64,000 nt of DNA from IMG/VR virus record IMGVR_UViG_3300008259_002957. The stretch is one strand, 5' to 3'. The translations under genes and the position numbers were made by a program. The first letter of the stretch is position 1, and every line of letters starts with the position of its first letter. Origin of the DNA: a virus (Duplodnaviria > Caudoviricetes). The notes under the pieces were generated by a model that did no database searches, was not told the origin of the DNA, and saw only the letters and a program-made list of their open reading frames with translations. This document shows, piece after piece, positions 1 through 64,000 of this stretch.

Positions 1-362
1 GTAAACCCAATATCACCCTGACTGCCAGTAAATCCAATAACGCCTTGTGATCCAGTGTACCCAACGTCACCTCGACTGCCAGTAAATCCAAAACTACCTG
101 TAAACCCAACGTCACCTCGACTGCCAGTAAATCCAATAACGCCTTGTGACCCTGTGTAACCTTTAAACTCTTCAGCATAGGTTGTAATGTCAATCCAGGT
201 TCTTGTACCGTCGGTGTCACCTACAAGTATAGACTCATCAACTGTTGGTAGTCCTAGATCCGGTTCTGCATTGGCAAGATTAAGAAAACTGCTTCTGTCA
301 GAATCTAGTTCTGAACCTACAAGTTTCTTTACCTTTCCGCTGACTAGTCTGCTTTTACTCAT
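1..362 (-). CDS. Collagen-like (GYTGSQG repeat) virion/fibre protein, C-terminal part outside window
   Basis: Read by hand: ATG at 362 overlaps the upstream stop (AATGAGTAA); MSKSRLVSGKVKKLVG...EEFKGYTGSQG, then G-X-Y repeats to the window edge. Confidence 0.8.
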   Translation of the reverse strand, partial: MSKSRLVSGKVKKLVGSELDSDRSSFLNLANAEPDLGLPTVDESILVGDTDGTRTWIDITTYAEEFKGYTGSQGVIGFTGSRGDVGFTGSFGFTGSRGDVGYTGSQGVIGFTGSQGDIGF

Positions 363-693
363 TGCTGGTCTCTAATATACTCAAAACTAAATTTACTGCA
401 TTATTTGCACTGACCACTGCTTTTACACTGGCCCCTTCTTCAATAACCAACTTGCCTGTGGTTACTTCTGCTGCATCATTGGGTGGAATTGTAAACTCTT
501 TAAGCATGATATAATCAGTATTGTTTTTTCTAAGAGTAAACGTAACAGTTGCATTACTTGCACTTATATTACTGGCTTGGGCTCCCAACACAATAGTTGT
601 AATGCCACTGGGTGTGGTATAAATAGTTTGTTCTGAAGTTGTCAGCTCAACTGCTCTAGTTTTAAATACGTTTAACGGTAATGCTGTTGCCAT
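355..693 (-). CDS. Hypothetical beta-rich virion-associated protein
   Basis: 112-aa ORF, translationally coupled between fibre-like genes. Confidence 0.7.
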   Translation of the reverse strand: MATALPLNVFKTRAVELTTSEQTIYTTPSGITTIVLGAQASNISASNATVTFTLRKNNTDYIMLKEFTIPPNDAAEVTTGKLVIEEGASVKAVVSANNAVNLVLSILETSNE

Positions 694-696
694 ATC

Positions 697-2961
697 TTAA
701 TCTCCAATTGCCAGTATGTAGGGTGTCATTACGGCAAACAAACTTTTTGTAAATGTTCTACCACTAATAGTACCTGTGTTTCTATTAATTACCAAATCAT
801 TACCAATTCTAAAATCGCCTTTTTGATCAGTTCCTGTGTAGTAGACTCTACCTCCATTAACTTCAATAACTTGATTTTCAGTTATAGGAGTACCACCTAG
901 ATAGGGCAGTGCAGTATTTACATTAGTTCCAGCACCTATCCATTCAAAAGTGTGTCCACTGCTGGTTATTAAACTGTATTGATGGAATGTAACATTTGTA
1001 TTATCCGAAATTGTATTTACTACAGATTCTTCTAATGTGATTGTGCTAGAATAAGCATTTTCAATTAGATTAATAACTACATTAAACAAATTGCCTACTT
1101 CTGTTTGTTCAGTACTTGTTGCTGCGGGTAGGCTAGTATTCTGCGAAACTGAGCCATTTAATGGTGTTACTGCTGTATTGACTACACAGGATTGTGCCAC
1201 TGTTTTAATATAATTGTAAGTGTCGCGTGTGATTAAGCGTTGCACACTAGGTATTGTTAAATATCCGCCCGAATAATATTCGTCTGCTGCATCTGCTGTT
1301 TGACTGTTGCCACCATACAGTACATCGTAGGTAATTGCATCTACAATGAAGTTTATATCTGATCTGCATTTTGTTGAATTGTATGTAAGATTAGGTTCAG
1401 TTTGTGTAATATAAGCAATACCTTCTTCAATTAAAAAGTTTTTATTAGCCTGTAGTATATTTTTTGCTTTAACTTTGTTTTGATTGACACTGGTTGGACT
1501 TGCATATATAATGCTTGGTGCAACTCCTACACCGTTTTCTAAAATATCAATTATAGTTGTTAGGTTTGTGTTGATACGTTGATATTCAGGACCTTGTGAA
1601 CTGTCGCTTGATATTAGATCTAGAACTTGTGTTTTTAGAAAATTTAAACTGGCAACTGTTTCAGTTTTTTGATTTGAGATAACGTTGGCGCTGCTGGCTC
1701 TATAATAACTTTTTCCTGCCAACACACTTTTATAATTGGTACTAAACATCATATCATCCACAGCCGCGTCAATGATCAATCCAACATCTCTACTGCATTT
1801 AAATTGATTGAAATCAAAACTGGGATAAGTTTCATTTAAAAAGTCTATAACATCTACTTGTATTTTACTTTTTGCATCAAGTATGGTTTGTCTAGTGTTT
1901 TTTGCATCTGCGGGTTCATTATTAAAGTTTGGGTATGTAATATCTGTATCAGCACTTTTAATTGCAGTTGCAGTTGCCACAGTATAATAGTCTTCATCAC
2001 CTGCAAATTTTACAGCGTCACCTATGTTTGGTTTGGCTAGTAAGTTGTCTAGCGTAAATGTATCTCCCGAAGTTGCCCCTACTGTTTTAGCAGTATATAG
2101 TGATGTACTTACTCCGTCTGCCTTTAGTGCATAGTTACCAAAACTGCTGTTACTGTTGGTCACACTGCAAAAGCCGCCACTTTCACATAAAAAACCAATG
2201 TCACAGCAGATAGTAAACACAGACACCAACTGTGTATTACCTTGATTCAGCATATGAATGCCTATACCGCCTTGATTATACTGTGTAAACGCATCTACCA
2301 CCATACTTCTTAGGCCGTTTACATGAGCACCATCTACTCTCATACCTGTACCTGTAGTAGTCATGCTGGTGCAGTTTTGAACATATGGGCTGGTATGAAT
2401 CACAGTACCTTGTGAACTATCACTCGGAAATGCTACTGCGGCAGCAGGTGCTTCATGATCCTTAAAGGTCATCTGTTCTAAATAAACACCATTAGTAACC
2501 CAAAACAAATCTTCAGTTTTGTTAGCAGGTCTAACGGTAACTGTTCTTAAATTATCGCCTACAATAGCAACACCTTCTGGAAGTACAATAGGATTGTCTT
2601 CTGTGTAGTCACCGCTTTTTACAAATATAGTTGTGCCTGTTGTAGCAATGCTTACTGCACTTTTGATTGTGAGTTTACTACTGCTAAGATTTTGTCCGTT
2701 ATTAGCATCATTGCCGCTTTTACTTACATAGAGAACATTCTGTACAGCAATATTTCCTACACCTGTAGAACCTACCAAACCTATACTTCCTGTAAATCCT
2801 CTTATACCACCATAGGGCAAACTGTTCCAATTTTGTGTGCCATTGCCAATTTTGAACAATTGAGTATCTGTTTCGAGACCCATTTCTGCTTCCGCAAGAA
2901 TTGGGTTAACACTTGCCCATTCAGATGCTGTACCTCGTCTAAATTGAATTTGTATTGCCAT
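697..2961 (-). CDS. Tail fibre/structural protein with Mtd_N-like N-terminus and beta-helix-like region
   Basis: N-terminus MAIQIQFRRGTASEWASVNPILAEAEMGLETDT resembles the major-tropism-determinant N-terminal (hyaluronidase-N) motif; short G-X-Y stretch; YVSKSGNDANNG pectin-lyase-like motif. Confidence 0.75.
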   Translation of the reverse strand: MAIQIQFRRGTASEWASVNPILAEAEMGLETDTQLFKIGNGTQNWNSLPYGGIRGFTGSIGLVGSTGVGNIAVQNVLYVSKSGNDANNGQNLSSSKLTIKSAVSIATTGTTIFVKSGDYTEDNPIVLPEGVAIVGDNLRTVTVRPANKTEDLFWVTNGVYLEQMTFKDHEAPAAAVAFPSDSSQGTVIHTSPYVQNCTSMTTTGTGMRVDGAHVNGLRSMVVDAFTQYNQGGIGIHMLNQGNTQLVSVFTICCDIGFLCESGGFCSVTNSNSSFGNYALKADGVSTSLYTAKTVGATSGDTFTLDNLLAKPNIGDAVKFAGDEDYYTVATATAIKSADTDITYPNFNNEPADAKNTRQTILDAKSKIQVDVIDFLNETYPSFDFNQFKCSRDVGLIIDAAVDDMMFSTNYKSVLAGKSYYRASSANVISNQKTETVASLNFLKTQVLDLISSDSSQGPEYQRINTNLTTIIDILENGVGVAPSIIYASPTSVNQNKVKAKNILQANKNFLIEEGIAYITQTEPNLTYNSTKCRSDINFIVDAITYDVLYGGNSQTADAADEYYSGGYLTIPSVQRLITRDTYNYIKTVAQSCVVNTAVTPLNGSVSQNTSLPAATSTEQTEVGNLFNVVINLIENAYSSTITLEESVVNTISDNTNVTFHQYSLITSSGHTFEWIGAGTNVNTALPYLGGTPITENQVIEVNGGRVYYTGTDQKGDFRIGNDLVINRNTGTISGRTFTKSLFAVMTPYILAIGD

Positions 2962-2991
2962 GTTAAAATCTCTGCATATTTAATGTATTTA

Positions 2992-5076
2992 TTAGACTAC
3001 ACCGCCAGCATCAATACTGGTAATTCCGCCATAATTACTGTCAGGTTCGCCGCCATCTAGATTTCCAAATGACGCACCAGTTCCGGACGCAGTACTAGAT
3101 ATAACCAATGCTTTAGGATTACTGCTGGTATCAGTTGTAAGAACAATATTATTGCCTGCAACAATTTCTAAAGTATCTAAACCTATAGCAATTAAATCTT
3201 CTTCACCATCTACTTTGATAGTTTTGAAGGTGCTGTTCATACCTATTTTAACTGAGCCTGATCCTAGATCTGTTACATCAAACCCGCTATCAGTGTCAAA
3301 GCGTATAGCCTCGACATTGAGGACAGTAATCTCTCCTATGTTGTTGTCGCTGTCAATCGTACCTACTGTTACAGTAGCACCACTACCAGCATCACCTTTG
3401 CTACCTACAAAGCCAGTATTACCAGGTATGCCTTGACTTCCTACAAAGCCAGTATCACCTTTGCTTCCGGTATAGCCTATTTCTCCATAACTACCTGTAT
3501 ATCCAGTAGAGCCAGTGTAGCCGACACTTCCAGTGAATCCAGTATCACCAAGGCTACCTGTATACCCAATTTCGCCTCGACTTCCTACGAAGCCAACACT
3601 GCCAGTGAATCCAGTATCACCAAGGCTACCAGTGAATCCTATGTCTCCCTGCGATCCAGTATAACCAACGTCACCTCGACTACCGGTGTATCCTTGAATT
3701 CCTCTACTGCCGGTGTATCCTAATATTCGACCAACATTATTCCAGAGTTCTCCGTCATATACCCATAGGTTGCCACTGGCCTGATCAATAACACCATTAC
3801 TGATTTGTGCATTAGGAAATGCAGAGTTTATTATATCTTGAGCGCTGCCTGCACTGGTATTTGCTACGCTCCCTATGATAGAAACACTTTTACCGTCAGC
3901 ACCAGTATCGCCTTTACTACCAGTGAATCCAACGTCACCTTGACTACCGGTATATCCTTGACTGCCAACAAAGCCATTACTACCTGTAAAGCCTTGTGAG
4001 CCAACAAATCCTATATCTCCTTTGCTTCCAGTATAGCCTATTTCTCCATAACTACCTGTATATCCAGTAGAGCCAGTGTAACCTATATCACCAATAGAAC
4101 CAGTGTAACCCATGTCACCTTGACTGCCAGTAAAACCTACTGAACCAGTATAACCCGTGTCACCCTGTGAACCAGTAAATCCTTTACTACCTACAAAGCC
4201 AGTATCACCTTTGCTACCAGTATAACCAATATCGCCTTGACTTCCAGTGTAGCCAATATCACCTTGACTTCCAGTATAACCAATATCGCCTTGACTGCCA
4301 GTGTAGCCAGTATCACCTTGACTGCCAGTATAACCAATATCGCCTTGACTACCTGCAAAGCCAACATCACCTCTGCTACCCACAAAGCCAGTATCGCCTT
4401 GACTTCCGGTATAACCAATATCACCTTGACTTCCAGTATAACCAATATCACCTCGACTACCTACAAAGCCAGTATCACCTTTGCTACCAGTATAACCAAT
4501 CAACCCCTGGCTACCAGTGTATCCAATAGAACCAGTGTAACCTAGGTCACCTTGACTGCCAGTGAATCCTGTGTCACCTCGTGATCCAACGAAACCTCTA
4601 CTGCCTGTGTATCCTTGTGGACCTCTAATTGGTCCTACGTTTTCCCATTCAGACCCTTTCCACACATGCAATTCACTGGCAATTAAATAACTATCGCCTA
4701 TAGTTGCTGTTTGTGGAAGTTGATTAACATTATTAAAACTGCCTAGAATATTAATGTTTGAGCCACTACCAACACCATCGTTGTCTATGCCTATCACACT
4801 GATTTTAATAGTGCCGCTGGGCAAAACTTCTAATGCAAAATTGTCTGTGTCAAAAGCAAGAGTTCCGGTGAATACACTGTTATCGACTGTGCCTGCTGTG
4901 TAATTTTGTACTCTTAAAGAATTTAGCAGGTTACCGCCAGGTGTAACGCCGTCAGAAATTACTATTACTCGTAGATCAGAACTGTAAAATAACTCTCCTT
5001 GGTCGCCAAGAAAAGTTTCTATTTCGGCAGTAGGTTTATAACCGGAAGTGATTTTGAAAAGGCCCGGTAAGGACAT
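2992..5076 (-). CDS. Collagen-like triple-helix repeat protein (fibre)
   Basis: Two long G-X-Y tracts built from GYTGSQGDI/GFVGSKGDT nonamers; visible as 27-bp DNA repeats at about 3390-4620. Confidence 0.85.
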   Translation of the reverse strand: MSLPGLFKITSGYKPTAEIETFLGDQGELFYSSDLRVIVISDGVTPGGNLLNSLRVQNYTAGTVDNSVFTGTLAFDTDNFALEVLPSGTIKISVIGIDNDGVGSGSNINILGSFNNVNQLPQTATIGDSYLIASELHVWKGSEWENVGPIRGPQGYTGSRGFVGSRGDTGFTGSQGDLGYTGSIGYTGSQGLIGYTGSKGDTGFVGSRGDIGYTGSQGDIGYTGSQGDTGFVGSRGDVGFAGSQGDIGYTGSQGDTGYTGSQGDIGYTGSQGDIGYTGSQGDIGYTGSKGDTGFVGSKGFTGSQGDTGYTGSVGFTGSQGDMGYTGSIGDIGYTGSTGYTGSYGEIGYTGSKGDIGFVGSQGFTGSNGFVGSQGYTGSQGDVGFTGSKGDTGADGKSVSIIGSVANTSAGSAQDIINSAFPNAQISNGVIDQASGNLWVYDGELWNNVGRILGYTGSRGIQGYTGSRGDVGYTGSQGDIGFTGSLGDTGFTGSVGFVGSRGEIGYTGSLGDTGFTGSVGYTGSTGYTGSYGEIGYTGSKGDTGFVGSQGIPGNTGFVGSKGDAGSGATVTVGTIDSDNNIGEITVLNVEAIRFDTDSGFDVTDLGSGSVKIGMNSTFKTIKVDGEEDLIAIGLDTLEIVAGNNIVLTTDTSSNPKALVISSTASGTGASFGNLDGGEPDSNYGGITSIDAGGVV

Positions 5077-5104
5077 TAGATCCCTCGCTAAATTAATATA
5101 GTAT

Positions 5105-5398
5105 TTAGCGTGTTAATCCGGCTAGAGTTCTTAAGTTTTTGATGTTGTCCGGTTGATCTGTGTCGTCTTCTGCACCAACGTCTTCGTCGTCGATCATTTT
5201 ATCTATAACTGGAGAATTTTTACCTAGTTCGGCTTTTTTTAGTTCTAATTCTTGTTGCTGCGGTGAGATCATAACTGGATTTTGGTCCAACTCATCGTCA
5301 TCATCGCTAGCATCTTTGCCAGCAACGTTTACTCGTGGTTTAACACCATCTAGGTCGATTGTGATTGGAATGTTTATTGTGATCTCATCCATACGCAT
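5105..5398 (-). CDS. Hypothetical acidic protein
   Basis: 97-aa ORF in a co-oriented late cluster; TAAATA-like motif upstream. Confidence 0.65.
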   Translation of the reverse strand: MRMDEITINIPITIDLDGVKPRVNVAGKDASDDDDELDQNPVMISPQQQELELKKAELGKNSPVIDKMIDDEDVGAEDDTDQPDNIKNLRTLAGLTR

Positions 5399-5406
5399 AT
5401 TATTAT

Positions 5407-6735
5407 TTATCTCTGTTCAATCCAAGTCATTGCGGCTAGAGCGTCTTTGTTAGTATTAGGGCAAGCCATAGCCAGCGTCAGTGTATCACTAACTGTTCCC
5501 ATACTGCCACGGCCGAGTTGATATTCTGTGCTTTGATCCAACCTAATACCAGTGCCGCCGCCGCCTGCAATAACGAATCCACTGTCAATATCTATGCCGC
5601 CGGTATAACTAGTAGCACTGACATCATACTGTGTGAATGCGTTGGCGTCAGGCATGTTTACAAAGTTAGCACCAGTTAGTGTAGCATTACGAACCAGTTT
5701 ATAAAACACTGATGTGTTGTCTACGGTGGCCGCTTGGAAGAATGTGGGCAATACAATACCTTTGAGTGCAGAACTTTTTAATCTAATGCTGAGTATAGGA
5801 TAGAAGGTGTTGGAACTGGCCATGGTCCTACCAGTAATAGGACTGGTAATGTTCTGTGCAATACCCATTTTAGTTGGGGTACCTTCTGATATAAGACTGT
5901 TGGATCCTTGATAGAGATAGTGTGTGCCTGCCACCCCTGTGAGATTTTCAATCTCTAATCTGATAGGCAGGAAAGGCGTTGAACTCCATGGTACAGTGGA
6001 TATGTTTCCGTGATTAAAGGTGTGTATTATGTGTGTAGATCCGTTGATCACAAAACCTACAACAACCTGTCCAGCACCATACCACTCGTAATCAAAACTC
6101 ACCATCTGTACTTTGGTGGGGTCAGCAGTGATACCATCTACTCCTAACCCATCTAATTTATCGCCGTTCCATTGACTGCGAGGAATACGATTTTCAACCA
6201 AACTGCCCGATGTGCTGGTGCGTACCACCACGTTGTATTCAGGCAATCCGTCGTTGCCGATTACTCCTGCATCTTCAAAGTAAAAGCCGTTGTTATCATC
6301 ATATAGCCCAAAGCGTCTACGTATACCTACGACTGGTGTTTGTAATCTAACTGCATAGGTCAGTGTGCTACTTCGTCCTGGAATGTATCGCATCACATTG
6401 CGAGTCTGTCGAATAACCTTTGCTCCTTGTGTGCTGTCCACTGCCATGTCTATCCAGTTGGTATTACTATTCCAAGTGGCAGATCCGCCCGAGGCAGTGC
6501 TTTCATCCCAAACATCTGTCTCTTTACCGTATTGGAATGTGTTGAAGAAGTCAGTGGTGTAGTTGGATACCTTCATACGATTCTTGCTGGTGTAACCTGC
6601 TTGGCTGTCTATGGTCCTCAGGGTTGGTCTACCTTCAGTATCATACTGCATACTCATAGTTAGATCGTTGGTGTTGGGTTCGTAACTGTGAATGTAGTTT
6701 GTGCTGTTGGGATTTAAATTAGGCATTAGGTCCAA
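5407..6735 (-). CDS. Hypothetical virion structural protein
   Basis: 442-aa beta-rich ORF with genome-typical codon usage. Confidence 0.7.
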   Translation of the reverse strand: MDLMPNLNPNSTNYIHSYEPNTNDLTMSMQYDTEGRPTLRTIDSQAGYTSKNRMKVSNYTTDFFNTFQYGKETDVWDESTASGGSATWNSNTNWIDMAVDSTQGAKVIRQTRNVMRYIPGRSSTLTYAVRLQTPVVGIRRRFGLYDDNNGFYFEDAGVIGNDGLPEYNVVVRTSTSGSLVENRIPRSQWNGDKLDGLGVDGITADPTKVQMVSFDYEWYGAGQVVVGFVINGSTHIIHTFNHGNISTVPWSSTPFLPIRLEIENLTGVAGTHYLYQGSNSLISEGTPTKMGIAQNITSPITGRTMASSNTFYPILSIRLKSSALKGIVLPTFFQAATVDNTSVFYKLVRNATLTGANFVNMPDANAFTQYDVSATSYTGGIDIDSGFVIAGGGGTGIRLDQSTEYQLGRGSMGTVSDTLTLAMACPNTNKDALAAMTWIEQR

Positions 6736-7142
6736 GGTCTCCCTAGAACTAATCCACCTACGTTAGGGTTGTCAACTATATTGTTACCTGAATATCGTGT
6801 AGGCAGTTGTGTAATATCATAAGTATCTGATCTTTTTAATGCTGCAATGTCTAGTTTCTGTAGCTGTCTTGATTCTCTGCTACCAGTTTGATTAGGTGTG
6901 CAAAGTATAGTATCCCCATCAACAATTCCTAAGTCAGCTACACTAGTGGTACTATCTCCATATACAATACTTAATGTATCACTTGGATTGCCGAGTTTGC
7001 TGATTGTATAATAGTTGGTGTCTAATCCTTCATCTGCGGCTATTGCAATGATAAGGTCGTCTATGGTTGTGGTATCATCAAACCCTGTGATACTGCCATA
7101 TGCTCCTGTAAGTCCTTTGTAGGTTAGGTCAATGCTGGCCAT
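6726..7142 (-). CDS. Hypothetical protein
   Basis: 138-aa ORF coupled to both neighbours. Confidence 0.65.
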   Translation of the reverse strand: MASIDLTYKGLTGAYGSITGFDDTTTIDDLIIAIAADEGLDTNYYTISKLGNPSDTLSIVYGDSTTSVADLGIVDGDTILCTPNQTGSRESRQLQKLDIAALKRSDTYDITQLPTRYSGNNIVDNPNVGGLVLGRPWT

Positions 7143-7444
7143 TATTCATACCCTCTCGGATCTTTGACTCTTATATCTTTAGGATGCTTGATTCCGTTTG
7201 GTCCACCACCAACATCAGTTGTAACGCTGGCTACATCTGTAACTGTTTCATTTGGTGTATTGCTATATTCTGTAGGGGCATTTCTATTTGCCAGCACCTG
7301 ATGTATCTGTCGAAATCTAGATACCAACTCTCCGTCTGCGTTGGGTGTAGGCAACAGTTCAGGTGAAGACTGCGTATGACCCCGACCACCGTCTACTTGA
7401 TCAATCAAATCCAATACACTTCTAATTATGTCTGTTGCTCTCAT
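7142..7444 (-). CDS. Hypothetical protein
   Basis: 100-aa ORF; overlapping start/stop codons. Confidence 0.65.
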   Translation of the reverse strand: MRATDIIRSVLDLIDQVDGGRGHTQSSPELLPTPNADGELVSRFRQIHQVLANRNAPTEYSNTPNETVTDVASVTTDVGGGPNGIKHPKDIRVKDPRGYE

Positions 7445-7674
7445 TGTATACCGCCTAGTCGCTTGATAGTGTCTAATTCGTCTGACTGTTTGTTCTTGTT
7501 CATGTAAGCGAGAATGTTTTCGTAGTCGTCCATGGTTACCACACGGTCTTGGCTAATACGTGTGACTATTTCAGTAACAAAATGCAAACTTACATCGTCT
7601 TTGATATCTTCACGTGCTAGTTCCATTAAACGCAAGAACAGGGCTACATTCAAACGTATGACATCATCTTCCAT
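7441..7674 (-). CDS. Hypothetical protein
   Basis: 77-aa ORF with GGAG RBS and ATAAATA upstream. Confidence 0.65.
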   Translation of the reverse strand: MEDDVIRLNVALFLRLMELAREDIKDDVSLHFVTEIVTRISQDRVVTMDDYENILAYMNKNKQSDELDTIKRLGGIQ

Positions 7675-7842
7675 AACAATTCTCCTATACTTTATTTATG
7701 GTTAAATACTGCATGTGGAAACGTATTGTAAATTTTTGGAACGAATGGGCAGAAACCTACAATGATCTGTTCAGTGGAAATTTGATTTATTTAAATTCCT
7801 ATGATGGCAACATCGTTTGGGTTCTTGACATGGAAGAAGACA

Positions 7843-9045
7843 GTGATCAATCTAGATCCGTTCAATCAGAAAATCAATGAACTAAAAAGCCAAGGCAAGT
7901 ATCGCGTGTTCAACTCCATAGTTAGAGAACGCGGTAAGTTTCCACGATCAATTTGGTATGGTCCTTATGCTATCAAAGAAATAGTCAATTGGTGTAGCAA
8001 TGACTATCTAGGCATGGGCCAACATCGCGTTGTAACAGACGCAATGCATACTGCACTTGATCAAACAGGTGCAGGATCCGGCGGTACTAGAAACATATCC
8101 GGTACCAGTTCGTATCATATAGCACTAGAACGTGAACTCGCCACACTGCATAGCAAAAGCGGGGCATTGTTGTTTTCTAGTGCCTATGTCGCAAATGAAT
8201 GGAGTCTGGTTGCTCTAAGCCAAATCGTTCCCGACATTGTGTTTTTGAGTGATAGCAAAAATCACGCAAGCCTCATACAAGGTATCCGACACAGTGGTGC
8301 AGCCAAAGTGATTTGGCAACACAACGATATGAGTGACCTTGCTGCTAAACTGGCCCAGGTCGTCGCACAAAACCAAACCCCCTGCATAGTGTTTGAGTCT
8401 GTGTATAGCATGGACGGTGATGTAAGCCCAATAGCAGACATTTGCGATCTCGCCCAGCGTTACGGTGCAATTACCTATATTGATGAAGTCCATGCTGTGG
8501 GATTGTATGGCCAGCATGGAGCAGGGTACCTGGAACACCTAGGTCTTCAAGATCGAGTAGATATTGTCAACGGAACGCTGGGCAAAGCATTTGGTGTATC
8601 AGGTGGATACATAGCAGCCGATTCAGTGGTCATAGACGCTGTTCGACTGTTGGCCAGTGGATTTATTTTCACCACCAGCATATCCCCTGTCATTTGCGCT
8701 GGTGCGTTGGCCAGCGTTAAATGGTTAAAGGTTCACAACGAAATTCGCATCCAACATCAGGCGCAAGCACTGAAGTTTAAAAACAGTTTGCTTGACGTGG
8801 GTGTAGAAGTTTATGATAAAGCCTGTACCCATATCGTGCCCGTAATGATTAAAAATGCTGAACGTTGTAAACAGTTGTCCGATAGGCTATTAGATGAATA
8901 CGGGATCTATGTACAATCTATCGGATACCCAACTGTGGCAGTAGGCGCAGAACGATTGCGTTTTGCTCCTACTCCATTGCATACCGACGGTATGATAGAA
9001 GATTGCGTCCATGCAGTCAGAAAGGTCATTGATGAAATTAAGTAA
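7843..9045 (+). CDS. hemA: 5-aminolevulinate synthase (PLP-dependent, class II aminotransferase family)
   Basis: Motifs [56 protein letters not shown]; likely GTG start at 7843 (ORF open from 7801). Confidence 0.92.
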
Positions 9046-9448
9046 AGCACTGTGGTTTGCCACTGGCATACTCTCCATAGGAGTTGCATTTATAGGAGTT
9101 GTGGTTCCGGGTATTCCGTGGAGCACACCCACTGTGATTGCTGCCTACTGTTTTGCTAAAAGTTCGGATCGTATGCACAATTGGCTGCACAATCATCCAC
9201 GCTTTGGACCATTCCTACGTGGGTGGAGTGAAAAACGCATATTCCCTAGACGACTAAAATACCTCATGCTGGTAACCATGAGCACCAGTTTGTTGATCAC
9301 AGGGCTGCTAACCGGCAACTTGAATGCTGTGCTGTGGACCGGAGGCTTTATGGCCTTTGTAGCCGGCTGGGCTTGGAGATATCCAGATTCAGAAGAGGAA
9401 TACCAACGCCGTGTAGACGCTGGCGAACCCATTGCTTGGTTGCGTTAA
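9032..9448 (+). CDS. YbaN/DUF454 family inner membrane protein
   Basis: [45 protein letters not shown] matches the YbaN pattern. Confidence 0.85.
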
Positions 9449-9975
9449 GCAATCACGTCGTCGAGACCCAACCACTGATACCAACTGTCGTGCTTGACAT
9501 CAAACGGCATCTGCTTGCGCTTGCGAACCAATTCATAGTAGCCCGGCTGATAAGGCTTGTAATGTGGCTTCATACGGCTGAAGTTGGCTTTGCGACTGTT
9601 GCAAGGAGCACAGGCTGTGATGATGTTGTCCCAACGAGTCTTACCACCTTTTGACAGTGGAATCACGTGGTCCATGGTAGCAGTCTTGTTGCTCACACGA
9701 GTGCTGCAATATTGGCAAGTGTAGAGGTCACGTAGATACACGTTGCTCTTGGAGAAGCGTGGTGTTGTGTTTCTACGTAGGTAATCACGTAGCATGATTA
9801 CTGCTGGGACACGGGTTTCCCAACGGGCCGAATGCACAACCCAATCATCGTACCATTCCAATACGTCACACTTGTCGTGGTACATATATAGAATTGCTTC
9901 TTTCCAGCTTACCGCACTTAGCGGCACTAAACTAACTGGCTGGCCGTCTGCGTTAATAAGCAATGTGTCTGACAT
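9445..9975 (-). CDS. HNH endonuclease (McrA-like)
   Basis: RDLYTCQYC...TMDHVIPLSKGG...NIITACAPCNSRK. Confidence 0.9.
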   Translation of the reverse strand: MSDTLLINADGQPVSLVPLSAVSWKEAILYMYHDKCDVLEWYDDWVVHSARWETRVPAVIMLRDYLRRNTTPRFSKSNVYLRDLYTCQYCSTRVSNKTATMDHVIPLSKGGKTRWDNIITACAPCNSRKANFSRMKPHYKPYQPGYYELVRKRKQMPFDVKHDSWYQWLGLDDVIA

Positions 9976-9992
9976 GATTTTCTTCTTTCTAG

Positions 9993-10337
9993 TTACTGTG
10001 GTTCAAAGTTTATACCTGTTAATATTTCACATGCTACACCATCTGGGTACAGCATAGCCACGGAAACCGTTCCGGTCTCTTGATTTGATAATACAGTGAG
10101 AACACCTATTGCGTCAACTACTTTTTGTTCATCTAAGATAAAACTATAGCCTTGACTGAAAAACAATGGCGTCTCACCGTAGACTGCTTTTCTTTCTGCA
10201 AGATATGCTGTGCCGCTGGGACTGCACACCCCATACATGGTAACCGGCATCAATGTGCTGTCCAGTTCTGGTTCTGCTGTTTGTGCCAACACCGCTCCTG
10301 GAAGAAACACTGCTAGTACTGCTGTTTTTATATTCAC
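9993..10337 (-). CDS. Hypothetical exported protein
   Basis: Signal-peptide-like N-terminus MNIKTAVLAVFLPGAVLAQ. Confidence 0.6.
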   Translation of the reverse strand: MNIKTAVLAVFLPGAVLAQTAEPELDSTLMPVTMYGVCSPSGTAYLAERKAVYGETPLFFSQGYSFILDEQKVVDAIGVLTVLSNQETGTVSVAMLYPDGVACEILTGINFEPQ

Positions 10338-10346
10338 TGCCTTCTC

Positions 10347-10874
10347 CTAAAAATAACGTGCAATGGTTTGACTGGCCACCGATTCTATTGCTGCTGTCCA
10401 CTGCGGTTCACCTGACAGTGAAAACACTATATCAGGATCAAGATTCGCCACCAACCAAGCACCACGGGCAATTTCCATATCCAACTGTCCTGGAGCCCAA
10501 ACCGAAGCCCCCACAGTCAATCTAAAGTACACAGGATCCACACCTCCGGCCAACTTCTCCAACATGATTTCGTCGGAACTGACATTCAACCCTGTGCCGG
10601 TGTGCAGAGTATTGGAACTGGCAAACTCTTCGGAATGCAACATCATCACAGCCGAAGTGTTCACAGGACCACCTGCATAGATAGCATGAGCAGTTACTGA
10701 AGCACCAAATCCACGTTCCTGTGCAAGATGTGCAAATGTGATCTCAGTTGGACGAGTTAGAGCAACACCGGCTGTACCTTTAGAGTTTTCTTCGTAGATG
10801 AATACTGTGCTCTTACTAAAAAATCCTAAGTTTACAGTGGGTCTAGCAATTAAAAATTTACCGACCCTGCTCAT
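10347..10874 (-). CDS. YqgE/AlgH (DUF179) family protein
   Basis: GKFLIARP...GVALTRP...YAGGPV...WAPGQLDMEIARGAW. Confidence 0.88.
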   Translation of the reverse strand: MSRVGKFLIARPTVNLGFFSKSTVFIYEENSKGTAGVALTRPTEITFAHLAQERGFGASVTAHAIYAGGPVNTSAVMMLHSEEFASSNTLHTGTGLNVSSDEIMLEKLAGGVDPVYFRLTVGASVWAPGQLDMEIARGAWLVANLDPDIVFSLSGEPQWTAAIESVASQTIARYF

Positions 10875-10876
10875 GT

Positions 10877-11122
10877 CTAACTCCAGTCCGGGAGGGGTCC
10901 GCCATAGCGTCGGCCCTTGATCTTTCTACCTGAAATATTTTGACGCTTCTTACCAATGGTGTGCCGTACTTTACTGTCACGACTGCGTAGGCCTTGACTC
11001 CTGCAACTGCTCAATGCACTGGCGCCAAGACTGCTGTCACTGCGAGGGCTGAGACACAGTTCACGGCTGGCCTTCCACTCTTCAATATCATCTTCACGGG
11101 TTAATACTTCAAGTATTTTCAT
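10877..11122 (-). CDS. Hypothetical basic protein
   Basis: 81-aa ORF; late-promoter-like ATAAATA upstream. Confidence 0.6.
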   Translation of the reverse strand: MKILEVLTREDDIEEWKASRELCLSPRSDSSLGASALSSCRSQGLRSRDSKVRHTIGKKRQNISGRKIKGRRYGGPLPDWS

Positions 11123-11132
11123 ACAGTATTTA

Positions 11133-11351
11133 TCATCTGTATCTGTCCGCAGGTGCCCCAGATTCGGACACTGATTCCTGTGGCAATCTAAAGGTCAAGG
11201 CCTTGCGTGGACCACGAGTTGTGTTCAGTGAGATCTCGCCGGTCTTCTCAAAATATTCAATCTTGGTAATGGTGGCTGGCTGAAGATTTGGGCCAACAAG
11301 AATAGTCTGCCCTAGTTCTAGGTCTAGGGTGATACGATTAAGTGTACTCAT
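11133..11351 (-). CDS. Hypothetical protein
   Basis: MSTLNRITLDL...; ATG at 11351 with GGAG RBS. Confidence 0.6.
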   Translation of the reverse strand: MSTLNRITLDLELGQTILVGPNLQPATITKIEYFEKTGEISLNTTRGPRKALTFRLPQESVSESGAPADRYR

Positions 11352-11377
11352 GGGAGATCTCCTTCTGTGGATATACA

Positions 11378-11389
11378 TATTTATAAATA
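11378..11389. promoter_or_regulatory. Overlapping divergent T4-type late promoters
   Basis: Palindrome TATTTATAAATA gives TATAAATA on both strands, between divergent ORFs. Confidence 0.6.
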
Positions 11390-11394
11390 CCGTT

Positions 11395-11718
11395 ATGCTG
11401 TTCATTAAAAATATTCCCATAAGTTCACCTCCATGGCGTGTGCAAAATATACGCAGAGGAATCATCTTTGACCAAGACGATAGACACATAGCCACTGTGC
11501 CCAAAGCCGGTGAGATACCTTTCCCGGAACGCAGTGCAAACCTAGCCGTGATCTGTGCTGCACCAGAACTGCTGGCAGCACTGAGAGAAGCAGCCTATCA
11601 CTTGGAAAACGCAGGCGTGCCACTGAATCAATCCTACTACGACTTGATCAATAGAGCCAGCGAGGGTGTTCCCCCACTGACGAGAAAACAACCCCAAGGC
11701 CCCGCTGTTAGTGGTTGA
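11395..11718 (+). CDS. Hypothetical protein
   Basis: MLFIKNIP...ANLAVICAAPELLAAL. Confidence 0.6.
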   Translation: MLFIKNIPISSPPWRVQNIRRGIIFDQDDRHIATVPKAGEIPFPERSANLAVICAAPELLAALREAAYHLENAGVPLNQSYYDLINRASEGVPPLTRKQPQGPAVSG

Positions 11719-11750
11719 CCAAACTGTGCCGCGGCGTATATAATCAGTGC

Positions 11751-11993
11751 ATGAACGATACTACCACACTGTCAATACGCTTTCACACCCATGAACTGCA
11801 CAGGGACAGTATAAAACAACACCTCAATCAACTTATAGGCAATCTCATAGATCCTCAAGACTTCCGTGTGGAGTATGACTATAGCATGACCCGAAGTGAG
11901 GGACAGGAATACACCTGGAGACTGCACATACTCACCGCCATCAGCGAACACCGTGTGGATCTAATTCGGTTGGCCATCAGTGAATACCTATGA
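11751..11993 (+). CDS. Hypothetical protein
   Basis: ATG downstream of TTGACC-N17-TATAAT-like promoter at 11715. Confidence 0.55.
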   Translation: MNDTTTLSIRFHTHELHRDSIKQHLNQLIGNLIDPQDFRVEYDYSMTRSEGQEYTWRLHILTAISEHRVDLIRLAISEYL

Positions 11994-12184
11994 AGTTCAC
12001 GGAGGAACGAATTCTCAAAATCCGAGACAGTGGTTATAGTTGGGCAGAATATCACTGGGACTCAGGATCAGAACTATGGTGCTATCGCAGATGCAGCGAA
12101 GGCTTTTTCGCTCGCTATGACCTACCCAGTAGATTCACAGAAGCAGAACGATTGCTGTGCACAATCAAACTCAGCGACCTATAA
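11990..12184 (+). CDS. Hypothetical protein
   Basis: ATGA-coupled 64-aa ORF. Confidence 0.5.
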   Translation: MKFTEERILKIRDSGYSWAEYHWDSGSELWCYRRCSEGFFARYDLPSRFTEAERLLCTIKLSDL

Positions 12185-12964
12185 CTGATCGCCCACAATC
12201 TCCCAAGCCAACCCTGACTGCAACTCTGCTCTGCTGAACTGCGAATAACTGAGATGTGCCAGCCACGCAGTCAAGTGATCCGGATCCACTGGCTGAAGAT
12301 CTTCCACACTGTCCAGACCCTGACTGTACAAACTGGAGACTGCACTCTCACCTAGTGCTACCACAGGAATTGAATGTCGTGCAGCTTCCACCAATGCTAC
12401 ACTACTGTAGCCAACTACACAAAATGCATCCTCACGTAGGTAATCCACGAAACTGTTGTAAATCAATCTATCACAACGATGCGGCGGACGCTGTCTTATA
12501 CGCACGGGTCTTGAACTGACCTGAGCAATACGACCAACAGTTTCTTCAATCCACGACGCTTGTGATCCTAAATCCCATCTATGACAGGCTTTCTCATCCG
12601 GCGGTACCAACACTATACTACTACCTTGTGGTATCGCTGTAGTATCCACAGTTAAACGCTGCAACCTATCTAGTGGTCTCGGTACTATACTGGTCAAGTT
12701 TTGATAACTGTTTTTGCTGAGTCTGAACAGGCTTTTGTGCTTGCCTGAGTCCCCGAAGTATGCACTGTCTGTGTTGTAAAATGATAACCCATGAGCAGCA
12801 CAATGATCATGTAGACCACGCTTATAACCGCCAGACCAAGCACGATCATGTACTGTATCCGCCAGCATGGTCCCCACATCAACAAACTCTCCACCGGAGC
12901 CGCGACAGAAGTCACTGACACCATAGTCATTGCCTGAACGATCTACACAGATAAAATTAAACAT
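12179..12964 (-). CDS. Capsule-biosynthesis-like / glycosyltransferase-like protein (paralog of 48299-49174)
   Basis: YNTDSAYFG..LFRLSKN, IVLVPPDEK, RPVRIRQRP, SSVALVEAARHSIPVV, WLAHLSYSQFSRAELQSGLAW align with the 48.3-kb ORF; TATAAATA upstream (12970-12977, minus). Confidence 0.7.
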   Translation of the reverse strand: MFNFICVDRSGNDYGVSDFCRGSGGEFVDVGTMLADTVHDRAWSGGYKRGLHDHCAAHGLSFYNTDSAYFGDSGKHKSLFRLSKNSYQNLTSIVPRPLDRLQRLTVDTTAIPQGSSIVLVPPDEKACHRWDLGSQASWIEETVGRIAQVSSRPVRIRQRPPHRCDRLIYNSFVDYLREDAFCVVGYSSVALVEAARHSIPVVALGESAVSSLYSQGLDSVEDLQPVDPDHLTAWLAHLSYSQFSRAELQSGLAWEIVGDQL

Positions 12965-12991
12965 GCAGATATTTATAATCTGGCCCCGCTG

Positions 12992-13285
12992 TTAACTGCC
13001 CAACAATGGATCATCCGCCCAACGTATAATACAATAGTCTAATAAACTTCTAGCATGAGCAGCCGAAATTCTAAACCATTCCCCGCGAGTTCTATACGGA
13101 CCCAACTCAAAATGCACTTTACGCTCTAATAGACGAACACGCGATCGATCTACCCGTACCGTATAATACACACGCAATGGCAGAGGATATCCTGTTTGTA
13201 AACTTCTACATCTACTCTCAGGATCCGTACTATAACCTATCTTAACCACACTCTCAGAAACATCACACACTATATACAAAAACAT
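12992..13285 (-). CDS. GIY-YIG-like T5orf172/MUG113 domain protein
   Basis: FLYIV...VKIGYSTDPESRCRSLQTGYP...LERKVH...RGEWF. Confidence 0.85.
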   Translation of the reverse strand: MFLYIVCDVSESVVKIGYSTDPESRCRSLQTGYPLPLRVYYTVRVDRSRVRLLERKVHFELGPYRTRGEWFRISAAHARSLLDYCIIRWADDPLLGS

Positions 13286-13376
13286 AATAGTATATAGTAA
13301 TTAAAAGGCCCCGCTGTTAGGTTCTGTAAACACACACTCTAAACTATACTGTTACAGCAAACCCATGGCCCCGCTG

Positions 13377-13562
13377 TTAGGTTTTGCGTTTAGACTGTTT
13401 AGCGGATAACTCTGCTACGCTGGAGACTAGACTGCGGCAATCGCCACACACAAATCTTTTTCTCAGTATACGAAAGATCTCTTCCGCAGATCCTGCACCA
13501 GTGAAGTTCACTGTGTCCCGAATCTCATCTACTGTGAGGTTGTTGCACACGCATACTCGCAT
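13377..13562 (-). CDS. Bfd-like [2Fe-2S] ferredoxin
   Basis: VCVCN...CGDC (CxC...CGxC) spacing of bacterioferritin-associated ferredoxin. Confidence 0.75.
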   Translation of the reverse strand: MRVCVCNNLTVDEIRDTVNFTGAGSAEEIFRILRKRFVCGDCRSLVSSVAELSAKQSKRKT

Positions 13563-13873
13563 AATACTATATATCAGGGAGATGGTATAAGCCTGTGATA
13601 CCGCTGTATAAAGAGCGACTGTATAGAATGAAACGATTGGTGAGAAAGCGAATAAAATGGTTTGAAAAGGTTTGGAGAGAAACTGAAAAGTATTTACACA
13701 TAGCCTCTCAGGACCTCAGCCAAAGGTTTAAAAAACTGTTATAACCGTATGATCATAATAGAGCAATCAGAAAAAACCACGTCATACGGTGTCTAACGAC
13801 ACGCCGATCGGACCCTGATGACAAGCCTCTCTAATAGGATCAATGGGTCAGCAGCGGGTCTAACTACGCAGTA

Positions 13874-14473
13874 TAAGTGTTTGATCGTGTTGGATTTTTT
13901 TATACAGTGAGATCACGGGCTTATAAGTCATTGATCGTGTTGAACTTTTTCTACTATACAATTCAAGGGGTTACTAAGTCATTGAAAAGATTCGGAAATT
14001 TTTTCTTGTTTGATTTCACAGACTTAGGCGGAATGGTATTTGTCAATGAGTTTAAATGGTTACATTCGGGGTGGTGGTGGTGCTAAGTCATTGAAAACGT
14101 TGTGGGGAGGTGGAGACTGTATACTGTGGCGGAATTGTGGGGTGGCACAATGGGGCAATTTGGTGGATGGTTTAACGTTAAACCAATTTGGCAGGATGGT
14201 TTAGTGTTAAACTATCGTGGAGGAAATGGTTTAATGTTAAACCTTCTCCCGCGGGTGGTTTAGAGTTAAACCTTACAACCGGAGGTTGTGAGATGGTTTA
14301 ATCATTAAACCATAGGTTCAGGGTTCGGCGACCCTCGCGTTCCCTACTCGGTGCGTGTCCGCACACCTTTCCTGGCCTCACTTACAGTATAACACATCTT
14401 GCCCCGAACGCAACCAGAAGTGATCTAACAAAATCAATGACTTACAAAATAAATTTTTTTTCTAAGTCGTTGA
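13874..14473. repeat. TAAGT(C/G)(A/G/T)TTGA repeats
   Basis: Direct copies at 13874, 13924, 13975 (about 50-bp period), 14084 and 14463; inverted copy at 14434-14444. Confidence 0.85.
14169..14311. repeat. Array of five palindromic GGTTTA-N4/5-TAAAC(C) elements
   Basis: Starts at 14169, 14198, 14228, 14257, 14295; the first copy GGTTTAACGTTAAACC is a perfect palindrome. Confidence 0.9.
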
Positions 14474-14556
14474 GATTGTTGGAGACTTTGTGCTTGCATA
14501 TACGTGTAGACAGTGTATAACTAACACATAGAGGGACATACAAGAGGGAACACACA

Positions 14557-14745
14557 ATGACATTCCATCAACAAGTAGCCAAGTTCGTAGCCAACAACCT
14601 CAACCGAGACGCAGACCGCTATGAACAGATCTGGAGCATCAAGAGCGCACTGCTCGCACACGGTTATCAACTGCTGGCAACAGACAGAGAGACCATTGAC
14701 AGTGTGCTAGACGTTCTGTTCAGAGAACACAATTTCTCAGCATAA
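14557..14745 (+). CDS. Early hypothetical protein
   Basis: Own promoter cassette and GAGGGA RBS. Confidence 0.75.
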   Translation: MTFHQQVAKFVANNLNRDADRYEQIWSIKSALLAHGYQLLATDRETIDSVLDVLFREHNFSA

Positions 14746-14811
14746 ACCGGTTGACAGTGCCCTGCTCATGTGCTATTGTATATGAGTAGGGCAACACAAG
14801 AGGGAACGAAG

Positions 14812-15096
14812 ATGGGATACTTTCTTTACGATCGGCACGACACTCGCATCGTCAGCAAGGAGTACAAGACTCACGCCGCCGCTCAAGCTCAACTGACTCG
14901 GATGGGCAAGGGTCAATTGCAAACAGATCCTAATCATCCAATCTACTGTTACGGCGTCGCAGAGAAAGAGTACTACTTCCGTCACATTGAGCGCAAGGTT
15001 GTGCGAGTTAACTTGATGAGCGGTGTTGAGTACGAGGAGAGTGTGAACACGCCGTTGGCTTGCTCGCCTGCTTCGGAAACCTACTGGAGCATGTAG
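14812..15096 (+). CDS. Early hypothetical protein
   Basis: MGYFLYDRH...; ends TPLACSPASETYWSM; own cassette. Confidence 0.8.
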   Translation: MGYFLYDRHDTRIVSKEYKTHAAAQAQLTRMGKGQLQTDPNHPIYCYGVAEKEYYFRHIERKVVRVNLMSGVEYEESVNTPLACSPASETYWSM

Positions 15097-15162
15097 AAAC
15101 TGGTTGACACGGCCAGCGGGTCGTGTTATAACTGTGACATAGGGCAACACAACGAGGGCACG

Positions 15163-15354
15163 ATGGAAAGCAAACCGTTCTACGTCAAGCAAGACTTTGT
15201 CAAACTCCTGCGTCAGAAGCGCGGCACAGAATACACCATTGGCTGGTTGGCTATGGCTTACTCCATGCCGCCCGTGCCCGAAGCACAGGAGATGGAGATC
15301 ATCCAAAAGGAAATCCCCGTCCTGCAGGCTTTGCCGGACTACGACGGCATCTAA
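15163..15354 (+). CDS. Early hypothetical protein
   Basis: Own cassette, GAGGGC RBS. Confidence 0.75.
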   Translation: MESKPFYVKQDFVKLLRQKRGTEYTIGWLAMAYSMPPVPEAQEMEIIQKEIPVLQALPDYDGI

Positions 15355-15426
15355 GAGGTTGACAGCACAGACTAGACGTGCTATAACTAACACATAGAGC
15401 AACACAGTGTAGAGGGAATATACACA

Positions 15427-15837
15427 ATGGGAACTCGTTCAACTATTGGGATCCAGAACGCAGACGGCACTGTCACTGGCATCTACTGCCACTGGGACGG
15501 CTACTTGAGCCACAACGGCCGAATCCTTGCTGAGAACTACACGGACGAAGACAAGGTGCGTAAGTTGATCGGTCTTGGCGATATCAGCAGCCTGGGACCG
15601 CACATTGGCAATCAGCACGACTTTGACAATGCTCCTACGCTGTCGTGCAATGCTTACGGTCGCGATCGTGGCGAGAAGGATGTTGCTGCTCGCACTCTGC
15701 ACAACTGGCGTCAGTTCTGTGCTGAGAACGGGCAGGAGTATGACTACCTGTTCACTCCTGGTGCTGGCTGGCAGGTTCGCACCTACAACGGCATCTACGA
15801 CCTTGCTCGTGCATTGGCAACAGAAACCGTAGAATAA
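15427..15837 (+). CDS. Early hypothetical protein (widespread phage family, MGTRSxIG...IYCHWDGY)
   Basis: Recognisable N-terminal motif; own cassette. Confidence 0.85.
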   Translation: MGTRSTIGIQNADGTVTGIYCHWDGYLSHNGRILAENYTDEDKVRKLIGLGDISSLGPHIGNQHDFDNAPTLSCNAYGRDRGEKDVAARTLHNWRQFCAENGQEYDYLFTPGAGWQVRTYNGIYDLARALATETVE

Positions 15838-15900
15838 TGGTTGACACAGCCCTGCTCATGTGCTATTGTATATGAGTAGGGCAACACAAGAGGGACTGAG

Positions 15901-16140
15901 ATGTACAAGATCTATGGCGACTATGGTTACACCAGCGAATGCCTGCTGCATGAAGCTGACACTCGTAGCGAAGCCCTGCGTTGGGCAGACCGTTACACTG
16001 CCGACGACTTTGGCGGCTATGCTGTGATTGATGTTGCGGTTCACCTCAGCAACGGCGAATACAGCACCATCCAGACCTACCGTGCAGAAGACTACGAGTA
16101 CGAAGGCGATGACGATTTTGCGCTGATTGATGAATTCTAA
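15901..16140 (+). CDS. Early hypothetical acidic protein
   Basis: Own cassette. Confidence 0.75.
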   Translation: MYKIYGDYGYTSECLLHEADTRSEALRWADRYTADDFGGYAVIDVAVHLSNGEYSTIQTYRAEDYEYEGDDDFALIDEF

Positions 16141-16209
16141 GGTTGACAACCACTGTAGATGTGTTAGTATGTGTGAGTAGAGAGAAACATAGCAGAGAGG
16201 GAACACGCT

Positions 16210-16575
16210 ATGACCAACGCTATCGCAATCCGCAACGAAATGCTGGAACAGGCTGCAACCGTTGCCACGGACTATGTTCGTGAGTGGACTGCTAAGACGG
16301 GCGGCAATGCCTACGGTGAACCCATGTATTGCGGCTTCGCTTGGGTCACTGTATATCCTCAGCACAAAGGCAACACCCGCGACGGCAAAGCTGAGCGCAA
16401 GGTGCTGGAAGACATGGGCTTCCGCAAAGACTGGACGGGCAAGGCTTACGAATACTGGAACCCCAGCAAGTGGGGCGGGCAGAGCATGGATGTAAAGGAA
16501 GCAGGCGCTCGTGCTGCCGCTGACGTGCTTCGCAAGTATGGATTCACTGCCTACGCTGGTTCGCGAGCAGACTGA
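16210..16575 (+). CDS. Early hypothetical protein
   Basis: CGFAWV...GGQSMDVKEAGARAAADVL; own cassette. Confidence 0.8.
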   Translation: MTNAIAIRNEMLEQAATVATDYVREWTAKTGGNAYGEPMYCGFAWVTVYPQHKGNTRDGKAERKVLEDMGFRKDWTGKAYEYWNPSKWGGQSMDVKEAGARAAADVLRKYGFTAYAGSRAD

Positions 16576-16646
16576 GGCAGAAAGAGGTTGACAGGGCGGC
16601 AACGCCCTGTTATAACTAACACATAGGGCAACAAGGAGACGACGAG

Positions 16647-16880
16647 ATGGCACGTTCGATTCGCGAAATTACCAACCGTATCTATGAAGCCGTTGACGAA
16701 GGCGTGCTGACTTGGCAGCAGATTGCCGAAGCCGCTCTGACGTATATGAGCGAAAGCGATGTGGCTGACATGGCTCACAACGAAGAGTTCTTCATGTATG
16801 AAGACGAGGAAGAAGACGAGGAAGAGTGGTCGCCCTACACCGCAGACTTCAATGACAAAGGTTCCATCCACCACTACTGA
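16647..16880 (+). CDS. Early hypothetical acidic protein
   Basis: Own cassette. Confidence 0.75.
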   Translation: MARSIREITNRIYEAVDEGVLTWQQIAEAALTYMSESDVADMAHNEEFFMYEDEEEDEEEWSPYTADFNDKGSIHHY

Positions 16881-16953
16881 TTTTGGTTGACACACCCCTA
16901 CTTGTGTGCTATAACATACGAGTAGGGCAACACTGCTAGAGGAGCACAAGCAG

Positions 16954-17349
16954 ATGGCATACGGTGATTTCGTTACTGAGGTTGGTGAAACGGTTGGTAT
17001 TGTTCGTCAACATCGCCACGGCACGATCTTGATGAGCCGCTTTGGCACTGTAACCAAAGTCAACGGACACGGACACATCTTTGTCCAGTGCGAAGACCGG
17101 GAGTATCGCTTCACCAAGACGGGAGATGCTTACAAAGACTCCTACGGTCCTAGTTTGATGCAGGCTGCTAAACTGCGTATGATCCAGGAGAGTGAGACTC
17201 GTCGCAAGGAGCAGGTGCGTGTGGCTCGTGCTATGGAGCAGACGCTCAAGGAGGGATACTCCTATGCGGGTCGCTTCTTCCCCACCGCAGAGCGTATCGC
17301 GGCTCTGAAAAATCTTTTGTCAGAGTTGGAAAATCTGGTTGACCATTGA
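16954..17349 (+). CDS. Early hypothetical protein
   Basis: Own cassette; 3' end runs through the next -35 box. Confidence 0.75.
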   Translation: MAYGDFVTEVGETVGIVRQHRHGTILMSRFGTVTKVNGHGHIFVQCEDREYRFTKTGDAYKDSYGPSLMQAAKLRMIQESETRRKEQVRVARAMEQTLKEGYSYAGRFFPTAERIAALKNLLSELENLVDH

Positions 17350-17395
17350 GTCAACCAGTGCTATAACTAACACATAGGGCAACGAGGAGCACACG

Positions 17396-17581
17396 ATGAA
17401 CGACGCAAGAGCAGAACAGTGGCAGCGGCTGATCGACCTGCTTGACGAAGCAGATGCGATTCAGCAGAAACTGCTGGGCGACGAGGATGCTGCGGCGTGC
17501 TATGAGTTCCACAATCAGTTGAACAACATGGCCGACGAGTTCACTGACTTGGCCAACAAAGATGGCTACGAAATCGGTTGA
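17396..17581 (+). CDS. Early hypothetical protein
   Basis: Own cassette; TGA stop lies within the next TTGACA. Confidence 0.75.
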   Translation: MNDARAEQWQRLIDLLDEADAIQQKLLGDEDAAACYEFHNQLNNMADEFTDLANKDGYEIG

Positions 17582-17642
17582 CACTGTAGACTAGACGTGC
17601 TATAACTAACACATAGGGCAACACAGTAGAGGGAACTACAAG

Positions 17643-17912
17643 ATGCTGACACTGGAACACACCGTCCGTTCGTACGCCGGCAAGCCTGGCTGCATGTGCG
17701 GCTGCAACGGAGTCTACAACGAAGGCGACCGTGCTCGCAAGATGGCGCTGACGGCGCTGCTGAAGAACCCAGAGGTTCGCTTGCAGGCTTGGAAGCCCAG
17801 CGATGATGCTGGTTGCTTGTTTGTTGAAACTGATACTCGCAACCGTGTGCTGTACCTCACTGAAGCAGGTGTAGCCGCTGCCCGTGCTATGGGCGTGAAA
17901 GAGGAGAAATAA
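17643..17912 (+). CDS. Early hypothetical protein
   Basis: YAGKPGCMCGCNG motif; own cassette. Confidence 0.75.
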   Translation: MLTLEHTVRSYAGKPGCMCGCNGVYNEGDRARKMALTALLKNPEVRLQAWKPSDDAGCLFVETDTRNRVLYLTEAGVAAARAMGVKEEK

Positions 17913-17913
17913 G

Positions 17914-18156
17914 ATGTCTGTTATGGAACTGTTGAAGACTGCTTTTCCGCGCACCAAGAGCACCAAGCACACTGCGTTCTGCGAACGTATCCCAATGGTG
18001 GTTTTTGAACTTGTGGAAGAGCAAGTGCGGACTGAGATGCGGGCAAAAGGTTATGTCACTCGCTATCGTGGGCCGCGTGTGAGCAATAACACCTACGGCA
18101 ATCCTACAACCACTCGGCGCTGCGACGCAACTCATGTTCTGCTCTATCGCAAATAA
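17914..18156 (+). CDS. Early hypothetical protein
   Basis: Second cistron with GGAG RBS. Confidence 0.7.
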   Translation: MSVMELLKTAFPRTKSTKHTAFCERIPMVVFELVEEQVRTEMRAKGYVTRYRGPRVSNNTYGNPTTTRRCDATHVLLYRK

Positions 18157-18217
18157 TGGTTGACACAGGTCACGATTCGCGCTATAACTAACACACAACG
18201 AGGCAATGGAGGGTAAC

Positions 18218-18772
18218 ATGCCGAACTGGTGCAATAACTCAATTGAAATCGAAGGTCCTGTAGAGAAGATTGCTGCACTGTGGGCTGAGGCTTCCGCTGG
18301 CGGCGAAGGCGCGGCTCTGCTCAATGCTCTGTGTCCGATGCCAGCAGAACTCTTAGAAGGTGAAGCCTGGTATGGCTGGCGTGTGGCACACTGGGGAACC
18401 AAGTGGGACATTGACATGCAAGGTCTCGAGTTTGTTGACAACGAACAAGGTCGTGCCTGTATCACAGGTTGGTTTGATTCGGCTTGGAGCCCGCCTGTTG
18501 ATGCGTTCCAGTCTTATGCTAATGAGAATCCTGATGTAGACATGGAACTCAAATACTTCGAGCCCGGCATGTCGTTTGTAGGTGTTTGGGATAGTGAAGG
18601 TGGTGATGCCTATTGGGATGGCGTTGGCGAGTTGCTGGACACCACTGAAGAGCAAGACGCTGTTCTGTTTGAACTGTTGGAACACTTTGATGTGGCCGGT
18701 TGGTTCGAGACTGACGAAGAAGAGAACCTTGAGATCGACCTTGACGGCGGTGTGAGTGCCATCAACGAATAA
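18218..18772 (+). CDS. Api92/YubB-like ferredoxin-like domain protein (DUF1281-like)
   Basis: MPNWCNN...WYGWRVAHWGTKWD...FDSAWSPP...YFEPGM. Confidence 0.85.
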   Translation: MPNWCNNSIEIEGPVEKIAALWAEASAGGEGAALLNALCPMPAELLEGEAWYGWRVAHWGTKWDIDMQGLEFVDNEQGRACITGWFDSAWSPPVDAFQSYANENPDVDMELKYFEPGMSFVGVWDSEGGDAYWDGVGELLDTTEEQDAVLFELLEHFDVAGWFETDEEENLEIDLDGGVSAINE

Positions 18773-18841
18773 TAATGGTTGACACACCCCTACTCGTGTG
18801 CTATAACATACGAGTAGGGCAACGCTGCTGAGGAGCACACG

Positions 18842-19117
18842 ATGGCACGTAAGACGATCGAAGTTGGCAAGATACTGCGGATGGCTAACACCTTCCTTGC
18901 TGCAACTAACACCCGCGACGACGAGCGTGAAGGCGTGTGTGCGCTGCTGGAGGCTGTGCTGTTTGAGTCGGGCAACTATGAAGGCTTCCGCTATTTGGAA
19001 GGCAGTGACTATCCGGAAGAAGTTCCAAGCGGTAGCCGCCGCTTCTACTTCGCAAGCAAGACTGTGCTTGCAGATGAAGCAGAGGAACTTCGCAACGTCA
19101 ACCGCATCCGTGTGTGA
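18842..19117 (+). CDS. Early hypothetical protein
   Basis: Own cassette. Confidence 0.75.
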   Translation: MARKTIEVGKILRMANTFLAATNTRDDEREGVCALLEAVLFESGNYEGFRYLEGSDYPEEVPSGSRRFYFASKTVLADEAEELRNVNRIRV

Positions 19118-19127
19118 GGAGAACCGC

Positions 19128-19292
19128 ATGAACCCTTTGGCTTTTTTTGCAATGGTAGGGTTTGTACTGTTGCTGATCGTCAGCACCGCAGCCTACACCT
19201 TTTCCAAATGCGGCTGGTATGCCTTTGCACTGGGCAAAGGTGCTGGGATGGCTGCCGTCACTGGCATGTGCGATAAACTCAACGAGGAATAA
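19128..19292 (+). CDS. Small membrane protein
   Basis: MNPLAFFAMVGFVLLLIVS..., GAGGAG RBS. Confidence 0.6.
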   Translation: MNPLAFFAMVGFVLLLIVSTAAYTFSKCGWYAFALGKGAGMAAVTGMCDKLNEE

Positions 19293-19293
19293 C

Positions 19294-19413
19294 ATGGACT
19301 GGACTATTGAAGAATACCTAGCGTTCGAACAGCACCTGTTGGAACAAGCAGAAAAAGATGCAGACGATTATGAGATTCCGGTTGACGAACCTGTCTACTG
19401 GTGCTATAACTAA
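19294..19413 (+). CDS. Small acidic protein overlapping the next promoter
   Basis: MDWTIEEYL...VDEPVYWCYN; GAGGA RBS; last codons encode the -35 and -10 boxes. Confidence 0.5.
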   Translation: MDWTIEEYLAFEQHLLEQAEKDADDYEIPVDEPVYWCYN

Positions 19414-19440
19414 CACATAGGGCAACAAGAGGACCACAAG

Positions 19441-19722
19441 ATGAACAACTTTGCAACCGCCATCACTGCAATCCACAAGATGGACAACGACGAACTGAAC
19501 GCTGTGGTTCGTGCAATCAAAGACCGCCGCACCTATCTTGCTCGTCAGCAGGCTGTGACCTTTGCTGTGGGCGACCGTGTGTCGTTCGCTGCTCGTGGTA
19601 TGCAGGTGCTGGGTACCGTTACCAAGATCAACATCAAGACCGTCCAAGTTCGTCAGAGCAACACTGCTACGGTTTGGAAAGTCCACGCAAGCCTGCTCCG
19701 GCCAGTGAAAGAAATGGCTTGA
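19441..19722 (+). CDS. Early hypothetical protein (SH3/KOW-like C-terminus)
   Basis: FAVGDRVSF...GTVTKINIKTVQV...WKVHASLL. Confidence 0.8.
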   Translation: MNNFATAITAIHKMDNDELNAVVRAIKDRRTYLARQQAVTFAVGDRVSFAARGMQVLGTVTKINIKTVQVRQSNTATVWKVHASLLRPVKEMA

Positions 19723-19775
19723 CAGGTTGCTGTATACGTGCTATAACTAACACATAGAAACACAAGAGGGACACG

Positions 19776-19964
19776 ATGAAAGATTACATGACACTGATCG
19801 CAGTCATTGACCGGTTGGGCGATATTGCAGAACTTCCGTCAGCTAAGATCCGCGAAGCACTGGATCAATACATTGCTCAGTTGGAAACAGAGGTTGCTTA
19901 TGTTGAACGAGAGATGGAACGTGAACACCAGATCGATGTGATGTTCGAGAACGTGCCAGTATAA
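19776..19964 (+). CDS. Early hypothetical protein
   Basis: Own cassette. Confidence 0.75.
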   Translation: MKDYMTLIAVIDRLGDIAELPSAKIREALDQYIAQLETEVAYVEREMEREHQIDVMFENVPV

Positions 19965-19967
19965 ATA
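19960..19967 (+). promoter_or_regulatory. T4-type late promoter for the tRNA cluster
   Basis: TATAAATA 6 nt upstream of the first tRNA. Confidence 0.6.
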
Positions 19968-19973
19968 GACAAC

Positions 19974-20049
19974 GCCCGGTTAGCCCAAAGGTAGAGGCAA
20001 CAGACTTAAAATCTGTCAAGCGTCGGTTCGACCCCGACACTGGGTACCA
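19974..20049 (+). tRNA. tRNA-Leu(UAA) with short variable loop
   Basis: Hand-folded cloverleaf: acceptor GCCCGGT/ACTGGGT, anticodon arm ACAGA-CTTAAAA-TCTGT, T arm GTCGG-TTCGACC-CCGAC, ACCA end. Confidence 0.9.
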
Positions 20050-20055
20050 AACATT

Positions 20056-20132
20056 GGGGGATTAGCTCAATTGGTTAGAGCGTCGGACTCATAATCCGCA
20101 GGTTATCGGTTCAAGTCCGGTATCCCCTACCA
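20056..20132 (+). tRNA. tRNA with CAU anticodon (Ile2 or elongator Met)
   Basis: TAGCTCAATTGGTTAGAGC D arm, CTCATAA loop, GGTTCAAGTCC T arm, CCA end. Confidence 0.92.
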
Positions 20133-20134
20133 TA

Positions 20135-20211
<77 letters not shown>

Positions 20212-20229
20212 ACTTTACAAGAGAGCAAG

Positions 20230-20637
20230 ATGAGTTACACTGAAAAGACTATGGTCGCTGGTGAAGCAGAGATCATCTACACCACCTTCTCCTACTGGAA
20301 CTTGGTGTTTGGGTTTGGCATTGGCCTTGCCCTTGCTCCGATCACCCTTGGTTTGAGTATGCTGTTCGCACTTGCGGCTGTGCTGGATCACTACTTCACA
20401 GAGTATTCCATTACCACAAGGCGTGTGTTGACCAAGCGTGGTGTGATCCGGCGGCGGGTGAGTGAAGTGAACATCCGCAAGGTCGAAGGTGTTTCGGTGC
20501 GTCAAACGGTGCTGGGACGCATCTTGGGTTATGGTGATGTGATCGTGCGTGGCACTGGCACAGAGCATTTGACCATCCGGATGGTGCAGGCCCCGCTGTT
20601 AGTGAAAGTTTCTATCCAGAATCAGGTTGACAAGTAA
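20230..20637 (+). CDS. Bacterial PH-domain (bPH_2) membrane protein
   Basis: TM segments, then EYSITTRRVLTKRGVI...IRKVEGVSVRQTVLGRILGYGDVIVRGTG. Confidence 0.85.
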   Translation: MSYTEKTMVAGEAEIIYTTFSYWNLVFGFGIGLALAPITLGLSMLFALAAVLDHYFTEYSITTRRVLTKRGVIRRRVSEVNIRKVEGVSVRQTVLGRILGYGDVIVRGTGTEHLTIRMVQAPLLVKVSIQNQVDK

Positions 20638-20682
20638 GTGTGTCTGTCGTATAGTATACAAGTAGGCAAAGAGGGAAGCAAC

Positions 20683-21684
20683 ATGTCTAACGTTAAATTT
20701 CTTGATGGTACTTTTAAACTGCGCGGCAAAGATGTAGATATGTCGGGCATGGTTCTGCCCATGTTGGAAGGTTTTAAGGTTGGTGTTCGTGGCGGCTACG
20801 TGACTGTGGATGGTAAGGCAGTCCCTGGGTTTCCTGATCGTGCGATTAAGGTGTATGTTGCAGGTGCAGGCTCGGTTGAAGAGACCGAAGACTCCGTGGC
20901 CGCCACTGCCAGAGAAGAATCCGACGAAGAAGTGATTGAACGACTGCGTGAACGCTTTGATATGCTGTCGGACATGACCAGAGCAGTCAAGCGCGGCGAA
21001 GTACGTGCTATGATCGTAAGTGGTCCTCCGGGCGTGGGCAAGAGCCACGGTGTTGAAGAAGTTCTTGATCGCTACAAGATGATGGAGACTCTTGGTGCTG
21101 CCAAGACTCACGAAGTTGTCAAAGGTGCTATGAGTGCGTTGGGTCTCTATGCCAAACTGTTCAAGATGAGTGCTCCAGGCAACATTGTTGTGTTTGACGA
21201 CTGTGACAGTGTGTTCTCAGACGAACTGAGCCTGAACATCCTCAAGGCTGCACTGGACTCAAAGAAGACTCGTACTATCCACTGGAACACTGATAGCCGA
21301 CTGTTGCGTCAAGAAGGTATTCCAGGTTCGTTCAAGTTTGAAGGTAGTGCTATCTTCATCACCAACTTGAAGTTCGACAAGGTCAGAGGTAAACTGCGTG
21401 AACACCTTGCAGCATTGGAATCACGCTGCCACTATATCGACTTGACCATTGACACTGATCGTGAGAAGATGCTGCGTATCCAACAGATCGTTCGTGACGG
21501 CATGTTGGATGAATATGAGTTTGACGAAGAAATGCAACAGGAGATTGTTGACTTCGTTGATGTGAATAAGAAGCGACTGCGCGAACTTTCCCTCAGGTCC
21601 GTGCTCAAGGTCGCCGACTTGGCAAAGGCCTTTCCTACCAAATGGGAAGCCGTTGCCGAAAGCACTGTGATGCGTCGAGACTGA
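20683..21684 (+). CDS. P-loop (AAA-like) ATPase conserved in T4-like phages
   Basis: Walker A GPPGVGKS, Walker B VVFDDCD, IFITN, ALESRC. Confidence 0.85.
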   Translation: MSNVKFLDGTFKLRGKDVDMSGMVLPMLEGFKVGVRGGYVTVDGKAVPGFPDRAIKVYVAGAGSVEETEDSVAATAREESDEEVIERLRERFDMLSDMTRAVKRGEVRAMIVSGPPGVGKSHGVEEVLDRYKMMETLGAAKTHEVVKGAMSALGLYAKLFKMSAPGNIVVFDDCDSVFSDELSLNILKAALDSKKTRTIHWNTDSRLLRQEGIPGSFKFEGSAIFITNLKFDKVRGKLREHLAALESRCHYIDLTIDTDREKMLRIQQIVRDGMLDEYEFDEEMQQEIVDFVDVNKKRLRELSLRSVLKVADLAKAFPTKWEAVAESTVMRRD

Positions 21685-21699
21685 CTCCGCATCACAGTA

Positions 21700-21840
21700 T
21701 GCTACACGGACCGCCCTCATCCGTGTAGCAGCCCAGGTAGACAGTGTGCCCTCGCTGGTCTACCGACTACGGAGAAGCGTCGCCCTCACGCCCTCTCCAC
21801 AGTGCCCTAGCAGGATGCCCTCCCTGCTAGGGCTTTTTTA
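21700..21840 (+). ncRNA. Candidate cuckoo-like sRNA: four hairpins, each with GCCCUC in the loop
   Basis: Stems 21700-21710/21720-21730, 21736-21746/21753-21764, 21771-21780/21788-21798, 21804-21814/21823-21833; ends in a U-tract. Confidence 0.75.
21804..21840 (+). terminator. Rho-independent terminator (also the last hairpin of the candidate sRNA)
   Basis: GCCCTAGCAGG-atgccctc-CCTGCTAGGGC-TTTTTT. Confidence 0.9.
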
Positions 21841-21923
21841 TTGCAATCGCAGTCTTAGAGGTTGACAGGGCGGAACTGCTGTGCTATACATAACAAGTAA
21901 GCAACGCATAGAGGGAATACACA

Positions 21924-22223
21924 ATGCGTAAAGTTACTGTCCTCCGCAAGTTCCAAACTGTTAAAGCAATGCGCGACTGTATTGCTGCTTATACTGCAAA
22001 TGTTTTTGCAGACGAACTGCGCGAAGCTGCTGTTGCAATGTATGCAAATGACATTGCGAGAGCTGTTGTTGCGCTTAACGAGTTTATTAGAACGAGTGAC
22101 GCTGTTGCATTGCACAAGCGTATTATGTATTGGGACACAGACGTGCGGGAAGCATTTGTTAGCGTGTTGCACTACATAGAGCAAGAGCAAATGGTGCCTG
22201 CTACGGAGTTTGCTGTGCTGTAA
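21924..22223 (+). CDS. Early hypothetical protein (largely YC-free)
   Basis: Own cassette; no TC/CC between 21954 and 22197. Confidence 0.75.
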   Translation: MRKVTVLRKFQTVKAMRDCIAAYTANVFADELREAAVAMYANDIARAVVALNEFIRTSDAVALHKRIMYWDTDVREAFVSVLHYIEQEQMVPATEFAVL

Positions 22224-22290
22224 CAACGAGGAGTTGACAGCACAGTCTATCCGTGCTATACAATACAAATAGGGCAACAAGGAGCACACC

Positions 22291-22491
22291 ATGTCTAATG
22301 CACGTCTTGCAGAAATTGCTGCAAAGCACAGCGCAGCAATCCACGTCTACAAAACCACAGGAGAAATTGACAGCACGTCAGATCTCTACTTTGAAGTATA
22401 TGAATATTTCGCAAACGAAATGGACTCTAAAGTCCGCCGCAGTGCTGCACGCCAGTTTGACTACATAACAGAAAAAATCCGCAGCCTGTAA
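22291..22491 (+). CDS. Early hypothetical protein
   Basis: Own cassette. Confidence 0.75.
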   Translation: MSNARLAEIAAKHSAAIHVYKTTGEIDSTSDLYFEVYEYFANEMDSKVRRSAARQFDYITEKIRSL

Positions 22492-22558
22492 GAATGTGGT
22501 TGACACAGCCCTGTAGATATGCTATAACGTATGAGTAGGGCAACAAAGGACAACACCA

Positions 22559-22738
22559 ATGATCAAGATTACTATTCCAGCAGTGTCGGTTCGCGAAGCA
22601 GTCGACATCCGCGACAGAATTCAGGGCGTGATCCTTGTGAAGGGTGAGACGGCTGTGATTGGCGATGGCGGTGTTGTGATCACCACAGACAATCCTGTGC
22701 GTGTGTGCCTTGAACTGCAAGGCGATGGCTTCATCTAA
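22559..22738 (+). CDS. Early hypothetical protein (59 aa, not in the ORF track)
   Basis: Read by hand: MIKITIPAVSVREAVDIRDRIQGV...LQGDGFI*; own cassette. Confidence 0.7.
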   Translation: MIKITIPAVSVREAVDIRDRIQGVILVKGETAVIGDGGVVITTDNPVRVCLELQGDGFI

Positions 22739-22893
22739 CCCCGGCCAGGCGGGCTAAGTCATTGAAAACAATGGCAAATTTTTCTCGCACAAAAATGCTA
22801 AGTCGTTGTTTTTAAACGAATCATTTTGCTTGCAAACTGTGCTGCATAGTGTATAACTGTACTTGTAAGCAACACAGCAGAGGGAAACACGCT

Positions 22894-23100
22894 ATGCAAA
22901 ACACAGTTAAACTTGTGGACGTTGAGTATAACTATAAAAGCGAGCTTTGCGCTACGCTTACAAACAGCGTTAAAGCTGTGCGCTGCGAGGACGTGCTGTA
23001 TTTGGACTTTGTAAGCTATGCTGCAATGTGTGCAGTATACGAGGAGTGGTGCGAGCTTGCGGACGCGGGCGAAGAGGGTTATTTTTACGTAGCAGCGTAA
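22894..23100 (+). CDS. YC-free island ORF 1
   Basis: MQNTVKLVDV...; GAGGGA RBS; no Pro. Confidence 0.75.
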   Translation: MQNTVKLVDVEYNYKSELCATLTNSVKAVRCEDVLYLDFVSYAAMCAVYEEWCELADAGEEGYFYVAA

Positions 23101-23198
23101 AAAAACTTGCAGCACACAGCACTTTTTAGTTGACAAGTGCTGTGTGCTGTGCTATACATAACTTGTAAGCAACACAGCACAGCAGAGGGAAACACGCT

Positions 23199-23486
23199 AT
23201 GCAAAACACAGTAGCAAATACAGCAAATACTAATTACGTTTTTGTAATGCTTGATGACGCTACAAACGCAATTGTACTGCGTATTAATAAAACTGTTGAC
23301 GTTTTTTGTAATAGTGCAAACGACATAATTGCTGCATTTAAACAATATAATATTACGGACTGCGACACTATTATGTGCAGCAGTGACGTGGATTTTGCTA
23401 CGGAGTTTGACTATGCGTACGACAGTGCAGTACACGACATGCTTGACGAAGCTTTTGACGCACTAAATTTTAAACAATACGTTTAA
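23199..23486 (+). CDS. YC-free island ORF 2
   Basis: MQNTVANTAN...; no Pro, Gly or Trp. Confidence 0.75.
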   Translation: MQNTVANTANTNYVFVMLDDATNAIVLRINKTVDVFCNSANDIIAAFKQYNITDCDTIMCSSDVDFATEFDYAYDSAVHDMLDEAFDALNFKQYV

Positions 23487-23576
23487 AAAAACAGCAGCAC
23501 ACAGCACTTTTTACTTGACGAGTGCTGTGTGCTGTGCTATAACTTACACACGGGCAACACACGAGAGGGACTGCAC

Positions 23577-23768
23577 ATGACACGCGAAGAACTGTTTGCT
23601 AAAATTGCTGCAATTGCTGCTGACGCATACGACAGCACGGATGCTGACGAAGTGCAAAGCTGGGATGCATACGAAGCAGCGAAACAGATTGTTATTGCAA
23701 TGCAGACGGTTGGCTACGACATAACATATATGTTGGAGCAAATTGAGGAAGACGCTGACGAAGCGTAA
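23577..23768 (+). CDS. YC-free island ORF 3 (acidic)
   Basis: MTREELFAK...; no Pro. Confidence 0.75.
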   Translation: MTREELFAKIAAIAADAYDSTDADEVQSWDAYEAAKQIVIAMQTVGYDITYMLEQIEEDADEA

Positions 23769-23864
23769 CACAAAAAAAACTTGCAGCGCACAGCACTTTT
23801 TACTTGACGAGTGCTGTGTGCTGTGCTATACATAACTTGTAAGCAACGCAAGAGGGAACACGCT

Positions 23865-24152
23865 ATGCACACAGTAATTGCAGAATTTTTGCAGTGTTTT
23901 GCAGCATATATGCAGCATGTAGCCGCGCTAGCGGACGACACGGAACTCGAGCCCGCGGATGCGGAAGACGCTGTTAAAATTGCACAGCAACTTCCTTTGC
24001 TGTATGCAGTTGTTTACAGTCCCCGTGCAGCACAATGCGCTGCGCTTGATGCGCTAGAAGTCGACTGCATTAACATGCTCGACACCAACGTGCGCGATTT
24101 CTTTGCTAACCTGTATACTGTTAACGCACTGTTCCGCAGCAACGAGTTGTAA
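23865..24152 (+). CDS. Island-edge ORF 4
   Basis: MHTVIAEFL...; same promoter family as the island ORFs. Confidence 0.7.
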   Translation: MHTVIAEFLQCFAAYMQHVAALADDTELEPADAEDAVKIAQQLPLLYAVVYSPRAAQCAALDALEVDCINMLDTNVRDFFANLYTVNALFRSNEL

Positions 24153-24239
24153 TAAAAACTTGCAGCACACAGCACTTTTTACTTGACGAGTGCTGTGTGC
24201 TGTGCTATACATATTGCATAGGGCAAACAGGAGGGCAAG

Positions 24240-24380
24240 ATGAAGATTCAAATTAAAGCCGAAGACATCCAGCGCCGCGATCCGGTTGCTCGTGCATTGG
24301 CAGACAGTCGGTTCCAGCCTCGCACTGTGCGTGACAGAACCAAATACACCCGCAAACAGAAACACCGCAAAGCCTACTAA
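24240..24380 (+). CDS. Small basic ArfA-like protein (46 aa, not in the ORF track)
   Basis: Read by hand: MKIQIKAEDIQRRDPVARALADSRFQPRTVRDRTKYTRKQKHRKAY*. Confidence 0.6.
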   Translation: MKIQIKAEDIQRRDPVARALADSRFQPRTVRDRTKYTRKQKHRKAY

Positions 24381-24404
24381 GGCCCCGCTGTTAAGGAGAT
24401 CGAC

Positions 24405-24581
24405 ATGACTTTCTACCATTACTTCAAGACCGTGTGCCTCTTGCTTGCTAGCCTTGTGGCGTTCATTGCAGTGATTAGCCCCGAGACTGTGGGCAAATGG
24501 CAGGCCCGCAAAGACGTTGCCTACGACAGTATCTGGATCGAATGGATCAGTGACTGTGATTGCACAGAGCCACTGGAGTAA
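24405..24581 (+). CDS. Small membrane protein
   Basis: Read by hand; AAGGAG RBS; one hydrophobic segment. Confidence 0.6.
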   Translation: MTFYHYFKTVCLLLASLVAFIAVISPETVGKWQARKDVAYDSIWIEWISDCDCTEPLE

Positions 24582-24670
24582 GCGACTTTCCGCTTACTGC
24601 GGATAAAACCCGTTGACTCACCTGTAGATCATGCTATAAGTATAATACGAACGACAAAAAGGAGAAACCA

Positions 24671-25270
24671 ATGCGGATGATTCACATCCTCGGCGGCGTC
24701 GCTTCTTCAGCCGTGATCGTTGCAATGGCAGTGGTTTACTTGACGGCAGATGAGGCAAAAGCAGCCGTTGACCCCGTAGAAATCGTATATGTTGACCGAG
24801 TAGTAGAACGAGTGGTGGAGCGTGTGGTGCATGTGCCCATGCCCACCAGACCTGGCCAAGATCCTGAGGCTATCTTTGCTGATGCCGGCACAGAAGACCT
24901 ATACTGTCTAGCACAGAACATCTACTTTGAAAGCAGAGGCGAGAGCAAGGTAGGCCAAGAGTTTGTAGGTTGGGTTACACTGAACAGAGTTCAGAACTCA
25001 GACTTCCCCAGCGAGATCTGCAGGGTAGTGTGGCAGGACAGCCAGTTCTCATGGACACATGACGGCAAGAGCGACCAACCACGAGATGCTGCGGCTTGGG
25101 CAACAGCACAGACCATTGCCCTTGAAGTGGTGCAGGCCTATGGTGTAGAACGTGATCCAACCGAAGGCGCAACCTACTTCCATGCTACCTCAGTCCGACC
25201 TAGTTGGGCCAAGAAGTTCGAACGTGTGGTACAGATCGATAACCATATCTTCTACGTAGATAGAGGTTGA
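24671..25270 (+). CDS. Cell wall hydrolase, SleB/Hydrolase_2 family
   Basis: CLAQNIYFESRGE...VTLNRV...QFSWT...DPTEGATYFHA...V.P.WAK...IDNHIFY. Confidence 0.92.
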   Translation: MRMIHILGGVASSAVIVAMAVVYLTADEAKAAVDPVEIVYVDRVVERVVERVVHVPMPTRPGQDPEAIFADAGTEDLYCLAQNIYFESRGESKVGQEFVGWVTLNRVQNSDFPSEICRVVWQDSQFSWTHDGKSDQPRDAAAWATAQTIALEVVQAYGVERDPTEGATYFHATSVRPSWAKKFERVVQIDNHIFYVDRG

Positions 25271-25325
25271 CACACTGGTTGCCCTGTGCTATACATAACG
25301 TATAGGGCAACACAGGAGACACCAG

Positions 25326-25526
25326 ATGTGGCAAGTAAGAACACAGTTCTCCAAACCTAACGCAGACAATCCTACTGGGCCTTTGGAGTGGAACGCGGTG
25401 TTGGTGGCGACAGAAGCAGAAGCAGAAGCATGGTGGCACACTCGGACCACAGTGAAGAGTTCTGCTCGTAGAGTCTGCACCATGTTCGATCCTGAAGGAA
25501 ATTTAGTTAGAGTCCTGTTCAAATAA
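25326..25526 (+). CDS. Early hypothetical protein
   Basis: Own cassette. Confidence 0.7.
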   Translation: MWQVRTQFSKPNADNPTGPLEWNAVLVATEAEAEAWWHTRTTVKSSARRVCTMFDPEGNLVRVLFK

Positions 25527-25592
25527 CGGTTGACAACCCAGTTGCCCTGTGCTATACATAACACATAGGGCAACACAACAACGAGGCACAAG

Positions 25593-25664
25593 ATGAAACT
25601 TCCGATCCTGCTTTCCGCAATTATGATTGCTGTCGCTGCACATCACTACTTCACTTTCGCCTAA
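25593..25664 (+). CDS. 23-aa hydrophobic peptide
   Basis: MKLPILLSAIMIAVAAHHYFTFA*, directly after a cassette leader. Confidence 0.45.
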   Translation: MKLPILLSAIMIAVAAHHYFTFA

Positions 25665-25676
25665 GGGGGCTGCGCT

Positions 25677-25865
25677 ATGCTGAACTCACAAGAACTCACA
25701 GAGCGTGGTTGGAACATCTATCGTTCCAACAACTGGATTGGTCGTCATCGTGAAACTGGTCGGAAGATCACTGCTGGCACACACCTCACCCTGCTGCACC
25801 TGCTGAACTACGAAGAGTGGCAGAACTCGCAAACTTGGAGCACCGTGCTGGAACAAACTGGTTGA
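25677..25865 (+). CDS. Early hypothetical protein
   Basis: AAGGGGG RBS; stop within the next TTGACA. Confidence 0.65.
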   Translation: MLNSQELTERGWNIYRSNNWIGRHRETGRKITAGTHLTLLHLLNYEEWQNSQTWSTVLEQTG

Positions 25866-25924
25866 CAGCACACCAAACAGATGTTATAGTTAACGCATAG
25901 GGCAACACACTAGAGGGCAAACAC

Positions 25925-26326
25925 ATGTATACCTTTGATGAACAGATTGTTAGCGACCTCCACAAGGACGCTCGCGGCTATCGTCCGGATGAGTACTTCT
26001 GGGAAGAGTGGAGCCAGTGCGGCGACCTTACTCGTCAATCCATGTGGGACAACCTGCTGGAGGAACTGGCAGCGGAGACAGCACGGCAGCGGGACGCTTA
26101 TGCTCGTGCAGAGATCCACTTCCACCAGCGTGTCCAAGGCACTATGTTGGCAGGTGCCGAAGACGAACTCACTGCCATCCGTTGGATCCTTGAGGCCGAA
26201 CAGTTCACTAACTCGGACTTGGCCTACGGTTCGGACTATGTGGCTTGGCACTTTGGACTGCCCTACAAAGGCGAATTTGATCAGCAGATCCAGACTGTGA
26301 TCACGGCTATGGAGTCTGAGAACTAA
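25925..26326 (+). CDS. Early hypothetical protein
   Basis: MYTFDEQIVSDLHKDARGYRP..., a common phage N-terminus; own cassette. Confidence 0.8.
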   Translation: MYTFDEQIVSDLHKDARGYRPDEYFWEEWSQCGDLTRQSMWDNLLEELAAETARQRDAYARAEIHFHQRVQGTMLAGAEDELTAIRWILEAEQFTNSDLAYGSDYVAWHFGLPYKGEFDQQIQTVITAMESEN

Positions 26327-26395
26327 GTGGTTGACACAGTGTAACGGCCGTGCTATACATACGACATAGGGCAACACACTAGAGGGACTACACCA

Positions 26396-26758
26396 ATGAT
26401 GAAGTATGCAATCCTGTTCTCCATCCTTGCTTTTCCAGTGTTTGCACACAGCGGCGGTCTCGATCGCAACGGCTGCCACAACGACAACATCAATGGTGGA
26501 TACCACTGCCATCGTGAATCATCCAACAGCGAAGTTGCTCACAACGACAACAACGACCTTGAACGGCTGTTGATGGGTATCGTGGCTGTTGGTGTTATTT
26601 CTGCTGCGATTGCTCCTCAATCAGAACCTGTGTACCACCAGCCCGCAGTCCGTGCATGTGTGGTTGAAGAAGTAGAGTATACTCCGACTCGCGTTTACGT
26701 GGCAGTGATCGATACTTGTGCTGGACACATCCTAGATCAATATTCCTACAATCGCTGA
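26396..26758 (+). CDS. YHYH-domain exported protein
   Basis: Signal peptide, then HSGGLDRNGCHND...YHCH. Confidence 0.8.
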   Translation: MMKYAILFSILAFPVFAHSGGLDRNGCHNDNINGGYHCHRESSNSEVAHNDNNDLERLLMGIVAVGVISAAIAPQSEPVYHQPAVRACVVEEVEYTPTRVYVAVIDTCAGHILDQYSYNR

Positions 26759-26828
26759 ACTAAGTGGTTGACAACCCTGCTCAAGCCTGCTATACATAAC
26801 ACATAGGGCAACACAAGAGGAACACACC

Positions 26829-27080
26829 ATGAACCTTAACGCACAGAACATCCAGAAGATTCAAGCCATGCTGCGTAACGTTGCAGAAGTAGACCCCAAC
26901 GACATCATCTCCAACCGTGCAAGCCAACTGGCTGTGGACTTGGAACTGGTGCGTGTTCCGTTCCTATACGAAAGCCTTACAGAAGCAGAACGCATGTTGG
27001 TACAGTATGCTATCAGCAAGCGTGACGTGTATGTGTTGCGCCCAGACGCAAGACATGCTGTGAACCTCCAAGCAGCCTAA
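26829..27080 (+). CDS. Early hypothetical protein (last cassette)
   Basis: Own cassette. Confidence 0.75.
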   Translation: MNLNAQNIQKIQAMLRNVAEVDPNDIISNRASQLAVDLELVRVPFLYESLTEAERMLVQYAISKRDVYVLRPDARHAVNLQAA

Positions 27081-27607
27081 TCCGACACTGCGGCCCGACT
27101 CCTTAATGAATGTATACAGAACTTCCGCAGTGTTGGACAACCTGCGGATTTTCTCTTGAGGTCAGGTATGAGAAAATAAAAAATTTTTCTTTGGGGTGGT
27201 CGCTTAACAAACAATATATTGACACACACATACGCTAGCGTAACACCTGGTGTTGCCCGATCACCACCTCAAAACTATAAGTACTTCTCTATAATTTTTC
27301 TCGGCAGATTTTTTTACTCTGGTAGAACCCCTTCAGGGAATCGTATCTCCACAGCCACGCATCGTGCCGCAGTGTATTCCTCTGCTCTGCTTTCACACTC
27401 CGCTAGAGTTTTATGCACTGTGTCTGCAGTCAATCCATTCACAGTCAGTATCAGCAGTATCCACCACATTGTTCACCCTCCAAAAACAACCTCACTGAGT
27501 ATTTAAGTACTCCAGCAAATTTTTTTGCTGCAAAATTTTTTCTCCCGCAGCAACCCCTCCAGCGTAGAGTTGGTTGACACCCAACCAAGGTATGTTATAC
27601 TGTGTGC

Positions 27608-27859
27608 ATGACACGTTGGTTGATCACAGTACACATTTTTAACAACAACGATTATTTTGACTCTGTACAGCGGTCACGTATCTTCAACATACGTGGTCTG
27701 TTCAAGGATTCAGGTTTTGCTGTGATACTCAAAGAAAGTCTATACTACAATCCGCACAGTCAACGTATGTTTTATGTAGAGCATGCCAAGGAGTCTGCCA
27801 TCACCATGTTTTTATTGAAATACAATCTTGCTGGTCATCTAACCATAGAGCAGGTATAA
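27608..27859 (+). CDS. Hypothetical protein
   Basis: Downstream of TTGACA (27574)-N17-TATACT. Confidence 0.55.
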   Translation: MTRWLITVHIFNNNDYFDSVQRSRIFNIRGLFKDSGFAVILKESLYYNPHSQRMFYVEHAKESAITMFLLKYNLAGHLTIEQV

Positions 27860-28232
27860 TGTGGATACTCATTGATTCCCAGGACTACTACACTACAAAA
27901 ACAGAGTTTGAGCAGCGTGAGATTGAATACATCAATCCCTGTCTCAACCTGTTTGCTCCGTACGCAATAGAAGCATTGCAACCTTGTTAGCCTTGCGAGA
28001 TGGTTGTGCGATAGAGTTCTCTGTTGGATTGCAGCGTGTACTTGAAAATTTTACTGTGCATCCCAAGCGTATTGTGAAAATGGTGTAAAATTCGAAACCC
28101 TGTCATACGGCCCCTAGCGGCGTGTCGTTAGACGCCTAGCGACGTGGTTTTGTATTTTCGGTATTTTTATACAGCGATAGTACTACGATGGCTGATCGGT
28201 GTCGGTTGGTGTTGTAAACTGTGAAAATTTTG

Positions 28233-29429
28233 CTACAAATTTTTTGCGCTAGCGCAACCGCTTCGCGGCTGGGGAGGAAAGGCCACAGGGTAGAAGTTGG
28301 CAATTGTGGGCAATTGTGGGTTCATATGTTTGACCAGTTCGCTGTGAAAGTTTTTTACAATCTGTTTTTTTGCCACTCTGCGATAGAGAAGATTTCGATT
28401 GTATTCAGTCAATTGTTTTTGTTCTGCTATGTAGTGTTTCCATTTTTTAATCTGTGCTATTTGTTGGACGTGTTGCACAAACTGTTCAAGTCGTTGGAAT
28501 GTATCTTCTATATGGTCAAACTCCGGTATCTGCAATCTGTATCCTTGATTCACTAGATTACCATAGAATCCCGGTGTGCCAAACACTACAAATGGTTGGC
28601 CCACAGCAATTGACCTATAGGTTTTCTCTGTGGGCATAAATCCGTCAGCAGTATGGGTTGGATGACTTTCCACTACGATGTTTAGGTCGGTTTGTTTGTG
28701 CAACTGTACTATAGCAGTATTTTCGTAGCCCATAAAATCGTAGTCTTGGGGATTGACTTCTGTTTGAGTTTTTGGCAGTGACGGGTTGTTGGTATAAAAA
28801 TTGATTAGATCCCGGTACTCCGGGTGATTGCAGAATCCTGCTCGCAAAACAATCCTGTAGTGATTGTGATCTATACTGCCTTGCCAGTAGGATCCTCGAT
28901 GCATACTAACATGAGAATTTTCCATAAACTGTTGATCTTTGCACAGTCTATAATAGATCAATGCTCGTGTCTCTGTGAATCTTCTGTTGAGATACAAGAA
29001 ACGTTTGTGTTCTAGATCAGTTTCCACTGTGGCAGGCCATGCCTTCACCATTGACGCTGTTACATATTCCCAATAGTTGAATACGCTGACTTTGAATTCC
29101 GGGGCTGTGTTTTGCACCATGATTTTTTGTGGTTCGGTTATTGCAATAAAATGCACACGTTCCAACGGTATACGGTTCTGCGTCAACAGTTTTTTATAGT
29201 TTTCCACAGCGCCTGCGGAGGTGAGTTCTGTTGCAAAAGTTATGATCAATCTTGTTTGATTGTTTTCGCGCAATCGTTCCAGGATCTTTGGTTTAAAAAG
29301 TTCTAGATTGTTGCGTGTTTTGTTTTCAATTTCGTGTTCAGAAACAAATGCCCAAGCAAATTGATCTTGGGAATATTCTATATTAAAAAAACAAGTTAAC
29401 AAATTATGTATTTCTGAATAATAGTTCAT
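28233..29429 (-). CDS. Hypothetical protein, glycan-modification-like (tandem paralog A)
   Basis: KRFLYLNRR...NIVVESHP...FMPTEKTYRSIAVGQPFVVFG; TAATG-coupled start at 29429. Confidence 0.75.
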   Translation of the reverse strand: MNYYSEIHNLLTCFFNIEYSQDQFAWAFVSEHEIENKTRNNLELFKPKILERLRENNQTRLIITFATELTSAGAVENYKKLLTQNRIPLERVHFIAITEPQKIMVQNTAPEFKVSVFNYWEYVTASMVKAWPATVETDLEHKRFLYLNRRFTETRALIYYRLCKDQQFMENSHVSMHRGSYWQGSIDHNHYRIVLRAGFCNHPEYRDLINFYTNNPSLPKTQTEVNPQDYDFMGYENTAIVQLHKQTDLNIVVESHPTHTADGFMPTEKTYRSIAVGQPFVVFGTPGFYGNLVNQGYRLQIPEFDHIEDTFQRLEQFVQHVQQIAQIKKWKHYIAEQKQLTEYNRNLLYRRVAKKQIVKNFHSELVKHMNPQLPTIANFYPVAFPPQPRSGCASAKNL

Positions 29430-30559
29430 TATATTCTTCCCGGTGCTGGTTTTAACCACTGACTCAATTCCGGGTGAAACTGTTGGCTTCTTTGGTGTTT
29501 GCGCTGTTTTAAAACCTTGAGATTGTGTTTTGCATAGACAAGTTCTCTGGAGAGAAATCTGTTCCAATCCGACTCAGAACTGCGGGCCAGTTTCTTTACA
29601 TAATCTGCAAACTGTTCTGCTCTAGTGCAGAGATCCTCCACACTGTCGAATTCGGGTATACTGGAGAATTTATAGCCTTGTGCTTGTAGATTTCGATAGT
29701 AGTGTTGTACACCAAATACCACAAACGGTTGACCTGTGGCCAAGGACCTATAGAGTTTTTCAGTGGGCATGAATGCTGCGGCAGGGTGATTAGGATGACT
29801 TTCCACTATCACACTAACAGATGAATTTTTATAAAAACTCAGCAGTTGATTATTCCGGTCTCCGAAAAAATCGTAGTCGTAGGCTTCTTGATTGTTTTGC
29901 AAAACCGGCAGTGTGATTCTATTGTAAAATTTTTTTATTTTTTCAAAGTATGGTAGATGTTTCAATCCATTCATACAAATTTGAAAATACTGTTCTTCAT
30001 CGATTCTTCTATCCCAGTATGCTCCTCTGTGCATACTGGCATGTGAGTTGTTTTGAAATTCCAAGTCCTTCCACAGTCTATAAAAGATCAATGCACGATC
30101 CGGCGAGCATCTTCTGTTGAGATAGAGAAAACGTTTTTGTGGTAGTGCATTGCTGCGTTGGAACGGCCACGATCTAACAATCAACTGTGTAGCGTGTTCC
30201 CAATAGTTGAATACACTGACTTTGAATTCTGGCACGGCTGCGTTGAACATCTGCTGTTGTGGTTCTGTGGCTACTACAATGTGTATCTGTTGTAGATCAA
30301 TGTTTAAATTTTCAAACAGTGTTTTACATTCCGATGGATATTCAGATCCTACAATTTCCAGTATACTGCTTACAATCAATCTACTGGCGCGGTCTGTGTT
30401 TAGACGTTCGACAACACAACTGTCCAATGTACTGTGGCCGTTTATTATCTGAGTTAGTGCATGTTCACTTATAAAAATCCACTGGAAGTCATCTGTGGAT
30501 TTGGTTACATTAAACAGTTTGTAAAGTCTATCGCCAGGGTCTATTGAGATTGAGTTCAT
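29429..30559 (-). CDS. Hypothetical protein (tandem paralog B)
   Basis: Same motifs KRFLYLNRR and FMPTEKLYRSLATGQPFVVFG; TATAAATA at 30568-30575 (minus). Confidence 0.75.
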   Translation of the reverse strand: MNSISIDPGDRLYKLFNVTKSTDDFQWIFISEHALTQIINGHSTLDSCVVERLNTDRASRLIVSSILEIVGSEYPSECKTLFENLNIDLQQIHIVVATEPQQQMFNAAVPEFKVSVFNYWEHATQLIVRSWPFQRSNALPQKRFLYLNRRCSPDRALIFYRLWKDLEFQNNSHASMHRGAYWDRRIDEEQYFQICMNGLKHLPYFEKIKKFYNRITLPVLQNNQEAYDYDFFGDRNNQLLSFYKNSSVSVIVESHPNHPAAAFMPTEKLYRSLATGQPFVVFGVQHYYRNLQAQGYKFSSIPEFDSVEDLCTRAEQFADYVKKLARSSESDWNRFLSRELVYAKHNLKVLKQRKHQRSQQFHPELSQWLKPAPGRI

Positions 30560-30578
30560 TCAAACTATATTTATAGAC

Positions 30579-32009
30579 TCAACTGTCTCCGAGGTTGCTC
30601 AAGAACTGTCGTAGTTTGGTGCTGTCAACTTCTGCATTGACTCGACCTGCTGGTGTGCCGCGACCTGGATCTGCTGGTTCATCTGGGGCTTTTGGTTTTG
30701 CTGCTGAACGTTTTAGTTGTTCATACACAGAACTTTTCTGCTGCGGCCCTGCACCCGATCCGTCATCTTCCTGTTCACAATCTGTGATACGCAGTGTTTC
30801 AACATTGAAGTCTAGATCTATCTTTGTGCCCACACCCGAACTGCTACGTGTCTTCATAAGTTGCAGTTGATAGCGACCGCGTTCACGCATTGCTCTGCTG
30901 GTAAAGATACCAAACAGGTTATCCGCAGTGTTGATCTTTGAGATACCACCCGAAATGTGGCTGTGGTCAAATTCAATCTCTTCTACTGCGCCTCTGTTGA
31001 GTTGGCTTGCTGTTACAAACACACAGTTCAATTCCATTGCTAGGTTACGCAGTTCTTCACTGACATACTTGTCCTTGACGAATAGATTTTCAGCACTGAC
31101 CTTAACTGAAATTGGCATCATAAGATCCAAGTAGTCCACCAGTATTGCGTCCAAACGCTTCTTGGTTTTGATTTCATATTCTTTGATATAACTGCGTAGA
31201 TCGTTTGCAGTCTTACCGGTGGGCATGTACTTGACCTGCATAGCACCCGACTTCTTGCCGATCATCCGGACTTTCATTTCGACGTCGTCAATGCTCTTGA
31301 AAACATCACGTGTTGGAATATCTGTAACCATACTATCAATACGCATACTAACTAGATTTTCTGACAGTTCGAAAGTTAGATACAGTACGTTCATACCGTT
31401 GAGCGCCCAGTTAACGCCCAGATTAGCCAAGAATAAACTTTTGCCTGCACCCGAACCGCCTGCAAAGATGTTGAGTTCACCTCTGTTGAATCCACCAAAC
31501 AGTTTCTTATCAAGACTGGGCCAGCCTGTGCTTACCTGTCCGTTTTTGTCTTTGATGGCTTCCAATCTTTTTCGAGGATCGCGGAAGTAGTCTGTGCCTA
31601 GATCTTTTTGCAGTCCGATCTGTACTGCTCGCTTAACTAGATCTTCTACTGGACCGTATTCGCCTTTTTCCAGCAGGTCGGCACTCTTTAAGATGGCTGC
31701 TTCCAATGCTTTGTGACGTGCAAAGGTTTCGAACTCAGCAAGCAACCAATCATAGTGTTCTATTTGCAGTTCGCCTGGATTGATCAGTCCAGACTTTGTG
31801 GTAGCATTGACCATTTCAAACGTGGGCATGGCATTGTGATCAGTAACGTAGTCATTGATGAACTTTGCTGCTGGTTGTAGTTTGCGATCAAAACTCTTGT
31901 CATCAAAAACACTTTGACAGCGCACAAACGTTTCTGCGTCTGTGAGCATCATTTCAAGATATAGTTTTTGTATATCGTATCCGTAGTCAGTGTTTTGTCT
32001 GGTTGTCAT
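30579..32009 (-). CDS. DnaB-like replicative helicase (T4 gp41-like)
   Basis: GGSGAGKS, FELSE, LVDYLDLM, TASQLNRG, MKTRSSSG. Confidence 0.93.
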   Translation of the reverse strand: MTTRQNTDYGYDIQKLYLEMMLTDAETFVRCQSVFDDKSFDRKLQPAAKFINDYVTDHNAMPTFEMVNATTKSGLINPGELQIEHYDWLLAEFETFARHKALEAAILKSADLLEKGEYGPVEDLVKRAVQIGLQKDLGTDYFRDPRKRLEAIKDKNGQVSTGWPSLDKKLFGGFNRGELNIFAGGSGAGKSLFLANLGVNWALNGMNVLYLTFELSENLVSMRIDSMVTDIPTRDVFKSIDDVEMKVRMIGKKSGAMQVKYMPTGKTANDLRSYIKEYEIKTKKRLDAILVDYLDLMMPISVKVSAENLFVKDKYVSEELRNLAMELNCVFVTASQLNRGAVEEIEFDHSHISGGISKINTADNLFGIFTSRAMRERGRYQLQLMKTRSSSGVGTKIDLDFNVETLRITDCEQEDDGSGAGPQQKSSVYEQLKRSAAKPKAPDEPADPGRGTPAGRVNAEVDSTKLRQFLSNLGDS

Positions 32010-32068
32010 CTTTTATTTCTTTTATATTGGAAGTGGCTTTTAGGCTACCGCAGTTGCTACAATAACAA

Positions 32069-32096
32069 ATTGTAATACAGTATTTGTAATTGTCAA
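32069..32096 (-). promoter_or_regulatory. Sigma70-type promoter for the helicase gene
   Basis: TTGACA-N16-TACAAT on the minus strand. Confidence 0.6.
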
Positions 32097-32134
32097 CAGC
32101 AAGTGTTTGATTATGTTTCTAGGACAGCAACCCA

Positions 32135-33637
32135 TCAAAACACACGTACTCCGTAGTGTTGTGCAAAATCTCTAGCCTCTCTCCAGGTATTGACCATCGG
32201 CCGACCTTTGATGTTGAGACTTGTGTTCAACAGCATAGGGCAACCGGTCTCTGCATACCACTGTTCCAGTAAACGTCTAAAACCCGGGTTGTCTGCTTTG
32301 CCCACTGTTTGCACTCTGCTGGTACCGTCGTGGTGTACAATTGCTGGAAATTCTTCCGGGTATCTGCAATGTGCAGTGTATTGCATGTAAGGGCCCACGG
32401 GTCCGTCGAAATATTCTTCTGCGTGTTCTTCAAGTATAGCAGGTGCAAATGGTCTAAACTGTTGACGCTGCTTGATGTCATTGACCCTGGACTTGATATC
32501 TGCGCCACGTGGGTCAGCCAGTAGACTGCGATTGCCCAAGGCTCTAGGTCCAAACTCAGCAGCACCATTGGCCACACCTGCAATGCCCACAGTTTTGAGT
32601 TCTTGGATCAATTCTTTTACAGGGTAGGGTCGGTTGATTGTGAACCCTAGATATGGACCCTGCCACTCAATTGGCTGTTGATACTTGGCCAACACTGCAC
32701 CCACACTGGACCCAGAGTCGCCTGGATTGGGCATGATCCATACCCTGTTCCAATCTTTATAGATAGTGCTGTTAGCAGCACAGTTTAGGGCACAGCCGCC
32801 CATTAAAACTAGATTACCCGAAGTAGATTTCCACCTAGCCCAGTTACTGATTATTTTAAGAAAGTACTGATAAACTGCCTGGGTAGCGGCAGCAATGTCA
32901 AAGAGGTCTTGTTCTGTGTTGAGATCCAGTCGCCAACCTCTGCACCCCCGATGAAGATTGTTTTTAAAAACAATCCTAGGACTGTTATCCGGATCAATAT
33001 GTTGAACAAAGTCTTGCATGATGTCGTTGAACAGTCTGTGGGGGTTGCCGTATGCTGCCATACCCATAAGGATATATTCATCCTCGTTGGCTTTGAGTCC
33101 TATACGGTCAGTCATAGCACTGTACCACAGACCAAGACTGTGTGGATAACGTTGTGTATAAATTCGTTTTAGATCCGTGCCCTTGCCTTCCCAAATGCTG
33201 AGAGTTTCGAATTCACCAATACTGTCTAGAACAACGACAGTGGCAGAATCAAAACCACTTGTAAAATATCCAGCACTAGCATGGCTACAATGATGGTCAA
33301 CAAATGATACAGGAGCGTGGATGCCATAGTCAAGCAGATAATTGCGAATATTGTTTTCTTTAGCCTGCCACCCTTGCCCTGCCAGAAGTTGTCGAATTGT
33401 TTTTTTGTATGGTTTTTCATACCAGACAACTTCGTCAGGTTTGCCAAAATTATTGACGGCATATTCAATCAATCCATCTCGAAATATCGAATGACTACAA
33501 TGCAGATTAGGGTCGTTTTTTATACCACTAAATCTTTCACTGTGACTTGCAAATTCTAATTTTAATTTGTTTGCATCTTTATCAAACACTGCTAGTGCAG
33601 CATCGTGACTGTTAGCACTAATTCCCCAAATTTTCAT
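32135..33637 (-). CDS. Carbamoyltransferase (NodU/CmcH family)
   Basis: HDAALAV, HHCSHA, DSIGE, MGMAAYG, GGCALNCAAN, EFGPRALGNRS, FRPFAP, LLNTSLN. Confidence 0.95.
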   Translation of the reverse strand: MKIWGISANSHDAALAVFDKDANKLKLEFASHSERFSGIKNDPNLHCSHSIFRDGLIEYAVNNFGKPDEVVWYEKPYKKTIRQLLAGQGWQAKENNIRNYLLDYGIHAPVSFVDHHCSHASAGYFTSGFDSATVVVLDSIGEFETLSIWEGKGTDLKRIYTQRYPHSLGLWYSAMTDRIGLKANEDEYILMGMAAYGNPHRLFNDIMQDFVQHIDPDNSPRIVFKNNLHRGCRGWRLDLNTEQDLFDIAAATQAVYQYFLKIISNWARWKSTSGNLVLMGGCALNCAANSTIYKDWNRVWIMPNPGDSGSSVGAVLAKYQQPIEWQGPYLGFTINRPYPVKELIQELKTVGIAGVANGAAEFGPRALGNRSLLADPRGADIKSRVNDIKQRQQFRPFAPAILEEHAEEYFDGPVGPYMQYTAHCRYPEEFPAIVHHDGTSRVQTVGKADNPGFRRLLEQWYAETGCPMLLNTSLNIKGRPMVNTWREARDFAQHYGVRVF

Positions 33638-33750
33638 TTGTAAATAAACGGATCTTTCTTACGTAGTTCTTTTAGTTTTTTGCGAAAACGAATTTCATCT
33701 ACAGTCCACGTAATGGGCCATAGTATAATGTTGATTATTTTGCGTACCAT
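33634..33750 (-). CDS. 38-aa peptide coupled to the carbamoyltransferase gene
   Basis: Read by hand: MVRKIINIILWP...KKDPFIYK*, ATGA overlap. Confidence 0.55.
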   Translation of the reverse strand: MVRKIINIILWPITWTVDEIRFRKKLKELRKKDPFIYK

Positions 33751-34718
33751 TTTTTTGCTCTCAATCTAATTTTAAGTGGCGACGACTCTGCTGCCGCTAC
33801 AATACTGTACAGTGTATATAGTCTTCCGTATTTTATCACGGCGTCATTTACGTCTTTGATCTCCGGTGACCATTCAGGCATACTAACACTCCACCCTCTG
33901 GCAATAGCCTGTTCAACCATTCCAGCACCGGTTTCGTCTCTGTCGGGTAAAACTATTGTGTCTTTGTTCAAACGATCAATCAGCATTGCCTGTTGATCAT
34001 TTATCTCTGCTCGCATAACAGCAACTCCGTCAATGTGCAGTGCATCAATAGGACCTTCCACAACAATACAGAATATTTTTTGTGGGCGTTGTTCATCTAG
34101 ATTAAACACAAACCCCGGCTGTGATTCTGTAATGTATTTGGGTTTCTTATCAGGGGTAATAGTTCTAGCAGTCCATCCTACGGTTTTACCTTCATAGTAA
34201 AAAGGAATTACAAATCTATCTCTGTATCCAAGTTCTGAACTCCAATAAAAATTGTAATCAGCATCCAAATGCAATTGACGTTTTGCTAGATATTCTTTTA
34301 TAGGTTCAAGTTTTTGATTGTCAGTGATATCTGTGATCTTGATGCTGTTTGGTGGAAGTTGAACTTCTTCAAAGACAGGCAAGTCTACAAAGCGTTGTTG
34401 TACTTCAATGCCTTCGTTGAGTTTTAACACTTCCAGCGATAACCGGTTAATAACATCGTCAGGAACGTTTAACCAACTCATCAATTGTTTAAACTTATAA
34501 GAAACATTTCTTCCAGGTTGCCAACTGGCCTTGAATCCGCAGTTGAAACAATGATAGGAAAACGTGTCGCCTTCTTCTCTAACACCACCACGCATACGTG
34601 TATCAGCAGACGTACCATTGTGTACACAGCACGGAGCATTGATCGATGTCCATCCGCTGGGCGTGGTTTTACGCTTTGCAGGCATGAAGGTCATTAGTGT
34701 TTCGGACACGATGCTCAT
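33735..34718 (-). CDS. DNA primase (T4 gp61-like)
   Basis: Zn finger CC..H...HCFNCGF; TOPRIM VEGPIDA, PDRDETG, KDVND. Confidence 0.9.
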   Translation of the reverse strand: MSIVSETLMTFMPAKRKTTPSGWTSINAPCCVHNGTSADTRMRGGVREEGDTFSYHCFNCGFKASWQPGRNVSYKFKQLMSWLNVPDDVINRLSLEVLKLNEGIEVQQRFVDLPVFEEVQLPPNSIKITDITDNQKLEPIKEYLAKRQLHLDADYNFYWSSELGYRDRFVIPFYYEGKTVGWTARTITPDKKPKYITESQPGFVFNLDEQRPQKIFCIVVEGPIDALHIDGVAVMRAEINDQQAMLIDRLNKDTIVLPDRDETGAGMVEQAIARGWSVSMPEWSPEIKDVNDAVIKYGRLYTLYSIVAAAESSPLKIRLRAKKWYAK

Positions 34719-34752
34719 GCTACAATAATAACACGACCTATCTAAAAGTCAA

Positions 34753-35538
34753 TCAGTTTCTTAGCAGTATCTTGTCTACAGTTGCAGTTGGGTCTGCATT
34801 AAACTTAAATCTAACATACGAGTAAATGCCGTTGAAATTTACCGGCACAGGTTCTGTTTCGCTGCCAACGAATGTTAGTGTATCAACATCCGACCAGTTG
34901 TTGGCGTTTGACAGTTGATTGTCCAATGTTGCTTGTACAATGACAGTACCAGTATAACCGTTTGAGTATACAGCCGCAGTATGTAGTGTTGAATATTCTG
35001 ATAATGCAATAGCATCTTCGTTGTCACTGCTGCCTACCCAATAGGTGCTTTCTGCAAAAAAGTTTGTAACTTCTGTTGTAGCACGAGGTCCGGGATACGC
35101 ACCTGCATTGATATACATGATACCCGAAGTTTCAAAATTTCTGTTTGAATATGTTAAACTGGTGTTGTTGTTTAAATCTTTGAGATATACGTTGTAGTGT
35201 AGGTATTGTTGTTTAACATCTCGCAACTCGTTGTCTGTGAGGGTAACTTGGAATGTGCCTTTTAGTGGAGATGCAGTTGAGTAGTCGTCAGTTACTGTGC
35301 ATTCTTTTTCCAGTACCATGCTTTGATTTTCGTCAAACAATACTATCCATACACTGTAGCCTGCAAGTGATACACTTTTTTGATCAGCATTTAACAGTTT
35401 AAATTGTATGGTATTATCAATATTTCTATATACTTTTAAGTTTCTAGTATACACAGGTCTATACTCCACTACGAATCCGGCTTCATTAGATACTAGAATT
35501 ATTCTATCGTTAAATAAATATCTAGGGATTAACTGCAT
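34753..35538 (-). CDS. Hypothetical protein
   Basis: 261-aa ORF; ATAAATA upstream. Confidence 0.65.
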   Translation of the reverse strand: MQLIPRYLFNDRIILVSNEAGFVVEYRPVYTRNLKVYRNIDNTIQFKLLNADQKSVSLAGYSVWIVLFDENQSMVLEKECTVTDDYSTASPLKGTFQVTLTDNELRDVKQQYLHYNVYLKDLNNNTSLTYSNRNFETSGIMYINAGAYPGPRATTEVTNFFAESTYWVGSSDNEDAIALSEYSTLHTAAVYSNGYTGTVIVQATLDNQLSNANNWSDVDTLTFVGSETEPVPVNFNGIYSYVRFKFNADPTATVDKILLRN

Positions 35539-35572
35539 ACCGATTCCTCATTACAGATATATTTATGGTAAA

Positions 35573-35941
35573 ATGTTATTAAAAGAAATAGAAGAACAAT
35601 TTCCTTACGTTAGTGTTGTTGCTTATGGCGGCGGCGAATATGTTGGAATCATATCAAATCAAGATCAGTACGTTACAACAATGTTTGTTTATACAAATTT
35701 GAAATCAGATGATCACAAAAAGTTGCTGTTGGATCTAGGCGAAGTATGGTGGTGGGAGTCAAATAGATTGATTCCTATTAACACATTTCTCAGAAGAGAA
35801 ATTGAACCTTTGCGTTATTGTATGATGACCATGAACAGCAAAGATGTTAAGTTAGTCATAGGGCATTGCGTTAATCTTAACAATCTAGCACTGAAACGAG
35901 TAAAACGTAAAAGTGTTCAATTAATTAAAAAACTTAGATAA
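35573..35941 (+). CDS. Hypothetical conserved phage protein
   Basis: MLLKEIEEQFPYVS...WWWESNRLIPIN. Confidence 0.7.
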   Translation: MLLKEIEEQFPYVSVVAYGGGEYVGIISNQDQYVTTMFVYTNLKSDDHKKLLLDLGEVWWWESNRLIPINTFLRREIEPLRYCMMTMNSKDVKLVIGHCVNLNNLALKRVKRKSVQLIKKLR

Positions 35942-36488
35942 TATTTTCGCATAATAAATTTAAATGTACTACAACTGCTGCCGCGTAAGACACAGCATGG
36001 GCCTTTTTAAAGTAGTACTGATCATTCGCTGGCTTTGTCCAAACTTCGCTTTTGATCTTTGCCCAACTTTCATTTAGCAAATATCTTTTAGCCGGTCTAA
36101 TAATAGCCAACGCACATGCCAATTCTTCAATGTTAGTGGGCTTTAACGTTCGTAGAATATCACCATGACCAGATACATGAAACAGTTGATCTACCATTTC
36201 ATTGTGTTGTAACAATTCCCAAAGTGGTTCACGGTTCAGCAATTCAGTTAGGTGTTCTTCGTCTTTAACATCCTTGTAGATATTAACGTTTAGAAAGTCT
36301 AGTTTAAAGTACCCACGTTGATCAGCAGTTTTATAATCAATAGTTGCAACGTTATCCAATGGATTGTGTGGCACCGGAGTAACATAGATTCCGGTGTTGT
36401 GTTTTTTACCAGTTTCTAGTGCAGCCACGTGATGTGTGAGTTTTGACAAAATTATATCGCGGTTTGGAAAGTCAATATCGATATCCAT
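35934..36488 (-). CDS. Miniature DNA polymerase III alpha-like (DnaE, C family) catalytic fragment
   Basis: DIDIDF, KHNTGIYV, GYFKLDFL, AIIRP, FKKAHAVSYA in only 184 aa. Confidence 0.85.
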   Translation of the reverse strand: MDIDIDFPNRDIILSKLTHHVAALETGKKHNTGIYVTPVPHNPLDNVATIDYKTADQRGYFKLDFLNVNIYKDVKDEEHLTELLNREPLWELLQHNEMVDQLFHVSGHGDILRTLKPTNIEELACALAIIRPAKRYLLNESWAKIKSEVWTKPANDQYYFKKAHAVSYAAAVVVHLNLLCENII

Positions 36489-37234
36489 TATAGTTTTGCT
36501 TCTCCTGCAATCTGCTTGACCAGTTCAACATCTTTGGGTTGTCGTTTAAAACGCAAAGACCAGTGTTCTGGATTCATAATATAGTATACCATGGTTAGTT
36601 GTTCGTCGTTAAATTTTGCAAGCATTTCTTTTCCTGACTTGCAGTTTAATATCAGCCACGGCGATATCTTACCGTCTTTGATATCGTATGTTGCTCTGTT
36701 TAACGAAACGTTGTTGAAATAATTATTCCAAGAGTTGTTGTGTGTTTCTGCCCAATCAACCATGGTATTAACGCTACGCTCAAGTGCAGTTTCAACACCT
36801 TCTTTCATGATTAGTTCAACAGCGTATTTTTCATACATTTCTTCTCTGCACCAATGGTCGAGTTTAACGCCACTGGTTACAACATGGTCTATGTACTTTT
36901 CGGGGTATAATGGTCTAACATTGGATAAGAAACTACCAAACTTTACAAACGCATTGTAGAAAGAACTTTTACAAAATTCTTCGTAGGTTTTGATGCCTTT
37001 GTAGCCTGCACTCAGTTGATAGAATCTTACAAATGTTTGATAGCCCAGTTGAACACGCTTTTCGTCTTTTTGTAAATGTCTACGCTTTTGTTCACACATA
37101 TGTACAAGGAGAGTTTGCTCCTTGCTGTAGCCTGTGCCGCAGTATTCGCATACATAGGGCTTAGATGTCAATTTTTTCGTAGCCGTGTTCTTTGGCAAGT
37201 TGTTTGATTTCTTCTTTTGTAGATATTCTAGCAA
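36488..37234 (-). CDS. Hypothetical protein with N-terminal C2H2 zinc finger
   Basis: YVCEYC...LLVHMC. Confidence 0.7.
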   Translation of the reverse strand: MLEYLQKKKSNNLPKNTATKKLTSKPYVCEYCGTGYSKEQTLLVHMCEQKRRHLQKDEKRVQLGYQTFVRFYQLSAGYKGIKTYEEFCKSSFYNAFVKFGSFLSNVRPLYPEKYIDHVVTSGVKLDHWCREEMYEKYAVELIMKEGVETALERSVNTMVDWAETHNNSWNNYFNNVSLNRATYDIKDGKISPWLILNCKSGKEMLAKFNDEQLTMVYYIMNPEHWSLRFKRQPKDVELVKQIAGEAKL

Positions 37235-37631
37235 TTAGTTCAACCTCGTCTAGTTTTTTGTCAGGGTAAAGTTTCATTAAAAATTGTACAGTCTTCGAAC
37301 TGGAATCTGCTTTTCTATCTAGTTTAATCCATGGATGAAATTCTTTTTTTCCTGTATTGCCCGAAATGCATAGTAATTGCCATTGCAGTTTTGGATGATT
37401 TGCTCCCAGCACTGCCCAGTTCTTATTGTAATATTCATTAACTTTAAAGACTGCTAGTTCTTGTTTGTCTCTACTACCTTTAACACTACTAACATATCTA
37501 TTGAGATTCCAAAGGTCGCCTTTGATATCTTTTTGTCCGTTTTCGTCAGAGGCATCCCACAACTCTTTGATGCCCAAGTCAATTGCTGGCATCATGTCGT
37601 CGAAGAGATCTATGTATTTGTTTTTTCCCAT
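37161..37631 (-). CDS. Possible clamp loader small subunit (T4 gp62-like)
   Basis: WNLNRYVS...NEYYN...HPKLQWQLL...HPWIK resembles the gp62 pattern; weak recognition. Confidence 0.5.
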   Translation of the reverse strand: MGKNKYIDLFDDMMPAIDLGIKELWDASDENGQKDIKGDLWNLNRYVSSVKGSRDKQELAVFKVNEYYNKNWAVLGANHPKLQWQLLCISGNTGKKEFHPWIKLDRKADSSSKTVQFLMKLYPDKKLDEVELIARISTKEEIKQLAKEHGYEKIDI

Positions 37632-38284
37632 AATTTCAAGTCCTCCGGTGTGTTAATCTCAATTCCATCAAATTCAACTTCAACAACACCAATTTTGATA
37701 CCGTTTTGAATCCAGCGCAATTGCTCAAGTTTCTCAGTGTCTTCTTCTACAAACTTTTTACTTACATTATAGTATGACTTAGCAATTCTATTATAACCGT
37801 AAATTCCTAAATGTCTATCACCATATGACAACGGTGCTCTTAAAAACCAATGGGCTCTGCTTCTGTTGTGAATCATTTTAACAACGTTTGGATTTTGACG
37901 ATCGTTAACATCCATAGTAGAATATGCTGTTGCAACATCCGAAAATGTTTTTAGTTCTATGTCAATTTTCATTAACATTTCAGCAGTAACATCGGGCATG
38001 TCGCCCTGTACGTTAATGTATCGATCATATTGCAATACTTCGTCAATAACTTCCATACAACGACTAGTACCGTTTTCGTGATCAGTACTGGTCATTATTA
38101 CTCGCTTTTTTGGAAGAATGTCGGCAATTTCTTGGCTATCAGTAAGCACGTAGGTTTCATATCCAAAGTTCCAACATTTATTAAACACGTGATGAATCAA
38201 TGGTTGGCCATTAAGATTGGCCAACATTTTTTTTGGAAACCTAGTACTGGCTAATCTAGCCGGAATTAAAACTGCTGTGGTCAT
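37610..38284 (-). CDS. kdsB: CMP-Kdo synthetase (3-deoxy-manno-octulosonate cytidylyltransferase)
   Basis: IPARLASTRFPKK, GTSRC, INVQGDMP, HLGIYGY, EKLEQLRW, INTPEDL. Confidence 0.9.
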   Translation of the reverse strand: MTTAVLIPARLASTRFPKKMLANLNGQPLIHHVFNKCWNFGYETYVLTDSQEIADILPKKRVIMTSTDHENGTSRCMEVIDEVLQYDRYINVQGDMPDVTAEMLMKIDIELKTFSDVATAYSTMDVNDRQNPNVVKMIHNRSRAHWFLRAPLSYGDRHLGIYGYNRIAKSYYNVSKKFVEEDTEKLEQLRWIQNGIKIGVVEVEFDGIEINTPEDLKLWEKTNT

Positions 38285-38847
38285 TTATATAACACAAATA
38301 CGCCACGGCGATTCTGTGACCATGCAACTTCATTTGAACCTAGTACCGCCGGCCGTTCTTTTCCAAAACTAACTGTTTGGATCCTATTAGCATCAATACC
38401 TTTAGCAACAAGACTATCTTTGAGTGCCGATGCACGTTTTTCTCCTAGGTACAAGTTATATTCTCTTGTTCCGCGCTCATCTGCATGACCTTCGATAGTC
38501 ACAGTATATGCAGGGTAATCCTTCATAAACTTTGCTACTTCGTCAATAAGTGTATTACTTTCAGTAGTAGCAATATATCCATCATAATTGAAGAATGCAC
38601 GAGAATGCCCAATGTCATCTCTGCGTGTCATTTCATCAATAACCGACTGTAGTTCAACCATTTGTTTTTCTAAAACTTCAATCTGTGTTTGAAGTTCTGA
38701 CTTGTGGCCAGTAATGGAATTGTTTAGTTGTGTTACAGCATCGGTGATTTGATCGTTAACATAAGTCTTAATATCTTCTGGTGGTGCAGTTTGTGCAATT
38801 GCTGCGGTGCCTACAAGCATAGCAGCGACAAGTGTAAGTTTTTTCAT
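38281..38847 (-). CDS. Pal/OmpA-family peptidoglycan-binding protein
   Basis: IEGHADERGTREYNLYLGEKRA...VSFGKERP...NRR; signal peptide without lipobox Cys. Confidence 0.88.
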   Translation of the reverse strand: MKKLTLVAAMLVGTAAIAQTAPPEDIKTYVNDQITDAVTQLNNSITGHKSELQTQIEVLEKQMVELQSVIDEMTRRDDIGHSRAFFNYDGYIATTESNTLIDEVAKFMKDYPAYTVTIEGHADERGTREYNLYLGEKRASALKDSLVAKGIDANRIQTVSFGKERPAVLGSNEVAWSQNRRGVFVLYK

Positions 38848-39629
38848 TGTGTTCTCCTGTTGTAATTAAAGTCGTAAATTTCTTTTACTATTTTATCAAA
38901 GTCGTTTAGTTTTATCATGTTTGGACCATCGCTGGGTGCATTGTCAGGATCAGGGTGTACTTCTAAGAAGAAGTTACTAACACCCATAGCACTGGCTGCA
39001 CGACACAGAGGCTGTACATAAGCACGATTCCCACCACTGGAGTTTCCTTGGCCGCCGGGTTTTTGAACAGCGTGTGTCGCATCGAATATCAACGGTACGT
39101 TATAATTATCAAGTATATACTGCATCCCAGTAAAGTCAACCACTAAAGTATTATATCCGAAGCTAGTTCCTCGTTCTGTTATCCAAACTTCTTTTGCAGG
39201 TTCAGTCTTACTTAAAATTCCTGCCACATCCCAAGGTGCAAGAAACTGTCCTTTTTTAATATTAACAATTTTTTTACTCTTACATGCTGCATGAATTAAA
39301 TCAGTTTGTCTACATAAAAAAGCAGGTATTTGTAGTACGTCAACTGCATCGTCATACCCCTCGGTGATCATCATAATATTAGCAGGTGAATGAACATCTG
39401 TCAATGTTTTCAAGTTGGATATGCGAGATTTTAATTCTTCAAAATCTCGCATAGTGGAATGTAAACCTTGTCCACGAATTCCGTTGATGTGTGTTCTATT
39501 TGCTTTATCAAAACTGGCTTTGAAAATATATTCAATACCGTAGTCATCGCAAACTGCTTTACAATGTTGTGCAATTTCTAAACTTTGAGCGTATGATTCG
39601 TGTTGGCATGGGCCGGCAATTATTTTCAT
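38844..39629 (-). CDS. kdsA: Kdo-8-phosphate synthase
   Basis: IAGPC, FKASFDKANRT, QIPAFLCRQTDL, NIKKGQF, ERGTSFGY, FDATHAVQKPGG, SDGPN. Confidence 0.95.
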   Translation of the reverse strand: MKIIAGPCQHESYAQSLEIAQHCKAVCDDYGIEYIFKASFDKANRTHINGIRGQGLHSTMRDFEELKSRISNLKTLTDVHSPANIMMITEGYDDAVDVLQIPAFLCRQTDLIHAACKSKKIVNIKKGQFLAPWDVAGILSKTEPAKEVWITERGTSFGYNTLVVDFTGMQYILDNYNVPLIFDATHAVQKPGGQGNSSGGNRAYVQPLCRAASAMGVSNFFLEVHPDPDNAPSDGPNMIKLNDFDKIVKEIYDFNYNRRTQ

Positions 39630-39630
39630 A

Positions 39631-39888
39631 TTATTTACTTTCTCTACAAATGTAGTAAATCATTTTTAATTTGTCAAGTTCGTTTTTAAGTGTCTGATGT
39701 TTTTTTGCTAGTTGTATCATCTCTTGCCATTCAGAAAATGAAAATATATTTTCCATTGCAAGCGAGTCTGCTGTACCACCTATTACCCATCTTGGTATTG
39801 TATTGTGCGGCGGATCTCTGTATCTAGCATATACTGTACCGTTTACTCGTTCGTAAATAAGTGCTGCACCCGGAATTAATTTTGTCAT
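39631..39888 (-). CDS. Hypothetical protein
   Basis: LIYERVNGTVYAR motif; 85 aa. Confidence 0.65.
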   Translation of the reverse strand: MTKLIPGAALIYERVNGTVYARYRDPPHNTIPRWVIGGTADSLAMENIFSFSEWQEMIQLAKKHQTLKNELDKLKMIYYICRESK

Positions 39889-40679
39889 TTTCGCATACCA
39901 TTAAACACAGTTGTTTTAACTTTTTCGTTATCTTGGTCGATACTGTTAATCAAGTTAAAATTTAAATTATGATCGTTGAGTATTGATATTAATGCTTTGA
40001 CGTCTTTTGGCAAACACATTCCACCGTAACCTCTAAGATTATTATTTACATCTAGATATAAGTCGTTTGATTTTCCAGTAAGTATATAGGAATTTTTAAC
40101 CAAACTATAATCGCAATTAAATTTTTCACAAACTTCGTACATGATATTTGCAAATGTAATTCTAAGTGCTGCATATACATTGTTAAAGTATTTTAAAATC
40201 TCTGCTTCTGTTGGTGTTAGTTGTTTAGAATTTTTTGGTAAATGTCCGTGAGCAGAAATAATCTTTTGATAAACATAAACGTCATTTGTTCCAACAGCCA
40301 ACAGTTGATGATTATTAATAAAGTCGTCTGCTGCACAACGTTCTCTTAAAAATTCTGGAACAAAGCAAATTATTAAATTTGGATATTTTTCAATTACTTT
40401 TTCAGTAAATCCAGGAGTTACAGTACTTCTTATTGCAATAATACCGCTGTATTCTTTTTTATTCAATTCGAAAATAACTTCTTCAACAATCGATGTATTG
40501 CATTTGTTAGAATCGTCTGTGGGAGTTGGAACACATAAAAATATAATCTCAGTATCTAGTACGTTATTGAGAGTTGTATCAAATTTAATGTCATGGCTCT
40601 TAACCTGATGACCCAATAGTGTAAATCCTGCGGCATTTGCACTGCCTACAATACCCATACCAACTATTCCAATTTTCAT
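39885..40679 (-). CDS. UDP-glucose/GDP-mannose dehydrogenase family protein
   Basis: GMGIVG, FLCVPTP, RSTVTPG, PEFLRE, KYFNN, GYGGMCLPKD. Confidence 0.9.
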   Translation of the reverse strand: MKIGIVGMGIVGSANAAGFTLLGHQVKSHDIKFDTTLNNVLDTEIIFLCVPTPTDDSNKCNTSIVEEVIFELNKKEYSGIIAIRSTVTPGFTEKVIEKYPNLIICFVPEFLRERCAADDFINNHQLLAVGTNDVYVYQKIISAHGHLPKNSKQLTPTEAEILKYFNNVYAALRITFANIMYEVCEKFNCDYSLVKNSYILTGKSNDLYLDVNNNLRGYGGMCLPKDVKALISILNDHNLNFNLINSIDQDNEKVKTTVFNGMRK

Positions 40680-41527
40680 AATAAACTTTCTATTGTTTTT
40701 TTTAACCCATTATACAGTGTTGTATACTTTGTAAATCCTGTTAACTTTTGAACCAGTGCAGTGTCCGGACAACGTCTTGTTACACTGCCTTTTGGCGAAG
40801 GATGCACAGTTAACAAATTAGGATCAACACCCATGATTTCCATGATAATTTTTGCAACAGTACTTATTTCAATTTCATCCTGGTGTCCTACGTTGACAAT
40901 ACGATTGCTATGATTTAAAATCAATTGATGAGTCATTTCAATTGCGTCGTCGATATAGCAAAAACTTCTAGTATCATTACCGTTGATATAATACTCTTGT
41001 TTTTTTACACGCTGGACAAATTCTGATACAAAATGATCTTTTTGACCAGGTCCGTAGATATTGAAGTAACGAATAACCAACCAAGGCATGCCGGAGTTAA
41101 TAACAAGATTTTCTCCTAGTGCTTTTGGGATACTGTAACTCCATCTTGGATTTTCGATGTCCTGAAATAATATAGGAACACGCTCGTCAGTGGGTACAGG
41201 ATAAATCCCCGTGTCTACTGCACCATTAAAAATTTCGCAGGTGCTGGCAAACACAAATTTAGTGTTGGTATTCCTGTACCGGTCAACAAGATTAAATGTT
41301 GGCAATGTATTATTAAATGCAACTTCTACGGGCTGTTCATAAAACAGTTTGGTTCCGTTAGTTGCTGCCAGATGTACAACTACGTCAACATCTGGCAAAG
41401 TCTGCACAAAGTTGCAATCTTTTAAATCTTGATGACTTTGAAGATCGCAGCCTATTGCATCAGGGTATACTCTATTATAATAATAACTTCCGATGAAACC
41501 TTGGTGACCGGTAACAAGATATTTCAT
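40676..41527 (-). CDS. NAD-dependent epimerase/dehydratase
   Basis: TGHQGFIG, HLAA, YSIPK (YxxxK), RYFNIYGPGQ, TRSFCYIDD. Confidence 0.92.
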   Translation of the reverse strand: MKYLVTGHQGFIGSYYYNRVYPDAIGCDLQSHQDLKDCNFVQTLPDVDVVVHLAATNGTKLFYEQPVEVAFNNTLPTFNLVDRYRNTNTKFVFASTCEIFNGAVDTGIYPVPTDERVPILFQDIENPRWSYSIPKALGENLVINSGMPWLVIRYFNIYGPGQKDHFVSEFVQRVKKQEYYINGNDTRSFCYIDDAIEMTHQLILNHSNRIVNVGHQDEIEISTVAKIIMEIMGVDPNLLTVHPSPKGSVTRRCPDTALVQKLTGFTKYTTLYNGLKKTIESLL

Positions 41528-41528
41528 G

Positions 41529-42152
41529 TTAACCTATAGTGGTTACGTTTAGTTTTTTCTTTAGGTAGTTTAAGAAGAGACCATACAACGGTAGGAACAC
41601 TAAGAATCCAATTGCAATTTTAATACCCACTTGTGAGTGTGCAACTGAAACCCAGTTTTCAGACATAAATGCATCTGCTGAACCATGGAAGGCTACTGAG
41701 AAGAATGTGTATGTATCAATGATGGTTGCTGCAACAGTTGATATTGCAGGAGCAGCCCACCAATTGTCAGTCCAACGTTCTCTAATGTGTTGGAACACAT
41801 AAACGTCAAGTAGTGTACCAACTGCATAAGCAGTAGCACTGGCAAAGCCGATACGTAGTGCAACACTTTCAGGAGCACCACTTGCTAACACAACTGCGAT
41901 AGAAGCGATAATCGCAAATGGGTAAGCAAACGCAATAGTTGCTCTTGCTGTTTCTTTTCCTAGTAGTCTAACAGTCAAGTCTGTTGCAAGAACTACTAGA
42001 GGGAATGTAAGTGCCGACCAACTAATAACAAAGCCTGCTAGTGTAAATGTGCTACTAACAATTGCGTTCGAAATTGTAATAATAGCAACATGTAATAGTA
42101 CTAATTTAATTAACATTGACCTATCAATGTTTTGTAATAATCCAAACATCAT
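41529..42152 (-). CDS. Queuosine-precursor (preQ0/preQ1) transporter, YhhQ/VUT family
   Basis: ISN, FPLVVLATDLTVRLLG, RIGFASATAYAVGTLLDVYVF, WWAAP, IDTYTFFSVAF. Confidence 0.88.
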   Translation of the reverse strand: MMFGLLQNIDRSMLIKLVLLHVAIITISNAIVSSTFTLAGFVISWSALTFPLVVLATDLTVRLLGKETARATIAFAYPFAIIASIAVVLASGAPESVALRIGFASATAYAVGTLLDVYVFQHIRERWTDNWWAAPAISTVAATIIDTYTFFSVAFHGSADAFMSENWVSVAHSQVGIKIAIGFLVFLPLYGLFLNYLKKKLNVTTIG

Positions 42153-42159
42153 GTTTCCT

Positions 42160-42516
42160 TTATATTTTGGTGCCTATTGTACGACGAACAATGTCATCGT
42201 GGTTAAACTCGGCCCAATATAGTTCAAAGGCGACACCGTCTTCTAAACCTTCAAACTGATGTATCTTGCCGGGCTTGACTTGCGTAAAGTCTCCGGCGCC
42301 GAGTATAGTCTCATCAACTAGACCTTGCTGGTCTGCGTCTTGCCAAACACGGATTAGCATTTTGCCTGATTCAACAAAGAATCCGTTCCATTTAAATCTG
42401 TGTTCGTGTTCGCTGCATTTGTATCCTGCTCGAAATTCTATACGGTGAAATTCCAGTACACCGTTGGCGTGGATAAGTTCGGTATTACCCCAAATCTTTC
42501 CTGCTTTAATTCCCAT
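42160..42516 (-). CDS. Cupin-domain protein
   Basis: KIWG, CSEHEH, VESG, PGKIHQF, ELYW. Confidence 0.8.
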   Translation of the reverse strand: MGIKAGKIWGNTELIHANGVLEFHRIEFRAGYKCSEHEHRFKWNGFFVESGKMLIRVWQDADQQGLVDETILGAGDFTQVKPGKIHQFEGLEDGVAFELYWAEFNHDDIVRRTIGTKI

Positions 42517-43022
42517 TATAGTAATCTCCCAAAATCAATAATTTCGCTCTGTCTGTTGATGTCTTTTACAAAAAATGCACACAACGGATTGTCACCGTTG
42601 GTAATAGGTATACTTAACAGTTGTCCGTTACGCATTTTTGGAAAATACCATTTTACATCATTGTAAAAATTAAGTATTTCTATTCTACCAAACTGTGGAT
42701 AACTTCCGGTTAGTGGGTTAAAAAGAAATGCTTCAAACCCTCTATCATTTAAACTCGTTAAGGGTAATACTTCTAAATCTGATCCTGCGTCACTGCATCC
42801 TACAGCAATACACCAGTCTAGAGGCATGGTAATTTCGTGACCGTTAATTTCTAATACTATTGCAGGACTGTTAAAACTTTCTAGAAAAATTAGTGGGTTA
42901 AAAAAGAAATCCGGATCCAAAGGATTACTGTTATCTAATACTGCAAATCTTACTGTTTCTTCTACGGATTCGGGTAAACGATTTAGTGAAAATGTTTTGT
43001 TCTCAAGTGTTAAAATTCTCAT
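42516..43022 (-). CDS. Hypothetical conserved phage protein
   Basis: 168-aa ORF adjacent to UvsW. Confidence 0.7.
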   Translation of the reverse strand: MRILTLENKTFSLNRLPESVEETVRFAVLDNSNPLDPDFFFNPLIFLESFNSPAIVLEINGHEITMPLDWCIAVGCSDAGSDLEVLPLTSLNDRGFEAFLFNPLTGSYPQFGRIEILNFYNDVKWYFPKMRNGQLLSIPITNGDNPLCAFFVKDINRQSEIIDFGRLL

Positions 43023-43031
43023 TTTTAGTTA

Positions 43032-44489
43032 TTAATTCCAATCAATCTTTTCGAGAGTAAACGGGTATTGAGCTTCTGCGTAATACTTTTTACGTTGAGC
43101 CAGATGCCGCTTCGCAAACTTACAAGTACTTGTAAGATCCCATATCTGTACGAAGTCTTTATCTTTTGCCTTTCTAACGCCTCTGCCTATTGATTGAATA
43201 ACACGTACAAAACTTTTGCCCGGCTCAAACAGTACAAGATTAAATATGCGTGGTATGTTAATACCAACTGCTGCCACGCCATAGGTAGCAATAATAACCA
43301 TGTTGGTAGCGTCTTGTACTTCGTTGTATGTTTCTTTACGGTCTTTGGTTTTTACTGCACCGTTGATAAACACAGAGCCAGGAATAAGTTTTTGTAACTC
43401 TACGCCTGCTGTAATTCTGTCTACTAAAATAAGTGTGTTGCCTGAATCTTTAATTTTTAATAAAAGTTTGCTGATGTAATCTAAACGTTTTTCGTCTGTT
43501 ACAAGATACTTTAATTCTGCCTGATAATCTCTAAATTCTTTGGTGTCAATCAACTGACATATGTTAACATGACATGCAGACAAGATACCCTTGTCTTGTA
43601 ATTCTTTTGCAGTCACAGATCCTATTACTGGACCAAGACTTGCTAGTATACTTTGGAATTCATAATCCTCTTTTGGAATAGTTCCAGTCACTCCCCAACG
43701 TATCGGGCAGTTGTTCAAGTTCTGTGTTAGTATTGCTTTTAATACTTCTGCTTTTGCTTGGTGTACTTCGTCAACAATAACTGCACTTACACCATCTAAA
43801 AACTCGTCCAATCCAAATGTGCTTTCGCCATTCTTATGACGTTTTTCGAGAATGTTAAGACTTTGCCATGTGCATATAGTGTGTGTCTTGCCAAAGTCTT
43901 TTCTGTCACCGTAATATACACCAACATCTAGTCTACAATTTTTGTAGTCATCTTCGGTTTGTTCTACTAGACTTTTGTTAGGAACAATTATCAGTGTACG
44001 TCCGTATGGTTCACAAACTTTTGATAATGTTGCTGTGGTAATTGTTTTACCAGCACCAGTTGACACTTCTTGTAAACTTTGTGGATTCTCCAAGAACCGA
44101 TTGATAACTTCTACTTGGTCATCTCTTAGCCTAACAGGTTCGCCTTCAAATCTGTGTCCTTTTGGCCAACATACGTCTCCCCAAAATTCTTCAGTCACTG
44201 GTGTAAAATTTATATTGATTGGATTTCGACGATCTTCAATTTCAGAAATTGAAATACCATTTTGTTCAAGTATTGGCAGCAACACATCTAAATGATTTAG
44301 ATAGCCCGATCCTCCAATACCAAAAAAGCCAACCTTACCGTCCCATCTGCCTAGTTTAAACTGAGGCATATGGCGTGCATACGGGACATCAAATTTTAAT
44401 GTGTTAGAAAGTTTGCGTCGAACATCAACGTCGAGTCCTTCAAACTTAATATTAACTTCGTCTTCAATAATTAACTTAGTAGTGCCCAT
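43032..44489 (-). CDS. uvsW: SF2 DNA helicase (UvsW-like)
   Basis: STGAGKT, VDEVH, GVTGT, ATYGVAAVGINIP, QSIGRGVR. Confidence 0.9.
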   Translation of the reverse strand: MGTTKLIIEDEVNIKFEGLDVDVRRKLSNTLKFDVPYARHMPQFKLGRWDGKVGFFGIGGSGYLNHLDVLLPILEQNGISISEIEDRRNPININFTPVTEEFWGDVCWPKGHRFEGEPVRLRDDQVEVINRFLENPQSLQEVSTGAGKTITTATLSKVCEPYGRTLIIVPNKSLVEQTEDDYKNCRLDVGVYYGDRKDFGKTHTICTWQSLNILEKRHKNGESTFGLDEFLDGVSAVIVDEVHQAKAEVLKAILTQNLNNCPIRWGVTGTIPKEDYEFQSILASLGPVIGSVTAKELQDKGILSACHVNICQLIDTKEFRDYQAELKYLVTDEKRLDYISKLLLKIKDSGNTLILVDRITAGVELQKLIPGSVFINGAVKTKDRKETYNEVQDATNMVIIATYGVAAVGINIPRIFNLVLFEPGKSFVRVIQSIGRGVRKAKDKDFVQIWDLTSTCKFAKRHLAQRKKYYAEAQYPFTLEKIDWN

Positions 44490-45657
44490 TTGTTCTTGTT
44501 TTTCTAATTAGGCTGAGATCCTCGTCGTAAAACACAACTAAATCAGTTGCATCAAGAGTATAAGTTTGTACAGAATTGTTTGATCTCAAACTAGATAACC
44601 CTAAAACAGCCATTGGCTGCCAATCGCTACGCAGTAGCAGTTTTGGCAGTTTATTCTTACTAATATACACAACTTTAGTACTTTTGTCAAGCCAATTGTT
44701 TAAGTTATTGTCTTTAATGAAATTATTTAGATTGTACTCTGTCTTTTTGTCATTTTCAATTCTAAACAACACAGTCTGCTCTGCGCTGGAATAAACATTG
44801 GACACAGCGTTATATATTGCAGAAACTTGGGTCAATGAGTTTTCCTCGTCCACCAGCACCAGCAAAGGAAAGCGTTGCAGTTGATACAATACTTCAACCA
44901 CTTCGTGTAGTTTGTATTTTGTTGGGCTAACAGCAATCTGTCCATCTTGTCTATACAACATTTCGCCAAGCAGTCCGTTGGGTTGATCAAACTCAAAACG
45001 AGCAATACCGTAACGTTCTCTACGGTCAAAATACATCATAAGATTGCTGCTGTTTAACGGGCCCAGTTCTGATTCCATTAACTCGATTGCAGATGATCTA
45101 AAGTTACGCAGTTCGTTGTTGTATACACCCGGAATAAGATTTGCACTCTCTGCACGAACTTCTTTGATTTTTTCGTAGTGTTCGAGTAAATCGGGCTCAA
45201 TGTAAAAACTTTTTTCTTTAAATTTTTCTACTACTGCTTCCGCAGTTAGTTCGTTGAATTTAAAATAATGCTCGTGAGAACCTTTTTCGTGTTTGTAAAA
45301 ACGTCGTAACTTTGATGCAAGTTCTTCAATCAACACAATAGTTTTTTTGTTAAACGGAAACCGAACAGATATCATTCCGTTGCTGTTAACAGTGACAGTT
45401 TTTGTTCTGTCAACTGAACGTAGAGGCTGACGCAGTGTGTCGAGTGCTGATTCAAAATCGGCAGGTGTTTCAAACTCCAACACTATCTGTTCTTGATATG
45501 CACGTATCTTATTTTTTGCAAGTTCGAACTGAAGATCAGTTAATGCAGTATTACGAGCAATTTGTCGTGCAATACTATAAAGAATACCTTTATCAGAGAC
45601 AGAGGCAATGTCAGATAGTTTTATAAACTCAATGATGTCTTCGATGTTTTTTAGCAT
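44476..45657 (-). CDS. Hypothetical protein
   Basis: 393 aa; TTGACA-N17-TACAAT at 45664-45692 (minus). Confidence 0.7.
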   Translation of the reverse strand: MLKNIEDIIEFIKLSDIASVSDKGILYSIARQIARNTALTDLQFELAKNKIRAYQEQIVLEFETPADFESALDTLRQPLRSVDRTKTVTVNSNGMISVRFPFNKKTIVLIEELASKLRRFYKHEKGSHEHYFKFNELTAEAVVEKFKEKSFYIEPDLLEHYEKIKEVRAESANLIPGVYNNELRNFRSSAIELMESELGPLNSSNLMMYFDRRERYGIARFEFDQPNGLLGEMLYRQDGQIAVSPTKYKLHEVVEVLYQLQRFPLLVLVDEENSLTQVSAIYNAVSNVYSSAEQTVLFRIENDKKTEYNLNNFIKDNNLNNWLDKSTKVVYISKNKLPKLLLRSDWQPMAVLGLSSLRSNNSVQTYTLDATDLVVFYDEDLSLIRKTRTNGHY

Positions 45658-45659
45658 AC

Positions 45660-46520
45660 CTAAATTGTAACATTTTCAAGTTTGGGTGTCAATCTCTTTA
45701 ACGGCAATCCTTGACGTATTTCATCTACTGTCCATTCAGTGTATGCGTAATCGTTGAGCCATTGTGCTCTGTCTGGCTTTGCAGGGTTTTCAATATCAGC
45801 AAAATCTTGCGTTGCAACATCCCATGCTAGACTACCGGGTCCTACGATTGCAGGTATTCCTGCAATAACGCTTTGTGGGCCAGGATTTGAACTCCAACTA
45901 ACTGTTGTCCAAACTCTCGAGAATGCCAAATCAAAATTATCATAAGATCCAGAAATCTGTACAGGATCTTGTCTATACACATTTTTTAATCCGCGTTCGA
46001 TATGCGGCAATGGACAACGAGGATGTGGTCTAAAAATTATTGGACGTTCGGTATATTGTCTAATAGTGTCGATGGTTTCAATTACCCAGTTGCTTATAAT
46101 AGGCATATCTTGCCATTGTAAACTTTTGTTATGTTGTCCGCAAAGTAATACAAATTCGCCGTTGTCTTTCCAATTAGACAATTTTAAACCCAAGCGAGTA
46201 GCACGATTTTCGTTGTTGTTAGTGGGCCCAAAATAAGCATTACGATTGATTCCGTTGATGCCTACTTTCCAAGTTGTTCCTCTATGTATACCACCTATTT
46301 CTAATACTACTACGTTTCTTCCTGTTTTACGATAATAATCCCACACAGGTTTATTTCCCGACATACGCCCATTCCAAAGAACACTCCATATAACAGCAAC
46401 ATCGCAGTGCATGTCGCTTTCACAAACTGTATGCCCTGCTGCTACTAAACTTTGTTCAAATGCTTCAAATACAGGTTTACTGTTTAGTGCGCCATATTCT
46501 TTGAATAGACTAAATTTCAT
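45660..46520 (-). CDS. Capsule-biosynthesis-like / glycosyltransferase-like protein
   Basis: RPIIFRPHP, SSNPGPQSVIAGIPAI, WLNDYAYTEWTVDEIRQG. Confidence 0.7.
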   Translation of the reverse strand: MKFSLFKEYGALNSKPVFEAFEQSLVAAGHTVCESDMHCDVAVIWSVLWNGRMSGNKPVWDYYRKTGRNVVVLEIGGIHRGTTWKVGINGINRNAYFGPTNNNENRATRLGLKLSNWKDNGEFVLLCGQHNKSLQWQDMPIISNWVIETIDTIRQYTERPIIFRPHPRCPLPHIERGLKNVYRQDPVQISGSYDNFDLAFSRVWTTVSWSSNPGPQSVIAGIPAIVGPGSLAWDVATQDFADIENPAKPDRAQWLNDYAYTEWTVDEIRQGLPLKRLTPKLENVTI

Positions 46521-46558
46521 TGGTTAAATACTCCAGTATTATTTAACAAGGATTTAAT

Positions 46559-47395
46559 ATGACAAATATCACTGTGGTTACAACATTTCACCAAGCCGGC
46601 TTGGAGTTATACGGTCAACGATTCTTAGATAGTTTTGCCAAGCGAGTTGACAAACGTATCAAGTTATTGGTTTACACTGAAAATTGTAACCCAGTTAATC
46701 CCGATCCCGATCAAGTTATTATTTTAAATGCTGCTGACTCGTTGACTAAATTAAATGCGTTTAAATCACGTTGGAGAGATGTGCCCAAAGCAAATGGAAA
46801 ATGTCCGTGGCCGGAGCGTAGACCAAGAGATTGGAATAAAGAGTTTAAGTGGAATGCTGTAAGATTTGCCAACAAAGTTTATGCAGTATTTGATGCATGT
46901 AACCGAAGCAGCGATTGGTGTGTATGGATGGATGCTGATACATTTGTACATTCAGATTGGAGTTATGAAGAATTTAAGAGTCTTCTTCCAGACACAAGTT
47001 GGATTACATATGTAGGGCGTGGAAAGGGTTCGCAAACTTGGCCAGAGTGTGGATTTTATGGGTTAAATTTAAAAAATGGTGTATGTCAAGAATTTCTTGT
47101 TGAATTCGAACGTTCTTACGAAGATGCTGACAACGGAATATTTTTATTAGATGAATGGCATGATAGTTTTGTGTTTGGAACAATTTTAAATCAGATGAAA
47201 AATCGTCATCCTAATGTACTTGATTACAGTGCTGAAATGTATCTAACACAAGCAAAAACAGGCGGTGGTGGTCATCCGTTGATTAATACCAAATTAGGTC
47301 AATGGATAGATCACATGAAGGGCGATCGAAAAACATTAGGAAAAAGCAAATCTTCAGATATTATGGTTAAAAGAAAAGAAGGTTACTGGCAATAA
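46559..47395 (+). CDS. GT-A-like glycosyltransferase
   Basis: RFANKVYA, WMDAD (DxD), EWHDS; the only plus-strand gene in this cluster. Confidence 0.75.
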   Translation: MTNITVVTTFHQAGLELYGQRFLDSFAKRVDKRIKLLVYTENCNPVNPDPDQVIILNAADSLTKLNAFKSRWRDVPKANGKCPWPERRPRDWNKEFKWNAVRFANKVYAVFDACNRSSDWCVWMDADTFVHSDWSYEEFKSLLPDTSWITYVGRGKGSQTWPECGFYGLNLKNGVCQEFLVEFERSYEDADNGIFLLDEWHDSFVFGTILNQMKNRHPNVLDYSAEMYLTQAKTGGGGHPLINTKLGQWIDHMKGDRKTLGKSKSSDIMVKRKEGYWQ

Positions 47396-48312
47396 TTTCT
47401 CATATGACGCCAGGCTGAGCCGTCCTCGAGTTCACTAAACTTCCAATGAAACATCGATATTCTTTCTAGCCATTGTTGTCTATCAAAATCTTCTGGATTT
47501 TCTATTTTACTAAAGTCTGTATTAGCAACATCTTTACACTGACTGTTCTCTGGGTCGGTTATAAATCCACGATATCCCTTGATAATAGGTCCTACAATTG
47601 CACTGCTATTATGATTAACCACTGCCCAGGCATTTGATAAATCGGTTTCTAAAGAATTGTTAAAATTACTGATTGATACATTCGGCAAGTTTTTTATTAA
47701 AGTTTTTTTAGGATCTAAATAAGTTTTAGACTGCTTATCTCCGGGATGAGATCTTATTAAAATTGGTCTGTTTGAATATTGTCTAATTTTTTTAATTGTG
47801 TTTAGAGCCCATTGTTGTGTGTCTATACCACTCATGCTCCACCCGCCGTTTCTTTGTAACATCAGCAGTATATGTTTGCCTTGTGTTTTTACGTTTTCTA
47901 TGTTGATGTTACAATCTTTAGATATTTGTTGCCATCTAGCAGGATTTACTTTATCGTCGCAATAGATTCCTGTATTAGGAAAAACTCCGTTGAAACTATA
48001 TCGTAGATATCCGTGAGGATTGATTTTGTTTGAATACAAAAACAAATTTGCATCAGCAACCACCACATACTTTTTGTTTTTTATCTGAGTATCGATTATT
48101 TGTTTTCTTAACTTTAAATGCGGCGAGGAAATATCGTCATAGACCCACCCTTGTATTACACCTACATCTGCAGGTAATACTTCGCCGTTATTTTCTATTA
48201 TTCCTTCGTCGCTGTTTTTTACAACACCGGTAATAAATTTTAATAAAAGTTCTGTTTTTTGTTGATTGGTATTTTTTGCTGGAACAGTTTTAAGATAACT
48301 AACTATCTTCAT
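47383..48312 (-). CDS. Capsule-biosynthesis-like / glycosyltransferase-like protein
   Basis: RPILIRSHPGD, HNSSAIV, WLERISMFHWKFSELEDG. Confidence 0.7.
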   Translation of the reverse strand: MKIVSYLKTVPAKNTNQQKTELLLKFITGVVKNSDEGIIENNGEVLPADVGVIQGWVYDDISSPHLKLRKQIIDTQIKNKKYVVVADANLFLYSNKINPHGYLRYSFNGVFPNTGIYCDDKVNPARWQQISKDCNINIENVKTQGKHILLMLQRNGGWSMSGIDTQQWALNTIKKIRQYSNRPILIRSHPGDKQSKTYLDPKKTLIKNLPNVSISNFNNSLETDLSNAWAVVNHNSSAIVGPIIKGYRGFITDPENSQCKDVANTDFSKIENPEDFDRQQWLERISMFHWKFSELEDGSAWRHMRNYCQ

Positions 48313-49174
48313 TTAATATGCTCCATGCAAATCCATTCTGCATTTCAGTAGAATTAAACTGGCAATAAGACAAGTGTGCTGCAAATCGAACAGTTTCTTC
48401 TTTAGTAGGCAAATATAAACTGTTAATATCTTTGAGTGCAGTATTACATAATACAGAAGCAGCGTTTGGTGCTAATGCAATAGCCGGTACACTGTAAAGT
48501 AATGCTTCTGTTGCTGCAATGCTGTTAAATGTAACCAAGCAGTATGCATCATCTAATGCATCCCAAATTGTATTAGTCGTAACTCTTTCAGAACGATCAG
48601 GTTTAATTCTAACTTCAATTGGACGATCGGTATATGTCTTGATCTCATCAATTGTTTCCTTTAACCAATCGTCAAGATCTTTTTTGTAGTATTTCATTAC
48701 TTTGTCAGATGGCGGACATATTAAAATTTTATTGCCAGTCTGACTGTTTCTGTTTTTGTATTTCCAGTTTAACTTTCTTAGTCTGTCGAGATCTCTGTCT
48801 TTTATAGGTCCTAAGTTTTGTAATGCATTTTTAGTAATACGATGATAGTCTTTTTTTGTACTAGGTTGAATATAGCCAGAATCAACAGCATAAAAATCTA
48901 TTTTATTTTCTAAACAATATTTTATAGCTTTCTGGCCACTGCCGCCTAGTCCACGAATTACCAGGGTGTTGCCGGTGCCTTTTTTTAATTCAAAATTACA
49001 TATACGTCCACCCGACCCCATTATAAATGATTGAAGATAAGGGTCATATTGTAATCCCTTGGCTTCGTAGTTAAATCCATCGGATGCAATTGCTGCAACT
49101 TTTATTCCCATAAACGCATCAACCTCCTTCTTAAAATCTGTGTCATCATAAATCTCATGTTCAGGATCGACCAA
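48299..49174 (-). CDS. Capsule-biosynthesis-like domain; probable C-terminal part of a frameshift fusion
   Basis: RPIEVRIKP, NSIAATEA, HLSYCQF; frame stays open upstream to the A10 run; only a TTG start. Confidence 0.7.
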   Translation of the reverse strand: MVDPEHEIYDDTDFKKEVDAFMGIKVAAIASDGFNYEAKGLQYDPYLQSFIMGSGGRICNFELKKGTGNTLVIRGLGGSGQKAIKYCLENKIDFYAVDSGYIQPSTKKDYHRITKNALQNLGPIKDRDLDRLRKLNWKYKNRNSQTGNKILICPPSDKVMKYYKKDLDDWLKETIDEIKTYTDRPIEVRIKPDRSERVTTNTIWDALDDAYCLVTFNSIAATEALLYSVPAIALAPNAASVLCNTALKDINSLYLPTKEETVRFAAHLSYCQFNSTEMQNGFAWSILNEDS

Positions 49175-49248
49175 CGTATTTAAATATGACTTTAAAATAG
49201 ATTTAACAGTTTTTGTAAATGTTAAATCGTCAATTGTCTTAGGTCTCT

Positions 49249-50004
49249 CTAACTCTTTTGTAAATTTTTTTTTTGAACTTCTAATTCGTTTCTTAAGTAT
49301 AGTCTTTCAACACGATACCATTCGTTAGCATATTCGCAGTTTTCGTATTGTTTAAACCATGGGCCACCTTCTGTATAATGTAATGCTTTAGGTGATCCGT
49401 CTTTGGGTTCTTTATACCATCCTACAAGCCAATTGTATTCGTGACTTAGTTTTCCAATTTCTTCATTGTCGAGCCAACTAAATCTATGCAAGAAGGCACC
49501 GGTTTTATGAGGATCATTTACAAAATCCTTTGTAACCTGTTTATTACTAGGATGTCCGCAGTTTATAAGCATCATGCTTGACCAATTTTTTCTTGGATAT
49601 TGAGTTTGTTTCTGTCCATCCATCTTAACACCTTCTTCGGGTGTATAATCGTGCTGGGCACACATGATGGCGTATTTGTCGTCAGCTTGATCGAATATAT
49701 TTTTTACATCGTCAAGAAATACAAAATCACAATCGATAAACAATGCCCATCCGTCAAAGTTGTTTAGTTCTGGAATTAAAAATCTAGTAAAGGTAAATTC
49801 GGTTGCAGCAAGAGCATCTACATCTCTCCAATACAATCCGTCTTTTCTAAGTATCTTTTGCTTTAATGGAATAACTTCAACTGGAACACTTGCAAGATTT
49901 TCTATACTTAACTTAGCAACTTGATATGCAATATCTTCTCTGCTGTCCCAACCTATGTAAACTCTTAACGGATTAACTTCTACGTTCAATATCACTCTCC
50001 ACAC
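49249..50004 (-). CDS. GT8-like glycosyltransferase
   Basis: IGWDSRE, TEFTFTRFL, FIDCD, YPRKNWSS, YNWLVG, LHYTEGGPWF. Confidence 0.85.
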   Translation of the reverse strand: MWRVILNVEVNPLRVYIGWDSREDIAYQVAKLSIENLASVPVEVIPLKQKILRKDGLYWRDVDALAATEFTFTRFLIPELNNFDGWALFIDCDFVFLDDVKNIFDQADDKYAIMCAQHDYTPEEGVKMDGQKQTQYPRKNWSSMMLINCGHPSNKQVTKDFVNDPHKTGAFLHRFSWLDNEEIGKLSHEYNWLVGWYKEPKDGSPKALHYTEGGPWFKQYENCEYANEWYRVERLYLRNELEVQKKNLQKS

Positions 50005-50746
50005 ACTCTTCGCCGTATTGCACTTCTAAAATGTGGCATAATTCATCTGTACAATTATAGGCCTTGTGCCATACTTTATTTTCTATTATGTAGCCCGAAC
50101 TTAATTCTGACAATGTAATTTTTTGACTGATATTATTGTATTCTGTTTCTAAAATACATTTGCCTTTGAGAACATACCAATGTTCAGATCTTAAAAAATG
50201 TCTTTGCATTGAAAGACTCTTTCCAGGTTCGATAACTAGTTCTTTTACTTTATAGCCAGGCTTGTCGTCAAGCACTCTATACCAACCCCAATTACGCACT
50301 GTCTTTGGATTTTTCCATTCTTCTAGAATCCAACTGCTGCTATTCTTTTTGTCGTCGCCGCCCACGCTCCATGCAAATTCTACCCTTGGATGATTTCCGT
50401 ATTTGATTACTTCAGGTATATTTCCTGGATTTCTGTCGCCGCCATTGGCTACAATTATCTTTGTGTCCATTCCTGTCAAGTCAAGAATTTTTTCTATACA
50501 ATGATTACTGCTGCCAATTTCATCATCTTCAAAACCTAAAACTTGATCAACCATTCTAAGATTTCGAATAATGTTTGTTCTTTCTGCAAAAGGCATAAAT
50601 GGTCTGCCTTTTTTTCTAACTAACCATGCGTCAGAATTTACACCAACCCATAATTCGTCACCTAATTTTTTAGCTTCTTCAAAATAAGAAACATGTCCGC
50701 TGTGTAAAGGGTCAAAGCCGCCTGAAACTAATACTATTGTTTTCAT
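49973..50746 (-). CDS. Bifunctional cytidylyltransferase-like + mannose-6-phosphate isomerase-type cupin
   Basis: SGGFDPLHSGH, ANGGDR, GGDDKKNSSS; C-terminal WGWY...VKEL..PGKSLSMQRH..RSEHW. Confidence 0.88.
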   Translation of the reverse strand: MKTIVLVSGGFDPLHSGHVSYFEEAKKLGDELWVGVNSDAWLVRKKGRPFMPFAERTNIIRNLRMVDQVLGFEDDEIGSSNHCIEKILDLTGMDTKIIVANGGDRNPGNIPEVIKYGNHPRVEFAWSVGGDDKKNSSSWILEEWKNPKTVRNWGWYRVLDDKPGYKVKELVIEPGKSLSMQRHFLRSEHWYVLKGKCILETEYNNISQKITLSELSSGYIIENKVWHKAYNCTDELCHILEVQYGEECVESDIERRS

Positions 50747-50758
50747 AAAAATATTTAA

Positions 50759-51382
50759 TCAACTCCACCCGAATATGTAGTCTTTTCTGATATTGGTGAT
50801 TTCTTTTGCGCCATGGTTTTTTAAATAAGTACCTGCACAATACTCTGTATCAGGATGCTGCTCAACAACAATGATGGGTTTGTATTTTAGAATGGTTTCA
50901 ATACCACCTTTTAATACTTCTAATTCGTATCGTTCACAATCGATTTTAAGAAGGCCGAACTTGGGTAAATTTAAGTCATCTAAACGTTTAATATCAATAG
51001 AACCCTGGCCTGTTTCGCTAACATAACTACTACCAGTGTTTTCTGCATCGTAAATCATTTCTACTTTATTGGTTACGTTGCCCAATGCATATTTGTGTAT
51101 TTCAATGTTTAGTCCTGCTACGTTACGATCCAAACAACTATATACTTGTTCTAATGGCTCAAATGCAACTACGTGATTGAACACTTTTGTTAAAGGTTTT
51201 GACCATAATCCAACATTGGCTCCTACATCAACTGCTATGTTAAAATCAGTTACATACTTATATGCTTCATCTCTAACGTCATCTTGATACTCGGGTGGCC
51301 CGCCATTTTTAATACGTTTAGCGATTAGTCTTTCAAAATGATTGTCGCTGTCTGGCATCCAATAATCATAAACTTTTTTCAT
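50759..51382 (-). CDS. FkbM family methyltransferase
   Basis: DVGANVG, AFEP, YALG, KIDCERYE. Confidence 0.9.
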   Translation of the reverse strand: MKKVYDYWMPDSDNHFERLIAKRIKNGGPPEYQDDVRDEAYKYVTDFNIAVDVGANVGLWSKPLTKVFNHVVAFEPLEQVYSCLDRNVAGLNIEIHKYALGNVTNKVEMIYDAENTGSSYVSETGQGSIDIKRLDDLNLPKFGLLKIDCERYELEVLKGGIETILKYKPIIVVEQHPDTEYCAGTYLKNHGAKEITNIRKDYIFGWS

Positions 51383-52041
51383 ACTACACCTATTAATGCA
51401 TTTTTACTGCCTACATTTTCTAATTCTCGATACCCATAGTTTTTTAATATATCAAAAACAGAATTTTTTTCTTGATTATATCTCAGTGAATGACCTTTTC
51501 TTTCGTACAAAATAACAGGTTTATATTTTTTGATAGTATCAATAGCACCTTGTATAATAAATGTTTCGTATCCTTCAACATCTATTTTTATAAAATCTAC
51601 ATTTTTAAACTCAAAGGAGTCTAGTGTCTTTACTTTAATATTTCCATGCGATGTAGGATCAACATGTGTACTAAATGTTTTATTAGAATCAAAGTTAAGA
51701 GCAACAGTTTCTTCTTTATTTCCTAATCCACAATCATAGATACTGACATTATTTAATTTGAACTTTTTTGCATTTAACTTAAAACATTCATTAACTTCAG
51801 GTACAATTTCAAAACTCGAAACATGATCGAAATATTTTGACATATTATAGGTCATTAAACCGTAATTTGCTCCAATATCAATTGCATGACGAGTTTTTCC
51901 TTTTCCGCAATACTTAAATGCAGTTTCTAGATGATCTTTTTGGTATTCTAAAACATCTTTTAATCCGACTCTGTCAATGGCTCTTGATAAAGTGTTATCT
52001 CCTTTTAAAACACTCCATTCTTGAAAAATATCAATTTCCAA
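51379..52041 (-). CDS. FkbM family methyltransferase
   Basis: DIGANYG, CGLG, KIDVEGYE. Confidence 0.9.
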   Translation of the reverse strand: MEIDIFQEWSVLKGDNTLSRAIDRVGLKDVLEYQKDHLETAFKYCGKGKTRHAIDIGANYGLMTYNMSKYFDHVSSFEIVPEVNECFKLNAKKFKLNNVSIYDCGLGNKEETVALNFDSNKTFSTHVDPTSHGNIKVKTLDSFEFKNVDFIKIDVEGYETFIIQGAIDTIKKYKPVILYERKGHSLRYNQEKNSVFDILKNYGYRELENVGSKNALIGVV

Positions 52042-52052
52042 TGTTGTTTCCT

Positions 52053-52325
52053 TTATTTTTTATTTCTTTCATTTCGAAGCATGTGTTTCTCTTGACGTAT
52101 TTCTTTGCTTTCTTTTTCCCACCACCCGTCGTCGTAGTTGTGTTTATACTGGCGGAGTTTTGCATTCATTTTTTTTGCCATTAAAAATGCTTCTTCAAGT
52201 TTGTTTTCTATGTCTTGTTTAACTTGAGTATCTGGCAAATTATCGTATATTAAATCATAAAGTTCTCTATGCACTTCGCATATAGTTCTAAACTTTTGCG
52301 TTTTATCAGTTTTAAATCCTGCCAT
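52053..52325 (-). CDS. Hypothetical protein
   Basis: 90-aa ORF with GGGG RBS. Confidence 0.65.
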   Translation of the reverse strand: MAGFKTDKTQKFRTICEVHRELYDLIYDNLPDTQVKQDIENKLEEAFLMAKKMNAKLRQYKHNYDDGWWEKESKEIRQEKHMLRNERNKK

Positions 52326-52334
52326 AATAACCCC

Positions 52335-52790
52335 TTATAAGGTAGCATCTTCCATGCCGGCTACTCTTAACTTTACTACATTAGTTATCTGCCACTGTTT
52401 TTGGTCTAACGCTTTTAAAACACCTAACCATTTGTTTCTAATAAGTGCAAATTCGTTAATAACTTTTTCGTAATCAACTACGTCTGCTTCGCCGTCGACA
52501 TACTTTTCTACGTCTCGACTGCTTAATGCACGTTGATAGTTTTCAAGATATTTTTTAAAGAAACTACTACGAAGACGTCTTAGTTCAATATTAAGATATT
52601 CTAGTATTGCTTCAATTTCTTGTAGTTGATTAAATCTGTGTTCGACAATACCAGGCATTTCTGCGGCTGCTCGTTCTATATTGCCTTTTAGTTTAACTTC
52701 GAGACGAGCTGTTGCCAACTCGTCTTCGAAATATATGATAGCATTCGGTATCTCTCCGATGTCTCGAGATACTTTGCTGTACCAGCCCAT
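52335..52790 (-). CDS. uvsY: Recombination mediator (UvsY-like)
   Basis: FKKYLENYQRALSSRDVEKYVDGEADV...KALDQKQWQITN; next to UvsX. Confidence 0.85.
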   Translation of the reverse strand: MGWYSKVSRDIGEIPNAIIYFEDELATARLEVKLKGNIERAAAEMPGIVEHRFNQLQEIEAILEYLNIELRRLRSSFFKKYLENYQRALSSRDVEKYVDGEADVVDYEKVINEFALIRNKWLGVLKALDQKQWQITNVVKLRVAGMEDATL

Positions 52791-53008
52791 TATTCATCCT
52801 CTTCGTCGTCGTCTGCGTCAAGATCTAAATAATAGTTTATAGCATAATCTAGATATTTGTCATTACCTAAAAGTTCTTTAAAAGTAATGTCATCAATACC
52901 ATAATCAGCAAGCAAGTCTACAAACTTTTCTGCTGCTATATCTATTTGTTTTTTATCAAGATATTCTTTAAATAAACTCCAAATATCAGCAATTTGGGCT
53001 TCGTTCAT
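52790..53008 (-). CDS. Hypothetical acidic protein
   Basis: 72-aa coupled ORF. Confidence 0.65.
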   Translation of the reverse strand: MNEAQIADIWSLFKEYLDKKQIDIAAEKFVDLLADYGIDDITFKELLGNDKYLDYAINYYLDLDADDDEEDE

Positions 53009-53014
53009 AGTTAA

Positions 53015-54088
53015 TTACTCCTCGTTATCAACAACTGCTTCTTTGTCAGCATCTTCGATATTTACCGAAATTGCTTTTTTATTAGGCATATCGTCCATAA
53101 CGCGGTCTAGTAAATCACCTGACCAATTTTTGCGATATTCAAGAAACACTTCGCCGTCACTGGTAACATACTGATAACGGTTTCCAATTTTCTCCAGCAA
53201 ACCTTTTGTTTCAAACATGTCAAACAATCCGCTGTAAGGGTCCATTCCTGTTTCGTATGGAATTTTAACCTGTACACTTTCAAACGGTTTAGCATATCTT
53301 GTTTTCATAATCTTACAGGCTGCTCTAATACCGTTGACTGTTGATGTTTTGTTGCCATCTTCGTCTTCTTTGAGTTTGAGTTTTTTCATTGCTACAACAA
53401 TACTACTTGCATAGATAAAACCTGCACCGCCGGAAATCTTGTCATCCGGATCAAACATGTCTTGACTTGCATAAGTGTGATTGGTAACAACCATGCCTAC
53501 GTTATAACTGCCAAACATGTTAACACAGTTTGTAACCAATGCTTTAAGTGCTTTGGCCTTACGACCCATGTCACCTTTCATGTCACCTGCTTCGAACTGG
53601 TTAAGTTCTGTAGGCGACATAAGCATACCCAAACTGTCGATTACAAACAATACTTTTGGACGATCTTTTTCGTCCATTGTTTTGTAATCTTTCATAAACA
53701 GCGAAATAGTTTTAGCAACATCGTCAATCATTGCCATGTTAAGTTTTAGCAATTTATCTTCGCTGGTATCTACACCTAGAGCGTGTAGCCATGTTTCGTC
53801 GAGTGCGTTTTCGCTGTCAATTAGAACAACAAAGATACCTTGCTCTTGTGCATTTTTTACAATGTTACCAGAACAGAAATAACTCTTGCCCGAGCCTGAT
53901 TCACCTGCAAACACACTAACCTTTCCTAGTGGAATACCTTTTTTAAAGTCTCCACTGATCAAGTAGTTAAGTGCATAACTGCCTGTTGAAATCCAGTCTG
54001 TAGGATCGTGAAATCCTGCACTCATTCCGTCAATAGACTTTGTTAGACTATTGCGAAATTTTGTTGGGTCAAATGTTTTGGTTGCCAT
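53015..54088 (-). CDS. uvsX: RecA-like recombinase (UvsX)
   Basis: ISTGSYALN, AGESGSGKS, IDSENALD, VIDSLG, TNHTY, SGGAG, KTRYAKP. Confidence 0.95.
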   Translation of the reverse strand: MATKTFDPTKFRNSLTKSIDGMSAGFHDPTDWISTGSYALNYLISGDFKKGIPLGKVSVFAGESGSGKSYFCSGNIVKNAQEQGIFVVLIDSENALDETWLHALGVDTSEDKLLKLNMAMIDDVAKTISLFMKDYKTMDEKDRPKVLFVIDSLGMLMSPTELNQFEAGDMKGDMGRKAKALKALVTNCVNMFGSYNVGMVVTNHTYASQDMFDPDDKISGGAGFIYASSIVVAMKKLKLKEDEDGNKTSTVNGIRAACKIMKTRYAKPFESVQVKIPYETGMDPYSGLFDMFETKGLLEKIGNRYQYVTSDGEVFLEYRKNWSGDLLDRVMDDMPNKKAISVNIEDADKEAVVDNEE

Positions 54089-54291
54089 TAACTATCTCTC
54101 TTGATGGTTAACGTATCGCGAATTAAGTCAACAAGGTCGTCTTCGGTTGAACAAAGAATTTTTGCTGTAGACCACTCGTCTTCGCTGTCTCTACCTGTTG
54201 CTTCAATCATGAAGCCGTTGTCGTACATACTTATAATAAACGTTTCGCCTATTTTATTGAGTTTGTCACTGATTTTTGTAATTTTAGCCAT
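54088..54291 (-). CDS. Hypothetical protein
   Basis: 67-aa coupled ORF with GGAG RBS. Confidence 0.65.
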   Translation of the reverse strand: MAKITKISDKLNKIGETFIISMYDNGFMIEATGRDSEDEWSTAKILCSTEDDLVDLIRDTLTIKRDS

Positions 54292-54304
54292 AATTATCTC
54301 CTAT

Positions 54305-54334
54305 GAAAAAGTAGTAGGGGATTTCTCCCCTACT
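54305..54334 (-). terminator. Rho-independent terminator after the SSB gene
   Basis: AGTAGGGG-atttct-CCCCTACT with U-tract on the minus strand. Confidence 0.75.
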
Positions 54335-54336
54335 GA

Positions 54337-55323
54337 TTAACCTTGATTTTGACGTGCTCTAATCTTTGCAAGAATGTCTTGTGCGCCGCTAGCGGATGGC
54401 ATTGCTGCTTCTGGCTTAGGTGCTTCCATTTTTACTGGAGCCGGAGCAGGCTCATCTTCAAAAGGGATATCGTCGTCACGTGATGCTTTGCTTGCACTGC
54501 TTGCACTGCTGTTCATAGGATCGCCAGTCTTTGCTGCAAGACCTGCTGGACGGAAATATTGGCTCCAACGATCTGGATCGTAAGGTTCTCCATCTACGCT
54601 AGCCTCAAACATTTCAGTAAGAACTTTTAGTTCTACTTCGGTTGGCTTCTTAGGAAGGAAATCAGAAAGATTAAATAGACCGTTGTTATTAATTGCTTTC
54701 ATCTCTGCATCAGTTAGCGGACGAGTACGACGTGCCCAATTACTTGCACCGTAGTCTGCATAGCCACCTTTGCTTCCTTTGCTTAGACGGAAATCAACAC
54801 CACCGGTATAGTCTGTTGGAAGATCTTCCAAATCAGGATCCATCAATGCTGCTTTGATTAGTTGGAAAATTTGTGGGCCGATAATAAAGCGACGAATCGG
54901 ATTTTCCGCAACCGAATCTTCTTTTAGCGGATTGTCTGTAACAAAACCTTGGAAGATATAACTACGCTTTTTCCAGTACTTGCGTCCTAGTTCTTCAAGT
55001 GCCGTATCTTTGAACCAACCGCGAACGTCTGCCAGAATAGGGCAGTTTTCGCCATACATTTCCATGCAAGGAACCTGTACTTGTACCGGACGCGAATCCG
55101 TTTCTCCTTTAACTCCAGCAAATGGGAGTTTAATCATAAGGCGTTCTGCCCAGAAGAATGTGTTGTTGGTATTACCGTCTGGAAGGAAACGCAATGTTGC
55201 TGTTTGACCTTCTTGCATATTCCAAAACGGGTAAATTGCGTTATCGCCACCTGTATTAGAATTGCCTGCCGAACGTGTTTCTTGTTCTTTAAGTTTTGCG
55301 CGAATTTCTGCTAATGATGCCAT
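54337..55323 (-). CDS. Single-stranded DNA-binding protein (T4 gp32-like)
   Basis: LRFLP, CMEMYGENCPI, GPQIFQLI, DYTGGVDFRL, GYADYGASNW; acidic C-terminus. Confidence 0.9.
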   Translation of the reverse strand: MASLAEIRAKLKEQETRSAGNSNTGGDNAIYPFWNMQEGQTATLRFLPDGNTNNTFFWAERLMIKLPFAGVKGETDSRPVQVQVPCMEMYGENCPILADVRGWFKDTALEELGRKYWKKRSYIFQGFVTDNPLKEDSVAENPIRRFIIGPQIFQLIKAALMDPDLEDLPTDYTGGVDFRLSKGSKGGYADYGASNWARRTRPLTDAEMKAINNNGLFNLSDFLPKKPTEVELKVLTEMFEASVDGEPYDPDRWSQYFRPAGLAAKTGDPMNSSASSASKASRDDDIPFEDEPAPAPVKMEAPKPEAAMPSASGAQDILAKIRARQNQG

Positions 55324-55429
55324 AGTTTTTGCCTCCTATAAATGTTGCCTATGTGCTTAGTGCCTATAATGTGTAGCACATTGTTAATACTACACAGTTT
55401 TATTTATCTTGTCTACTGAAAAATGTCAA

Positions 55430-55470
55430 AAAAATGAATAAGTTAGCAGATTAATAACCTGCTAACTTTT
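55430..55470 (-). terminator. Terminator hairpin at the end of the 55.4-57.8 kb gene
   Basis: AAGTTAGCAG-N9-CTGCTAACTT. Confidence 0.65.
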
Positions 55471-57793
55471 TAATGATTTCCATTTGTGGATATGGTGAAT
55501 TTTGAAGTTCTTCGGCCTGTTTAGCCATTACAGTGCTTTCAATTTTTTTCATGAATTGTGCGGCGGGTTTCACAAATTGGTCGCCGTAATCTTTTTGCAC
55601 CGCGGTCAATACCGCTGTTTCGCCTTTGGGGAATTTACCTGATTCTCTATCAAAATAACTTAGAATAAATTCACTTAGTGGTATTTCGGGTTTTTTTGGA
55701 GTCATGCTCATTGGCGACATAGTTGAGTCTGTGGGTGGTGAGTATTCTGTTTCTGCTTCGTCTCTTATTGAGTCAAGATACTGCATCACCGGATACAATG
55801 TGTTTACAATTTGATTTGCAAATTGTGCGTTGCTACTTGAACCTGGCTCACGTTCCATGCCTTTGGCAACTTTACGCAATTCCATCATTGCCTTAATAGC
55901 GTCCTTTGCATTGTTGTCGATGTTTTGAAATCCTTTGGTCTTGGCTTCAATGAAGTTGTATACTTCCCATACATCATTAGCATATTCACCGGCTAAATTG
56001 CCTTCATAACTGCTTTGGCCTAATTCAATTGACTTACTGATTTTACGCAAGTTGCCTAAAACTGATATAGCATCTTTGTTTGTGTTGATGTATGCTTCAC
56101 CAAAAGTTCTACGATATGAATTACTAGCCATCGAACCTTTTGAGCCTATAACTGCATTACCGTCGCCTGACAGCATAAGATCGTACATCAGTTTGATTAC
56201 ATCCATAGGAGTTCTTTTGCTTGCTATTGTTCTTTTAAACCATGCTACTTTTTCTGGTTTCATTGGTCTACGAGATTTAGTAGTGATAAGTTCTATTGCT
56301 CTACGCTTAACATCATCTACGTTATTCATCTTTTGTAGTTGTCTTAGATCGTCGGCTGTAAAGTTATCATCTTCTGCTTCGCTAACTTTTACGCAGTTGT
56401 CTACACGTTTGCCACCTTTCATTTTGGTGCCCATACGCTTGTAGCCTTTCCAGCATACTTTGCCGTCTACGCCTTTTTGCTTTTCTTCGCTGAGTGTACG
56501 CCAACTCGGATTGCCACAATCTTCGCACACGTGATCACTAAACTGACCCATTGTATCTTCAAACGCTTGCTCTAGTTCAAACTCTTCTCTAGTAGTGTGA
56601 GGTCTTGGCACCCTACCACTCATAGGACTGTATCCTTTGTCTTTCTTAGGAGATGGCTTAAATACGTCTGCTTCGGGTTCTTTGTTATCGGCAGAAGTTC
56701 TACGGTCAGACCTGCGATCCAACCTACGAGCAGCACTTAATGCCACAGCCGCACGGGCAGCACCTGATATTTCATCGAGATCATCTACTTCTTCTGCTAC
56801 TAGATCTTCTGGGCCAAGTTCTTTGGCCTTTGTTGCTTCGCCTACTAATTTGTAAATGTACGGAAATACGTCTTTGAGTTCTTCGTTAAACTGCTTGATA
56901 GTAAGTTGATCTATCCAATTCTCAGAAACGTCATTGGGTACTTCTTCTACAACCTGTACTGTAAAGTTTGCGGCTGCTTCTCGATAATATGCTTCTTTTT
57001 GTAGGTGATGAATTTCTTTTTTAACAGCCTGGATGCGTTCATTAACTGTGTCCATATAACCTGCAAGTGTTTCAGCCATCACTGTGCTTCTACCCATGTA
57101 TGTTTTGAACTTTTGTAATTTTACTGCTTCTTCACTGAGGCCTGCAACGTACTTGCCGAAATCGTCATAAGCATTACCGCCTTCACTAACGTGACGAGCC
57201 ATTGCTCTAGCACCTGCTAGGTGACGGAATGGATATTTAAAACGTTCACCTTCTGGAGATTCAATATAAATTGCACCGATTTTTTGTGAACGGCTACCTA
57301 CTGATTCAACGTTGATTGGTTGAGTATGCTTAATTGCTAGGCGTGCGTTTCCGATACGCTGATAACTTGTTTTGTTTGTGCCATACATTCTTGACTCGGC
57401 CATTGGTTCTTCTCCGGGGCGATTTGTTGCTAAAAATTGATAGTCTCTTCTGTTTAGATTTGACTTATTAATATCTCGTACATCAAATGGCATCATTCTT
57501 TTCTTAGCAAAGATTCTCAACTCTTTAAGAAAATTATACCAGTTGCCTTGTACTACTTCGTCCTTACCTTGTACTAGATCTTTTCCTACTACTACAACAA
57601 CACCGTTTTTTTCATCTAAACTAACATTTACTTTACCAAGTTCATTGCCGGAATCGGTAAATGCAAAATCAAAGAAACGTGCATCAGATGGAACATTTGT
57701 AATATTTCCATCTCGGTCGCCGATAGTTACGCTAGGAAATCTTCCGCGAATCTTTTGAAATAGATCATTTGCTACACTACTAAGGTTCTTCAT
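55451..57793 (-). CDS. Large hypothetical late (virion-associated) protein
   Basis: 780 aa; ATAAATA upstream; contains a CWKGYKRMGTKMKGGKRVDNCVK module. Confidence 0.75.
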   Translation of the reverse strand: MKNLSSVANDLFQKIRGRFPSVTIGDRDGNITNVPSDARFFDFAFTDSGNELGKVNVSLDEKNGVVVVVGKDLVQGKDEVVQGNWYNFLKELRIFAKKRMMPFDVRDINKSNLNRRDYQFLATNRPGEEPMAESRMYGTNKTSYQRIGNARLAIKHTQPINVESVGSRSQKIGAIYIESPEGERFKYPFRHLAGARAMARHVSEGGNAYDDFGKYVAGLSEEAVKLQKFKTYMGRSTVMAETLAGYMDTVNERIQAVKKEIHHLQKEAYYREAAANFTVQVVEEVPNDVSENWIDQLTIKQFNEELKDVFPYIYKLVGEATKAKELGPEDLVAEEVDDLDEISGAARAAVALSAARRLDRRSDRRTSADNKEPEADVFKPSPKKDKGYSPMSGRVPRPHTTREEFELEQAFEDTMGQFSDHVCEDCGNPSWRTLSEEKQKGVDGKVCWKGYKRMGTKMKGGKRVDNCVKVSEAEDDNFTADDLRQLQKMNNVDDVKRRAIELITTKSRRPMKPEKVAWFKRTIASKRTPMDVIKLMYDLMLSGDGNAVIGSKGSMASNSYRRTFGEAYINTNKDAISVLGNLRKISKSIELGQSSYEGNLAGEYANDVWEVYNFIEAKTKGFQNIDNNAKDAIKAMMELRKVAKGMEREPGSSSNAQFANQIVNTLYPVMQYLDSIRDEAETEYSPPTDSTMSPMSMTPKKPEIPLSEFILSYFDRESGKFPKGETAVLTAVQKDYGDQFVKPAAQFMKKIESTVMAKQAEELQNSPYPQMEIIKKLAGY

Positions 57794-57806
57794 TATATGT
57801 TATTTA

Positions 57807-59390
57807 TCAAAAACTACTGCTTATAAAGATCGGCATTGGCATTTCATAGTCGTCTTCGGTTTCGATTTGGACAAATGTATTATATATTGTTGGGTCCCAA
57901 TCTTTGATAATTGTAATCATTCTTAAAGACAACATCATTGCACTTACAAGATCGTCTGTTTGTCCTTGCTTGGCTTGAAAACTACTGCCTGTGGCAATAA
58001 AGTTTTTAAGTTCGGAGATAAGAGGTTTACTTCTAACCAACAGTTGATCGTTTTCAATCATTGTTTTTAATCTAGCACATACAGTTACTTTTGAACTATG
58101 TGTTGTGTTAAAGCCTTTTCTAAACTTTCTAACATGACCTTTTCTTATTGGCTCGCTAATAAAAAGCCCAGGAATATTTTCTTCACCAAAGTCGTTGATA
58201 ACAATTAGCGCGGCTTCTCCTAGTCCGTTGTTTTCTACACTCCAGTATATGTTAGAACCTCCGGATTTTGTTTCGTCAGCAATATATTGACAAATATCTT
58301 TTAGCACTCTAATTTGGCCAGGAATTGCAGTGGTGTTATGTTGCCATTCTGCAACTTGTTCGTAGGTCGGTAATTCGATAACCTGTATTGCTGCGTAGTT
58401 TCCGCCGGTACCCATAGCAGGGTCTAATGCTACAACATAACTGTATTTTGGATTAGGTTTTTTATACCAACGAGTTTGCCCCATGTTTATTATAGGACTA
58501 ACGCCCTCCATTTCAGCAAGTTTAATACTGTTAACTAGTGTTTCGTCATAGATTAAGAATTCACAGCCATATTCACGACGAAACTTTTCTTCACCGATAC
58601 GACCAAGTTCGGCTTTTTTCCATTCTTCGTCGCGGTCTGGATGTTCGTCCCAGTATGCTCTAAATGCATGAAATCCGTTTACACCTACTTCACTTTCGTT
58701 GCCATATTCGTCAAATTTTAGTTCTGCTTGTTTCCAAATTGTAGCAAATGTATCTTCGTCGCTGTTTGGTGTACTAGTGATAATTGCTCGGCCACCTGTT
58801 GCAAGTGTAGGCGAAATTGAGGTCCAAAACTCTTCTGCAATGTTGGGCTGCACGAACGCAAATTCGTCACAGTATAGCAATGAAATACTCATACCACGTC
58901 CTGTGTTACCAGTAGTTGTTTGGCTTACAATACGTGACCCGTTTTCAAATTCAATAAAGCCTTTGGCATAACCAGTTGCACCTGCACGAATGTGATCCGG
59001 ACAAGTTTCGTAAACATAACGAACACGTTGCATGATTTCTTGTGCGCCGGTATATTTGTGTGCTGCAATAAGAATGGTTTGATCTGGGTGAAACATTGCA
59101 TACCAGCAAAGATAAATTGCAGCACAAGTTGTTTTTCCTGTTTGTCGAGGCATCATGTTAATGTTAAAACGAAAACTATGATAACTGTGCAATAATCTTA
59201 ACTGATATTCATAAGGTTCAAACAGCAACTTACCTTTAACAGGATGCTGAATGTAAGCAAAGTGTTTTGCAAAGTGCAAATAACCTTCTTCAGGATCCAT
59301 ACATTTGAGTAAATCCTCAATTTGATTTTCTGTATATGTTTCTTTTTGGTTGGCCTTCTTAACTAAGACCCCGTCTAAACTTTTTCCCAT
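57807..59390 (-). CDS. Terminase large subunit (T4 gp17-like)
   Basis: PRQTGKTT, LYCDEFAF, ITSTPN, FRREYGC, ALDPAMG, DDLVSA. Confidence 0.95.
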   Translation of the reverse strand: MGKSLDGVLVKKANQKETYTENQIEDLLKCMDPEEGYLHFAKHFAYIQHPVKGKLLFEPYEYQLRLLHSYHSFRFNINMMPRQTGKTTCAAIYLCWYAMFHPDQTILIAAHKYTGAQEIMQRVRYVYETCPDHIRAGATGYAKGFIEFENGSRIVSQTTTGNTGRGMSISLLYCDEFAFVQPNIAEEFWTSISPTLATGGRAIITSTPNSDEDTFATIWKQAELKFDEYGNESEVGVNGFHAFRAYWDEHPDRDEEWKKAELGRIGEEKFRREYGCEFLIYDETLVNSIKLAEMEGVSPIINMGQTRWYKKPNPKYSYVVALDPAMGTGGNYAAIQVIELPTYEQVAEWQHNTTAIPGQIRVLKDICQYIADETKSGGSNIYWSVENNGLGEAALIVINDFGEENIPGLFISEPIRKGHVRKFRKGFNTTHSSKVTVCARLKTMIENDQLLVRSKPLISELKNFIATGSSFQAKQGQTDDLVSAMMLSLRMITIIKDWDPTIYNTFVQIETEDDYEMPMPIFISSSF

Positions 59391-59405
59391 AAAATATTTA
59401 GCAAT

Positions 59406-59431
59406 AAAAAAAGCGCCTCTTGGCGCTTTTT
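59406..59431. terminator. Bidirectional Rho-independent terminator
   Basis: AAAAAAAGCGCC-TCTT-GGCGCTTTTT. Confidence 0.8.
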
Positions 59432-59432
59432 G

Positions 59433-60239
59433 TTACTTTTTAAATGGTGCTTTTTTCTTATCAGCAACAGCCTTTTTCATCGGCTCTTTTTTGTTGCCAT
59501 CTTTGTCCATATCAAGGAAGTCTGGTTTTGCTGCTTCGTTGGCTTTGGAACGTGCTTCACTGTCTTTCTTCATATCGCGTATTTTTTTATCATAGGCTAG
59601 ATCGAGACCGCTATCTCTCTTTTTTACAGTTTTTTTGTCTCCACTGTCTAGGGCTTTATCAAGGCTGGCATTTGCTGCCTTAGTATACGATTGTCTAGTT
59701 TTACTTGATACTTCTTTAACAGGTGCTTTCTTCTTGTCAGCAACTGCTTTTTTCATTGGCTCTTTTTTGTTGCCATCTTTGTCCATGTCTAAGAAATCTG
59801 GCTTTGCGTTCTTTTCGTTCAATGCACGATACAAACGATCTTTGATCGATTCAACAGACATTGGGTTATCACCTTTTGCTGCTGGTTTATACATATTCTT
59901 TTCACGATTAATACCGCCGCTCAAATCTTTGGTCATAAACTTATGGTCAGCATATTCTTCGTCTGGCTCGTTGATAAATTCTTCATCAGTTTCGTATTCT
60001 GCTTCCATTGCATCCGCAGCCATTGCCATTGGCATTGCTGCCATTGCAGGTCTTGCTTCACCGGATTCGATGTTTGCCAATGCACGAAGCATCTGTGCCA
60101 TGTCGTGTGCTGTTGGTGCAGATAAGTTTACGCTAACTGGAGTAGACGGTGCAGACGACGGCATAGGACCACACTCAGTTACTTTAGATTTATTCTCGAC
60201 AGCGTCAAGTTTTTTCAAAATGTCTAACATATTGCTCAT
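59433..60239 (-). CDS. Hypothetical late protein with duplicated KPDFLDMDKDGNKKEPMKKAVADKKKAP module
   Basis: Two identical 28-aa segments in the translation. Confidence 0.75.
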   Translation of the reverse strand: MSNMLDILKKLDAVENKSKVTECGPMPSSAPSTPVSVNLSAPTAHDMAQMLRALANIESGEARPAMAAMPMAMAADAMEAEYETDEEFINEPDEEYADHKFMTKDLSGGINREKNMYKPAAKGDNPMSVESIKDRLYRALNEKNAKPDFLDMDKDGNKKEPMKKAVADKKKAPVKEVSSKTRQSYTKAANASLDKALDSGDKKTVKKRDSGLDLAYDKKIRDMKKDSEARSKANEAAKPDFLDMDKDGNKKEPMKKAVADKKKAPFKK

Positions 60240-60784
60240 TTTTTGTTTCCTAATACACTTTTGGAGTTTTGTGGATCATTGTTAGATTCTACTTTGAAGC
60301 CACTTTTTTCACTGCTTTCCTTACGAGCAGTTTCTAATTCTTTTAATAGATCCATTACACGAGTAGTACCTACACTGCCTTGTGCCGAAACACCGCCCAT
60401 ATCCTCTTTGGTTAAAAGAGTTTCATATTCGGTATTTTCTTCTACACTTTGATGTCTTTCTACCGGACTGTCTGGATTTCTAACTATAACATGACTACGT
60501 GGCACGCTGCAAGAATGACCGATGTATTCTTGTAGTATTGCTTCTGTCGTTGGATACACAAGATCTACATCAAAGTATGTAACTTCTGTATTTTCTAAGT
60601 TTGGAAAATCTAGCGGACGTTCTTGTATTGGTGTTTTTTTGCCTGCTGAAAATGTTTCTACACCGAACTTTTCTAACATTGTCTTTAAACGATCATTGAT
60701 GCCTTCTGGAAGTTCTCCAGCAAGCCCTATTTTAAAACTATATGTTTTTTTAGATTCGACTAAAAAATCTTGAAATTTTTTCAT
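60236..60784 (-). CDS. Hypothetical late protein
   Basis: MKKFQDFLVES start typical of T4-like head-associated proteins. Confidence 0.7.
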   Translation of the reverse strand: MKKFQDFLVESKKTYSFKIGLAGELPEGINDRLKTMLEKFGVETFSAGKKTPIQERPLDFPNLENTEVTYFDVDLVYPTTEAILQEYIGHSCSVPRSHVIVRNPDSPVERHQSVEENTEYETLLTKEDMGGVSAQGSVGTTRVMDLLKELETARKESSEKSGFKVESNNDPQNSKSVLGNKK

Positions 60785-60804
60785 TGTTAGGATCCTATTA
60801 TAAC

Positions 60805-61302
60805 TTATTTATCTTTGTTTATTCCTTTAAGGCGTTCTAGCAAACTGTTTCTGTCAGAAACAACATAGCCTTCACCTTCTGTAAAATTGCCATCATTGAT
60901 TGAATCTTTGTCTTGCTTGTCTTTTTTAAGTTGTAATTCAACCATTTTAAGTTTTTTATCTAGTTTTGCAATCTTAGCATTTAAACTGGTTTGCAACATA
61001 GAGTTAGCAACTTCAAAAACTCTGCCGCTGTAACGTGCTTCCACATTCATACCTAGATCCATTAGGTCTTCATATGCTTGCATTGCTTTGTCAGACACCT
61101 CGTTTAGTTCAATATCGGCCATTTGTCCAAGGCCGTCAACTGCGGGAAGTGCAGCCGCAATCTTATCAAACTCAGCAATTTCCCTAAAGGCTTTGTCTTG
61201 TGCTCGTAGAGCGTCGGGGTCTGATTTCTTTTCTTTAACTTTTTCTTCTTTGATCAATTCTTTTGATTCAGGAAGGTTAAGTAAGTCTTCTAATTTTTTC
61301 AT
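60805..61302 (-). CDS. Probable terminase small subunit (gp16-like)
   Basis: Helical protein with RVFEVANSML (cf. PRAYEVA) and C-terminal DRNSLL; close to the large subunit. Confidence 0.55.
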   Translation of the reverse strand: MKKLEDLLNLPESKELIKEEKVKEKKSDPDALRAQDKAFREIAEFDKIAAALPAVDGLGQMADIELNEVSDKAMQAYEDLMDLGMNVEARYSGRVFEVANSMLQTSLNAKIAKLDKKLKMVELQLKKDKQDKDSINDGNFTEGEGYVVSDRNSLLERLKGINKDK

Positions 61303-61331
61303 AATAGTATCCCATTAAGTACTACTATTAT

Positions 61332-61769
61332 TTATCGTCTAGATCCGTTGTGGAATAGATCATTTTCATTTATAATTCTAAAGTTAATGCCATTTTGTCT
61401 GCACCAGGATCTTGCAGCATCCCATTTAATAGAATTGAGTATTGCGTGTGCTTGATTTGTTTTATTTTTTTTGGCTTCTGCTAAACTAGTTTGGTTCATC
61501 GGTTTGACTTCAATCAGTTCAGCCTGTTGTTTACCGTCAGCATCAGTATATGCAATAAAAAAGTCTGGAACATAAATTGTATTTTTTCCAGTAAAAGGAT
61601 TTTTGTAAGGAATCTTAATTGCTTCACTTGCCCATTTGTTAATGCTTGGATTGTTATCACAGAATTGCATAAACGCAAATTCCCAACTACTGCGATATGT
61701 TGGATTTCTTTTACCAACATATTTGTCAGGATTCTTAACAGTGTATTTTCCTTGCGCCCACTTAGCCAT
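61332..61769 (-). CDS. Head completion nuclease (T4 gp4-like, TnsA-type fold)
   Basis: KNPDKYVG, YRSSWE, WASE, YVPDF, IEVKP, KWDAA. Confidence 0.9.
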   Translation of the reverse strand: MAKWAQGKYTVKNPDKYVGKRNPTYRSSWEFAFMQFCDNNPSINKWASEAIKIPYKNPFTGKNTIYVPDFFIAYTDADGKQQAELIEVKPMNQTSLAEAKKNKTNQAHAILNSIKWDAARSWCRQNGINFRIINENDLFHNGSRR

Positions 61770-62137
61770 TAGTATAGTATATTTCTTGCTTCTACTTTGT
61801 CGTAGTTAACTTCTGCTTTGTAACCAAGTTTGCTAAGTTTAGATCTGTTTGCATTTAAGATAGCAGTAACCAAAGTGCTTAGTTTAACTTTGTCAAACCC
61901 TTCTAGAGTATCTAATAAAGAATTAACATTAACTCCGTCAGCCTTTGCCTGTTGTAATAATATAGTAGATACACTAATTGCTGCTAATTCGTCGAATCCT
62001 CTTTTTCTAAAAAAGCCAATCACTGAATCAACTTGACTACTGGAATAAGCAATTTCGCTTGAGAAATATCTATTGAACAACAATCTTGTTGCTTTAGAAC
62101 TATCGTTGTTTTCTTGTATATTTGTAATACTTGACAT
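61769..62137 (-). CDS. Hypothetical protein
   Basis: 122-aa coupled ORF. Confidence 0.65.
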   Translation of the reverse strand: MSSITNIQENNDSSKATRLLFNRYFSSEIAYSSSQVDSVIGFFRKRGFDELAAISVSTILLQQAKADGVNVNSLLDTLEGFDKVKLSTLVTAILNANRSKLSKLGYKAEVNYDKVEARNILY

Positions 62138-62146
62138 TGCTATCTC

Positions 62147-63223
62147 TTAAAATGATTTTCGTTTTGTTTCGGTAACTGCTGTTGACGCAGGTTTTTTAGG
62201 AAACAATAAATTACCTATTGAATTACTTAATACAGATTCAAGTATTCCGCTTGCTTCTTGCTTGACACCTGCTTTAGATAAATTTTGATAATTGTTGAGT
62301 GTGTTTGCACCGTTAATAATTCCAGCAAGTATGTTGCCTTGTGAAAAACTGTCTATGGTATTGTTTAATCCTGCAATAACACCGCCGCGACCAAATATAC
62401 TTGTGGTGCCGCCGCCTATTGTAGATAGAGGACTAGGTGTTTTATCGTAGTGTTCTTGAGCAAAATTTTGTGGAACATTTCCTACTTCAACATAACCTCT
62501 TGAGTATTGTACCGATTCGTATGAAACACTCAATCTATTAATACTAAATTCGGAATTTTCCTGACTTACTGCATCATGCTCAAAGTTGTCAATATACGGA
62601 TTAATCAGTGTAAAACAAGTATAGGATGCTCTTGCATTTCTTGGATGCAATTGATAAATTTGTATGCTATTAAAGAACGTATAACGTTTGTTTGGTTTGT
62701 CTAGGCCAAATCTATATCGCTGTGAATCTGTATTCCAATATATTGGATTTATACCATTAACACCCTTTAAGTATGCAGGAACAGTAGTTGACGGAGTTCC
62801 GTCGGTTTCTCTTCTAGTATAATTACTGTCATTGTAGTAATATCTAAAATAACTTTCCCAGAGTAAAGATGTTAATCCTGCGTTGTCGTCATGAAATTCT
62901 ATAGTTACTGGTTGATATTGCACACCGGTTTGAATAATCTTTTTTCTGTTGTATTGGTTAACTGTTTGTGTTTGCATACGATATTTTGGCAAGTCTGAAC
63001 TTCTTGCTAAAATGTTAATTTCACTTCGGTAAGGATATAACGTATCACTGATTGCATAAGGATTAATATTTAATACAACATGATAGAGATGTTTAAACTT
63101 TGGAGCAAGACGCATGTTGTTGTCAACATAAAGTCTTGCCGCATGTTGGTAGTCTCCTAAGTTGCCTTTAGGATTTTGTACAGAGTTAAAAAAGTTATCA
63201 AAAAAACCGTTGAATATCGACAT
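62147..63223 (-). CDS. Tail-tube-like baseplate/tail initiator protein
   Basis: DLPKY...QYNRK...YQPVTIEFHDD resembles the gp19/gp54 fold; directly downstream of the tail tube gene. Confidence 0.65.
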   Translation of the reverse strand: MSIFNGFFDNFFNSVQNPKGNLGDYQHAARLYVDNNMRLAPKFKHLYHVVLNINPYAISDTLYPYRSEINILARSSDLPKYRMQTQTVNQYNRKKIIQTGVQYQPVTIEFHDDNAGLTSLLWESYFRYYYNDSNYTRRETDGTPSTTVPAYLKGVNGINPIYWNTDSQRYRFGLDKPNKRYTFFNSIQIYQLHPRNARASYTCFTLINPYIDNFEHDAVSQENSEFSINRLSVSYESVQYSRGYVEVGNVPQNFAQEHYDKTPSPLSTIGGGTTSIFGRGGVIAGLNNTIDSFSQGNILAGIINGANTLNNYQNLSKAGVKQEASGILESVLSNSIGNLLFPKKPASTAVTETKRKSF

Positions 63224-63261
63224 ACTGTATTTATCTATTCGATTAAGTGCATAGATAATAG

Positions 63262-63287
63262 AAAAGGAGGAATAATATCCTCCTTTT
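63262..63287 (-). terminator. Terminator after the tail tube gene
   Basis: AAAAGGAGGA-ataata-TCCTCCTTTT. Confidence 0.75.
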
Positions 63288-63310
63288 CATGGCAATCATT
63301 TTATTTGTTA

Positions 63311-63937
63311 TTAGCGGCCAGCGCCAGTTGCGGCAGTGCTTACATTACGTCCGACTGTTGTGCCTAGGCCAGTGCCAGTTGGAGTTTGTACAGCGTTGTC
63401 GTATTGCATAGTTAATGCAATTGTTACTGGTTCGCTTGTTGCATAGTTTAGTGTATTATAGTTTGCTTCACTAATGTAGCAACCATAGCACTCCCAAGTT
63501 TCAAGAACAGTAGGTGTAAATGCACCGTTGCCGCCATCTAGAATTTCGATACGAGTTAAGAACTTGTAGTCAATACCTGATGCAGCACTTGCTTGTTCCA
63601 TGAAATCAAATTGCTTTTGTAGTTGTTCACCAACAAGTTTTTGAACGTTGTTGTTAACATCTTCACGTAAGTTAAGTGTTAGTGGGTTCCAAGTATGCTT
63701 ACCTGCTAGGTTTACTTTTGAGTTGTAAACATGAACTTCCATGTTTTCAAATGTTAAGTTTGGTCTTGTTACATCCATAACCTGCTTTGTAAGTTCAGTT
63801 GTTGGAGTACTGACACCAAAGTTTTCAAGCGTAACACGAAAGCGGTATTGAAGTTTTGGCATTAGCAAACCTTGACTGCTTGCGCTGTCGTTGGTTGCTA
63901 GTGGAACAGTTAGTTTTGTTAATGATGAGATTGCCAT
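63311..63937 (-). CDS. Tail tube protein (T4 gp19-like)
   Basis: PKLQYRFRV, RPNLTFE, AGKHTWNPLTL, LETWECYGC, YDNA; ATAAATA at 63962-63968 (minus). Confidence 0.88.
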   Translation of the reverse strand: MAISSLTKLTVPLATNDSASSQGLLMPKLQYRFRVTLENFGVSTPTTELTKQVMDVTRPNLTFENMEVHVYNSKVNLAGKHTWNPLTLNLREDVNNNVQKLVGEQLQKQFDFMEQASAASGIDYKFLTRIEILDGGNGAFTPTVLETWECYGCYISEANYNTLNYATSEPVTIALTMQYDNAVQTPTGTGLGTTVGRNVSTAATGAGR

Positions 63938-64000
63938 ATATTATTAACTCCTTATTACAAGTATTTATCAATTGTAGGGGGTATCTTTCAACCCCCTATA

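Follow-up and report, generated by a model that had tools for sequence, protein, structure and literature searches.

The window (the whole 64,000-nucleotide stretch analysed) belongs to an uncultured freshwater jumbo myovirus, the early, host-takeover type region of which is probably one contiguous cassette array of the PeSL type, i.e., of the kind formed by the promoter-early stem-loops of the T4-type phages RB49/phi1, T4/PST and KVP40/nt-1 (Arbiol et al. 2010, PMC2839356; Comeau et al. 2014, PMC4122927). Each cassette would consist of a ~60-nt control unit abutting the previous stop codon and, after it, one or two small genes, most of them ORFans. The control unit would combine a strong -35 and an extended -10 for the host primary-sigma RNA polymerase with a conserved initial transcribed leader and a strong Shine-Dalgarno sequence (SD). 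The 30-60 nt of sequence shared between units would be the substrate for phage homologous recombination, resulting in integrase-free deletion, insertion (possibly via circles) and exchange of ready-to-express cassettes.

An array of 29 promoter-leader units

Our catalogue of the window lists 29 promoter-leader-ATG units, which span 14,494 to 27,080 and all lie on the + strand, in line with the approximately 29 co-oriented cassettes proposed by the sequence-only reading. Over 12.6 kb, these units serve 35 ORFs (g01-g35) and three tRNAs, typically with one or two tiny genes per unit; six of the 35 ORFs (g11, g14, g15, g18, g28 and g32) have no promoter of their own. GC content is ~50% in the array versus 36-43% in the flanks, where tail fibre, DnaB, RecA-like and T4-type terminase genes are found, and a 40-nt imperfect inverted repeat brackets the array module. 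The features are as follows.

13772..13811, - strand: left arm of the 40-nt imperfect inverted repeat, terminator-like when read outward
14494..27080, + strand: whole array, 29 promoter-leader units, g01-g35, three tRNAs
14494..14556, + strand: P-g01, array start; variant promoter (-35 CTTGCA, TATAAC), with CTAAGTCGTTG just before it
14751..14811, + strand: P-g02; hairpin (spacer arm pairing with leader arm) encloses the -10; spacer family in common with P-g05
15104..15162, + strand: P-g03, promoter and leader
15359..15426, + strand: P-g04; spacer 10/14 common with P-g10; g04 cassette placed elsewhere in relatives
15841..15900, + strand: P-g05; -10 enclosed by hairpin; spacer 12/14 identical to P-g02
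16143..16209, + strand: P-g06; 16-nt spacer, TAGTAT
16588..16646, + strand: P-g07; spacer contains a GC hairpin
16887..16953, + strand: P-g08; -10 enclosed by hairpin; spacer 13/14 identical to P-g13
17339..17395, + strand: P-g09; hairpin arm is the -35; overlaps the g08 stop
17578..17642, + strand: P-g10; g11 follows without its own promoter
18160..18217, + strand: P-g12; DUF1281_C in cargo
18779..18841, + strand: P-g13; -10 enclosed by hairpin; promoterless g14 and g15 follow
19382..19440, + strand: P-g16, within the 3' end of g15
19719..19775, + strand: P-g17
19974..20211, + strand: tRNA-Leu(TAA), tRNA-Met/Ile2(CAT) and tRNA-Arg(TCT), with TATAAATA upstream at 19960
20627..20682, + strand: P-g19, promoter for the conserved AAA ATPase gene
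20683..21684, + strand: g19, AAA ATPase (phrog_1250), sole array gene kept in all relatives and our comparison anchor
21685..21840, + strand: four hairpins with GCCCUC-type loops, kept in relatives on variable stems; the last is a strong terminator (21804-21840)
21862..21923, + strand: P-g20
22234..22290, + strand: P-g21; -35 enclosed by hairpin
22500..22558, + strand: P-g22; -10 enclosed by hairpin
22830..22893, + strand: P-g23, second CTTGCA-type promoter, two CTAAGTCRTTG copies before it
23099..24239, + strand: P-g24 to P-g27, family D4, four tandem 78-nt units; a 14-bp stem encloses the -35
24613..24670, + strand: P-g29; cargo is a Hydrolase_2 cell-wall hydrolase with an N-terminal TM segment
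25267..25325, + strand: P-g30; hairpin GTTGCCCT/AGGGCAAC encloses the -10
25530..25592, + strand: P-g31; hairpin type as in P-g30; 23-aa hydrophobic peptide, then g32
25862..25924, + strand: P-g33
26331..26395, + strand: P-g34
26768..26828, + strand: P-g35, last unit
27083..27150, + strand: long hairpin, then short stem and T-run, 3' of g35; likely end of array transcription; contig depth drops to 1x near here
28114..28152, + strand: right arm of the inverted repeat, terminator-like hairpin with T-run

The units share one layout: a -35 of TTGACA, a 17-nt spacer ending in TGn, a -10 of TATAAC or TATACA, and a leader carrying TAGGGCAAC and GAGGG before the ATG. The -35 reads TTGAC[A/G/C/T] in 27 of the 29 units and CTTGCA in the two at 14494 and 22830; the claim of a near-consensus promoter for almost every ORF stands. 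Counted from the last base of the -10 up to the ATG, the leader, which had been put at about 30 nt, is 27-40 nt long. There are 17 copies of TAGGGCAAC on the + strand (16 of them in the array) and none on the - strand, and GGTTGACA has 19 copies, all +, against 2.4 expected; the strict pattern TTGAC-N15-TGnTATA gives 21 matches, all + and all within 15.1-26.8 kb, where 0.04 would be expected. That the 12.6-kb array is real and its units far above chance is thereby confirmed. Relatives have the same architecture, each lineage with its own homogeneous leader, and strict matches genome-wide in the two large ones (6/8 in the array of a 330-kb genome and 4/5 in that of a 256-kb contig) indicate that there, too, the units are confined to the array module. 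The canonical T is missing from the last -10 position in 23 of the 29 units, and most are therefore overlooked by a standard sigma70 scanner; its absence would weaken an E. coli-type promoter and counts against the preferred reading.

Little else lies between the genes, as the sequence-only reading had held: of 28 cases, at least 20 have the upstream stop within 12 nt of the -35 and at least 6 have it overlapping the promoter, often via the TGA within TTGACA. The single clear terminator that it noted within the array is the strong one at 21804-21840, to which the terminator-like hairpin at ~27083-27150 can now be added.

Promoter hairpins

Hairpins with z < -2 were found in 13 of the 29 units and in none of 24 controls. 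Spacer-leader stems of at least 7 bp occur in 45 of 327 distinct promoters, compared with 15.1 when leaders are permuted. Nearly half of the array promoters are embedded in conserved, covarying hairpins. Since these hairpins occupy the positions of the PeSL subclasses (PMC2839356), the window array belongs, in keeping with the earlier analogy, to the PeSL type, and it extends that type to a new clade.

Cassettes are reshuffled on a colinear backbone

Cassette order is scrambled in relatives, though a 20-kb right flank of equal divergence is colinear with both large relatives (65-81% identity). In relative L014, 6/16 adjacencies are kept among 17 shared genes, all on the same strand; in L089, g04 and g09 have moved. 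Alternative cassette joints at ORF borders turn up in lake metagenomes of four studies, such as g04-end to g13-ATG (three studies), tRNA-Arg-end to g33-ATG (two studies) and g32-end back to g04-ATG; these joints come from short contigs, with sides of 20-58 nt and a likeness threshold of 88%, and may derive in part from related phages or from assembly through repeats. At 65-90% identity, the relatives are too distant for individual rearrangement events to be reconstructed. Taken together, these comparisons indicate that the same cassettes recur in relatives and in co-occurring strains, differently ordered and combined, while the genome is otherwise colinear, as expected if the repeat provides, as proposed, the homology for cargo gain, loss and reordering.

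The junctions themselves were mapped using ortholog pairs. Where the upstream neighbour is the same, spacer identity is 0.69 (n=17), and where it differs, it is 0.30 (n=59), close to the null of 0.29 (p=1e-8 for the same-neighbour group; the pairs are phylogenetically non-independent). The last 12 nt before the ATG retain an identity of 0.56-0.58 in both groups, against a null of 0.40. Spacers thus travel with the gene upstream and ATG-proximal leaders with the gene downstream, placing the exchange points in the conserved -10/leader core. For example, the g31 protein and proximal leader of L069 match at 100%, but the spacer is unrelated and the neighbours are ~75% identical; likewise, at the g04 and g09 junctions the L089 alignments share one promoter unit. 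Breakpoints within units and unconserved synteny are the opposite of the pattern that the sequence-only reading had set against itself.

Could selection on expression explain all of this? The repeats would then be strong early promoters held near consensus, with no special role in recombination, and a dispensable region would undergo ordinary recombination, illegitimate or homologous, filtered for breakpoints that spare ORFs and signals. The unit is the sole intergenic sequence, so ORF-preserving breaks must fall there and selection alone could place them; moreover, the best-conserved positions are those needed by the promoter, and the HNH and T5orf172/GIY-YIG-like endonuclease genes near the left border could stimulate exchange. 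We nevertheless judge this account unlikely. Spacers, which promoter function does not constrain, are common to repeat families of units, 14/14 identical in P-g24 to P-g27 and 13, 12 and 11 of 14 in other, non-adjacent pairs; junctions retain a complete chimeric unit, with exchange between spacer and proximal leader; and lineage-specific homogenised leaders are what mutually recombining repeats are expected to have. UvsX/UvsY-driven exchange, like the idea of the repeat as an RNA-polymerase sink, is speculative; a RecA/UvsX-like gene does lie at 53015-54088, but with no link to the array.

An integron-like, site-specific system, in which the hairpins would be sites for a dedicated recombinase, is highly improbable: co-oriented cassettes separated by hairpins of variable sequence and fixed position somewhat recall attC sites, yet a search in and around the array (which had been read as integrase-free) turned up no integrase or recombinase family, a significant hairpin is present in just 13/29 units, and exchange occurs in a region of sequence identity, not at a fixed stem site. 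Still less credible is that order and repeat structure were created by metagenome assembly. Many related contigs do end within the array, so assemblers struggle there, but contigs from independent studies span many of the repeats and bridge most promoters with 0 mismatches, JGI contig L071 matches 22720-26272 at 99.1%, and the units are distinct enough for unique placement; cassette order is therefore not an assembly artefact. These considerations leave the recombining PeSL-type array as our preferred explanation, and the interpretation of the sequence-only reading, overall, as partly supported.

Cargo, codon usage and timing

The cargo is mostly unannotated, as had been noted from the ORFs: 28 of the 35 have no Pfam family, none of the 35 matches known anti-defence families, and no paralogy was found among array cargo genes; the earlier suggestion of anti-defence cargo is speculative. 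Annotated products comprise an AAA ATPase, a cell-wall hydrolase, a bPH_2 membrane protein, DUF1281_C and DUF7230. Array genes avoid the codons served by the tRNAs encoded among them, codons that the rest of the genome uses heavily (UUA, 1% vs 19%; AGA, 9% vs 39%; AUA, 3% vs 27%), and GC3 is 0.56 vs 0.33. From this avoidance and the host-type promoters, we infer that host polymerase, still unmodified, would transcribe the array genes straight after infection. In Pseudomonas phage PA5oct, which relies on host RNA polymerase, the corresponding region of small genes is transcribed early (PMC7318152). RNA runs contained just 5-9% of the sequence words. The cell-wall hydrolase is not a typical early function and counts against the early-region reading.

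A private SD and its complement

GAGGG occupies the SD window of 18/35 array genes, compared with 2/49 other genes. In the hairpins that follow the ATPase gene of 32 relatives, 57 of 88 loops contain GCCCU/CCCUC (1.6 of 58 in shuffles), the exact complement of the array SD; no Rfam family matches this hairpin RNA. Loops and SD switch together between clades: the first clade has 100 GAGGG[AC] versus 6 GGAGCG, while the second has AUUCGCUCC loops and, in SD position, 46 GGAGCG versus 2 GAGGG[AC].

Possibly, then, the leader and special SD are kept mainly for regulation, a tentative idea that is compatible with the recombining array. Early mRNAs would bear a private tag, TAGGGCAAC plus GAGGG[A/C], which the multi-hairpin RNA behind the ATPase gene would recognise, shutting early translation as a block. 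The SD enrichment, the complementary loops and their co-switch argue for it; against it, pairing amounts to just 5-6 bp per loop (5 bp for most window SDs, which are GAGGGA), the clade switch may be a single evolutionary event, and the RNA itself comes from an early promoter, leaving the timing of shut-off unexplained.

Comparison with known systems

The terminal-redundancy host-takeover module of Bacillus phage SPO1 and the T5 pre-early region are ~10-13 kb sets of small early genes at a genome end, in which (nearly) each gene has a strong host-type promoter and SD, as in the window. These phages and their hosts are unrelated to the window phage, and we know of no description of their promoters as exchange points. 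In S. aureus, RNAIII and the Rsa RNAs pair UCCC loops with SD sequences; like them, the window RNA has several hairpins with short C-rich loops complementary to the G-rich ribosome-binding sites of an mRNA set, but it is phage-encoded, lies at the 3' end of an early mRNA and has the phage's own early cassettes as presumed targets. With integrons, the array shares co-oriented single-gene cassettes, structured repeats between them and content that varies among relatives; unlike integrons, it has a promoter per cassette, no integrase, no attC-type site and exchange via sequence identity.

PA5oct is the closest cultured relative (54% identity in the terminase, 48% in the array ATPase). In both phages, small genes of unknown function and tRNAs form a long block in one orientation, which begins at a divergent junction beside structural genes. 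Unlike the window, PA5oct has no repeated unit, raised GC or hairpin RNA after the ATPase, and its ATPase homologue is surrounded by overlapping operons with few promoters. Its early region lies in a 39-kb direct terminal repeat (Lood et al. 2020, PMC7318152); the one hint that the window array is a terminal repeat is a contig depth of about 2x.

The PeSLs differ in several respects. Their about 51 units are spread over several regions, whereas those of the window are 29 contiguous units in 12.6 kb, without an AT-rich stretch upstream (the ORFs abut the -35), with a -10 of TATAAC or TATACA lacking the final T, with the fixed leader motif and private SD in addition, with a clear hairpin in only 45% of units and with a T-run in none. 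PeSLs belong to T4-type phages; the window units belong to PA5oct-related freshwater jumbo phages. In both systems, SD and ATG follow a host-type promoter close to consensus, whose stem-loop lies between the boxes or covers the -35 or the -10, the units stand directly after the upstream stop and before ORFans in a hyperplastic region, and genes are gained, lost and exchanged between relatives at the units, with crossovers in the window array falling between -10 and SD, as in sequenced PeSL mini-circles.

A co-oriented array of promoter-leader units

Reading of 14.3-28.6 kb, together with a scripted catalogue, identified 29 units, each consisting of a promoter and a leader, all on the + strand between 14,494 and 27,080. 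The units begin with a -35 box, which is TTGACA in 19 of them (mostly with GG before it) and, more broadly, TTGAC[N] in 27 and CTTGCA in the remaining two. A spacer of 17 nt with TGn at its end (an extended -10) leads to the -10 box itself, TATAAC in 13 units and TATACA in 10, and then to a leader of 27-40 nt that contains TAGGGCAAC in 16 units and runs into a GAGGG-type Shine-Dalgarno (SD) sequence and the ATG. In 29/29 units, the 3' end carries the SD and start codon of the gene that follows. The units are tightly packed: the preceding stop codon lies no more than 12 nt before the -35 box in at least 20 of 28 cases and inside the promoter in at least six, where it is often the TGA of TTGACA.

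This arrangement is far from what chance would produce. GGTTGACA occurs 19 times (2.4 expected), always on the + strand, TAGGGCAAC occurs 17 times on the + strand and never on the - strand, and a composite strict promoter pattern has 21 matches against 0.04 expected, all on the + strand and all in 15.1-26.8 kb. In 23/29 units the -10 box ends in C or A instead of T (TATAnT in relatives), and a standard sigma70 scan therefore misses most of them. Within the array a single strong terminator was scored (21804-21840), and a terminator-like hairpin is found 3' of the last gene. The GC content is ~50%, compared to 36-43% in the flanks. The cargo comprises 35 ORFs (g01-g35) of 23-333 aa, six of them without a promoter of their own, and three tRNA genes; 28/35 ORFs have no Pfam family, and atlas look-ups of g04 and g06 gave nothing but viral clusters, none with a family. 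The sequence-only reading, which had described about 29 co-oriented promoter-leader cassettes with only one clear terminator and mostly unannotated cargo, was thus borne out on each of these points.

Thirteen of the 29 promoter regions fold with z < -2 relative to shuffles, as opposed to 0/24 controls, and the other 16 show no clear stem. Seven of these hairpins enclose the -10 box, with the spacer as one arm and the leader motif itself as the other, 5-6 enclose the -35 box and 1-2 lie within the spacer. Across all loci, 45/327 distinct promoters form a perfect stem of 7 bp or more between spacer and leader, compared to 15.1 with permuted leaders (3-fold), and the arm sequences vary between orthologues while the pairing is kept. 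No T-run was found behind any promoter hairpin in the array, and a terminator function is therefore not evident.

Several further motifs were observed. There are five copies of CTAAGTC[A/G]TTG, all on the + strand (13974, 14083, 14462, 22754 and 22798), and the last copy of each group precedes a CTTGCA-type promoter (14494 and 22830), a class also present in the related loci L014 and L067; the motif may indicate where sub-arrays start, or a separate class of promoter. The tRNA cluster has no sigma70-type promoter of its own and is immediately preceded by a T4-late-type TATAAATA (19960-19967), further copies of which stand before minus-strand flank genes (12977 and 30575). The idea that a single-subunit RNA polymerase of the phage uses the leader CACATAGGG as a T7-like promoter was dropped as unsupported: PF00940 was not found in a 93%-complete relative, and the control genomes were uninformative.

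Cassette order is scrambled among relatives

Relatives were collected by an ATPase scan, which gave 37 viral contigs, and a motif scan, which gave 54 further stretches from two collections; many of them have an array architecture like that of the window. The leader differs by lineage (the window's group has TAGGGCAAC, another group TGTATATA and a third TATAAT-A.ACACAT) and is homogeneous within each: the units of a genome have evolved in concert. Genome-wide counts in two large relatives placed 6/8 strict matches (330-kb, 93%-complete genome) and 4/5 (256-kb contig) inside the array, and the unit is therefore a property of the module and not of the genome.

Gene content and order were rearranged. 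L014 carries 17/35 cargo genes, all on one strand, in the order g09 g08 g10 g04 g13 g16 g19 g02 g29 g30 g27 g28 g06 g24 g25 g20 g21, keeping 6/16 adjacencies, and in L089, a locus sharing array genes, g04 and g09 are absent from their positions in the window and present elsewhere. The 20 kb of the right flank are colinear with both large relatives at 65-81% identity, which equals the divergence of the cassettes. Identity is also mosaic at the cassette scale: g31 is 95-100% identical in L069, compared to ~75% for its neighbours, and g24-g25 are 88% identical in L014, compared to 70-80% elsewhere. The sequence-only reading had named conserved synteny in relatives, with breakpoints away from the repeats, as an outcome that would refute its shuffling cassettes; the opposite was observed.

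Exchange occurs at cassette borders

The upstream regions of orthologues are chimeric. We quantified the junctions in 76 distinct ortholog pairs, leaving out a 99%-identical strain.

Table. Identity of ortholog upstream regions by neighbour
Upstream neighbour; pairs; spacer identity; identity of the 12 nt before ATG
Different; 59; 0.30; 0.56
Same; 17; 0.69; 0.58
Null; not applicable; 0.29; 0.40

Spacer identity tracks the neighbour (same vs different, p = 1e-8). The spacer therefore goes with the gene upstream of the unit, and the proximal leader goes with the gene downstream of it. The crossover lies in the shared -10/leader core, between spacer and proximal leader; the crossover in sequenced PeSL (promoter-early stem-loop) mini-circles of RB49 is at the matching place, the -10/leader core (PMC2839356). 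At the spacer positions unconstrained by promoter function, four units were alike at 14/14, and other pairs shared 13, 12 and 11 of 14. No cargo paralogy was detected among the array ORFs at E <= 0.01. Genes g23 and g24, which have different promoters and are otherwise unrelated, share 97% identity over the proximal leader and first five codons (22870-22907 and 23175-23212), a recombination seam just inside the coding region.

Natural populations carry the same kind of rearrangement. When contigs of four runs from four studies were aligned to 10-30 kb, alternative cassette joints were found in 4/4 runs, exactly at cassette borders (matching sides of 20-58 nt, likeness threshold 88%). Three runs joined the end of g04 to the ATG of g13, two joined the end of tRNA-Arg to the g33 ATG, and the g07 leader was joined to the ATG of g32; backward joints linked the end of g32 to the ATG of g04 (25857 to 15427), the g10 leader to g01 (17633 to 14552) and the g35 leader to g33 (26814 to 25925). 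The backward joints are compatible with circles, such as the mini-circles that recombination of neighbouring units yields in PeSL regions, with tandem duplications or with another gene order in a co-occurring strain, which contigs cannot separate. Zero-mismatch contigs bridge most promoters in the same runs, confirming the window's own order. Smaller variants were also seen: an 82-nt insertion at 13827 (13827/13828) in two runs, with a related 99-nt replacement in a third, and an in-frame loss of 12 nt from g29, the hydrolase gene (24794), in two runs.

Taken together, the comparative and population evidence supports the proposal, made from the sequence, that the repeat serves as a homology unit for gain, loss and reordering of genes. 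The array was also proposed to be integrase-free, and indeed no tyrosine-recombinase integrase family was found in it or within ~7 kb on either side.

The module and its borders

The features in and around the array are as follows.

Features of the module and its borders
9445-9975, minus strand: HNH endonuclease gene, close to the left border of the module
12992-13285, minus strand: T5orf172/MUG113 (GIY-YIG-like) gene, close to the left border of the module
13772-13811 and 28114-28152: 40-nt imperfect inverted repeat (~34/40) that brackets the module
14169-14311: four to five copies of the palindrome GGTTTA-N-TTAAACC with a period of ~29-30 nt, just upstream of the first promoter
21685-21840: multi-hairpin RNA immediately behind the ATPase gene, 156 nt folding into four hairpins whose loops are of the GCCCUC type

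The palindromes may be an operator, an iteron or a packaging-related array. The exact 13-mer GGCCCCGCTGTTA is present in six copies of one orientation on both sides of the array border (11698, 12982, 13307, 13367, 20589 and 24381).

A long direct terminal repeat with early genes, of the PA5oct, SPO1 or T5 type, is present in two copies per genome and yields doubled depth, sharp borders and read starts at the ends. The exact-match contig depth of the array was ~2x that of the flanks in 3/4 runs, with steps near 13.83-14.07 kb and 27.16 kb.

Table. Contig depth in three metagenome runs
Run; array; flank
X4; 12-21; 7-10
X16; 11-13; 5-6
X20; 9-16; 5-7

A terminal repeat as in PA5oct would explain this depth, and so could sharing of the array among co-occurring strains. 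Each arm of the bracketing inverted repeat forms a hairpin with a T-run reading outward, like paired insulating terminators. The module, with its ~2x depth and outward-facing terminators, may be the genome's terminal repeat.

Codon usage, tRNAs and a class-specific Shine-Dalgarno sequence

Array genes differ from other genes in codon usage and in translation initiation signals. Their GC3 is 0.56, compared to 0.33 in 15 other genes, and they make little use of UUA (1% of Leu codons vs 19% elsewhere), AGA (9% of Arg codons vs 39%) and AUA (3% of Ile codons vs 27%). The array's own tRNAs, Leu-TAA, CAT and Arg-TCT, read UUA, AUA (probably) and AGA, respectively. This partition fits translation of the array before the phage tRNAs are available, and suggests that the array supplies tRNAs needed by later genes. 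The SD window contains GAGG in 27/35 array genes as opposed to 7/49 non-array genes, and GAGGG in 18/35 as opposed to 2/49; non-array genes mostly lack an SD and are A-rich upstream. Translation initiation signals therefore differ by module.

The multi-hairpin RNA that follows g19, the AAA ATPase gene conserved in all relatives, also follows this gene in L089, L014, L007, L010 and ~28 other loci, and had no match in Rfam, where a search of the array at E <= 0.1 returned the three tRNAs only. Its loop motif is present in 57/88 such loops from 32 relatives, on unrelated stems, as opposed to 1.6/58 in shuffles. Another clade has AUUCGCUCC in its loops and uses GGAGCG as the SD of its cassettes; in both clades, the loop is the reverse complement of the cassette SD hexamer (GAGGGC and GGAGCG).

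Table. SD hexamers by loop clade
Clade; GAGGG[AC] at the SD position; GGAGCG at the SD position
GCCCUC loops (includes the window); 100; 6
CGCUCC loops; 2; 46

This system-level covariation argues for pairing between loop and SD, with the reservation that a single evolutionary switch may underlie it.

A tentative reading, less likely than not, would link three properties and make the array a self-contained early unit: host-adapted codons with tRNAs licensing late translation, a private SD/leader with a complementary RNA, and possibly a terminal repeat. Array genes would be written in host-adapted codons, and the array tRNAs (UUA, AGA, probably AUA) would serve the AT-rich middle/late genes; carrying tRNAs that these genes need, the array would license late translation. 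The array mRNAs would carry a private extended SD and leader, and the single conserved gene of the array would end in a multi-hairpin RNA with loops exactly complementary to the SD; since loop and SD switched together between clades, this would be a phage-made anti-SD RNA controlling the whole early class at once. If real, a class-specific SD with a complementary hairpin RNA would be a new mechanism of phage temporal control.

Phage identity and host

The flanks encode, on the opposite strand, tail fibres, a virion protein, DnaB, a RecA/UvsX-like protein and a T4-type large terminase. A class I/II aminotransferase gene (7801-9045), read from the sequence as ALA synthase, is also present. The large terminase is 54% identical to that of the Pseudomonas jumbo phage PA5oct, and the g19 ATPase is 48% identical to its PA5oct homologue. 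No close cultured relative was found: in a megablast search of 50,697 phage records, the array matched tRNAs only. The sequence is widely distributed in fresh water, with 66-98% of its words contained in 20 runs from 14 studies; RNA runs contain only 5-9% of the sampled words.

PA5oct depends on the polymerase of its host, with early transcription of the terminal repeat that carries its small genes (PMC7318152), which is indirect evidence for early timing of the array as well. We rejected it as a model of the same architecture, its homologous block consisting of tightly packed operons with few promoters. A position of its ATPase inside its terminal repeat was not borne out by the gene numbering: the ATPase is gp126, and the genes named within the repeat are gp34-gp105 (PMC7318152). 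A Caulobacter-like host was considered on the basis of the -10 box: GCTATAAC fits the Caulobacter RpoD -10 (consensus GCtANAWC, PMC8144410), but 10 units have TATACA and relatives have TATAnT. The similarity of the tRNAs to those of cyanophages and the weak SD use in non-array genes are further cues against such a host.

Comparison with PeSL regions

We conclude that the window carries an early cassette array of the PeSL type, in a jumbo-phage clade that is new and abundant in the environment. An integron would have a tyrosine-recombinase integrase beside its array, and no such family was found here in the array or in the ~7 kb to either side. PeSL-mediated shuffling is known from a small number of cultured T4-type phages that infect enterobacteria and vibrios (PMC2839356; PMC4122927), and the analogy to it, drawn in the sequence-only reading, proved apt. 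Judged by sequence, the array units have near-consensus, host sigma70-like early promoters, as PeSLs do, and the SD and start codon likewise stand at the 3' end of the unit. PeSL subclasses carry the stem-loop between the boxes, over the -35, over the -10, upstream or downstream (PMC2839356), and the hairpin positions in the array are exactly among those listed. PeSL stem-loops also terminate or attenuate transcription arriving from upstream; in the array, only 21804-21840 scores as a strong terminator. As in PeSL regions, the units stand in front of ORFans in a hyperplastic region, scrambled in order beside a colinear flank, and the end points of indels and exchanges fall within them. The AT-rich upstream stretch of PeSLs is missing in the window, where the previous ORF ends no more than 12 nt from the -35 box or overlaps it; an A-rich consensus precedes the units of the relatives L007, L009, L010 and L022.

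The array provides a catalogue of 35 putative early proteins, most of them unknown, which can be ranked by breadth of sharing (g04, g06, g12, g16 and g19). The natural-population evidence, which covers 14 studies with the sequence and four runs examined for joints (found in 4/4), supports promoter cassettes as a general integrase-free trade route, one that would let large virulent phages trade ready-to-express accessory genes. The features in which the array is a variant are its private SD with a complementary RNA, its codon/tRNA partition and its contiguity; the codon/tRNA and SD/RNA properties and the possible terminal repeat are not described for PeSL regions. In a widespread jumbo-phage clade of fresh water, remote from the T4-type PeSL phages, the early region is dominated by the same architecture.

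Follow-up and report, generated by a model that had tools for sequence, protein, structure and literature searches.

About 29 tiny early genes, each served by a strong promoter of the host type, form one block in the genome of a giant phage, of which a stretch of 64,000 nucleotides (hereafter the window) was analysed. The block is laid out as follows:

14492..27080, + strand, array of 29 one-promoter-one-gene cassettes, recognised by promoter boxes, leader, ribosome site and ATG

Each cassette carries a -35 box (TTGACA), a 17-base spacer ending in TGC and a -10 box of the TATAAC type. The conserved leader, with AGGGCAAC 8 bases 3' of the -10 box, is followed by a GAGGG-type ribosome site and the ATG, so that a near-consensus sigma-70 early promoter, a ribosome site and a start codon precede a small gene in all 29 cassettes. 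Judged by its terminase, whose best matches are those of PA5oct-type jumbo phages (54% identity), the phage would be placed nearest to this group and not among the T4-like phages. The same type of cassette is found in 57 stretches of uncultured viral contigs, and the pooled statistics given below rest on 147 non-redundant cassettes. Fourteen genes of the window recur in one of these relatives, L039, with 47-97% protein identity (nine of them with 74-97%). The order of the cassettes differs between the two, which indicates heavy shuffling between relatives, and promoters are also duplicated inside the window. Among cultured phages, a nucleotide search with an 8-kb query found matches through its tRNAs only, and a search with a single cassette found none. 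A weaker form of the folding tendency described below is present in the cultured phage PA5oct (mean z -0.8), which as a relative with such a score was discarded as a negative control. An Rfam scan of positions 13500-27500 retrieved three tRNAs only; the hairpins fit no curated covariance model.

These hairpins are nested in the promoters of the array. They are listed here together with the terminator that lies among them:

14758..14793, + strand, -10-box hairpin, 16 pairs, loop TATT; RNA folding energy -28.1 (sense) versus -14.5 kcal/mol (complement)
15849..15882, + strand, duplicate of the 14758 hairpin, 15 pairs; -27.2 versus -13.4 kcal/mol (complement)
16589..16612, + strand, spacer-centred hairpin, 10 pairs, GCAA tetraloop, from the end of the -35 box to the start of the -10 box
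16896..16927, + strand, -10-box hairpin of a second stem family, 13 pairs including G.U, from its fold
17335..17358, + strand, hairpin with the -35 box in its 5' arm, 9 pairs, from its fold
18788..18819, + strand, duplicate of the 16896 hairpin, 13 pairs, from its fold
21804..21843, + strand, canonical intrinsic terminator, 11-pair stem and six T, from a terminator scan
22214..22244, + strand, helix around the -35 box, 8 outer pairs, z -2.9 against spacer shuffles
22508..22541, + strand, degenerate -10-enclosing hairpin, 7 + 5 pairs with an internal loop, z -2.4
23110..23149, + strand, island family hairpin, copy 1, around the -35 box, 15-17 Watson-Crick pairs, equally stable on both strands
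23495..23534, + strand, island family hairpin, copy 2, enclosing the -35 box, 15-17 pairs
23784..23823, + strand, island family hairpin, copy 3, enclosing the -35 box, 15-17 pairs, one G.U
24164..24201, + strand, island family hairpin, copy 4, enclosing the -35 box, 15-17 pairs
25275..25315, + strand, -10-box hairpin in another register, 15 pairs, 10-base loop, 3' arm formed by the consensus leader
25541..25574, + strand, duplicate of the 25275 type, 11 pairs, 12-base loop, from its fold

Stems in the window have 9-17 pairs and loops 4-12 bases, and the 4-base loop of the 14758 and 15849 hairpins consists of the first four bases of the -10 box. Sense-strand z-scores against dinucleotide shuffles run from -4.8 to -8.5. 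A preliminary description of this DNA, made from the letters alone, had reported inverted repeats around the promoter boxes, and all of them are present, no more than 2 bases from where it had placed them. The arms begin at 14761 and 15851 exactly as described, within longer hairpins, and the island family indeed encloses the -35 box, in four copies of 15-17 pairs. Elsewhere, details had to be amended: both arms of the 18788 and 16896 repeats exist, but the supposed mismatch at 16896 is a T.G pair; one arm begins at 25278 as reported, but its counterpart begins at 25541 and not 25543; and the 7-pair repeat noticed at 16604 is real, but the stronger fold there is the spacer-internal GCAA hairpin at 16589-16612.

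When only spacer bases 1-14 were shuffled, 14 of the 29 cassettes in the window folded better than their shuffles at p<=0.02 and the other 15 stayed at background level. The hairpin is therefore an optional part of the cassette, absent from half of those in the window. Recent duplication accounts for three pairs and for the four island copies, so the 14 structured cassettes amount to about eight independent solutions. For the pooled cassettes the mean z against spacer shuffles is -1.69 (p=3e-15), and 30% of the 147 beat at least 99% of their own spacer shuffles (empirical p<=0.01), where 1% is expected. Among the 45 structured cassettes the loop falls on the -10 box in 21, inside the spacer in 16 and on the -35 box in eight. 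Of about 13 tetraloops in spacers, six read GAAA, GCAA or TTCG, the last occurring twice.

The preliminary description had further claimed that the stems covary between families and that selection acts on a folded structure. Both claims are supported. All six core pairs between a cassette's own spacer and its own leader are formed in 10 of the 147 cassettes; with permuted spacers, 0.84 such cassettes would be expected (p<5e-5). In the 11 members of one register, 93.8% of the cells pair, compared with 26-52% in slid controls; five stem pairs of this register have changed on both sides, and one occurs as CG, AU, GC and UA. The promoter at 14751 and its ortholog in L039 lie between genes that are 90-97% identical in protein; the 15-pair hairpin is retained there in a largely different spacer. 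Likewise, the promoter orthologous to that of 18788 in another relative, L001, keeps its stem despite a change from G-C to A-U. Since the 14 hairpins of the window represent about eight solutions, covariation within the window itself rests on few events, and from sequence comparison it may be called solid only once the related viral contigs are included. Chance or shared ancestry alone is ruled out as the origin of the hairpins by the spacer shuffles, the permutation test and the two-sided pair changes.

A strand-symmetric search counted 75 G.T against 6 A.C pairs inside stems (p=3e-16; 205:240 in shuffles), in agreement with the G-T tolerance noted earlier, and 21:0 where both partners are unconstrained, on an A-rich strand. 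After shuffle normalisation the sense strand is more stable than its complement (p=0.002), which in the strongest cases loses about half of the folding energy. The island hairpins and that at 17335 are perfect palindromes and display no strand preference. Strand-biased mutation was rejected as the source of the G.T excess, since A outnumbers T on the sense strand and the ratio in shuffles is close to 1:1. Given this excess and the GNRA and UUCG loops, a fold of the sense strand is favoured, most likely in read-through RNA. The folding molecule would then be RNA instead of single-stranded DNA, and transcription would have to run on from one cassette into the next. G.T is also the most tolerated mismatch in single-stranded DNA, and strand bias by itself fits RNA and + strand DNA alike.

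The terminator at 21804 is the only canonical one that a scan of the array's + strand detected, and none of the hairpins was among the matches; read-through is therefore expected across the other cassette boundaries. Hairpins occur in 40% of the 94 cassettes whose upstream gene stops before the promoter (mean z -2.3) and are rare, 11% of 38, where the upstream coding sequence overlaps it (mean z -0.45; p=1e-5 between groups), a rarity that coding constraint on the spacer could by itself explain. Cassettes without a co-directional gene nearby upstream, taken as a proxy for the first of an array, number only five. In the window, the three unit-initial cassettes (-10 boxes at 14516, 21885 and 22852) are all devoid of a hairpin, with a chance probability of about 0.12.

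The closest known kind of element is the promoter-early stem-loop (PeSL) cassette of the T4-like phages RB49/phi1, T4/PST and KVP40/nt-1 (Arbiol et al. 2010, PMC2839356; Comeau et al. 2014, PMC4122927), of which the hairpin-promoter described here is a nested variant. Both systems are dense arrays of small genes without assigned function; in front of every gene lie a stem-loop and a near-consensus sigma-70 promoter, then a ribosome site and the start codon. Both also lie in plastic regions where gene order is shuffled between close relatives, in our case with respect to L039. The PeSL stem-loop, however, stands just upstream of the promoter, from which an AT-rich stretch separates it, and terminates transcription (PMC2839356, PMC4122927). 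Here, in contrast, it lies within the promoter, with its loop at the -35 box, the spacer or the -10 box; its stem is built from spacer and promoter bases, a placement outside the PeSL definition (PMC4122927); it lacks a U-tail; and the phage is not one of the T4-like myoviruses, its terminase being nearest to those of PA5oct-type jumbo phages.

The PeSL precedent raises the question whether the hairpins are non-canonical attenuators or terminators that damp read-through from upstream promoters. Their position right after a stop codon is typical of terminators, their stems are long and stable, and PeSL stem-loops terminated transcription in reporter assays (PMC2839356). Yet the 8 bases 3' of the stem contain on average 0.4 U where the loop is at the -10 box and about 3 in the other two classes, at most 6% of any class reach 5 U or more, and the terminator scan passed the hairpins over. 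The GC-rich stem followed by a U-tract that marks an intrinsic (Rho-independent) terminator is not what they present, and without a U-tail they are not canonical terminators. We regard an attenuating role as rather unlikely.

Alternatively, the + strand might fold as single-stranded DNA during replication or recombination, the hairpins guiding the duplication, deletion and reordering of cassettes through PeSL-like mini-circles or an attC-like reaction. Such an activity would suit the heavily shuffled cassette order relative to L039, in spite of proteins 74-97% identical, and the promoters duplicated within the window; the strand bias fits as well, G.T being tolerated in DNA hairpins too, and one PeSL crossover has been mapped in the loop of a stem-loop (PMC2839356). 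Homologous recombination at the conserved promoter and leader, however, requires no hairpin, and the avoidance of translated positions would, coding constraint aside, go unexplained. TTCG loops, found twice among the roughly 13 spacer tetraloops, have a special stability in RNA and none in DNA. The attC sites of integrons possess conserved R and L boxes and extrahelical bases, depend on the integron integrase and usually bound promoterless cassettes. The likeness is that imperfect inverted repeats, folding as a single strand, flank each gene cassette; no box motif of the attC kind is shared across the arm families, and neither a recombinase in general nor an integrase was encountered among the 28 ORFs scanned. 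The attC-like substrate suggested by the preliminary description is accordingly not borne out, and we hold guidance of recombination by folded DNA to be quite improbable.

Equally doubtful is a proposal from the same source, that read-through RNA has its AGGGC leader masked by the 5' arm, which would restrict translation to messages from a gene's own promoter; in a variant, recognition by a leader-binding factor would be restricted in this way. Where the loop falls on the -10 box, the conserved leader does form the 3' arm, and it resembles the ribosome site 3' of it; both arms would occur together in read-through RNA only. In 24 of the 45 structured cassettes, however, the loop lies elsewhere, on the -35 box or within the spacer, and the leader is outside the stem. 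Access to the ribosome site in read-through RNA is predicted to be slightly higher, not lower, with the native spacer (0.520 versus 0.484 with shuffled spacers, p=0.0025, a small effect), and the predicted folds give no sign of hairpins hiding this site. Occlusion of the leader thus fails as a general function.

Finally, it is very improbable that the repeats are features of double-stranded DNA (palindromic operators, supercoiling-dependent cruciforms or unselected products of quasi-palindrome template switching): they are centred on promoter boxes, and the island copies and the 17335 hairpin are perfect palindromes of equal stability on both strands, but strand symmetry would be expected where G.T:A.C is 75:6, and 21:0 at unconstrained positions, the complement loses about half the energy in the strongest cases, and no single protein site fits families that have different arm sequences, loops of 4 to 12 bases and different registers. 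With a weaker complement and differing registers, the cruciform that had been offered as one physical form is unsupported; of the forms suggested, a single-stranded fold of the sense strand is favoured, most likely in read-through RNA.

Promoters within hairpins have a precedent in the early region of phage N4, where the virion RNA polymerase reads DNA hairpins that have 5-7 pairs and a 3-base loop. The promoters of the window differ by their sigma-70 consensus boxes, stems of 9-17 pairs, loops of 4-12 bases and sense-strand bias, and the window contains no giant polymerase ORF. Early genes of T7 and T3 are separated by hairpins processed by RNase III, such as R1.1. Like the putative RNA hairpins of the window, these are long, lie between genes in early messages transcribed by the host RNA polymerase, contain G.U pairs and lack a U-tail; the T7 sites extend over about two helical turns with an internal loop, clear of promoters, whereas those described here have 9-17 pairs nested in promoters. 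In stem length and G.U content they would be compatible with RNase III sites of the T7 type. REP elements, which are dispersed host repeats in bacterial operons, act as intercistronic stabilisers and are not promoter parts. By analogy, a stable hairpin that lies right after a stop codon and lacks a U-tail might stop 3' exonucleases and govern the relative stability of the message upstream.

What the sequences show is that the hairpins are present, depart from chance, covary and favour the sense strand. We consider it reasonably probable that they are selected structures of the sense strand, likely formed in RNA, that serve as an intercistronic element at cassette boundaries. Every cassette promoter follows immediately on the stop codon of the co-directional gene before it, and almost no terminators stand between cassettes; for these two reasons transcripts from upstream promoters would run on across the next one, which would thereby also be present as RNA. 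The spacer of 17 bases, as the sole freely variable part of the promoter, may have been shaped for pairing in three ways: with itself, which would leave the loop in the spacer; with the bases just upstream, placing the loop at the -35 box; or with the conserved start of the next message, placing it at the -10 box. As a transcript from a gene's own promoter carries at most the 3' arm, the hairpin would be confined to read-through RNA. It could thereby provide a position-flexible intercistronic RNA element at each cassette boundary, possibly as a barrier against 3' exonucleases, as a site where read-through RNA is processed into pieces the size of one gene, or as an insulator of the next ribosome site from upstream sequence. 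A stabilising, processing or insulating role for read-through RNA is what we infer from these arrangements. Since the intergenic space is nothing but the promoter itself, the stem-loop is nested in it, where it may fill the role of the PeSL stem-loop.

A bolder version of this reading, which we advance tentatively and hold to be probably wrong as it stands, is that the promoter is dual-coded, functioning as a promoter in DNA and as an RNA tag that marks the message of the next gene only where it was copied by read-through. Such copies could then be processed, degraded or translated differently from those started at the gene's own promoter. The tendency on which this version draws is visible, more weakly, in the cultured phage PA5oct.

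Promoter spacers are usually deemed to be constrained in length only. Here a second, structural code would be read after transcription, one that shapes even the -10 box, whose TATTGT and TATAGT variants close the stem. The cassette principle known from T4-like phages is extended to uncultured large aquatic phages, as represented by the 57 viral contig stretches, and with it comes the question of how tandem strong promoters without terminators yield defined messages. Such compact promoter-and-insulator units are possible parts for synthetic operons. If dual coding were true, a mobile cassette would keep its own dosage wherever recombination places it in the array, and this would be a principle by which large phages generally build gene cassettes that can be shuffled.

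The window comes from a large phage genome and encodes virion proteins as well as a T4-type large terminase, a DnaB-like helicase and a primase. By terminase its closest cultured phages are the PA5oct-type jumbo phages (54% identity); at the nucleotide level, cultured phages match the window only via three tRNA genes. On the minus strand (697-5076), a protein of 754 aa, with an Mtd domain at its N-terminus, adjoins a 694-aa collagen-repeat protein, and both are probably receptor-binding fibre proteins.

The plus strand at 14.49-27.08 kb, where G+C is higher (~50%; most of the window has 36-43%), carries 29 cassettes, each made of one promoter and one small gene. Their layout comprises a -35 box TTGACA, a 17-base spacer mostly ending in TGC, a -10 box (TATAAC, TATACA, TATTGT or TATAGT), a leader, a GAGGG-type ribosome site and a small ORF. 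The conserved leader contains AGGGCAAC, beginning 8 bases past the -10 box. As ATAGGGCAAC (bases 7-16 after the -10 box) it lies at the transcript start predicted by assuming standard spacing past the -10 box, and is conserved across 57 viral contig stretches; the ribosome-site region downstream of it, AGAGGGAAC, is similar to the leader. The next -35 box mostly lies only a few bases beyond the stop codon of the preceding gene, and a terminator scan finds one canonical plus-strand terminator in the array, at 21804. It closes a structured non-coding stretch past the AAA ATPase gene (21690-21843), a candidate regulatory RNA in which GCCCTC and GCCCTA motifs occur several times, complementary to the leader and ribosome site of the cassettes. 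The first cassette is preceded by a non-coding block (13870-14480) that resembles an origin or an array of binding sites. Short palindromes of the GGTTTAA..TTAAACC type cluster in it (14169-14310); TAAGTCRTTGA, reported five times for this block, has its fifth copy at 22755, where the island begins, the region of a four-copy cassette family (hairpins at 23110-24201). Six exact copies of the 13-mer GGCCCCGCTGTTA are present (11698, 12982, 13307, 13367, 20589 and 24381), always on the plus and never on the minus strand, often at gene starts or ends.

Hairpins are nested in the promoters of many cassettes. The inverted repeats listed in the preliminary description are all present, displaced by at most 2 bases; those around the -10 box had been described as too short, since folding shows longer stems. 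The two clearest are:

14758-14793, plus strand: hairpin enclosing the -10 box, 15-16 pairs, stem continuing through TGC into the -10 box
15849-15882, plus strand: hairpin enclosing the -10 box, 15-16 pairs, stem continuing through TGC into the -10 box

In both, the loop consists of 4 bases, the first four of the -10 box. When spacer bases 1-14 only were shuffled, folding was significant (p<=0.02) in 14 of the 29 cassettes and at background in the remaining 15; half of the cassettes carry no hairpin. Because recent duplicates lower the count of independent events within the window, the 14 structured cassettes amount to about eight independent solutions. The -10 box is enclosed in three types and a degenerate fourth, the -35 box in the island type and two others (17335 and 22214); the remaining one is a hairpin within the spacer whose loop is GCAA (16589). 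In the stems with 4-base loops, found in window cassettes and in three related viral contigs (L003, L017, L019), the -10 box reads TATTGT or TATAGT, with its G paired to the C in the TGC just before it; the RNA fold therefore appears to influence which -10 sequence is used. The island cassettes, including their hairpins, are spanned by a plus-strand stretch (22823-23922) in which TC and CC are both lacking over 1100 bases with 212 C, an equal-length control stretch having 43 TC and 45 CC.

Two DNA pattern scans of a viral contig collection found the cassette type in the 57 stretches. With the window these give 256 cassettes, of which 147 are non-redundant after removal of those at least 80% identical over 71 bases. 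Against spacer shuffles the non-redundant set has a mean z of -1.69 (p=3e-15), with an empirical p<=0.01 in 30%. Among 45 clearly structured cassettes, the loop lies at or just after the -10 box in 21, in the spacer in 16 and at the -35 box in 8.

A register shared by several phages joins spacer base k to leader base 16-k, with -10 bases 1-4 as the loop. All six variable core pairs are formed in 10 of the 147 cassettes; permuting whole spacers among cassettes gives an expectation of 0.84 (p<5e-5), and the excess persists in subsets picked irrespective of pairing. An alignment of 11 members of this register (A1) has 93.8% of its cells paired, versus 26-52% with slid partners; its members were selected for pairing, the permutation test giving the unbiased figure. 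Both sides changed in five of its pairs, one occurring as CG, AU, GC and UA. Orthologous promoters confirm the covariation. The promoter serving the gene at 14812 and the corresponding one in the related contig L039 have flanking genes with 90% and 97% protein identity and largely different spacers, and each forms a 15-16-pair hairpin; a G-C to A-U exchange distinguishes the 18779 promoter from that of the related contig L001. The proposal that stems covary between cassette families is borne out.

Both hairpin arms would be present only in transcripts begun upstream. The 8 bases past the stem hold 0.4 U in the -10 class and ~3 in the others; lacking U-tails, the stems are not canonical terminators. 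The three loop classes have one property in common, a stable hairpin placed after a stop codon and ahead of the next ribosome site. From these features, and from predicted ribosome-site access that is not reduced, we infer foremost an intercistronic RNA element, protecting or processing the message upstream and insulating the one that follows. A non-canonical attenuator may be envisaged, ranking below such an element. Third comes occlusion of the leader in read-through RNA, as first suggested, which is possible for the -10 class only; native spacers do not lower predicted ribosome-site access (0.520 versus 0.484 for shuffled spacers, p=0.0025). A role of single-stranded DNA in recombination ranks last. 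Spacer tetraloops (GAAA, GCAA and TTCG, each 2 of ~13), flexible loop position and hairpin rarity in overlapped promoters favour RNA over single-stranded DNA: hairpins occur in 40% of 94 promoters where the upstream gene ends before the promoter and in 11% of 38 where its reading frame enters it (p=1e-5), a difference that coding constraint could also cause. Double-stranded features fare worst. The inverted-repeat search was strand-symmetric and handled G.T and A.C alike, yet 60 stems contain 75 G.T versus 6 A.C pairs (p=3e-16; 205:240 in spacer-shuffled controls). The ratio is 21:0 for pairs with both partners unconstrained, against the composition of the A-rich sense strand, which would favour A.C. 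Once normalised to shuffles, the sense strand is also stabler than the complementary one (p=0.002), with window energies of -28.1 versus -14.5 and -27.2 versus -13.4 kcal/mol. A symmetric double-stranded feature is therefore excluded, and with it an operator, unselected template switching and the cruciform that had been envisaged.

The nearest known kind is the promoter-early stem-loop (PeSL) cassette of T4-like phages, likewise a small-gene array with consensus early promoters, stem-loops and gene shuffling (PMC2839356, PMC4122927). The PeSL stem-loop, however, lies upstream of the promoter, whereas that of the window is nested in it and has no U-tail, and PeSLs belong to T4-like phages whereas the window terminase is nearest PA5oct-type jumbo phages; the window cassettes are therefore a variant of PeSLs rather than members. 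Fourteen window genes (14557-27080) recur in L039 (5400-11100) at 47-97% protein identity, nine of them at 74-97%, in strongly rearranged order, which indicates cassette-wise shuffling between close relatives.

RNA-seq has been published for PA5oct (PMC7318152). In the PA5oct paper, 32 promoters are described as sigma-70-like and terminators as separate elements; nested hairpins are not reported. Promoter-like sites of this phage show the same folding tendency, more weakly (mean z -0.8; z<=-2.5 in 2 of 28), some with clear stems enclosing the -10 box. In MK797984.1, stems surround the -10 or -35 box at several sites, among them 172922, 154712, 158206 and 216211 (L070, L066, L067 and L073), and one promoter-site stem pairs with an ATAGGGA leader. 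PA5oct could serve as an experimental system.

Follow-up and report, generated by a model that had tools for sequence, protein, structure and literature searches.

Genomic features of the locus

The window, meaning the whole stretch of 64,000 nucleotides that was analysed, belongs to an uncultured freshwater phage related to PA5oct, and BLASTN against cultured phages gave no DNA-level relative of it. The locus begins on the plus strand with an early promoter of the sigma-70 type at 20627..20655 (TTGACA, 17 nt, TATAGT; 11 of 12 consensus matches), followed by a leader at 20656-20682 that includes AGAGGGAAG and by a gene for an AAA-type ATPase at 20683..21684 (Pfam AAA; phrog_1250, E = 1e-80). 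The ATG at 20683, behind the promoter at 20627, is probably the start of this gene. The product is similar to NrdC.10 of T4-type phages, a protein of uncharacterised function, and the homologue in Aeromonas phage 25 is annotated as nrdC.10; sequence searches of PDB and NCBIfam with the ATPase gave no relative. The next early cassette follows on the same strand with its promoter and leader (CAUAGAGGGAAU) at 21862..21926 and its gene at 21924-22223, which was matched exactly by metatranscriptome contigs in runs X16 and X18.

Five tandem hairpins (H0 to H4) at 21664-21839 lie directly 3' of the ATPase stop codon, and this array is the 3' UTR of the ATPase gene. The original prediction had described four hairpins with GCCCTC loops and a fifth around the stop codon, and all were found where it had placed them.

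Structure of the hairpin array

H0 (21664-21698, plus strand, 14 bp) encloses the stop codon at 21682-21684, and its 5' arm is ATPase coding sequence (..T V M R R ..). H1 (21700-21730, plus strand, 11 bp) has a 9-nt loop at 21711-21719 that reads CCGCCCTCA (RNA CCGCCCUCA), while H2 (21736-21764, plus strand, 11 bp) presents GCCCUC at its loop at 21748-21753. The stem of H3 (21766-21803, plus strand, 12 bp) is bulged; its loop carries GCCCUC at 21782-21787, and an additional GCCCUC, absent from the original description, stands in its 3' arm at 21790-21795. H4 (21804-21839, plus strand) consists of an 11-bp hairpin with 8 G-C pairs at 21804-21833, whose loop at 21815-21822 reads ATGCCCTC (RNA AUGCCCUC), and then T6 (U6 in the RNA). 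Folding of 211 nt over the array gave a minimum free energy of -94.1 kcal/mol (z = -6.98), and none of 200 shuffled sequences was as stable.

H4 is the intrinsic terminator of the ATPase-array unit and ranked top among the terminator-like sites at 13.5-28.5 kb. The proposal that it is the sole strong terminator of the early module held as far as its rank, and the module ends in a second, weaker site at 28121, which has 11 pairs, only 5 of them G-C, and a T-poor tail. From the stop codon to this terminator, the array occupies the position of a 3'UTR-derived sRNA that has its terminator in common with the mRNA. With 10 copies against 11.5 expected, the GCCCTC motif was not enriched in the window as a whole; of its 6 copies on the plus strand of the 64 kb, however, 5 were clustered in 110 nt of the array. 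No tRNA-like element was detected in the array by ARAGORN. A small peptide was also rejected, the sole ATG opening only 9 codons within a non-conserved stem.

Early-gene leaders and predicted pairing

About 26-28 early cassettes are arranged on the plus strand at 14751..26815, each with the order TTGACA-N17-TATAAC, about 6 nt, (A/G)UAGGGCAAC, a Shine-Dalgarno (SD) sequence and ATG. The motif ATAGGGCAAC, allowing at most one mismatch, occurred in 28 copies against 3.5 expected, a number equalled in 0 of 100 shuffles, and nearly all copies were on the plus strand at 14.8-26.8 kb. AGGGC or GAGGG was present at -35..+3 in 24 of 26 promoter-anchored early leaders (AGGGC in 16, GAGGG in 15, both in 7) and in 1 of the 40 starts of late or middle genes, in agreement with the original statement that nearly every early leader carries one or both. 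That the motifs favour early genes, and that the leaders are complementary to the GCCCUC loops, are observations. The contiguous match between loop and leader in the window is just 5-6 nt per site, and the full 6-8 nt are found in relatives. The leader of the ATPase itself belongs to the more poorly matched ones, with GAGGGA only and a degenerate 5' motif.

Two parts of the original description of the leaders needed revision. GAGGG(A/C) had been taken as the ribosome-binding site (RBS), which stands for about half of the cassettes; the SDs of the others are GGAG or GAGGAG. The conserved leader motif (A/G)TAGGGCAAC begins about 6 nt past the -10 box and is therefore probably the first 10 nt of the early transcripts, outside the RBS. 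Since about half of the SDs are of the GGAG type, the loop would pair in those genes with the 5'-terminal AUAGGGCAAC and not with the SD.

The predicted duplexes of window loops had a mean of -14.0 kcal/mol with early leaders and -7.1 kcal/mol with late leaders. Shuffled C-rich loops against the same kind of purine-rich leaders already reached a mean of -11.5 kcal/mol, and 6 of 200 shuffles attained the observed value. The possible contact of the early leaders with the 3' end of 16S rRNA is 4 bp; pairing of a leader with a loop was predicted at -10.4 to -13.0 kcal/mol and of the same leader with the 16S 3' end at -5.6 to -6.1 kcal/mol, a predicted advantage of 4-7 kcal/mol for the loop. Duplexes of -10 kcal/mol or lower were formed by 48% of cognate loop-leader pairs and by 2-6% of non-cognate pairs.

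Conservation and co-variation in related phages

About 100 uncultured relatives have the same kind of element directly behind the homologous ATPase gene. As had been proposed from the single sequence, the loops are kept and the stems differ, and this was observed across about 55 non-redundant relatives. The 40 non-redundant relatives termed type A carry 2-5 GCCCTC hairpins (mode 3) with unrelated stems right after the ATPase stop codon, and a T-run ends the array in 26 of them. The contiguous stem at the motif had a mean of 6.0 bp in arrays, 2.6 bp outside arrays and 3.1 bp with shuffled flanks. The H1 tip GGACCGCCCTCATCC was found again in arrays of many relatives with other outer stems. The loop motif is without exception on the transcribed strand and within loops. 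Scans of IMG/VR with 15-16-nt hairpin tips also returned isolated chance matches that lacked the ATPase, about half of all hits, and these served solely as a negative control.

Covariation in H0 was assessed by folding each sequence separately, anchored on the Thr codon. The wobble base of this codon made a Watson-Crick pair with the 3' arm in 41 of 47 non-redundant relatives, with all four pair types represented, and the stem covariation expected at the outset thus appeared as a four-way compensatory change. MAFFT with RNAalifold predicted 0 pairs in H0 because of the variable loop lengths.

Three specificity types were distinguished, and the loop motif tracks the leader motif of each phage by clade, as had been anticipated. 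Type A combines GCCCUC loops with GAGGGC(AA) leaders. Type B combines (UU)CGCUCC loops with GGAGCG(AA) leaders, and its loop AUUCGCUCC forms 8 bp with the leader GGAGCGAA. Type C has one long CCUC-repeat loop together with leaders GGAGGAGCAA or GGAGAGAG; within the long loop, 10 nt are exactly complementary to the phage's own leader GGAGGAGCAA or GAGGAGCAAG, and CUCUCUCC loops accompany the GGAGAGAG leaders. An unbiased count over 46 loci gave GAGGGC as the top 6-mer at -16..-3 of ORF starts (168 of 732) and GCCCTC as the top 6-mer in the minimum-free-energy hairpin loops after the ATPase (108 of 193), and the two are exact reverse complements. At SD positions, loci with GCCCTC loops had 155 GAGGGC and 0 GGAGCG and loci with TCGCTCC loops had 0 GAGGGC and 15 GGAGCG; types A, B and C each form one clade on the ATPase tree, so that this co-variation rests on about 2-4 switches and not dozens, and the Fisher P is inflated. 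A conserved seed that is complementary to its target and co-varies with it, a criterion for base-pairing sRNAs derived from 3' UTRs, was thus found.

Individual genomes showed the same layout. A 256-kb relative (G001) has 14 gene-strand copies of GAGGGC at 0.4-8.5 kb and an array with 3 copies at 8.3 kb, both motifs being rare elsewhere, and a further relative (G003) repeats this arrangement. In a complete phage of 372 kb (G005), 34 kb contain 18 plus-strand GGAGCG copies, and every one precedes an ATG by 3-6 nt. That genome has another CGCTCC pair at 19.3 kb, which was not accepted as a second array, being a coding Gly/Ala repeat. Scaling of loop number with regulon size was likewise discarded, as 3-6 GGAGCG leaders per 7 kb are present even in type B phages whose array is one hairpin. 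The element was absent behind the ATPase homologues of the cultured phages PA5oct, Vibrio VAP7 and D506, Cronobacter S13 and Aeromonas 25, where the gene is followed only by a short spacer or by a simple terminator whose loop is unrelated.

Transcript evidence

Three metatranscriptomes from three studies contained the array but not the body of the ATPase gene. The river and freshwater runs with the array are X15, X17 and X20. Between 46 and 75% of the array words were present in them, and these were their entire share of a 2.4-kb stretch. Exact metatranscriptome contigs covered 21604-21816 and 21616-21782 at about 3x depth, carry no strand or end information and may include DNA carry-over. These data give a hint that the array RNA accumulates as a stable fragment.

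Interpretation and alternative explanations

The reading preferred here, with a rough probability of 55%, is that the array is an anti-leader RNA on the 3' UTR that would block ribosome binding to early mRNAs. The ATPase 3' UTR would be a structured, stable five-hairpin RNA acting either while attached to its mRNA or after cleavage near H0. Its four GCCCUC hairpins would expose their loops for pairing with AGGGC and GAGGG(C) in the short leaders of early mRNAs, including that of the ATPase itself. Because this pairing is predicted to be stronger than the 4-bp contact of the leaders with 16S rRNA, the array RNA would compete with the 30S subunit, and because loops and leaders changed together in relatives, it probably turns early-gene translation off. 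A rising level of the RNA would then lower early-gene translation, as feedback or as early shut-off. We infer pairing in vivo, action in trans, the repressive direction and the timing from these patterns. The array and its targets are expressed together from early promoters, so that shut-off would require slow accumulation, and one RNA with 4-5 loops facing about 25 strongly promoted mRNAs would require high stability or abundance.

Self-regulation in cis, which the original prediction had not considered, is unlikely but deserves the most attention among the alternatives. The 3' UTR loops would fold back on the leader of their own mRNA, in the manner of icaR, and set the dose of the ATPase, and the other early leaders would match as a by-product of one homogenised promoter-leader module. 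The element is strictly tied to the ATPase gene at about 100 loci and is coupled to the stop codon through H0. The ATPase's own leader carries the motif at 30 of 33 type A loci (the full GAGGGC in 20), and with the motif nearly always there, the data agree equally well with action in cis alone, and self-regulation of this type could explain much of the pattern; type C phages and one further relative (L147) also have few non-ATPase genes with a matching SD. A single site in cis, however, needs no 3-5 redundant loops, the window's ATPase leader is matched less well than other leaders, and the leaders of 15-25 further genes changed along with the loops. The array-only fragments also suggest an RNA that outlives its mRNA. 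A genuine pairing with a positive or protective effect is improbable. Loops bound to the 5'-terminal AUAGGGCAAC or to the SD would shield early mRNAs from a host or phage nuclease, or the RNA would exclude superinfecting relatives of the same type and not time the phage's own programme. This would fit the clade-specific codes, which look like immunity types, and the observation that in the window and one relative (G002) the best-conserved target is the probable transcript 5' end (AUAGGGCAAC in the window) and not the SD. There is no sign of a matching nuclease, and the target in most relatives is the SD itself, 3-8 nt before the ATG, where pairing normally inhibits.

The original prediction had offered titration of a protein as an alternative; in the form considered here, GCCCUC loops would titrate or recruit an RNA-binding protein, perhaps the adjacent ATPase, as CsrB and RsmZ do. 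A loop motif repeated on stems that vary is how a sponge is built, some tips are conserved past the hexamer (GGA..UCC closing pairs), and the array is tightly linked to the ATPase gene. The idea is nevertheless disfavoured and has a low probability: a sponge that titrates a leader-binding protein should repeat the leader motif, whereas the loops hold its complement; GGA is missing from the loops, and the loop-leader co-variation in three clades is left unexplained. Least probable of all is that the array is a mere terminator and stabiliser of the 3' end, or that a protein which also contacts leader DNA recognises it as a group of sites in double-stranded DNA, with the loop motif incidental or acting at the DNA level. 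H4 is a good intrinsic terminator, stacked hairpins do shield 3' ends, and GCCCTC and GAGGGC are identical as duplex DNA. Such a role would not account for a motif that is always looped on the transcribed strand between varying stems, nor for 5 of 6 strand-specific copies inside one 110-nt stretch, and distant cultured relatives manage with a single plain hairpin and an unrelated loop. Overall, the interpretation first given to the array was partly supported: its predictions at the sequence level all held when tested, and the regulatory function remains a proposal.

Comparison with known systems

At the gathering threshold, Rfam returned just three tRNAs in the 64 kb, and at E <= 10 the matches in 21600-21900 were sub-threshold noise, such as NsiR1 with 21 bits against a cut-off of 39. 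There was no cuckoo, C4 or CsrB/RsmY/RsmZ match in the window or the array, in line with the earlier remark that no phage system of this kind was known. To our knowledge, the phage sRNAs described so far mostly target one operon or host genes. The literature search found no publication describing such an element, and a 2025 review of phage sRNAs contains nothing resembling it (PMC12197685).

The closest architecture is that of the alphaproteobacterial cuckoo RNAs (CcsR1-4 / RSs0680, NfeR1, alpha-r14), which have 2-4 adjacent hairpins with variable stems and a conserved C-rich, anti-SD-like loop (PMC4615179). The mRNA of the upstream gene ccaF1 yields the CcsR RNAs by processing of its 3' UTR (PMC8034643), a layout paralleled by the ATPase-plus-array unit. 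The array is also built from modular hairpins with variable stems (four motif hairpins and H0 in the window, 2-5 in relatives), and type C relatives have CCUCCUCC-like loops. The likeness claimed to cuckoo/CcsR RNAs therefore holds for the tandem variable-stem hairpins in a 3' UTR and not for the loop motif or for a covariance-model match. Cuckoo loops read CCUCCUCCC, whereas those described here are GCCCUC, CGCUCC or CCUC-repeats; the array is borne by phages and not by alphaproteobacterial chromosomes, and its motif matches a private extension of the leaders, GC or CG behind the SD core, and changes along with that extension. The C-rich-loop sRNAs of Firmicutes (the UCCC hairpins of S. aureus RNAIII, and RsaE/RoxS) pair with the SDs of many mRNAs and block initiation (PMC4615179). 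They share with the array several C-rich hairpin loops directed against G-rich SD regions, but are host-encoded, unrelated in sequence and targeted to ordinary SDs. We know of no private code or clade-specific co-variation described for them.

The c4 antisense RNA of phages P1 and P7 (RF01695) is processed, its loops base-pair with targets that include an RBS, and matched changes of loop and target give differing specificity between related phages. It acts on a single temperate-phage operon, icd-ant, through two different loops, a' and b', whose targets a1b1/a2b2 lie upstream of that operon, whereas the array has identical repeated loops and about 26 separate candidate target cassettes; no antirepressor operon, the context of the c4 target, was present in the window. 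The 3' UTR of icaR in Staphylococcus aureus pairs through a C-rich anti-SD motif with the SD of the same mRNA, but this is a single motif on a single mRNA, with no tandem array or leader regulon. The GGA loops of CsrB and RsmZ bind CsrA and RsmA, unlike the GCCCUC loops of the array.

Post-transcriptional shut-off of phage early genes is, as far as we know, described almost solely for the T4 proteins RegA and RegB. The role proposed here is the same, namely to shut off many early mRNAs by way of the regions where ribosomes bind, but the proposed effector is an RNA. RegB cleaves GGAG within early SDs (PMC3014915, PMC1702504). On the target side only, two leader systems can be compared, and their motifs differ from those found here. 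The repeated early promoter-stem-loop cassettes (PeSL) of T4-type phages are one of these. The other is the start-associated sequence (SAS) of Cluster K mycobacteriophages, an SD core with flanks unable to pair with 16S rRNA, located 3-7 nt before the starts of many non-structural genes; no RNA or protein has been identified as its partner (PMC3203893). No complementary RNA has been reported for it, and a single SAS copy in these phages has the reverse orientation.

Implications for phage biology

A broader form of the preferred reading is held only tentatively. A whole lineage of large uncultured aquatic phages may use a private translation code, in which leaders consist of the SD core and a clade-specific extension (GAGGGCAA, GGAGCGAA or GGAGGAGCAA), and one multi-loop RNA from the ATPase 3' UTR would possibly serve in trans as the master off-switch of an early regulon of at least 20 genes. 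As the leader code differs between clades, the RNA may double as a type-specific exclusion of superinfecting relatives.

The loop as the complement of the leader is a simple rule that can be read from the sequence in about 100 uncultured contigs and three specificity types, and the RNA family that it defines is new and open to annotation purely from sequence. It offers a testable answer to why some phages retain SD-plus-extension motifs at many genes, as with the SAS (PMC3203893). The leader/anti-leader pairs are naturally orthogonal and possible translational switches for laboratory strains, and the NrdC.10-like AAA ATPase, widespread in T4-type and jumbo phages, is now tied to a proposed RNA-based control circuit. 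If true, the master off-switch would be for lytic jumbo-type phages, in the form of an RNA, what RegA/RegB are for T4 and heteroimmunity is for P1/P7, and it would hint at the partner of unexplained start-associated sequences in other phages.

Genomic features and early leaders

The window contained genes for terminase, DnaB, helicases and tail fibres and three tRNAs (Leu-TAA, Met-CAT and Arg-TCT, 19974-20211), the tRNA cluster lying directly upstream of a bPH-domain gene (20230-20637) and of the ATPase unit. TerL and the ATPase showed 54% and 48% identity, respectively, to those of Pseudomonas jumbo phage PA5oct. No DNA-level relative was found among cultured phages, and the same DNA was present in metagenomes from lakes, rivers and other fresh waters. 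The ATPase is a member of phrog_1250 and a homologue of the uncharacterised nrdC.10 of T4-type phages; sequence searches of PDB and NCBIfam found no solved-structure or named-family relative. Among the replication genes lies one for a Nol-like carbamoyltransferase (32135-33637, minus strand; phrog_1601, E = 3e-90), an auxiliary gene for metabolism or modification.

About 26-28 small genes were found at 14.7-26.8 kb, each with a separate promoter (TTGACA-N17-TATAAC) followed by about 6 nt, the 10-mer (A/G)TAGGGCAAC, a Shine-Dalgarno (SD) sequence and ATG. From its spacing to the -10 box, the 10-mer probably constitutes the first ten bases of the transcript. About half of the cassettes had GAGGGA/C as their SD, and the others a GGAG-type one. 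AGGGC or GAGGG occurred in 24 of 26 early leaders, compared with 1 of 40 starts of long late/middle genes on the opposite strand. The early promoter of the ATPase lies at 20627 (plus strand), the leader downstream of it includes AGAGGGAAG, and translation probably starts at ATG 20683. Separately, the leader motif was also present in inverted form in the promoter spacer of some cassettes (GTTGCCCTGT ahead of ATAGGGCAAC), with minus-strand matches at 25278-25287 and 25541-25550 adjoining the leaders at 25302 and 25565, and another at 16604. With such a copy, read-through transcripts could form a hairpin over the promoter region that masks the 5' motif of the leader, similar to PeSLs, the promoter stem-loops known from T4-type phages.

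Hairpin array downstream of the ATPase gene

The region 21650-21860 folded into five successive hairpins (MFE -94.1 kcal/mol, z = -6.98), and 0 of 200 dinucleotide shuffles were as stable. H0 (21664-21698, plus strand) includes the ATPase stop codon, while H1-H4 (21700-21833, plus strand) all present GCCCUC at the loop. Rechecking of the fold and motif positions showed that the hairpin and loop coordinates of the original prediction were correct, and its proposal that the last hairpin is a strong early-module terminator agreed with H4 being the top terminator-like site within 13.5-28.5 kb, with T6 directly 3' of it. GCCCTC was not enriched over the whole window (10 copies, 11.5 expected); 5 of the 6 plus-strand copies were clustered in 110 nt at the array, of which one, additional to the four loop copies (21790-21795), is in the 3' arm of H3. 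The best loop-leader duplex averaged -14.0 kcal/mol for early leaders and -7.1 kcal/mol for late/middle starts (Mann-Whitney P = 6e-10), while shuffled loops gave -11.5 +/- 1.2 kcal/mol on the leaders, with 6 of 200 shuffles matching the observed value.

Conservation in relatives

ATPase relatives were numerous in IMG/VR. Those with 62-83% ATPase identity carried H0 and 2-5 further hairpins directly after the gene, with stems unrelated from phage to phage and GCCCUC loops, which is the loop conservation on varying stems that had been expected. When IMG/VR was scanned with two hairpin tips of 15-16 nt, part of the matches were isolated chance matches and the remainder were arrays 30-180 nt 3' of a same-strand ATPase homologue (about 700 nt in locus L129). 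The match in locus L078 lay among three GCCCTC copies, with no ATPase match in the stretch examined and the locus end about 500 nt away. The contiguous stem around the motif averaged 6.0 bp in arrays, 2.6 bp elsewhere and 3.1 bp in shuffled flanks. H0 could be aligned across relatives because its 5' arm is coding sequence, and it shows clean four-way covariation: in 41 of 47 non-redundant loci the wobble base of its Thr codon (A, C, G or T) had the complementary base (T, G, C or A) opposite it in the 3' arm.

Unbiased k-mer counts over 46 loci returned GAGGGC as the top 6-mer at -16 to -3 of ORF starts (168/732) and GCCCTC as the top 6-mer in predicted post-ATPase hairpin loops (108/193). Both motifs were restricted to the early region in two whole contigs, of which G001 had the array and 14 gene-strand GAGGGC copies within 8 kb, with few across the other 248 kb, and G003 a similar distribution. 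In most relatives loop and leader match over 6-8 nt because GAGGGCAA occupies the SD position, while in the window and in contig G002 the motif is split into a 5'-terminal AUAGGGCAAC and a separate GAGGGA SD.

Co-variation of loops and leaders

The relatives were grouped by loop motif into types A (GCCCUC), B (CGCUCC) and C (CCUC repeats). Type B is a sister ATPase clade (56-66% identity) with the hairpin loop A(U/A)UCGCUCC. In its complete 372-kb member G005, 18/18 plus-strand GGAGCG copies in 34 kb of the early region were 3-6 nt before ATG, and in loci L020-L031, L134 and L136 the leader GGAGCGAA pairs with the loop across 8 nt. Counts of GAGGGC and GGAGCG at the SD position were 155 and 0 in GCCCTC-loop loci, and 0 and 15 in TCGCTCC-loop loci. 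Type C, an outgroup clade of 76 IMG/VR loci, has a single hairpin with an 11-12-bp stem, and its loop of about 20 nt, composed of CCUC/CUCC repeats, is exactly complementary over 10 nt to the leader of the ATPase itself (GGAGGAGCAA or GGAGAGGAGC-like GAGGAGCAAG); in variants, CUCUCUCC loops occur together with GGAGAGAG leaders.

In the ATPase tree each type formed essentially one well-supported clade and the element was absent on deeper branches. Given one clade per type, the co-variation represents roughly two to four evolutionary switches, not dozens of independent events, with loops and many leaders altered together at each switch. The key test proposed originally, that the loop motif co-varies with the leader motif, holds for the three types at this level of few clade-level switches. 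In a single-hairpin type B subclade (L020, L022-L031), a small Cys-rich ORF (CxxC-type spacing) was also seen overlapping the ATPase stop and lying in the 0-300 nt after it, with a AUUCGCUCC terminator hairpin about 800 nt later.

The duplex energy was -10.4 kcal/mol for type A (GAGGGC with GCCCUC; 8-mers -13.0) and -9.5 kcal/mol for type B (8-mers -12.4), while pairing between these leaders and the 16S 3' end spans 4 bp only (-6.1 and -5.6 kcal/mol, respectively). Since loop-leader pairing is the stronger, the loops should outcompete the ribosome on these leaders, and the GC or CG extension past the SD core confers selectivity over ordinary SDs. A duplex of -10 kcal/mol or lower was reached by type A loops in 48% of cases on A leaders and 6% on B leaders, and by type B loops in 2% on A leaders and 17% on B leaders.

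Metatranscriptome traces

Six metatranscriptomes contained 5-7% of the words from a 2.4-kb stretch around the array. Runs X15 and X17 had one exact-match contig each (21604-21816 and 21616-21782), X16 and X18 had exact contigs on the gene next after the array, and none of the contigs placed on this stretch covered the ATPase body. With the array alone as query, 46-75% of its words were found in X15, X17 and X20 (three studies), where array words made up the entire share of the 2.4-kb stretch. Pieces on the tRNA region (19974-20211) carried mismatches and are therefore from other organisms. The array-only contigs fit a stable 3' fragment, with DNA carry-over also possible because they are low-depth and lack strand information.

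Interpretation of the array

The array is a real, conserved phage RNA element. The protein titration by GCCCUC offered as an alternative in the original prediction, in which the array acts as a sponge, is disfavoured by loops that complement the leader rather than copy it, by the loop placement and by the matched loop-leader change. DNA sites or a plain terminator are likewise argued against by a motif that is constantly on the transcribed strand, lies in loops and changes along with the leader. At the level of sequence, these features argue for RNA-RNA pairing. Base pairing at the SD is normally repressive, and on that basis the most economical model would be an anti-leader RNA that builds up, pairs with early leaders and damps early translation (probability roughly 0.55). 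The main rival, that the array regulates only its own ATPase mRNA in cis, agrees with the element never being found away from the ATPase gene, with the motif in the leader of the ATPase itself (30 of 33 loci of type A) and with the few other genes that have the motif in type C phages; as the sole function it seems rather unlikely. Trans anti-leader action and cis self-regulation may both hold.

Other repeated elements

The motif (GG)CCCCGCTGT(A/T)A was present at 20589 and 24381 in the window and in intergenic positions of relatives (L033 at about 4090, L039 at 3150, L040 at 13826 and 14040, and L044 at about 5000 and 19070 on the reverse strand). Given its recurrence in the distant relatives G005 (372 kb) and G002 (330 kb), it is an element conserved across the whole phage group. 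A second, distinct repeated leader family, CCAGTGAGAGATA(T)AAA-ATG, precedes each of at least six paralogous genes in a row (65-81 codons each) at L133:780-1950 in a 372-kb relative. About 12 tandem 60-codon genes with a 175-nt period (L152:84-2144) lie upstream of an ATPase homologue in another relative, where the anti-leader hairpin was absent.

Comparison with known systems

The array matched no Rfam family, cuckoo included, a search of 8.4 million papers on these motifs and on phage anti-SD sRNAs found nothing equivalent, and a 2025 review of phage sRNAs contains no such case (PMC12197685); the element is previously uncatalogued. In build it resembles cuckoo/CcsR, RNAIII and RsaE (PMC4615179, PMC8034643), and it belongs with anti-SD multi-loop sRNAs, with a putative regulatory function. 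The proposed role is like that of T4 RegA/RegB (PMC3014915, PMC1702504), and the matched, phage-specific loop-leader specificity is like that of P1/P7 c4. The conserved SD-plus-extension leaders recall the Start-Associated Sequences (SAS) of Cluster K mycobacteriophages, for which the authors leave an RNA or a protein binder open and of which each K1 genome is reported to have exactly one reverse-orientation copy (PMC3203893). If located within a hairpin loop, this lone inverted copy would suggest an anti-SAS RNA.
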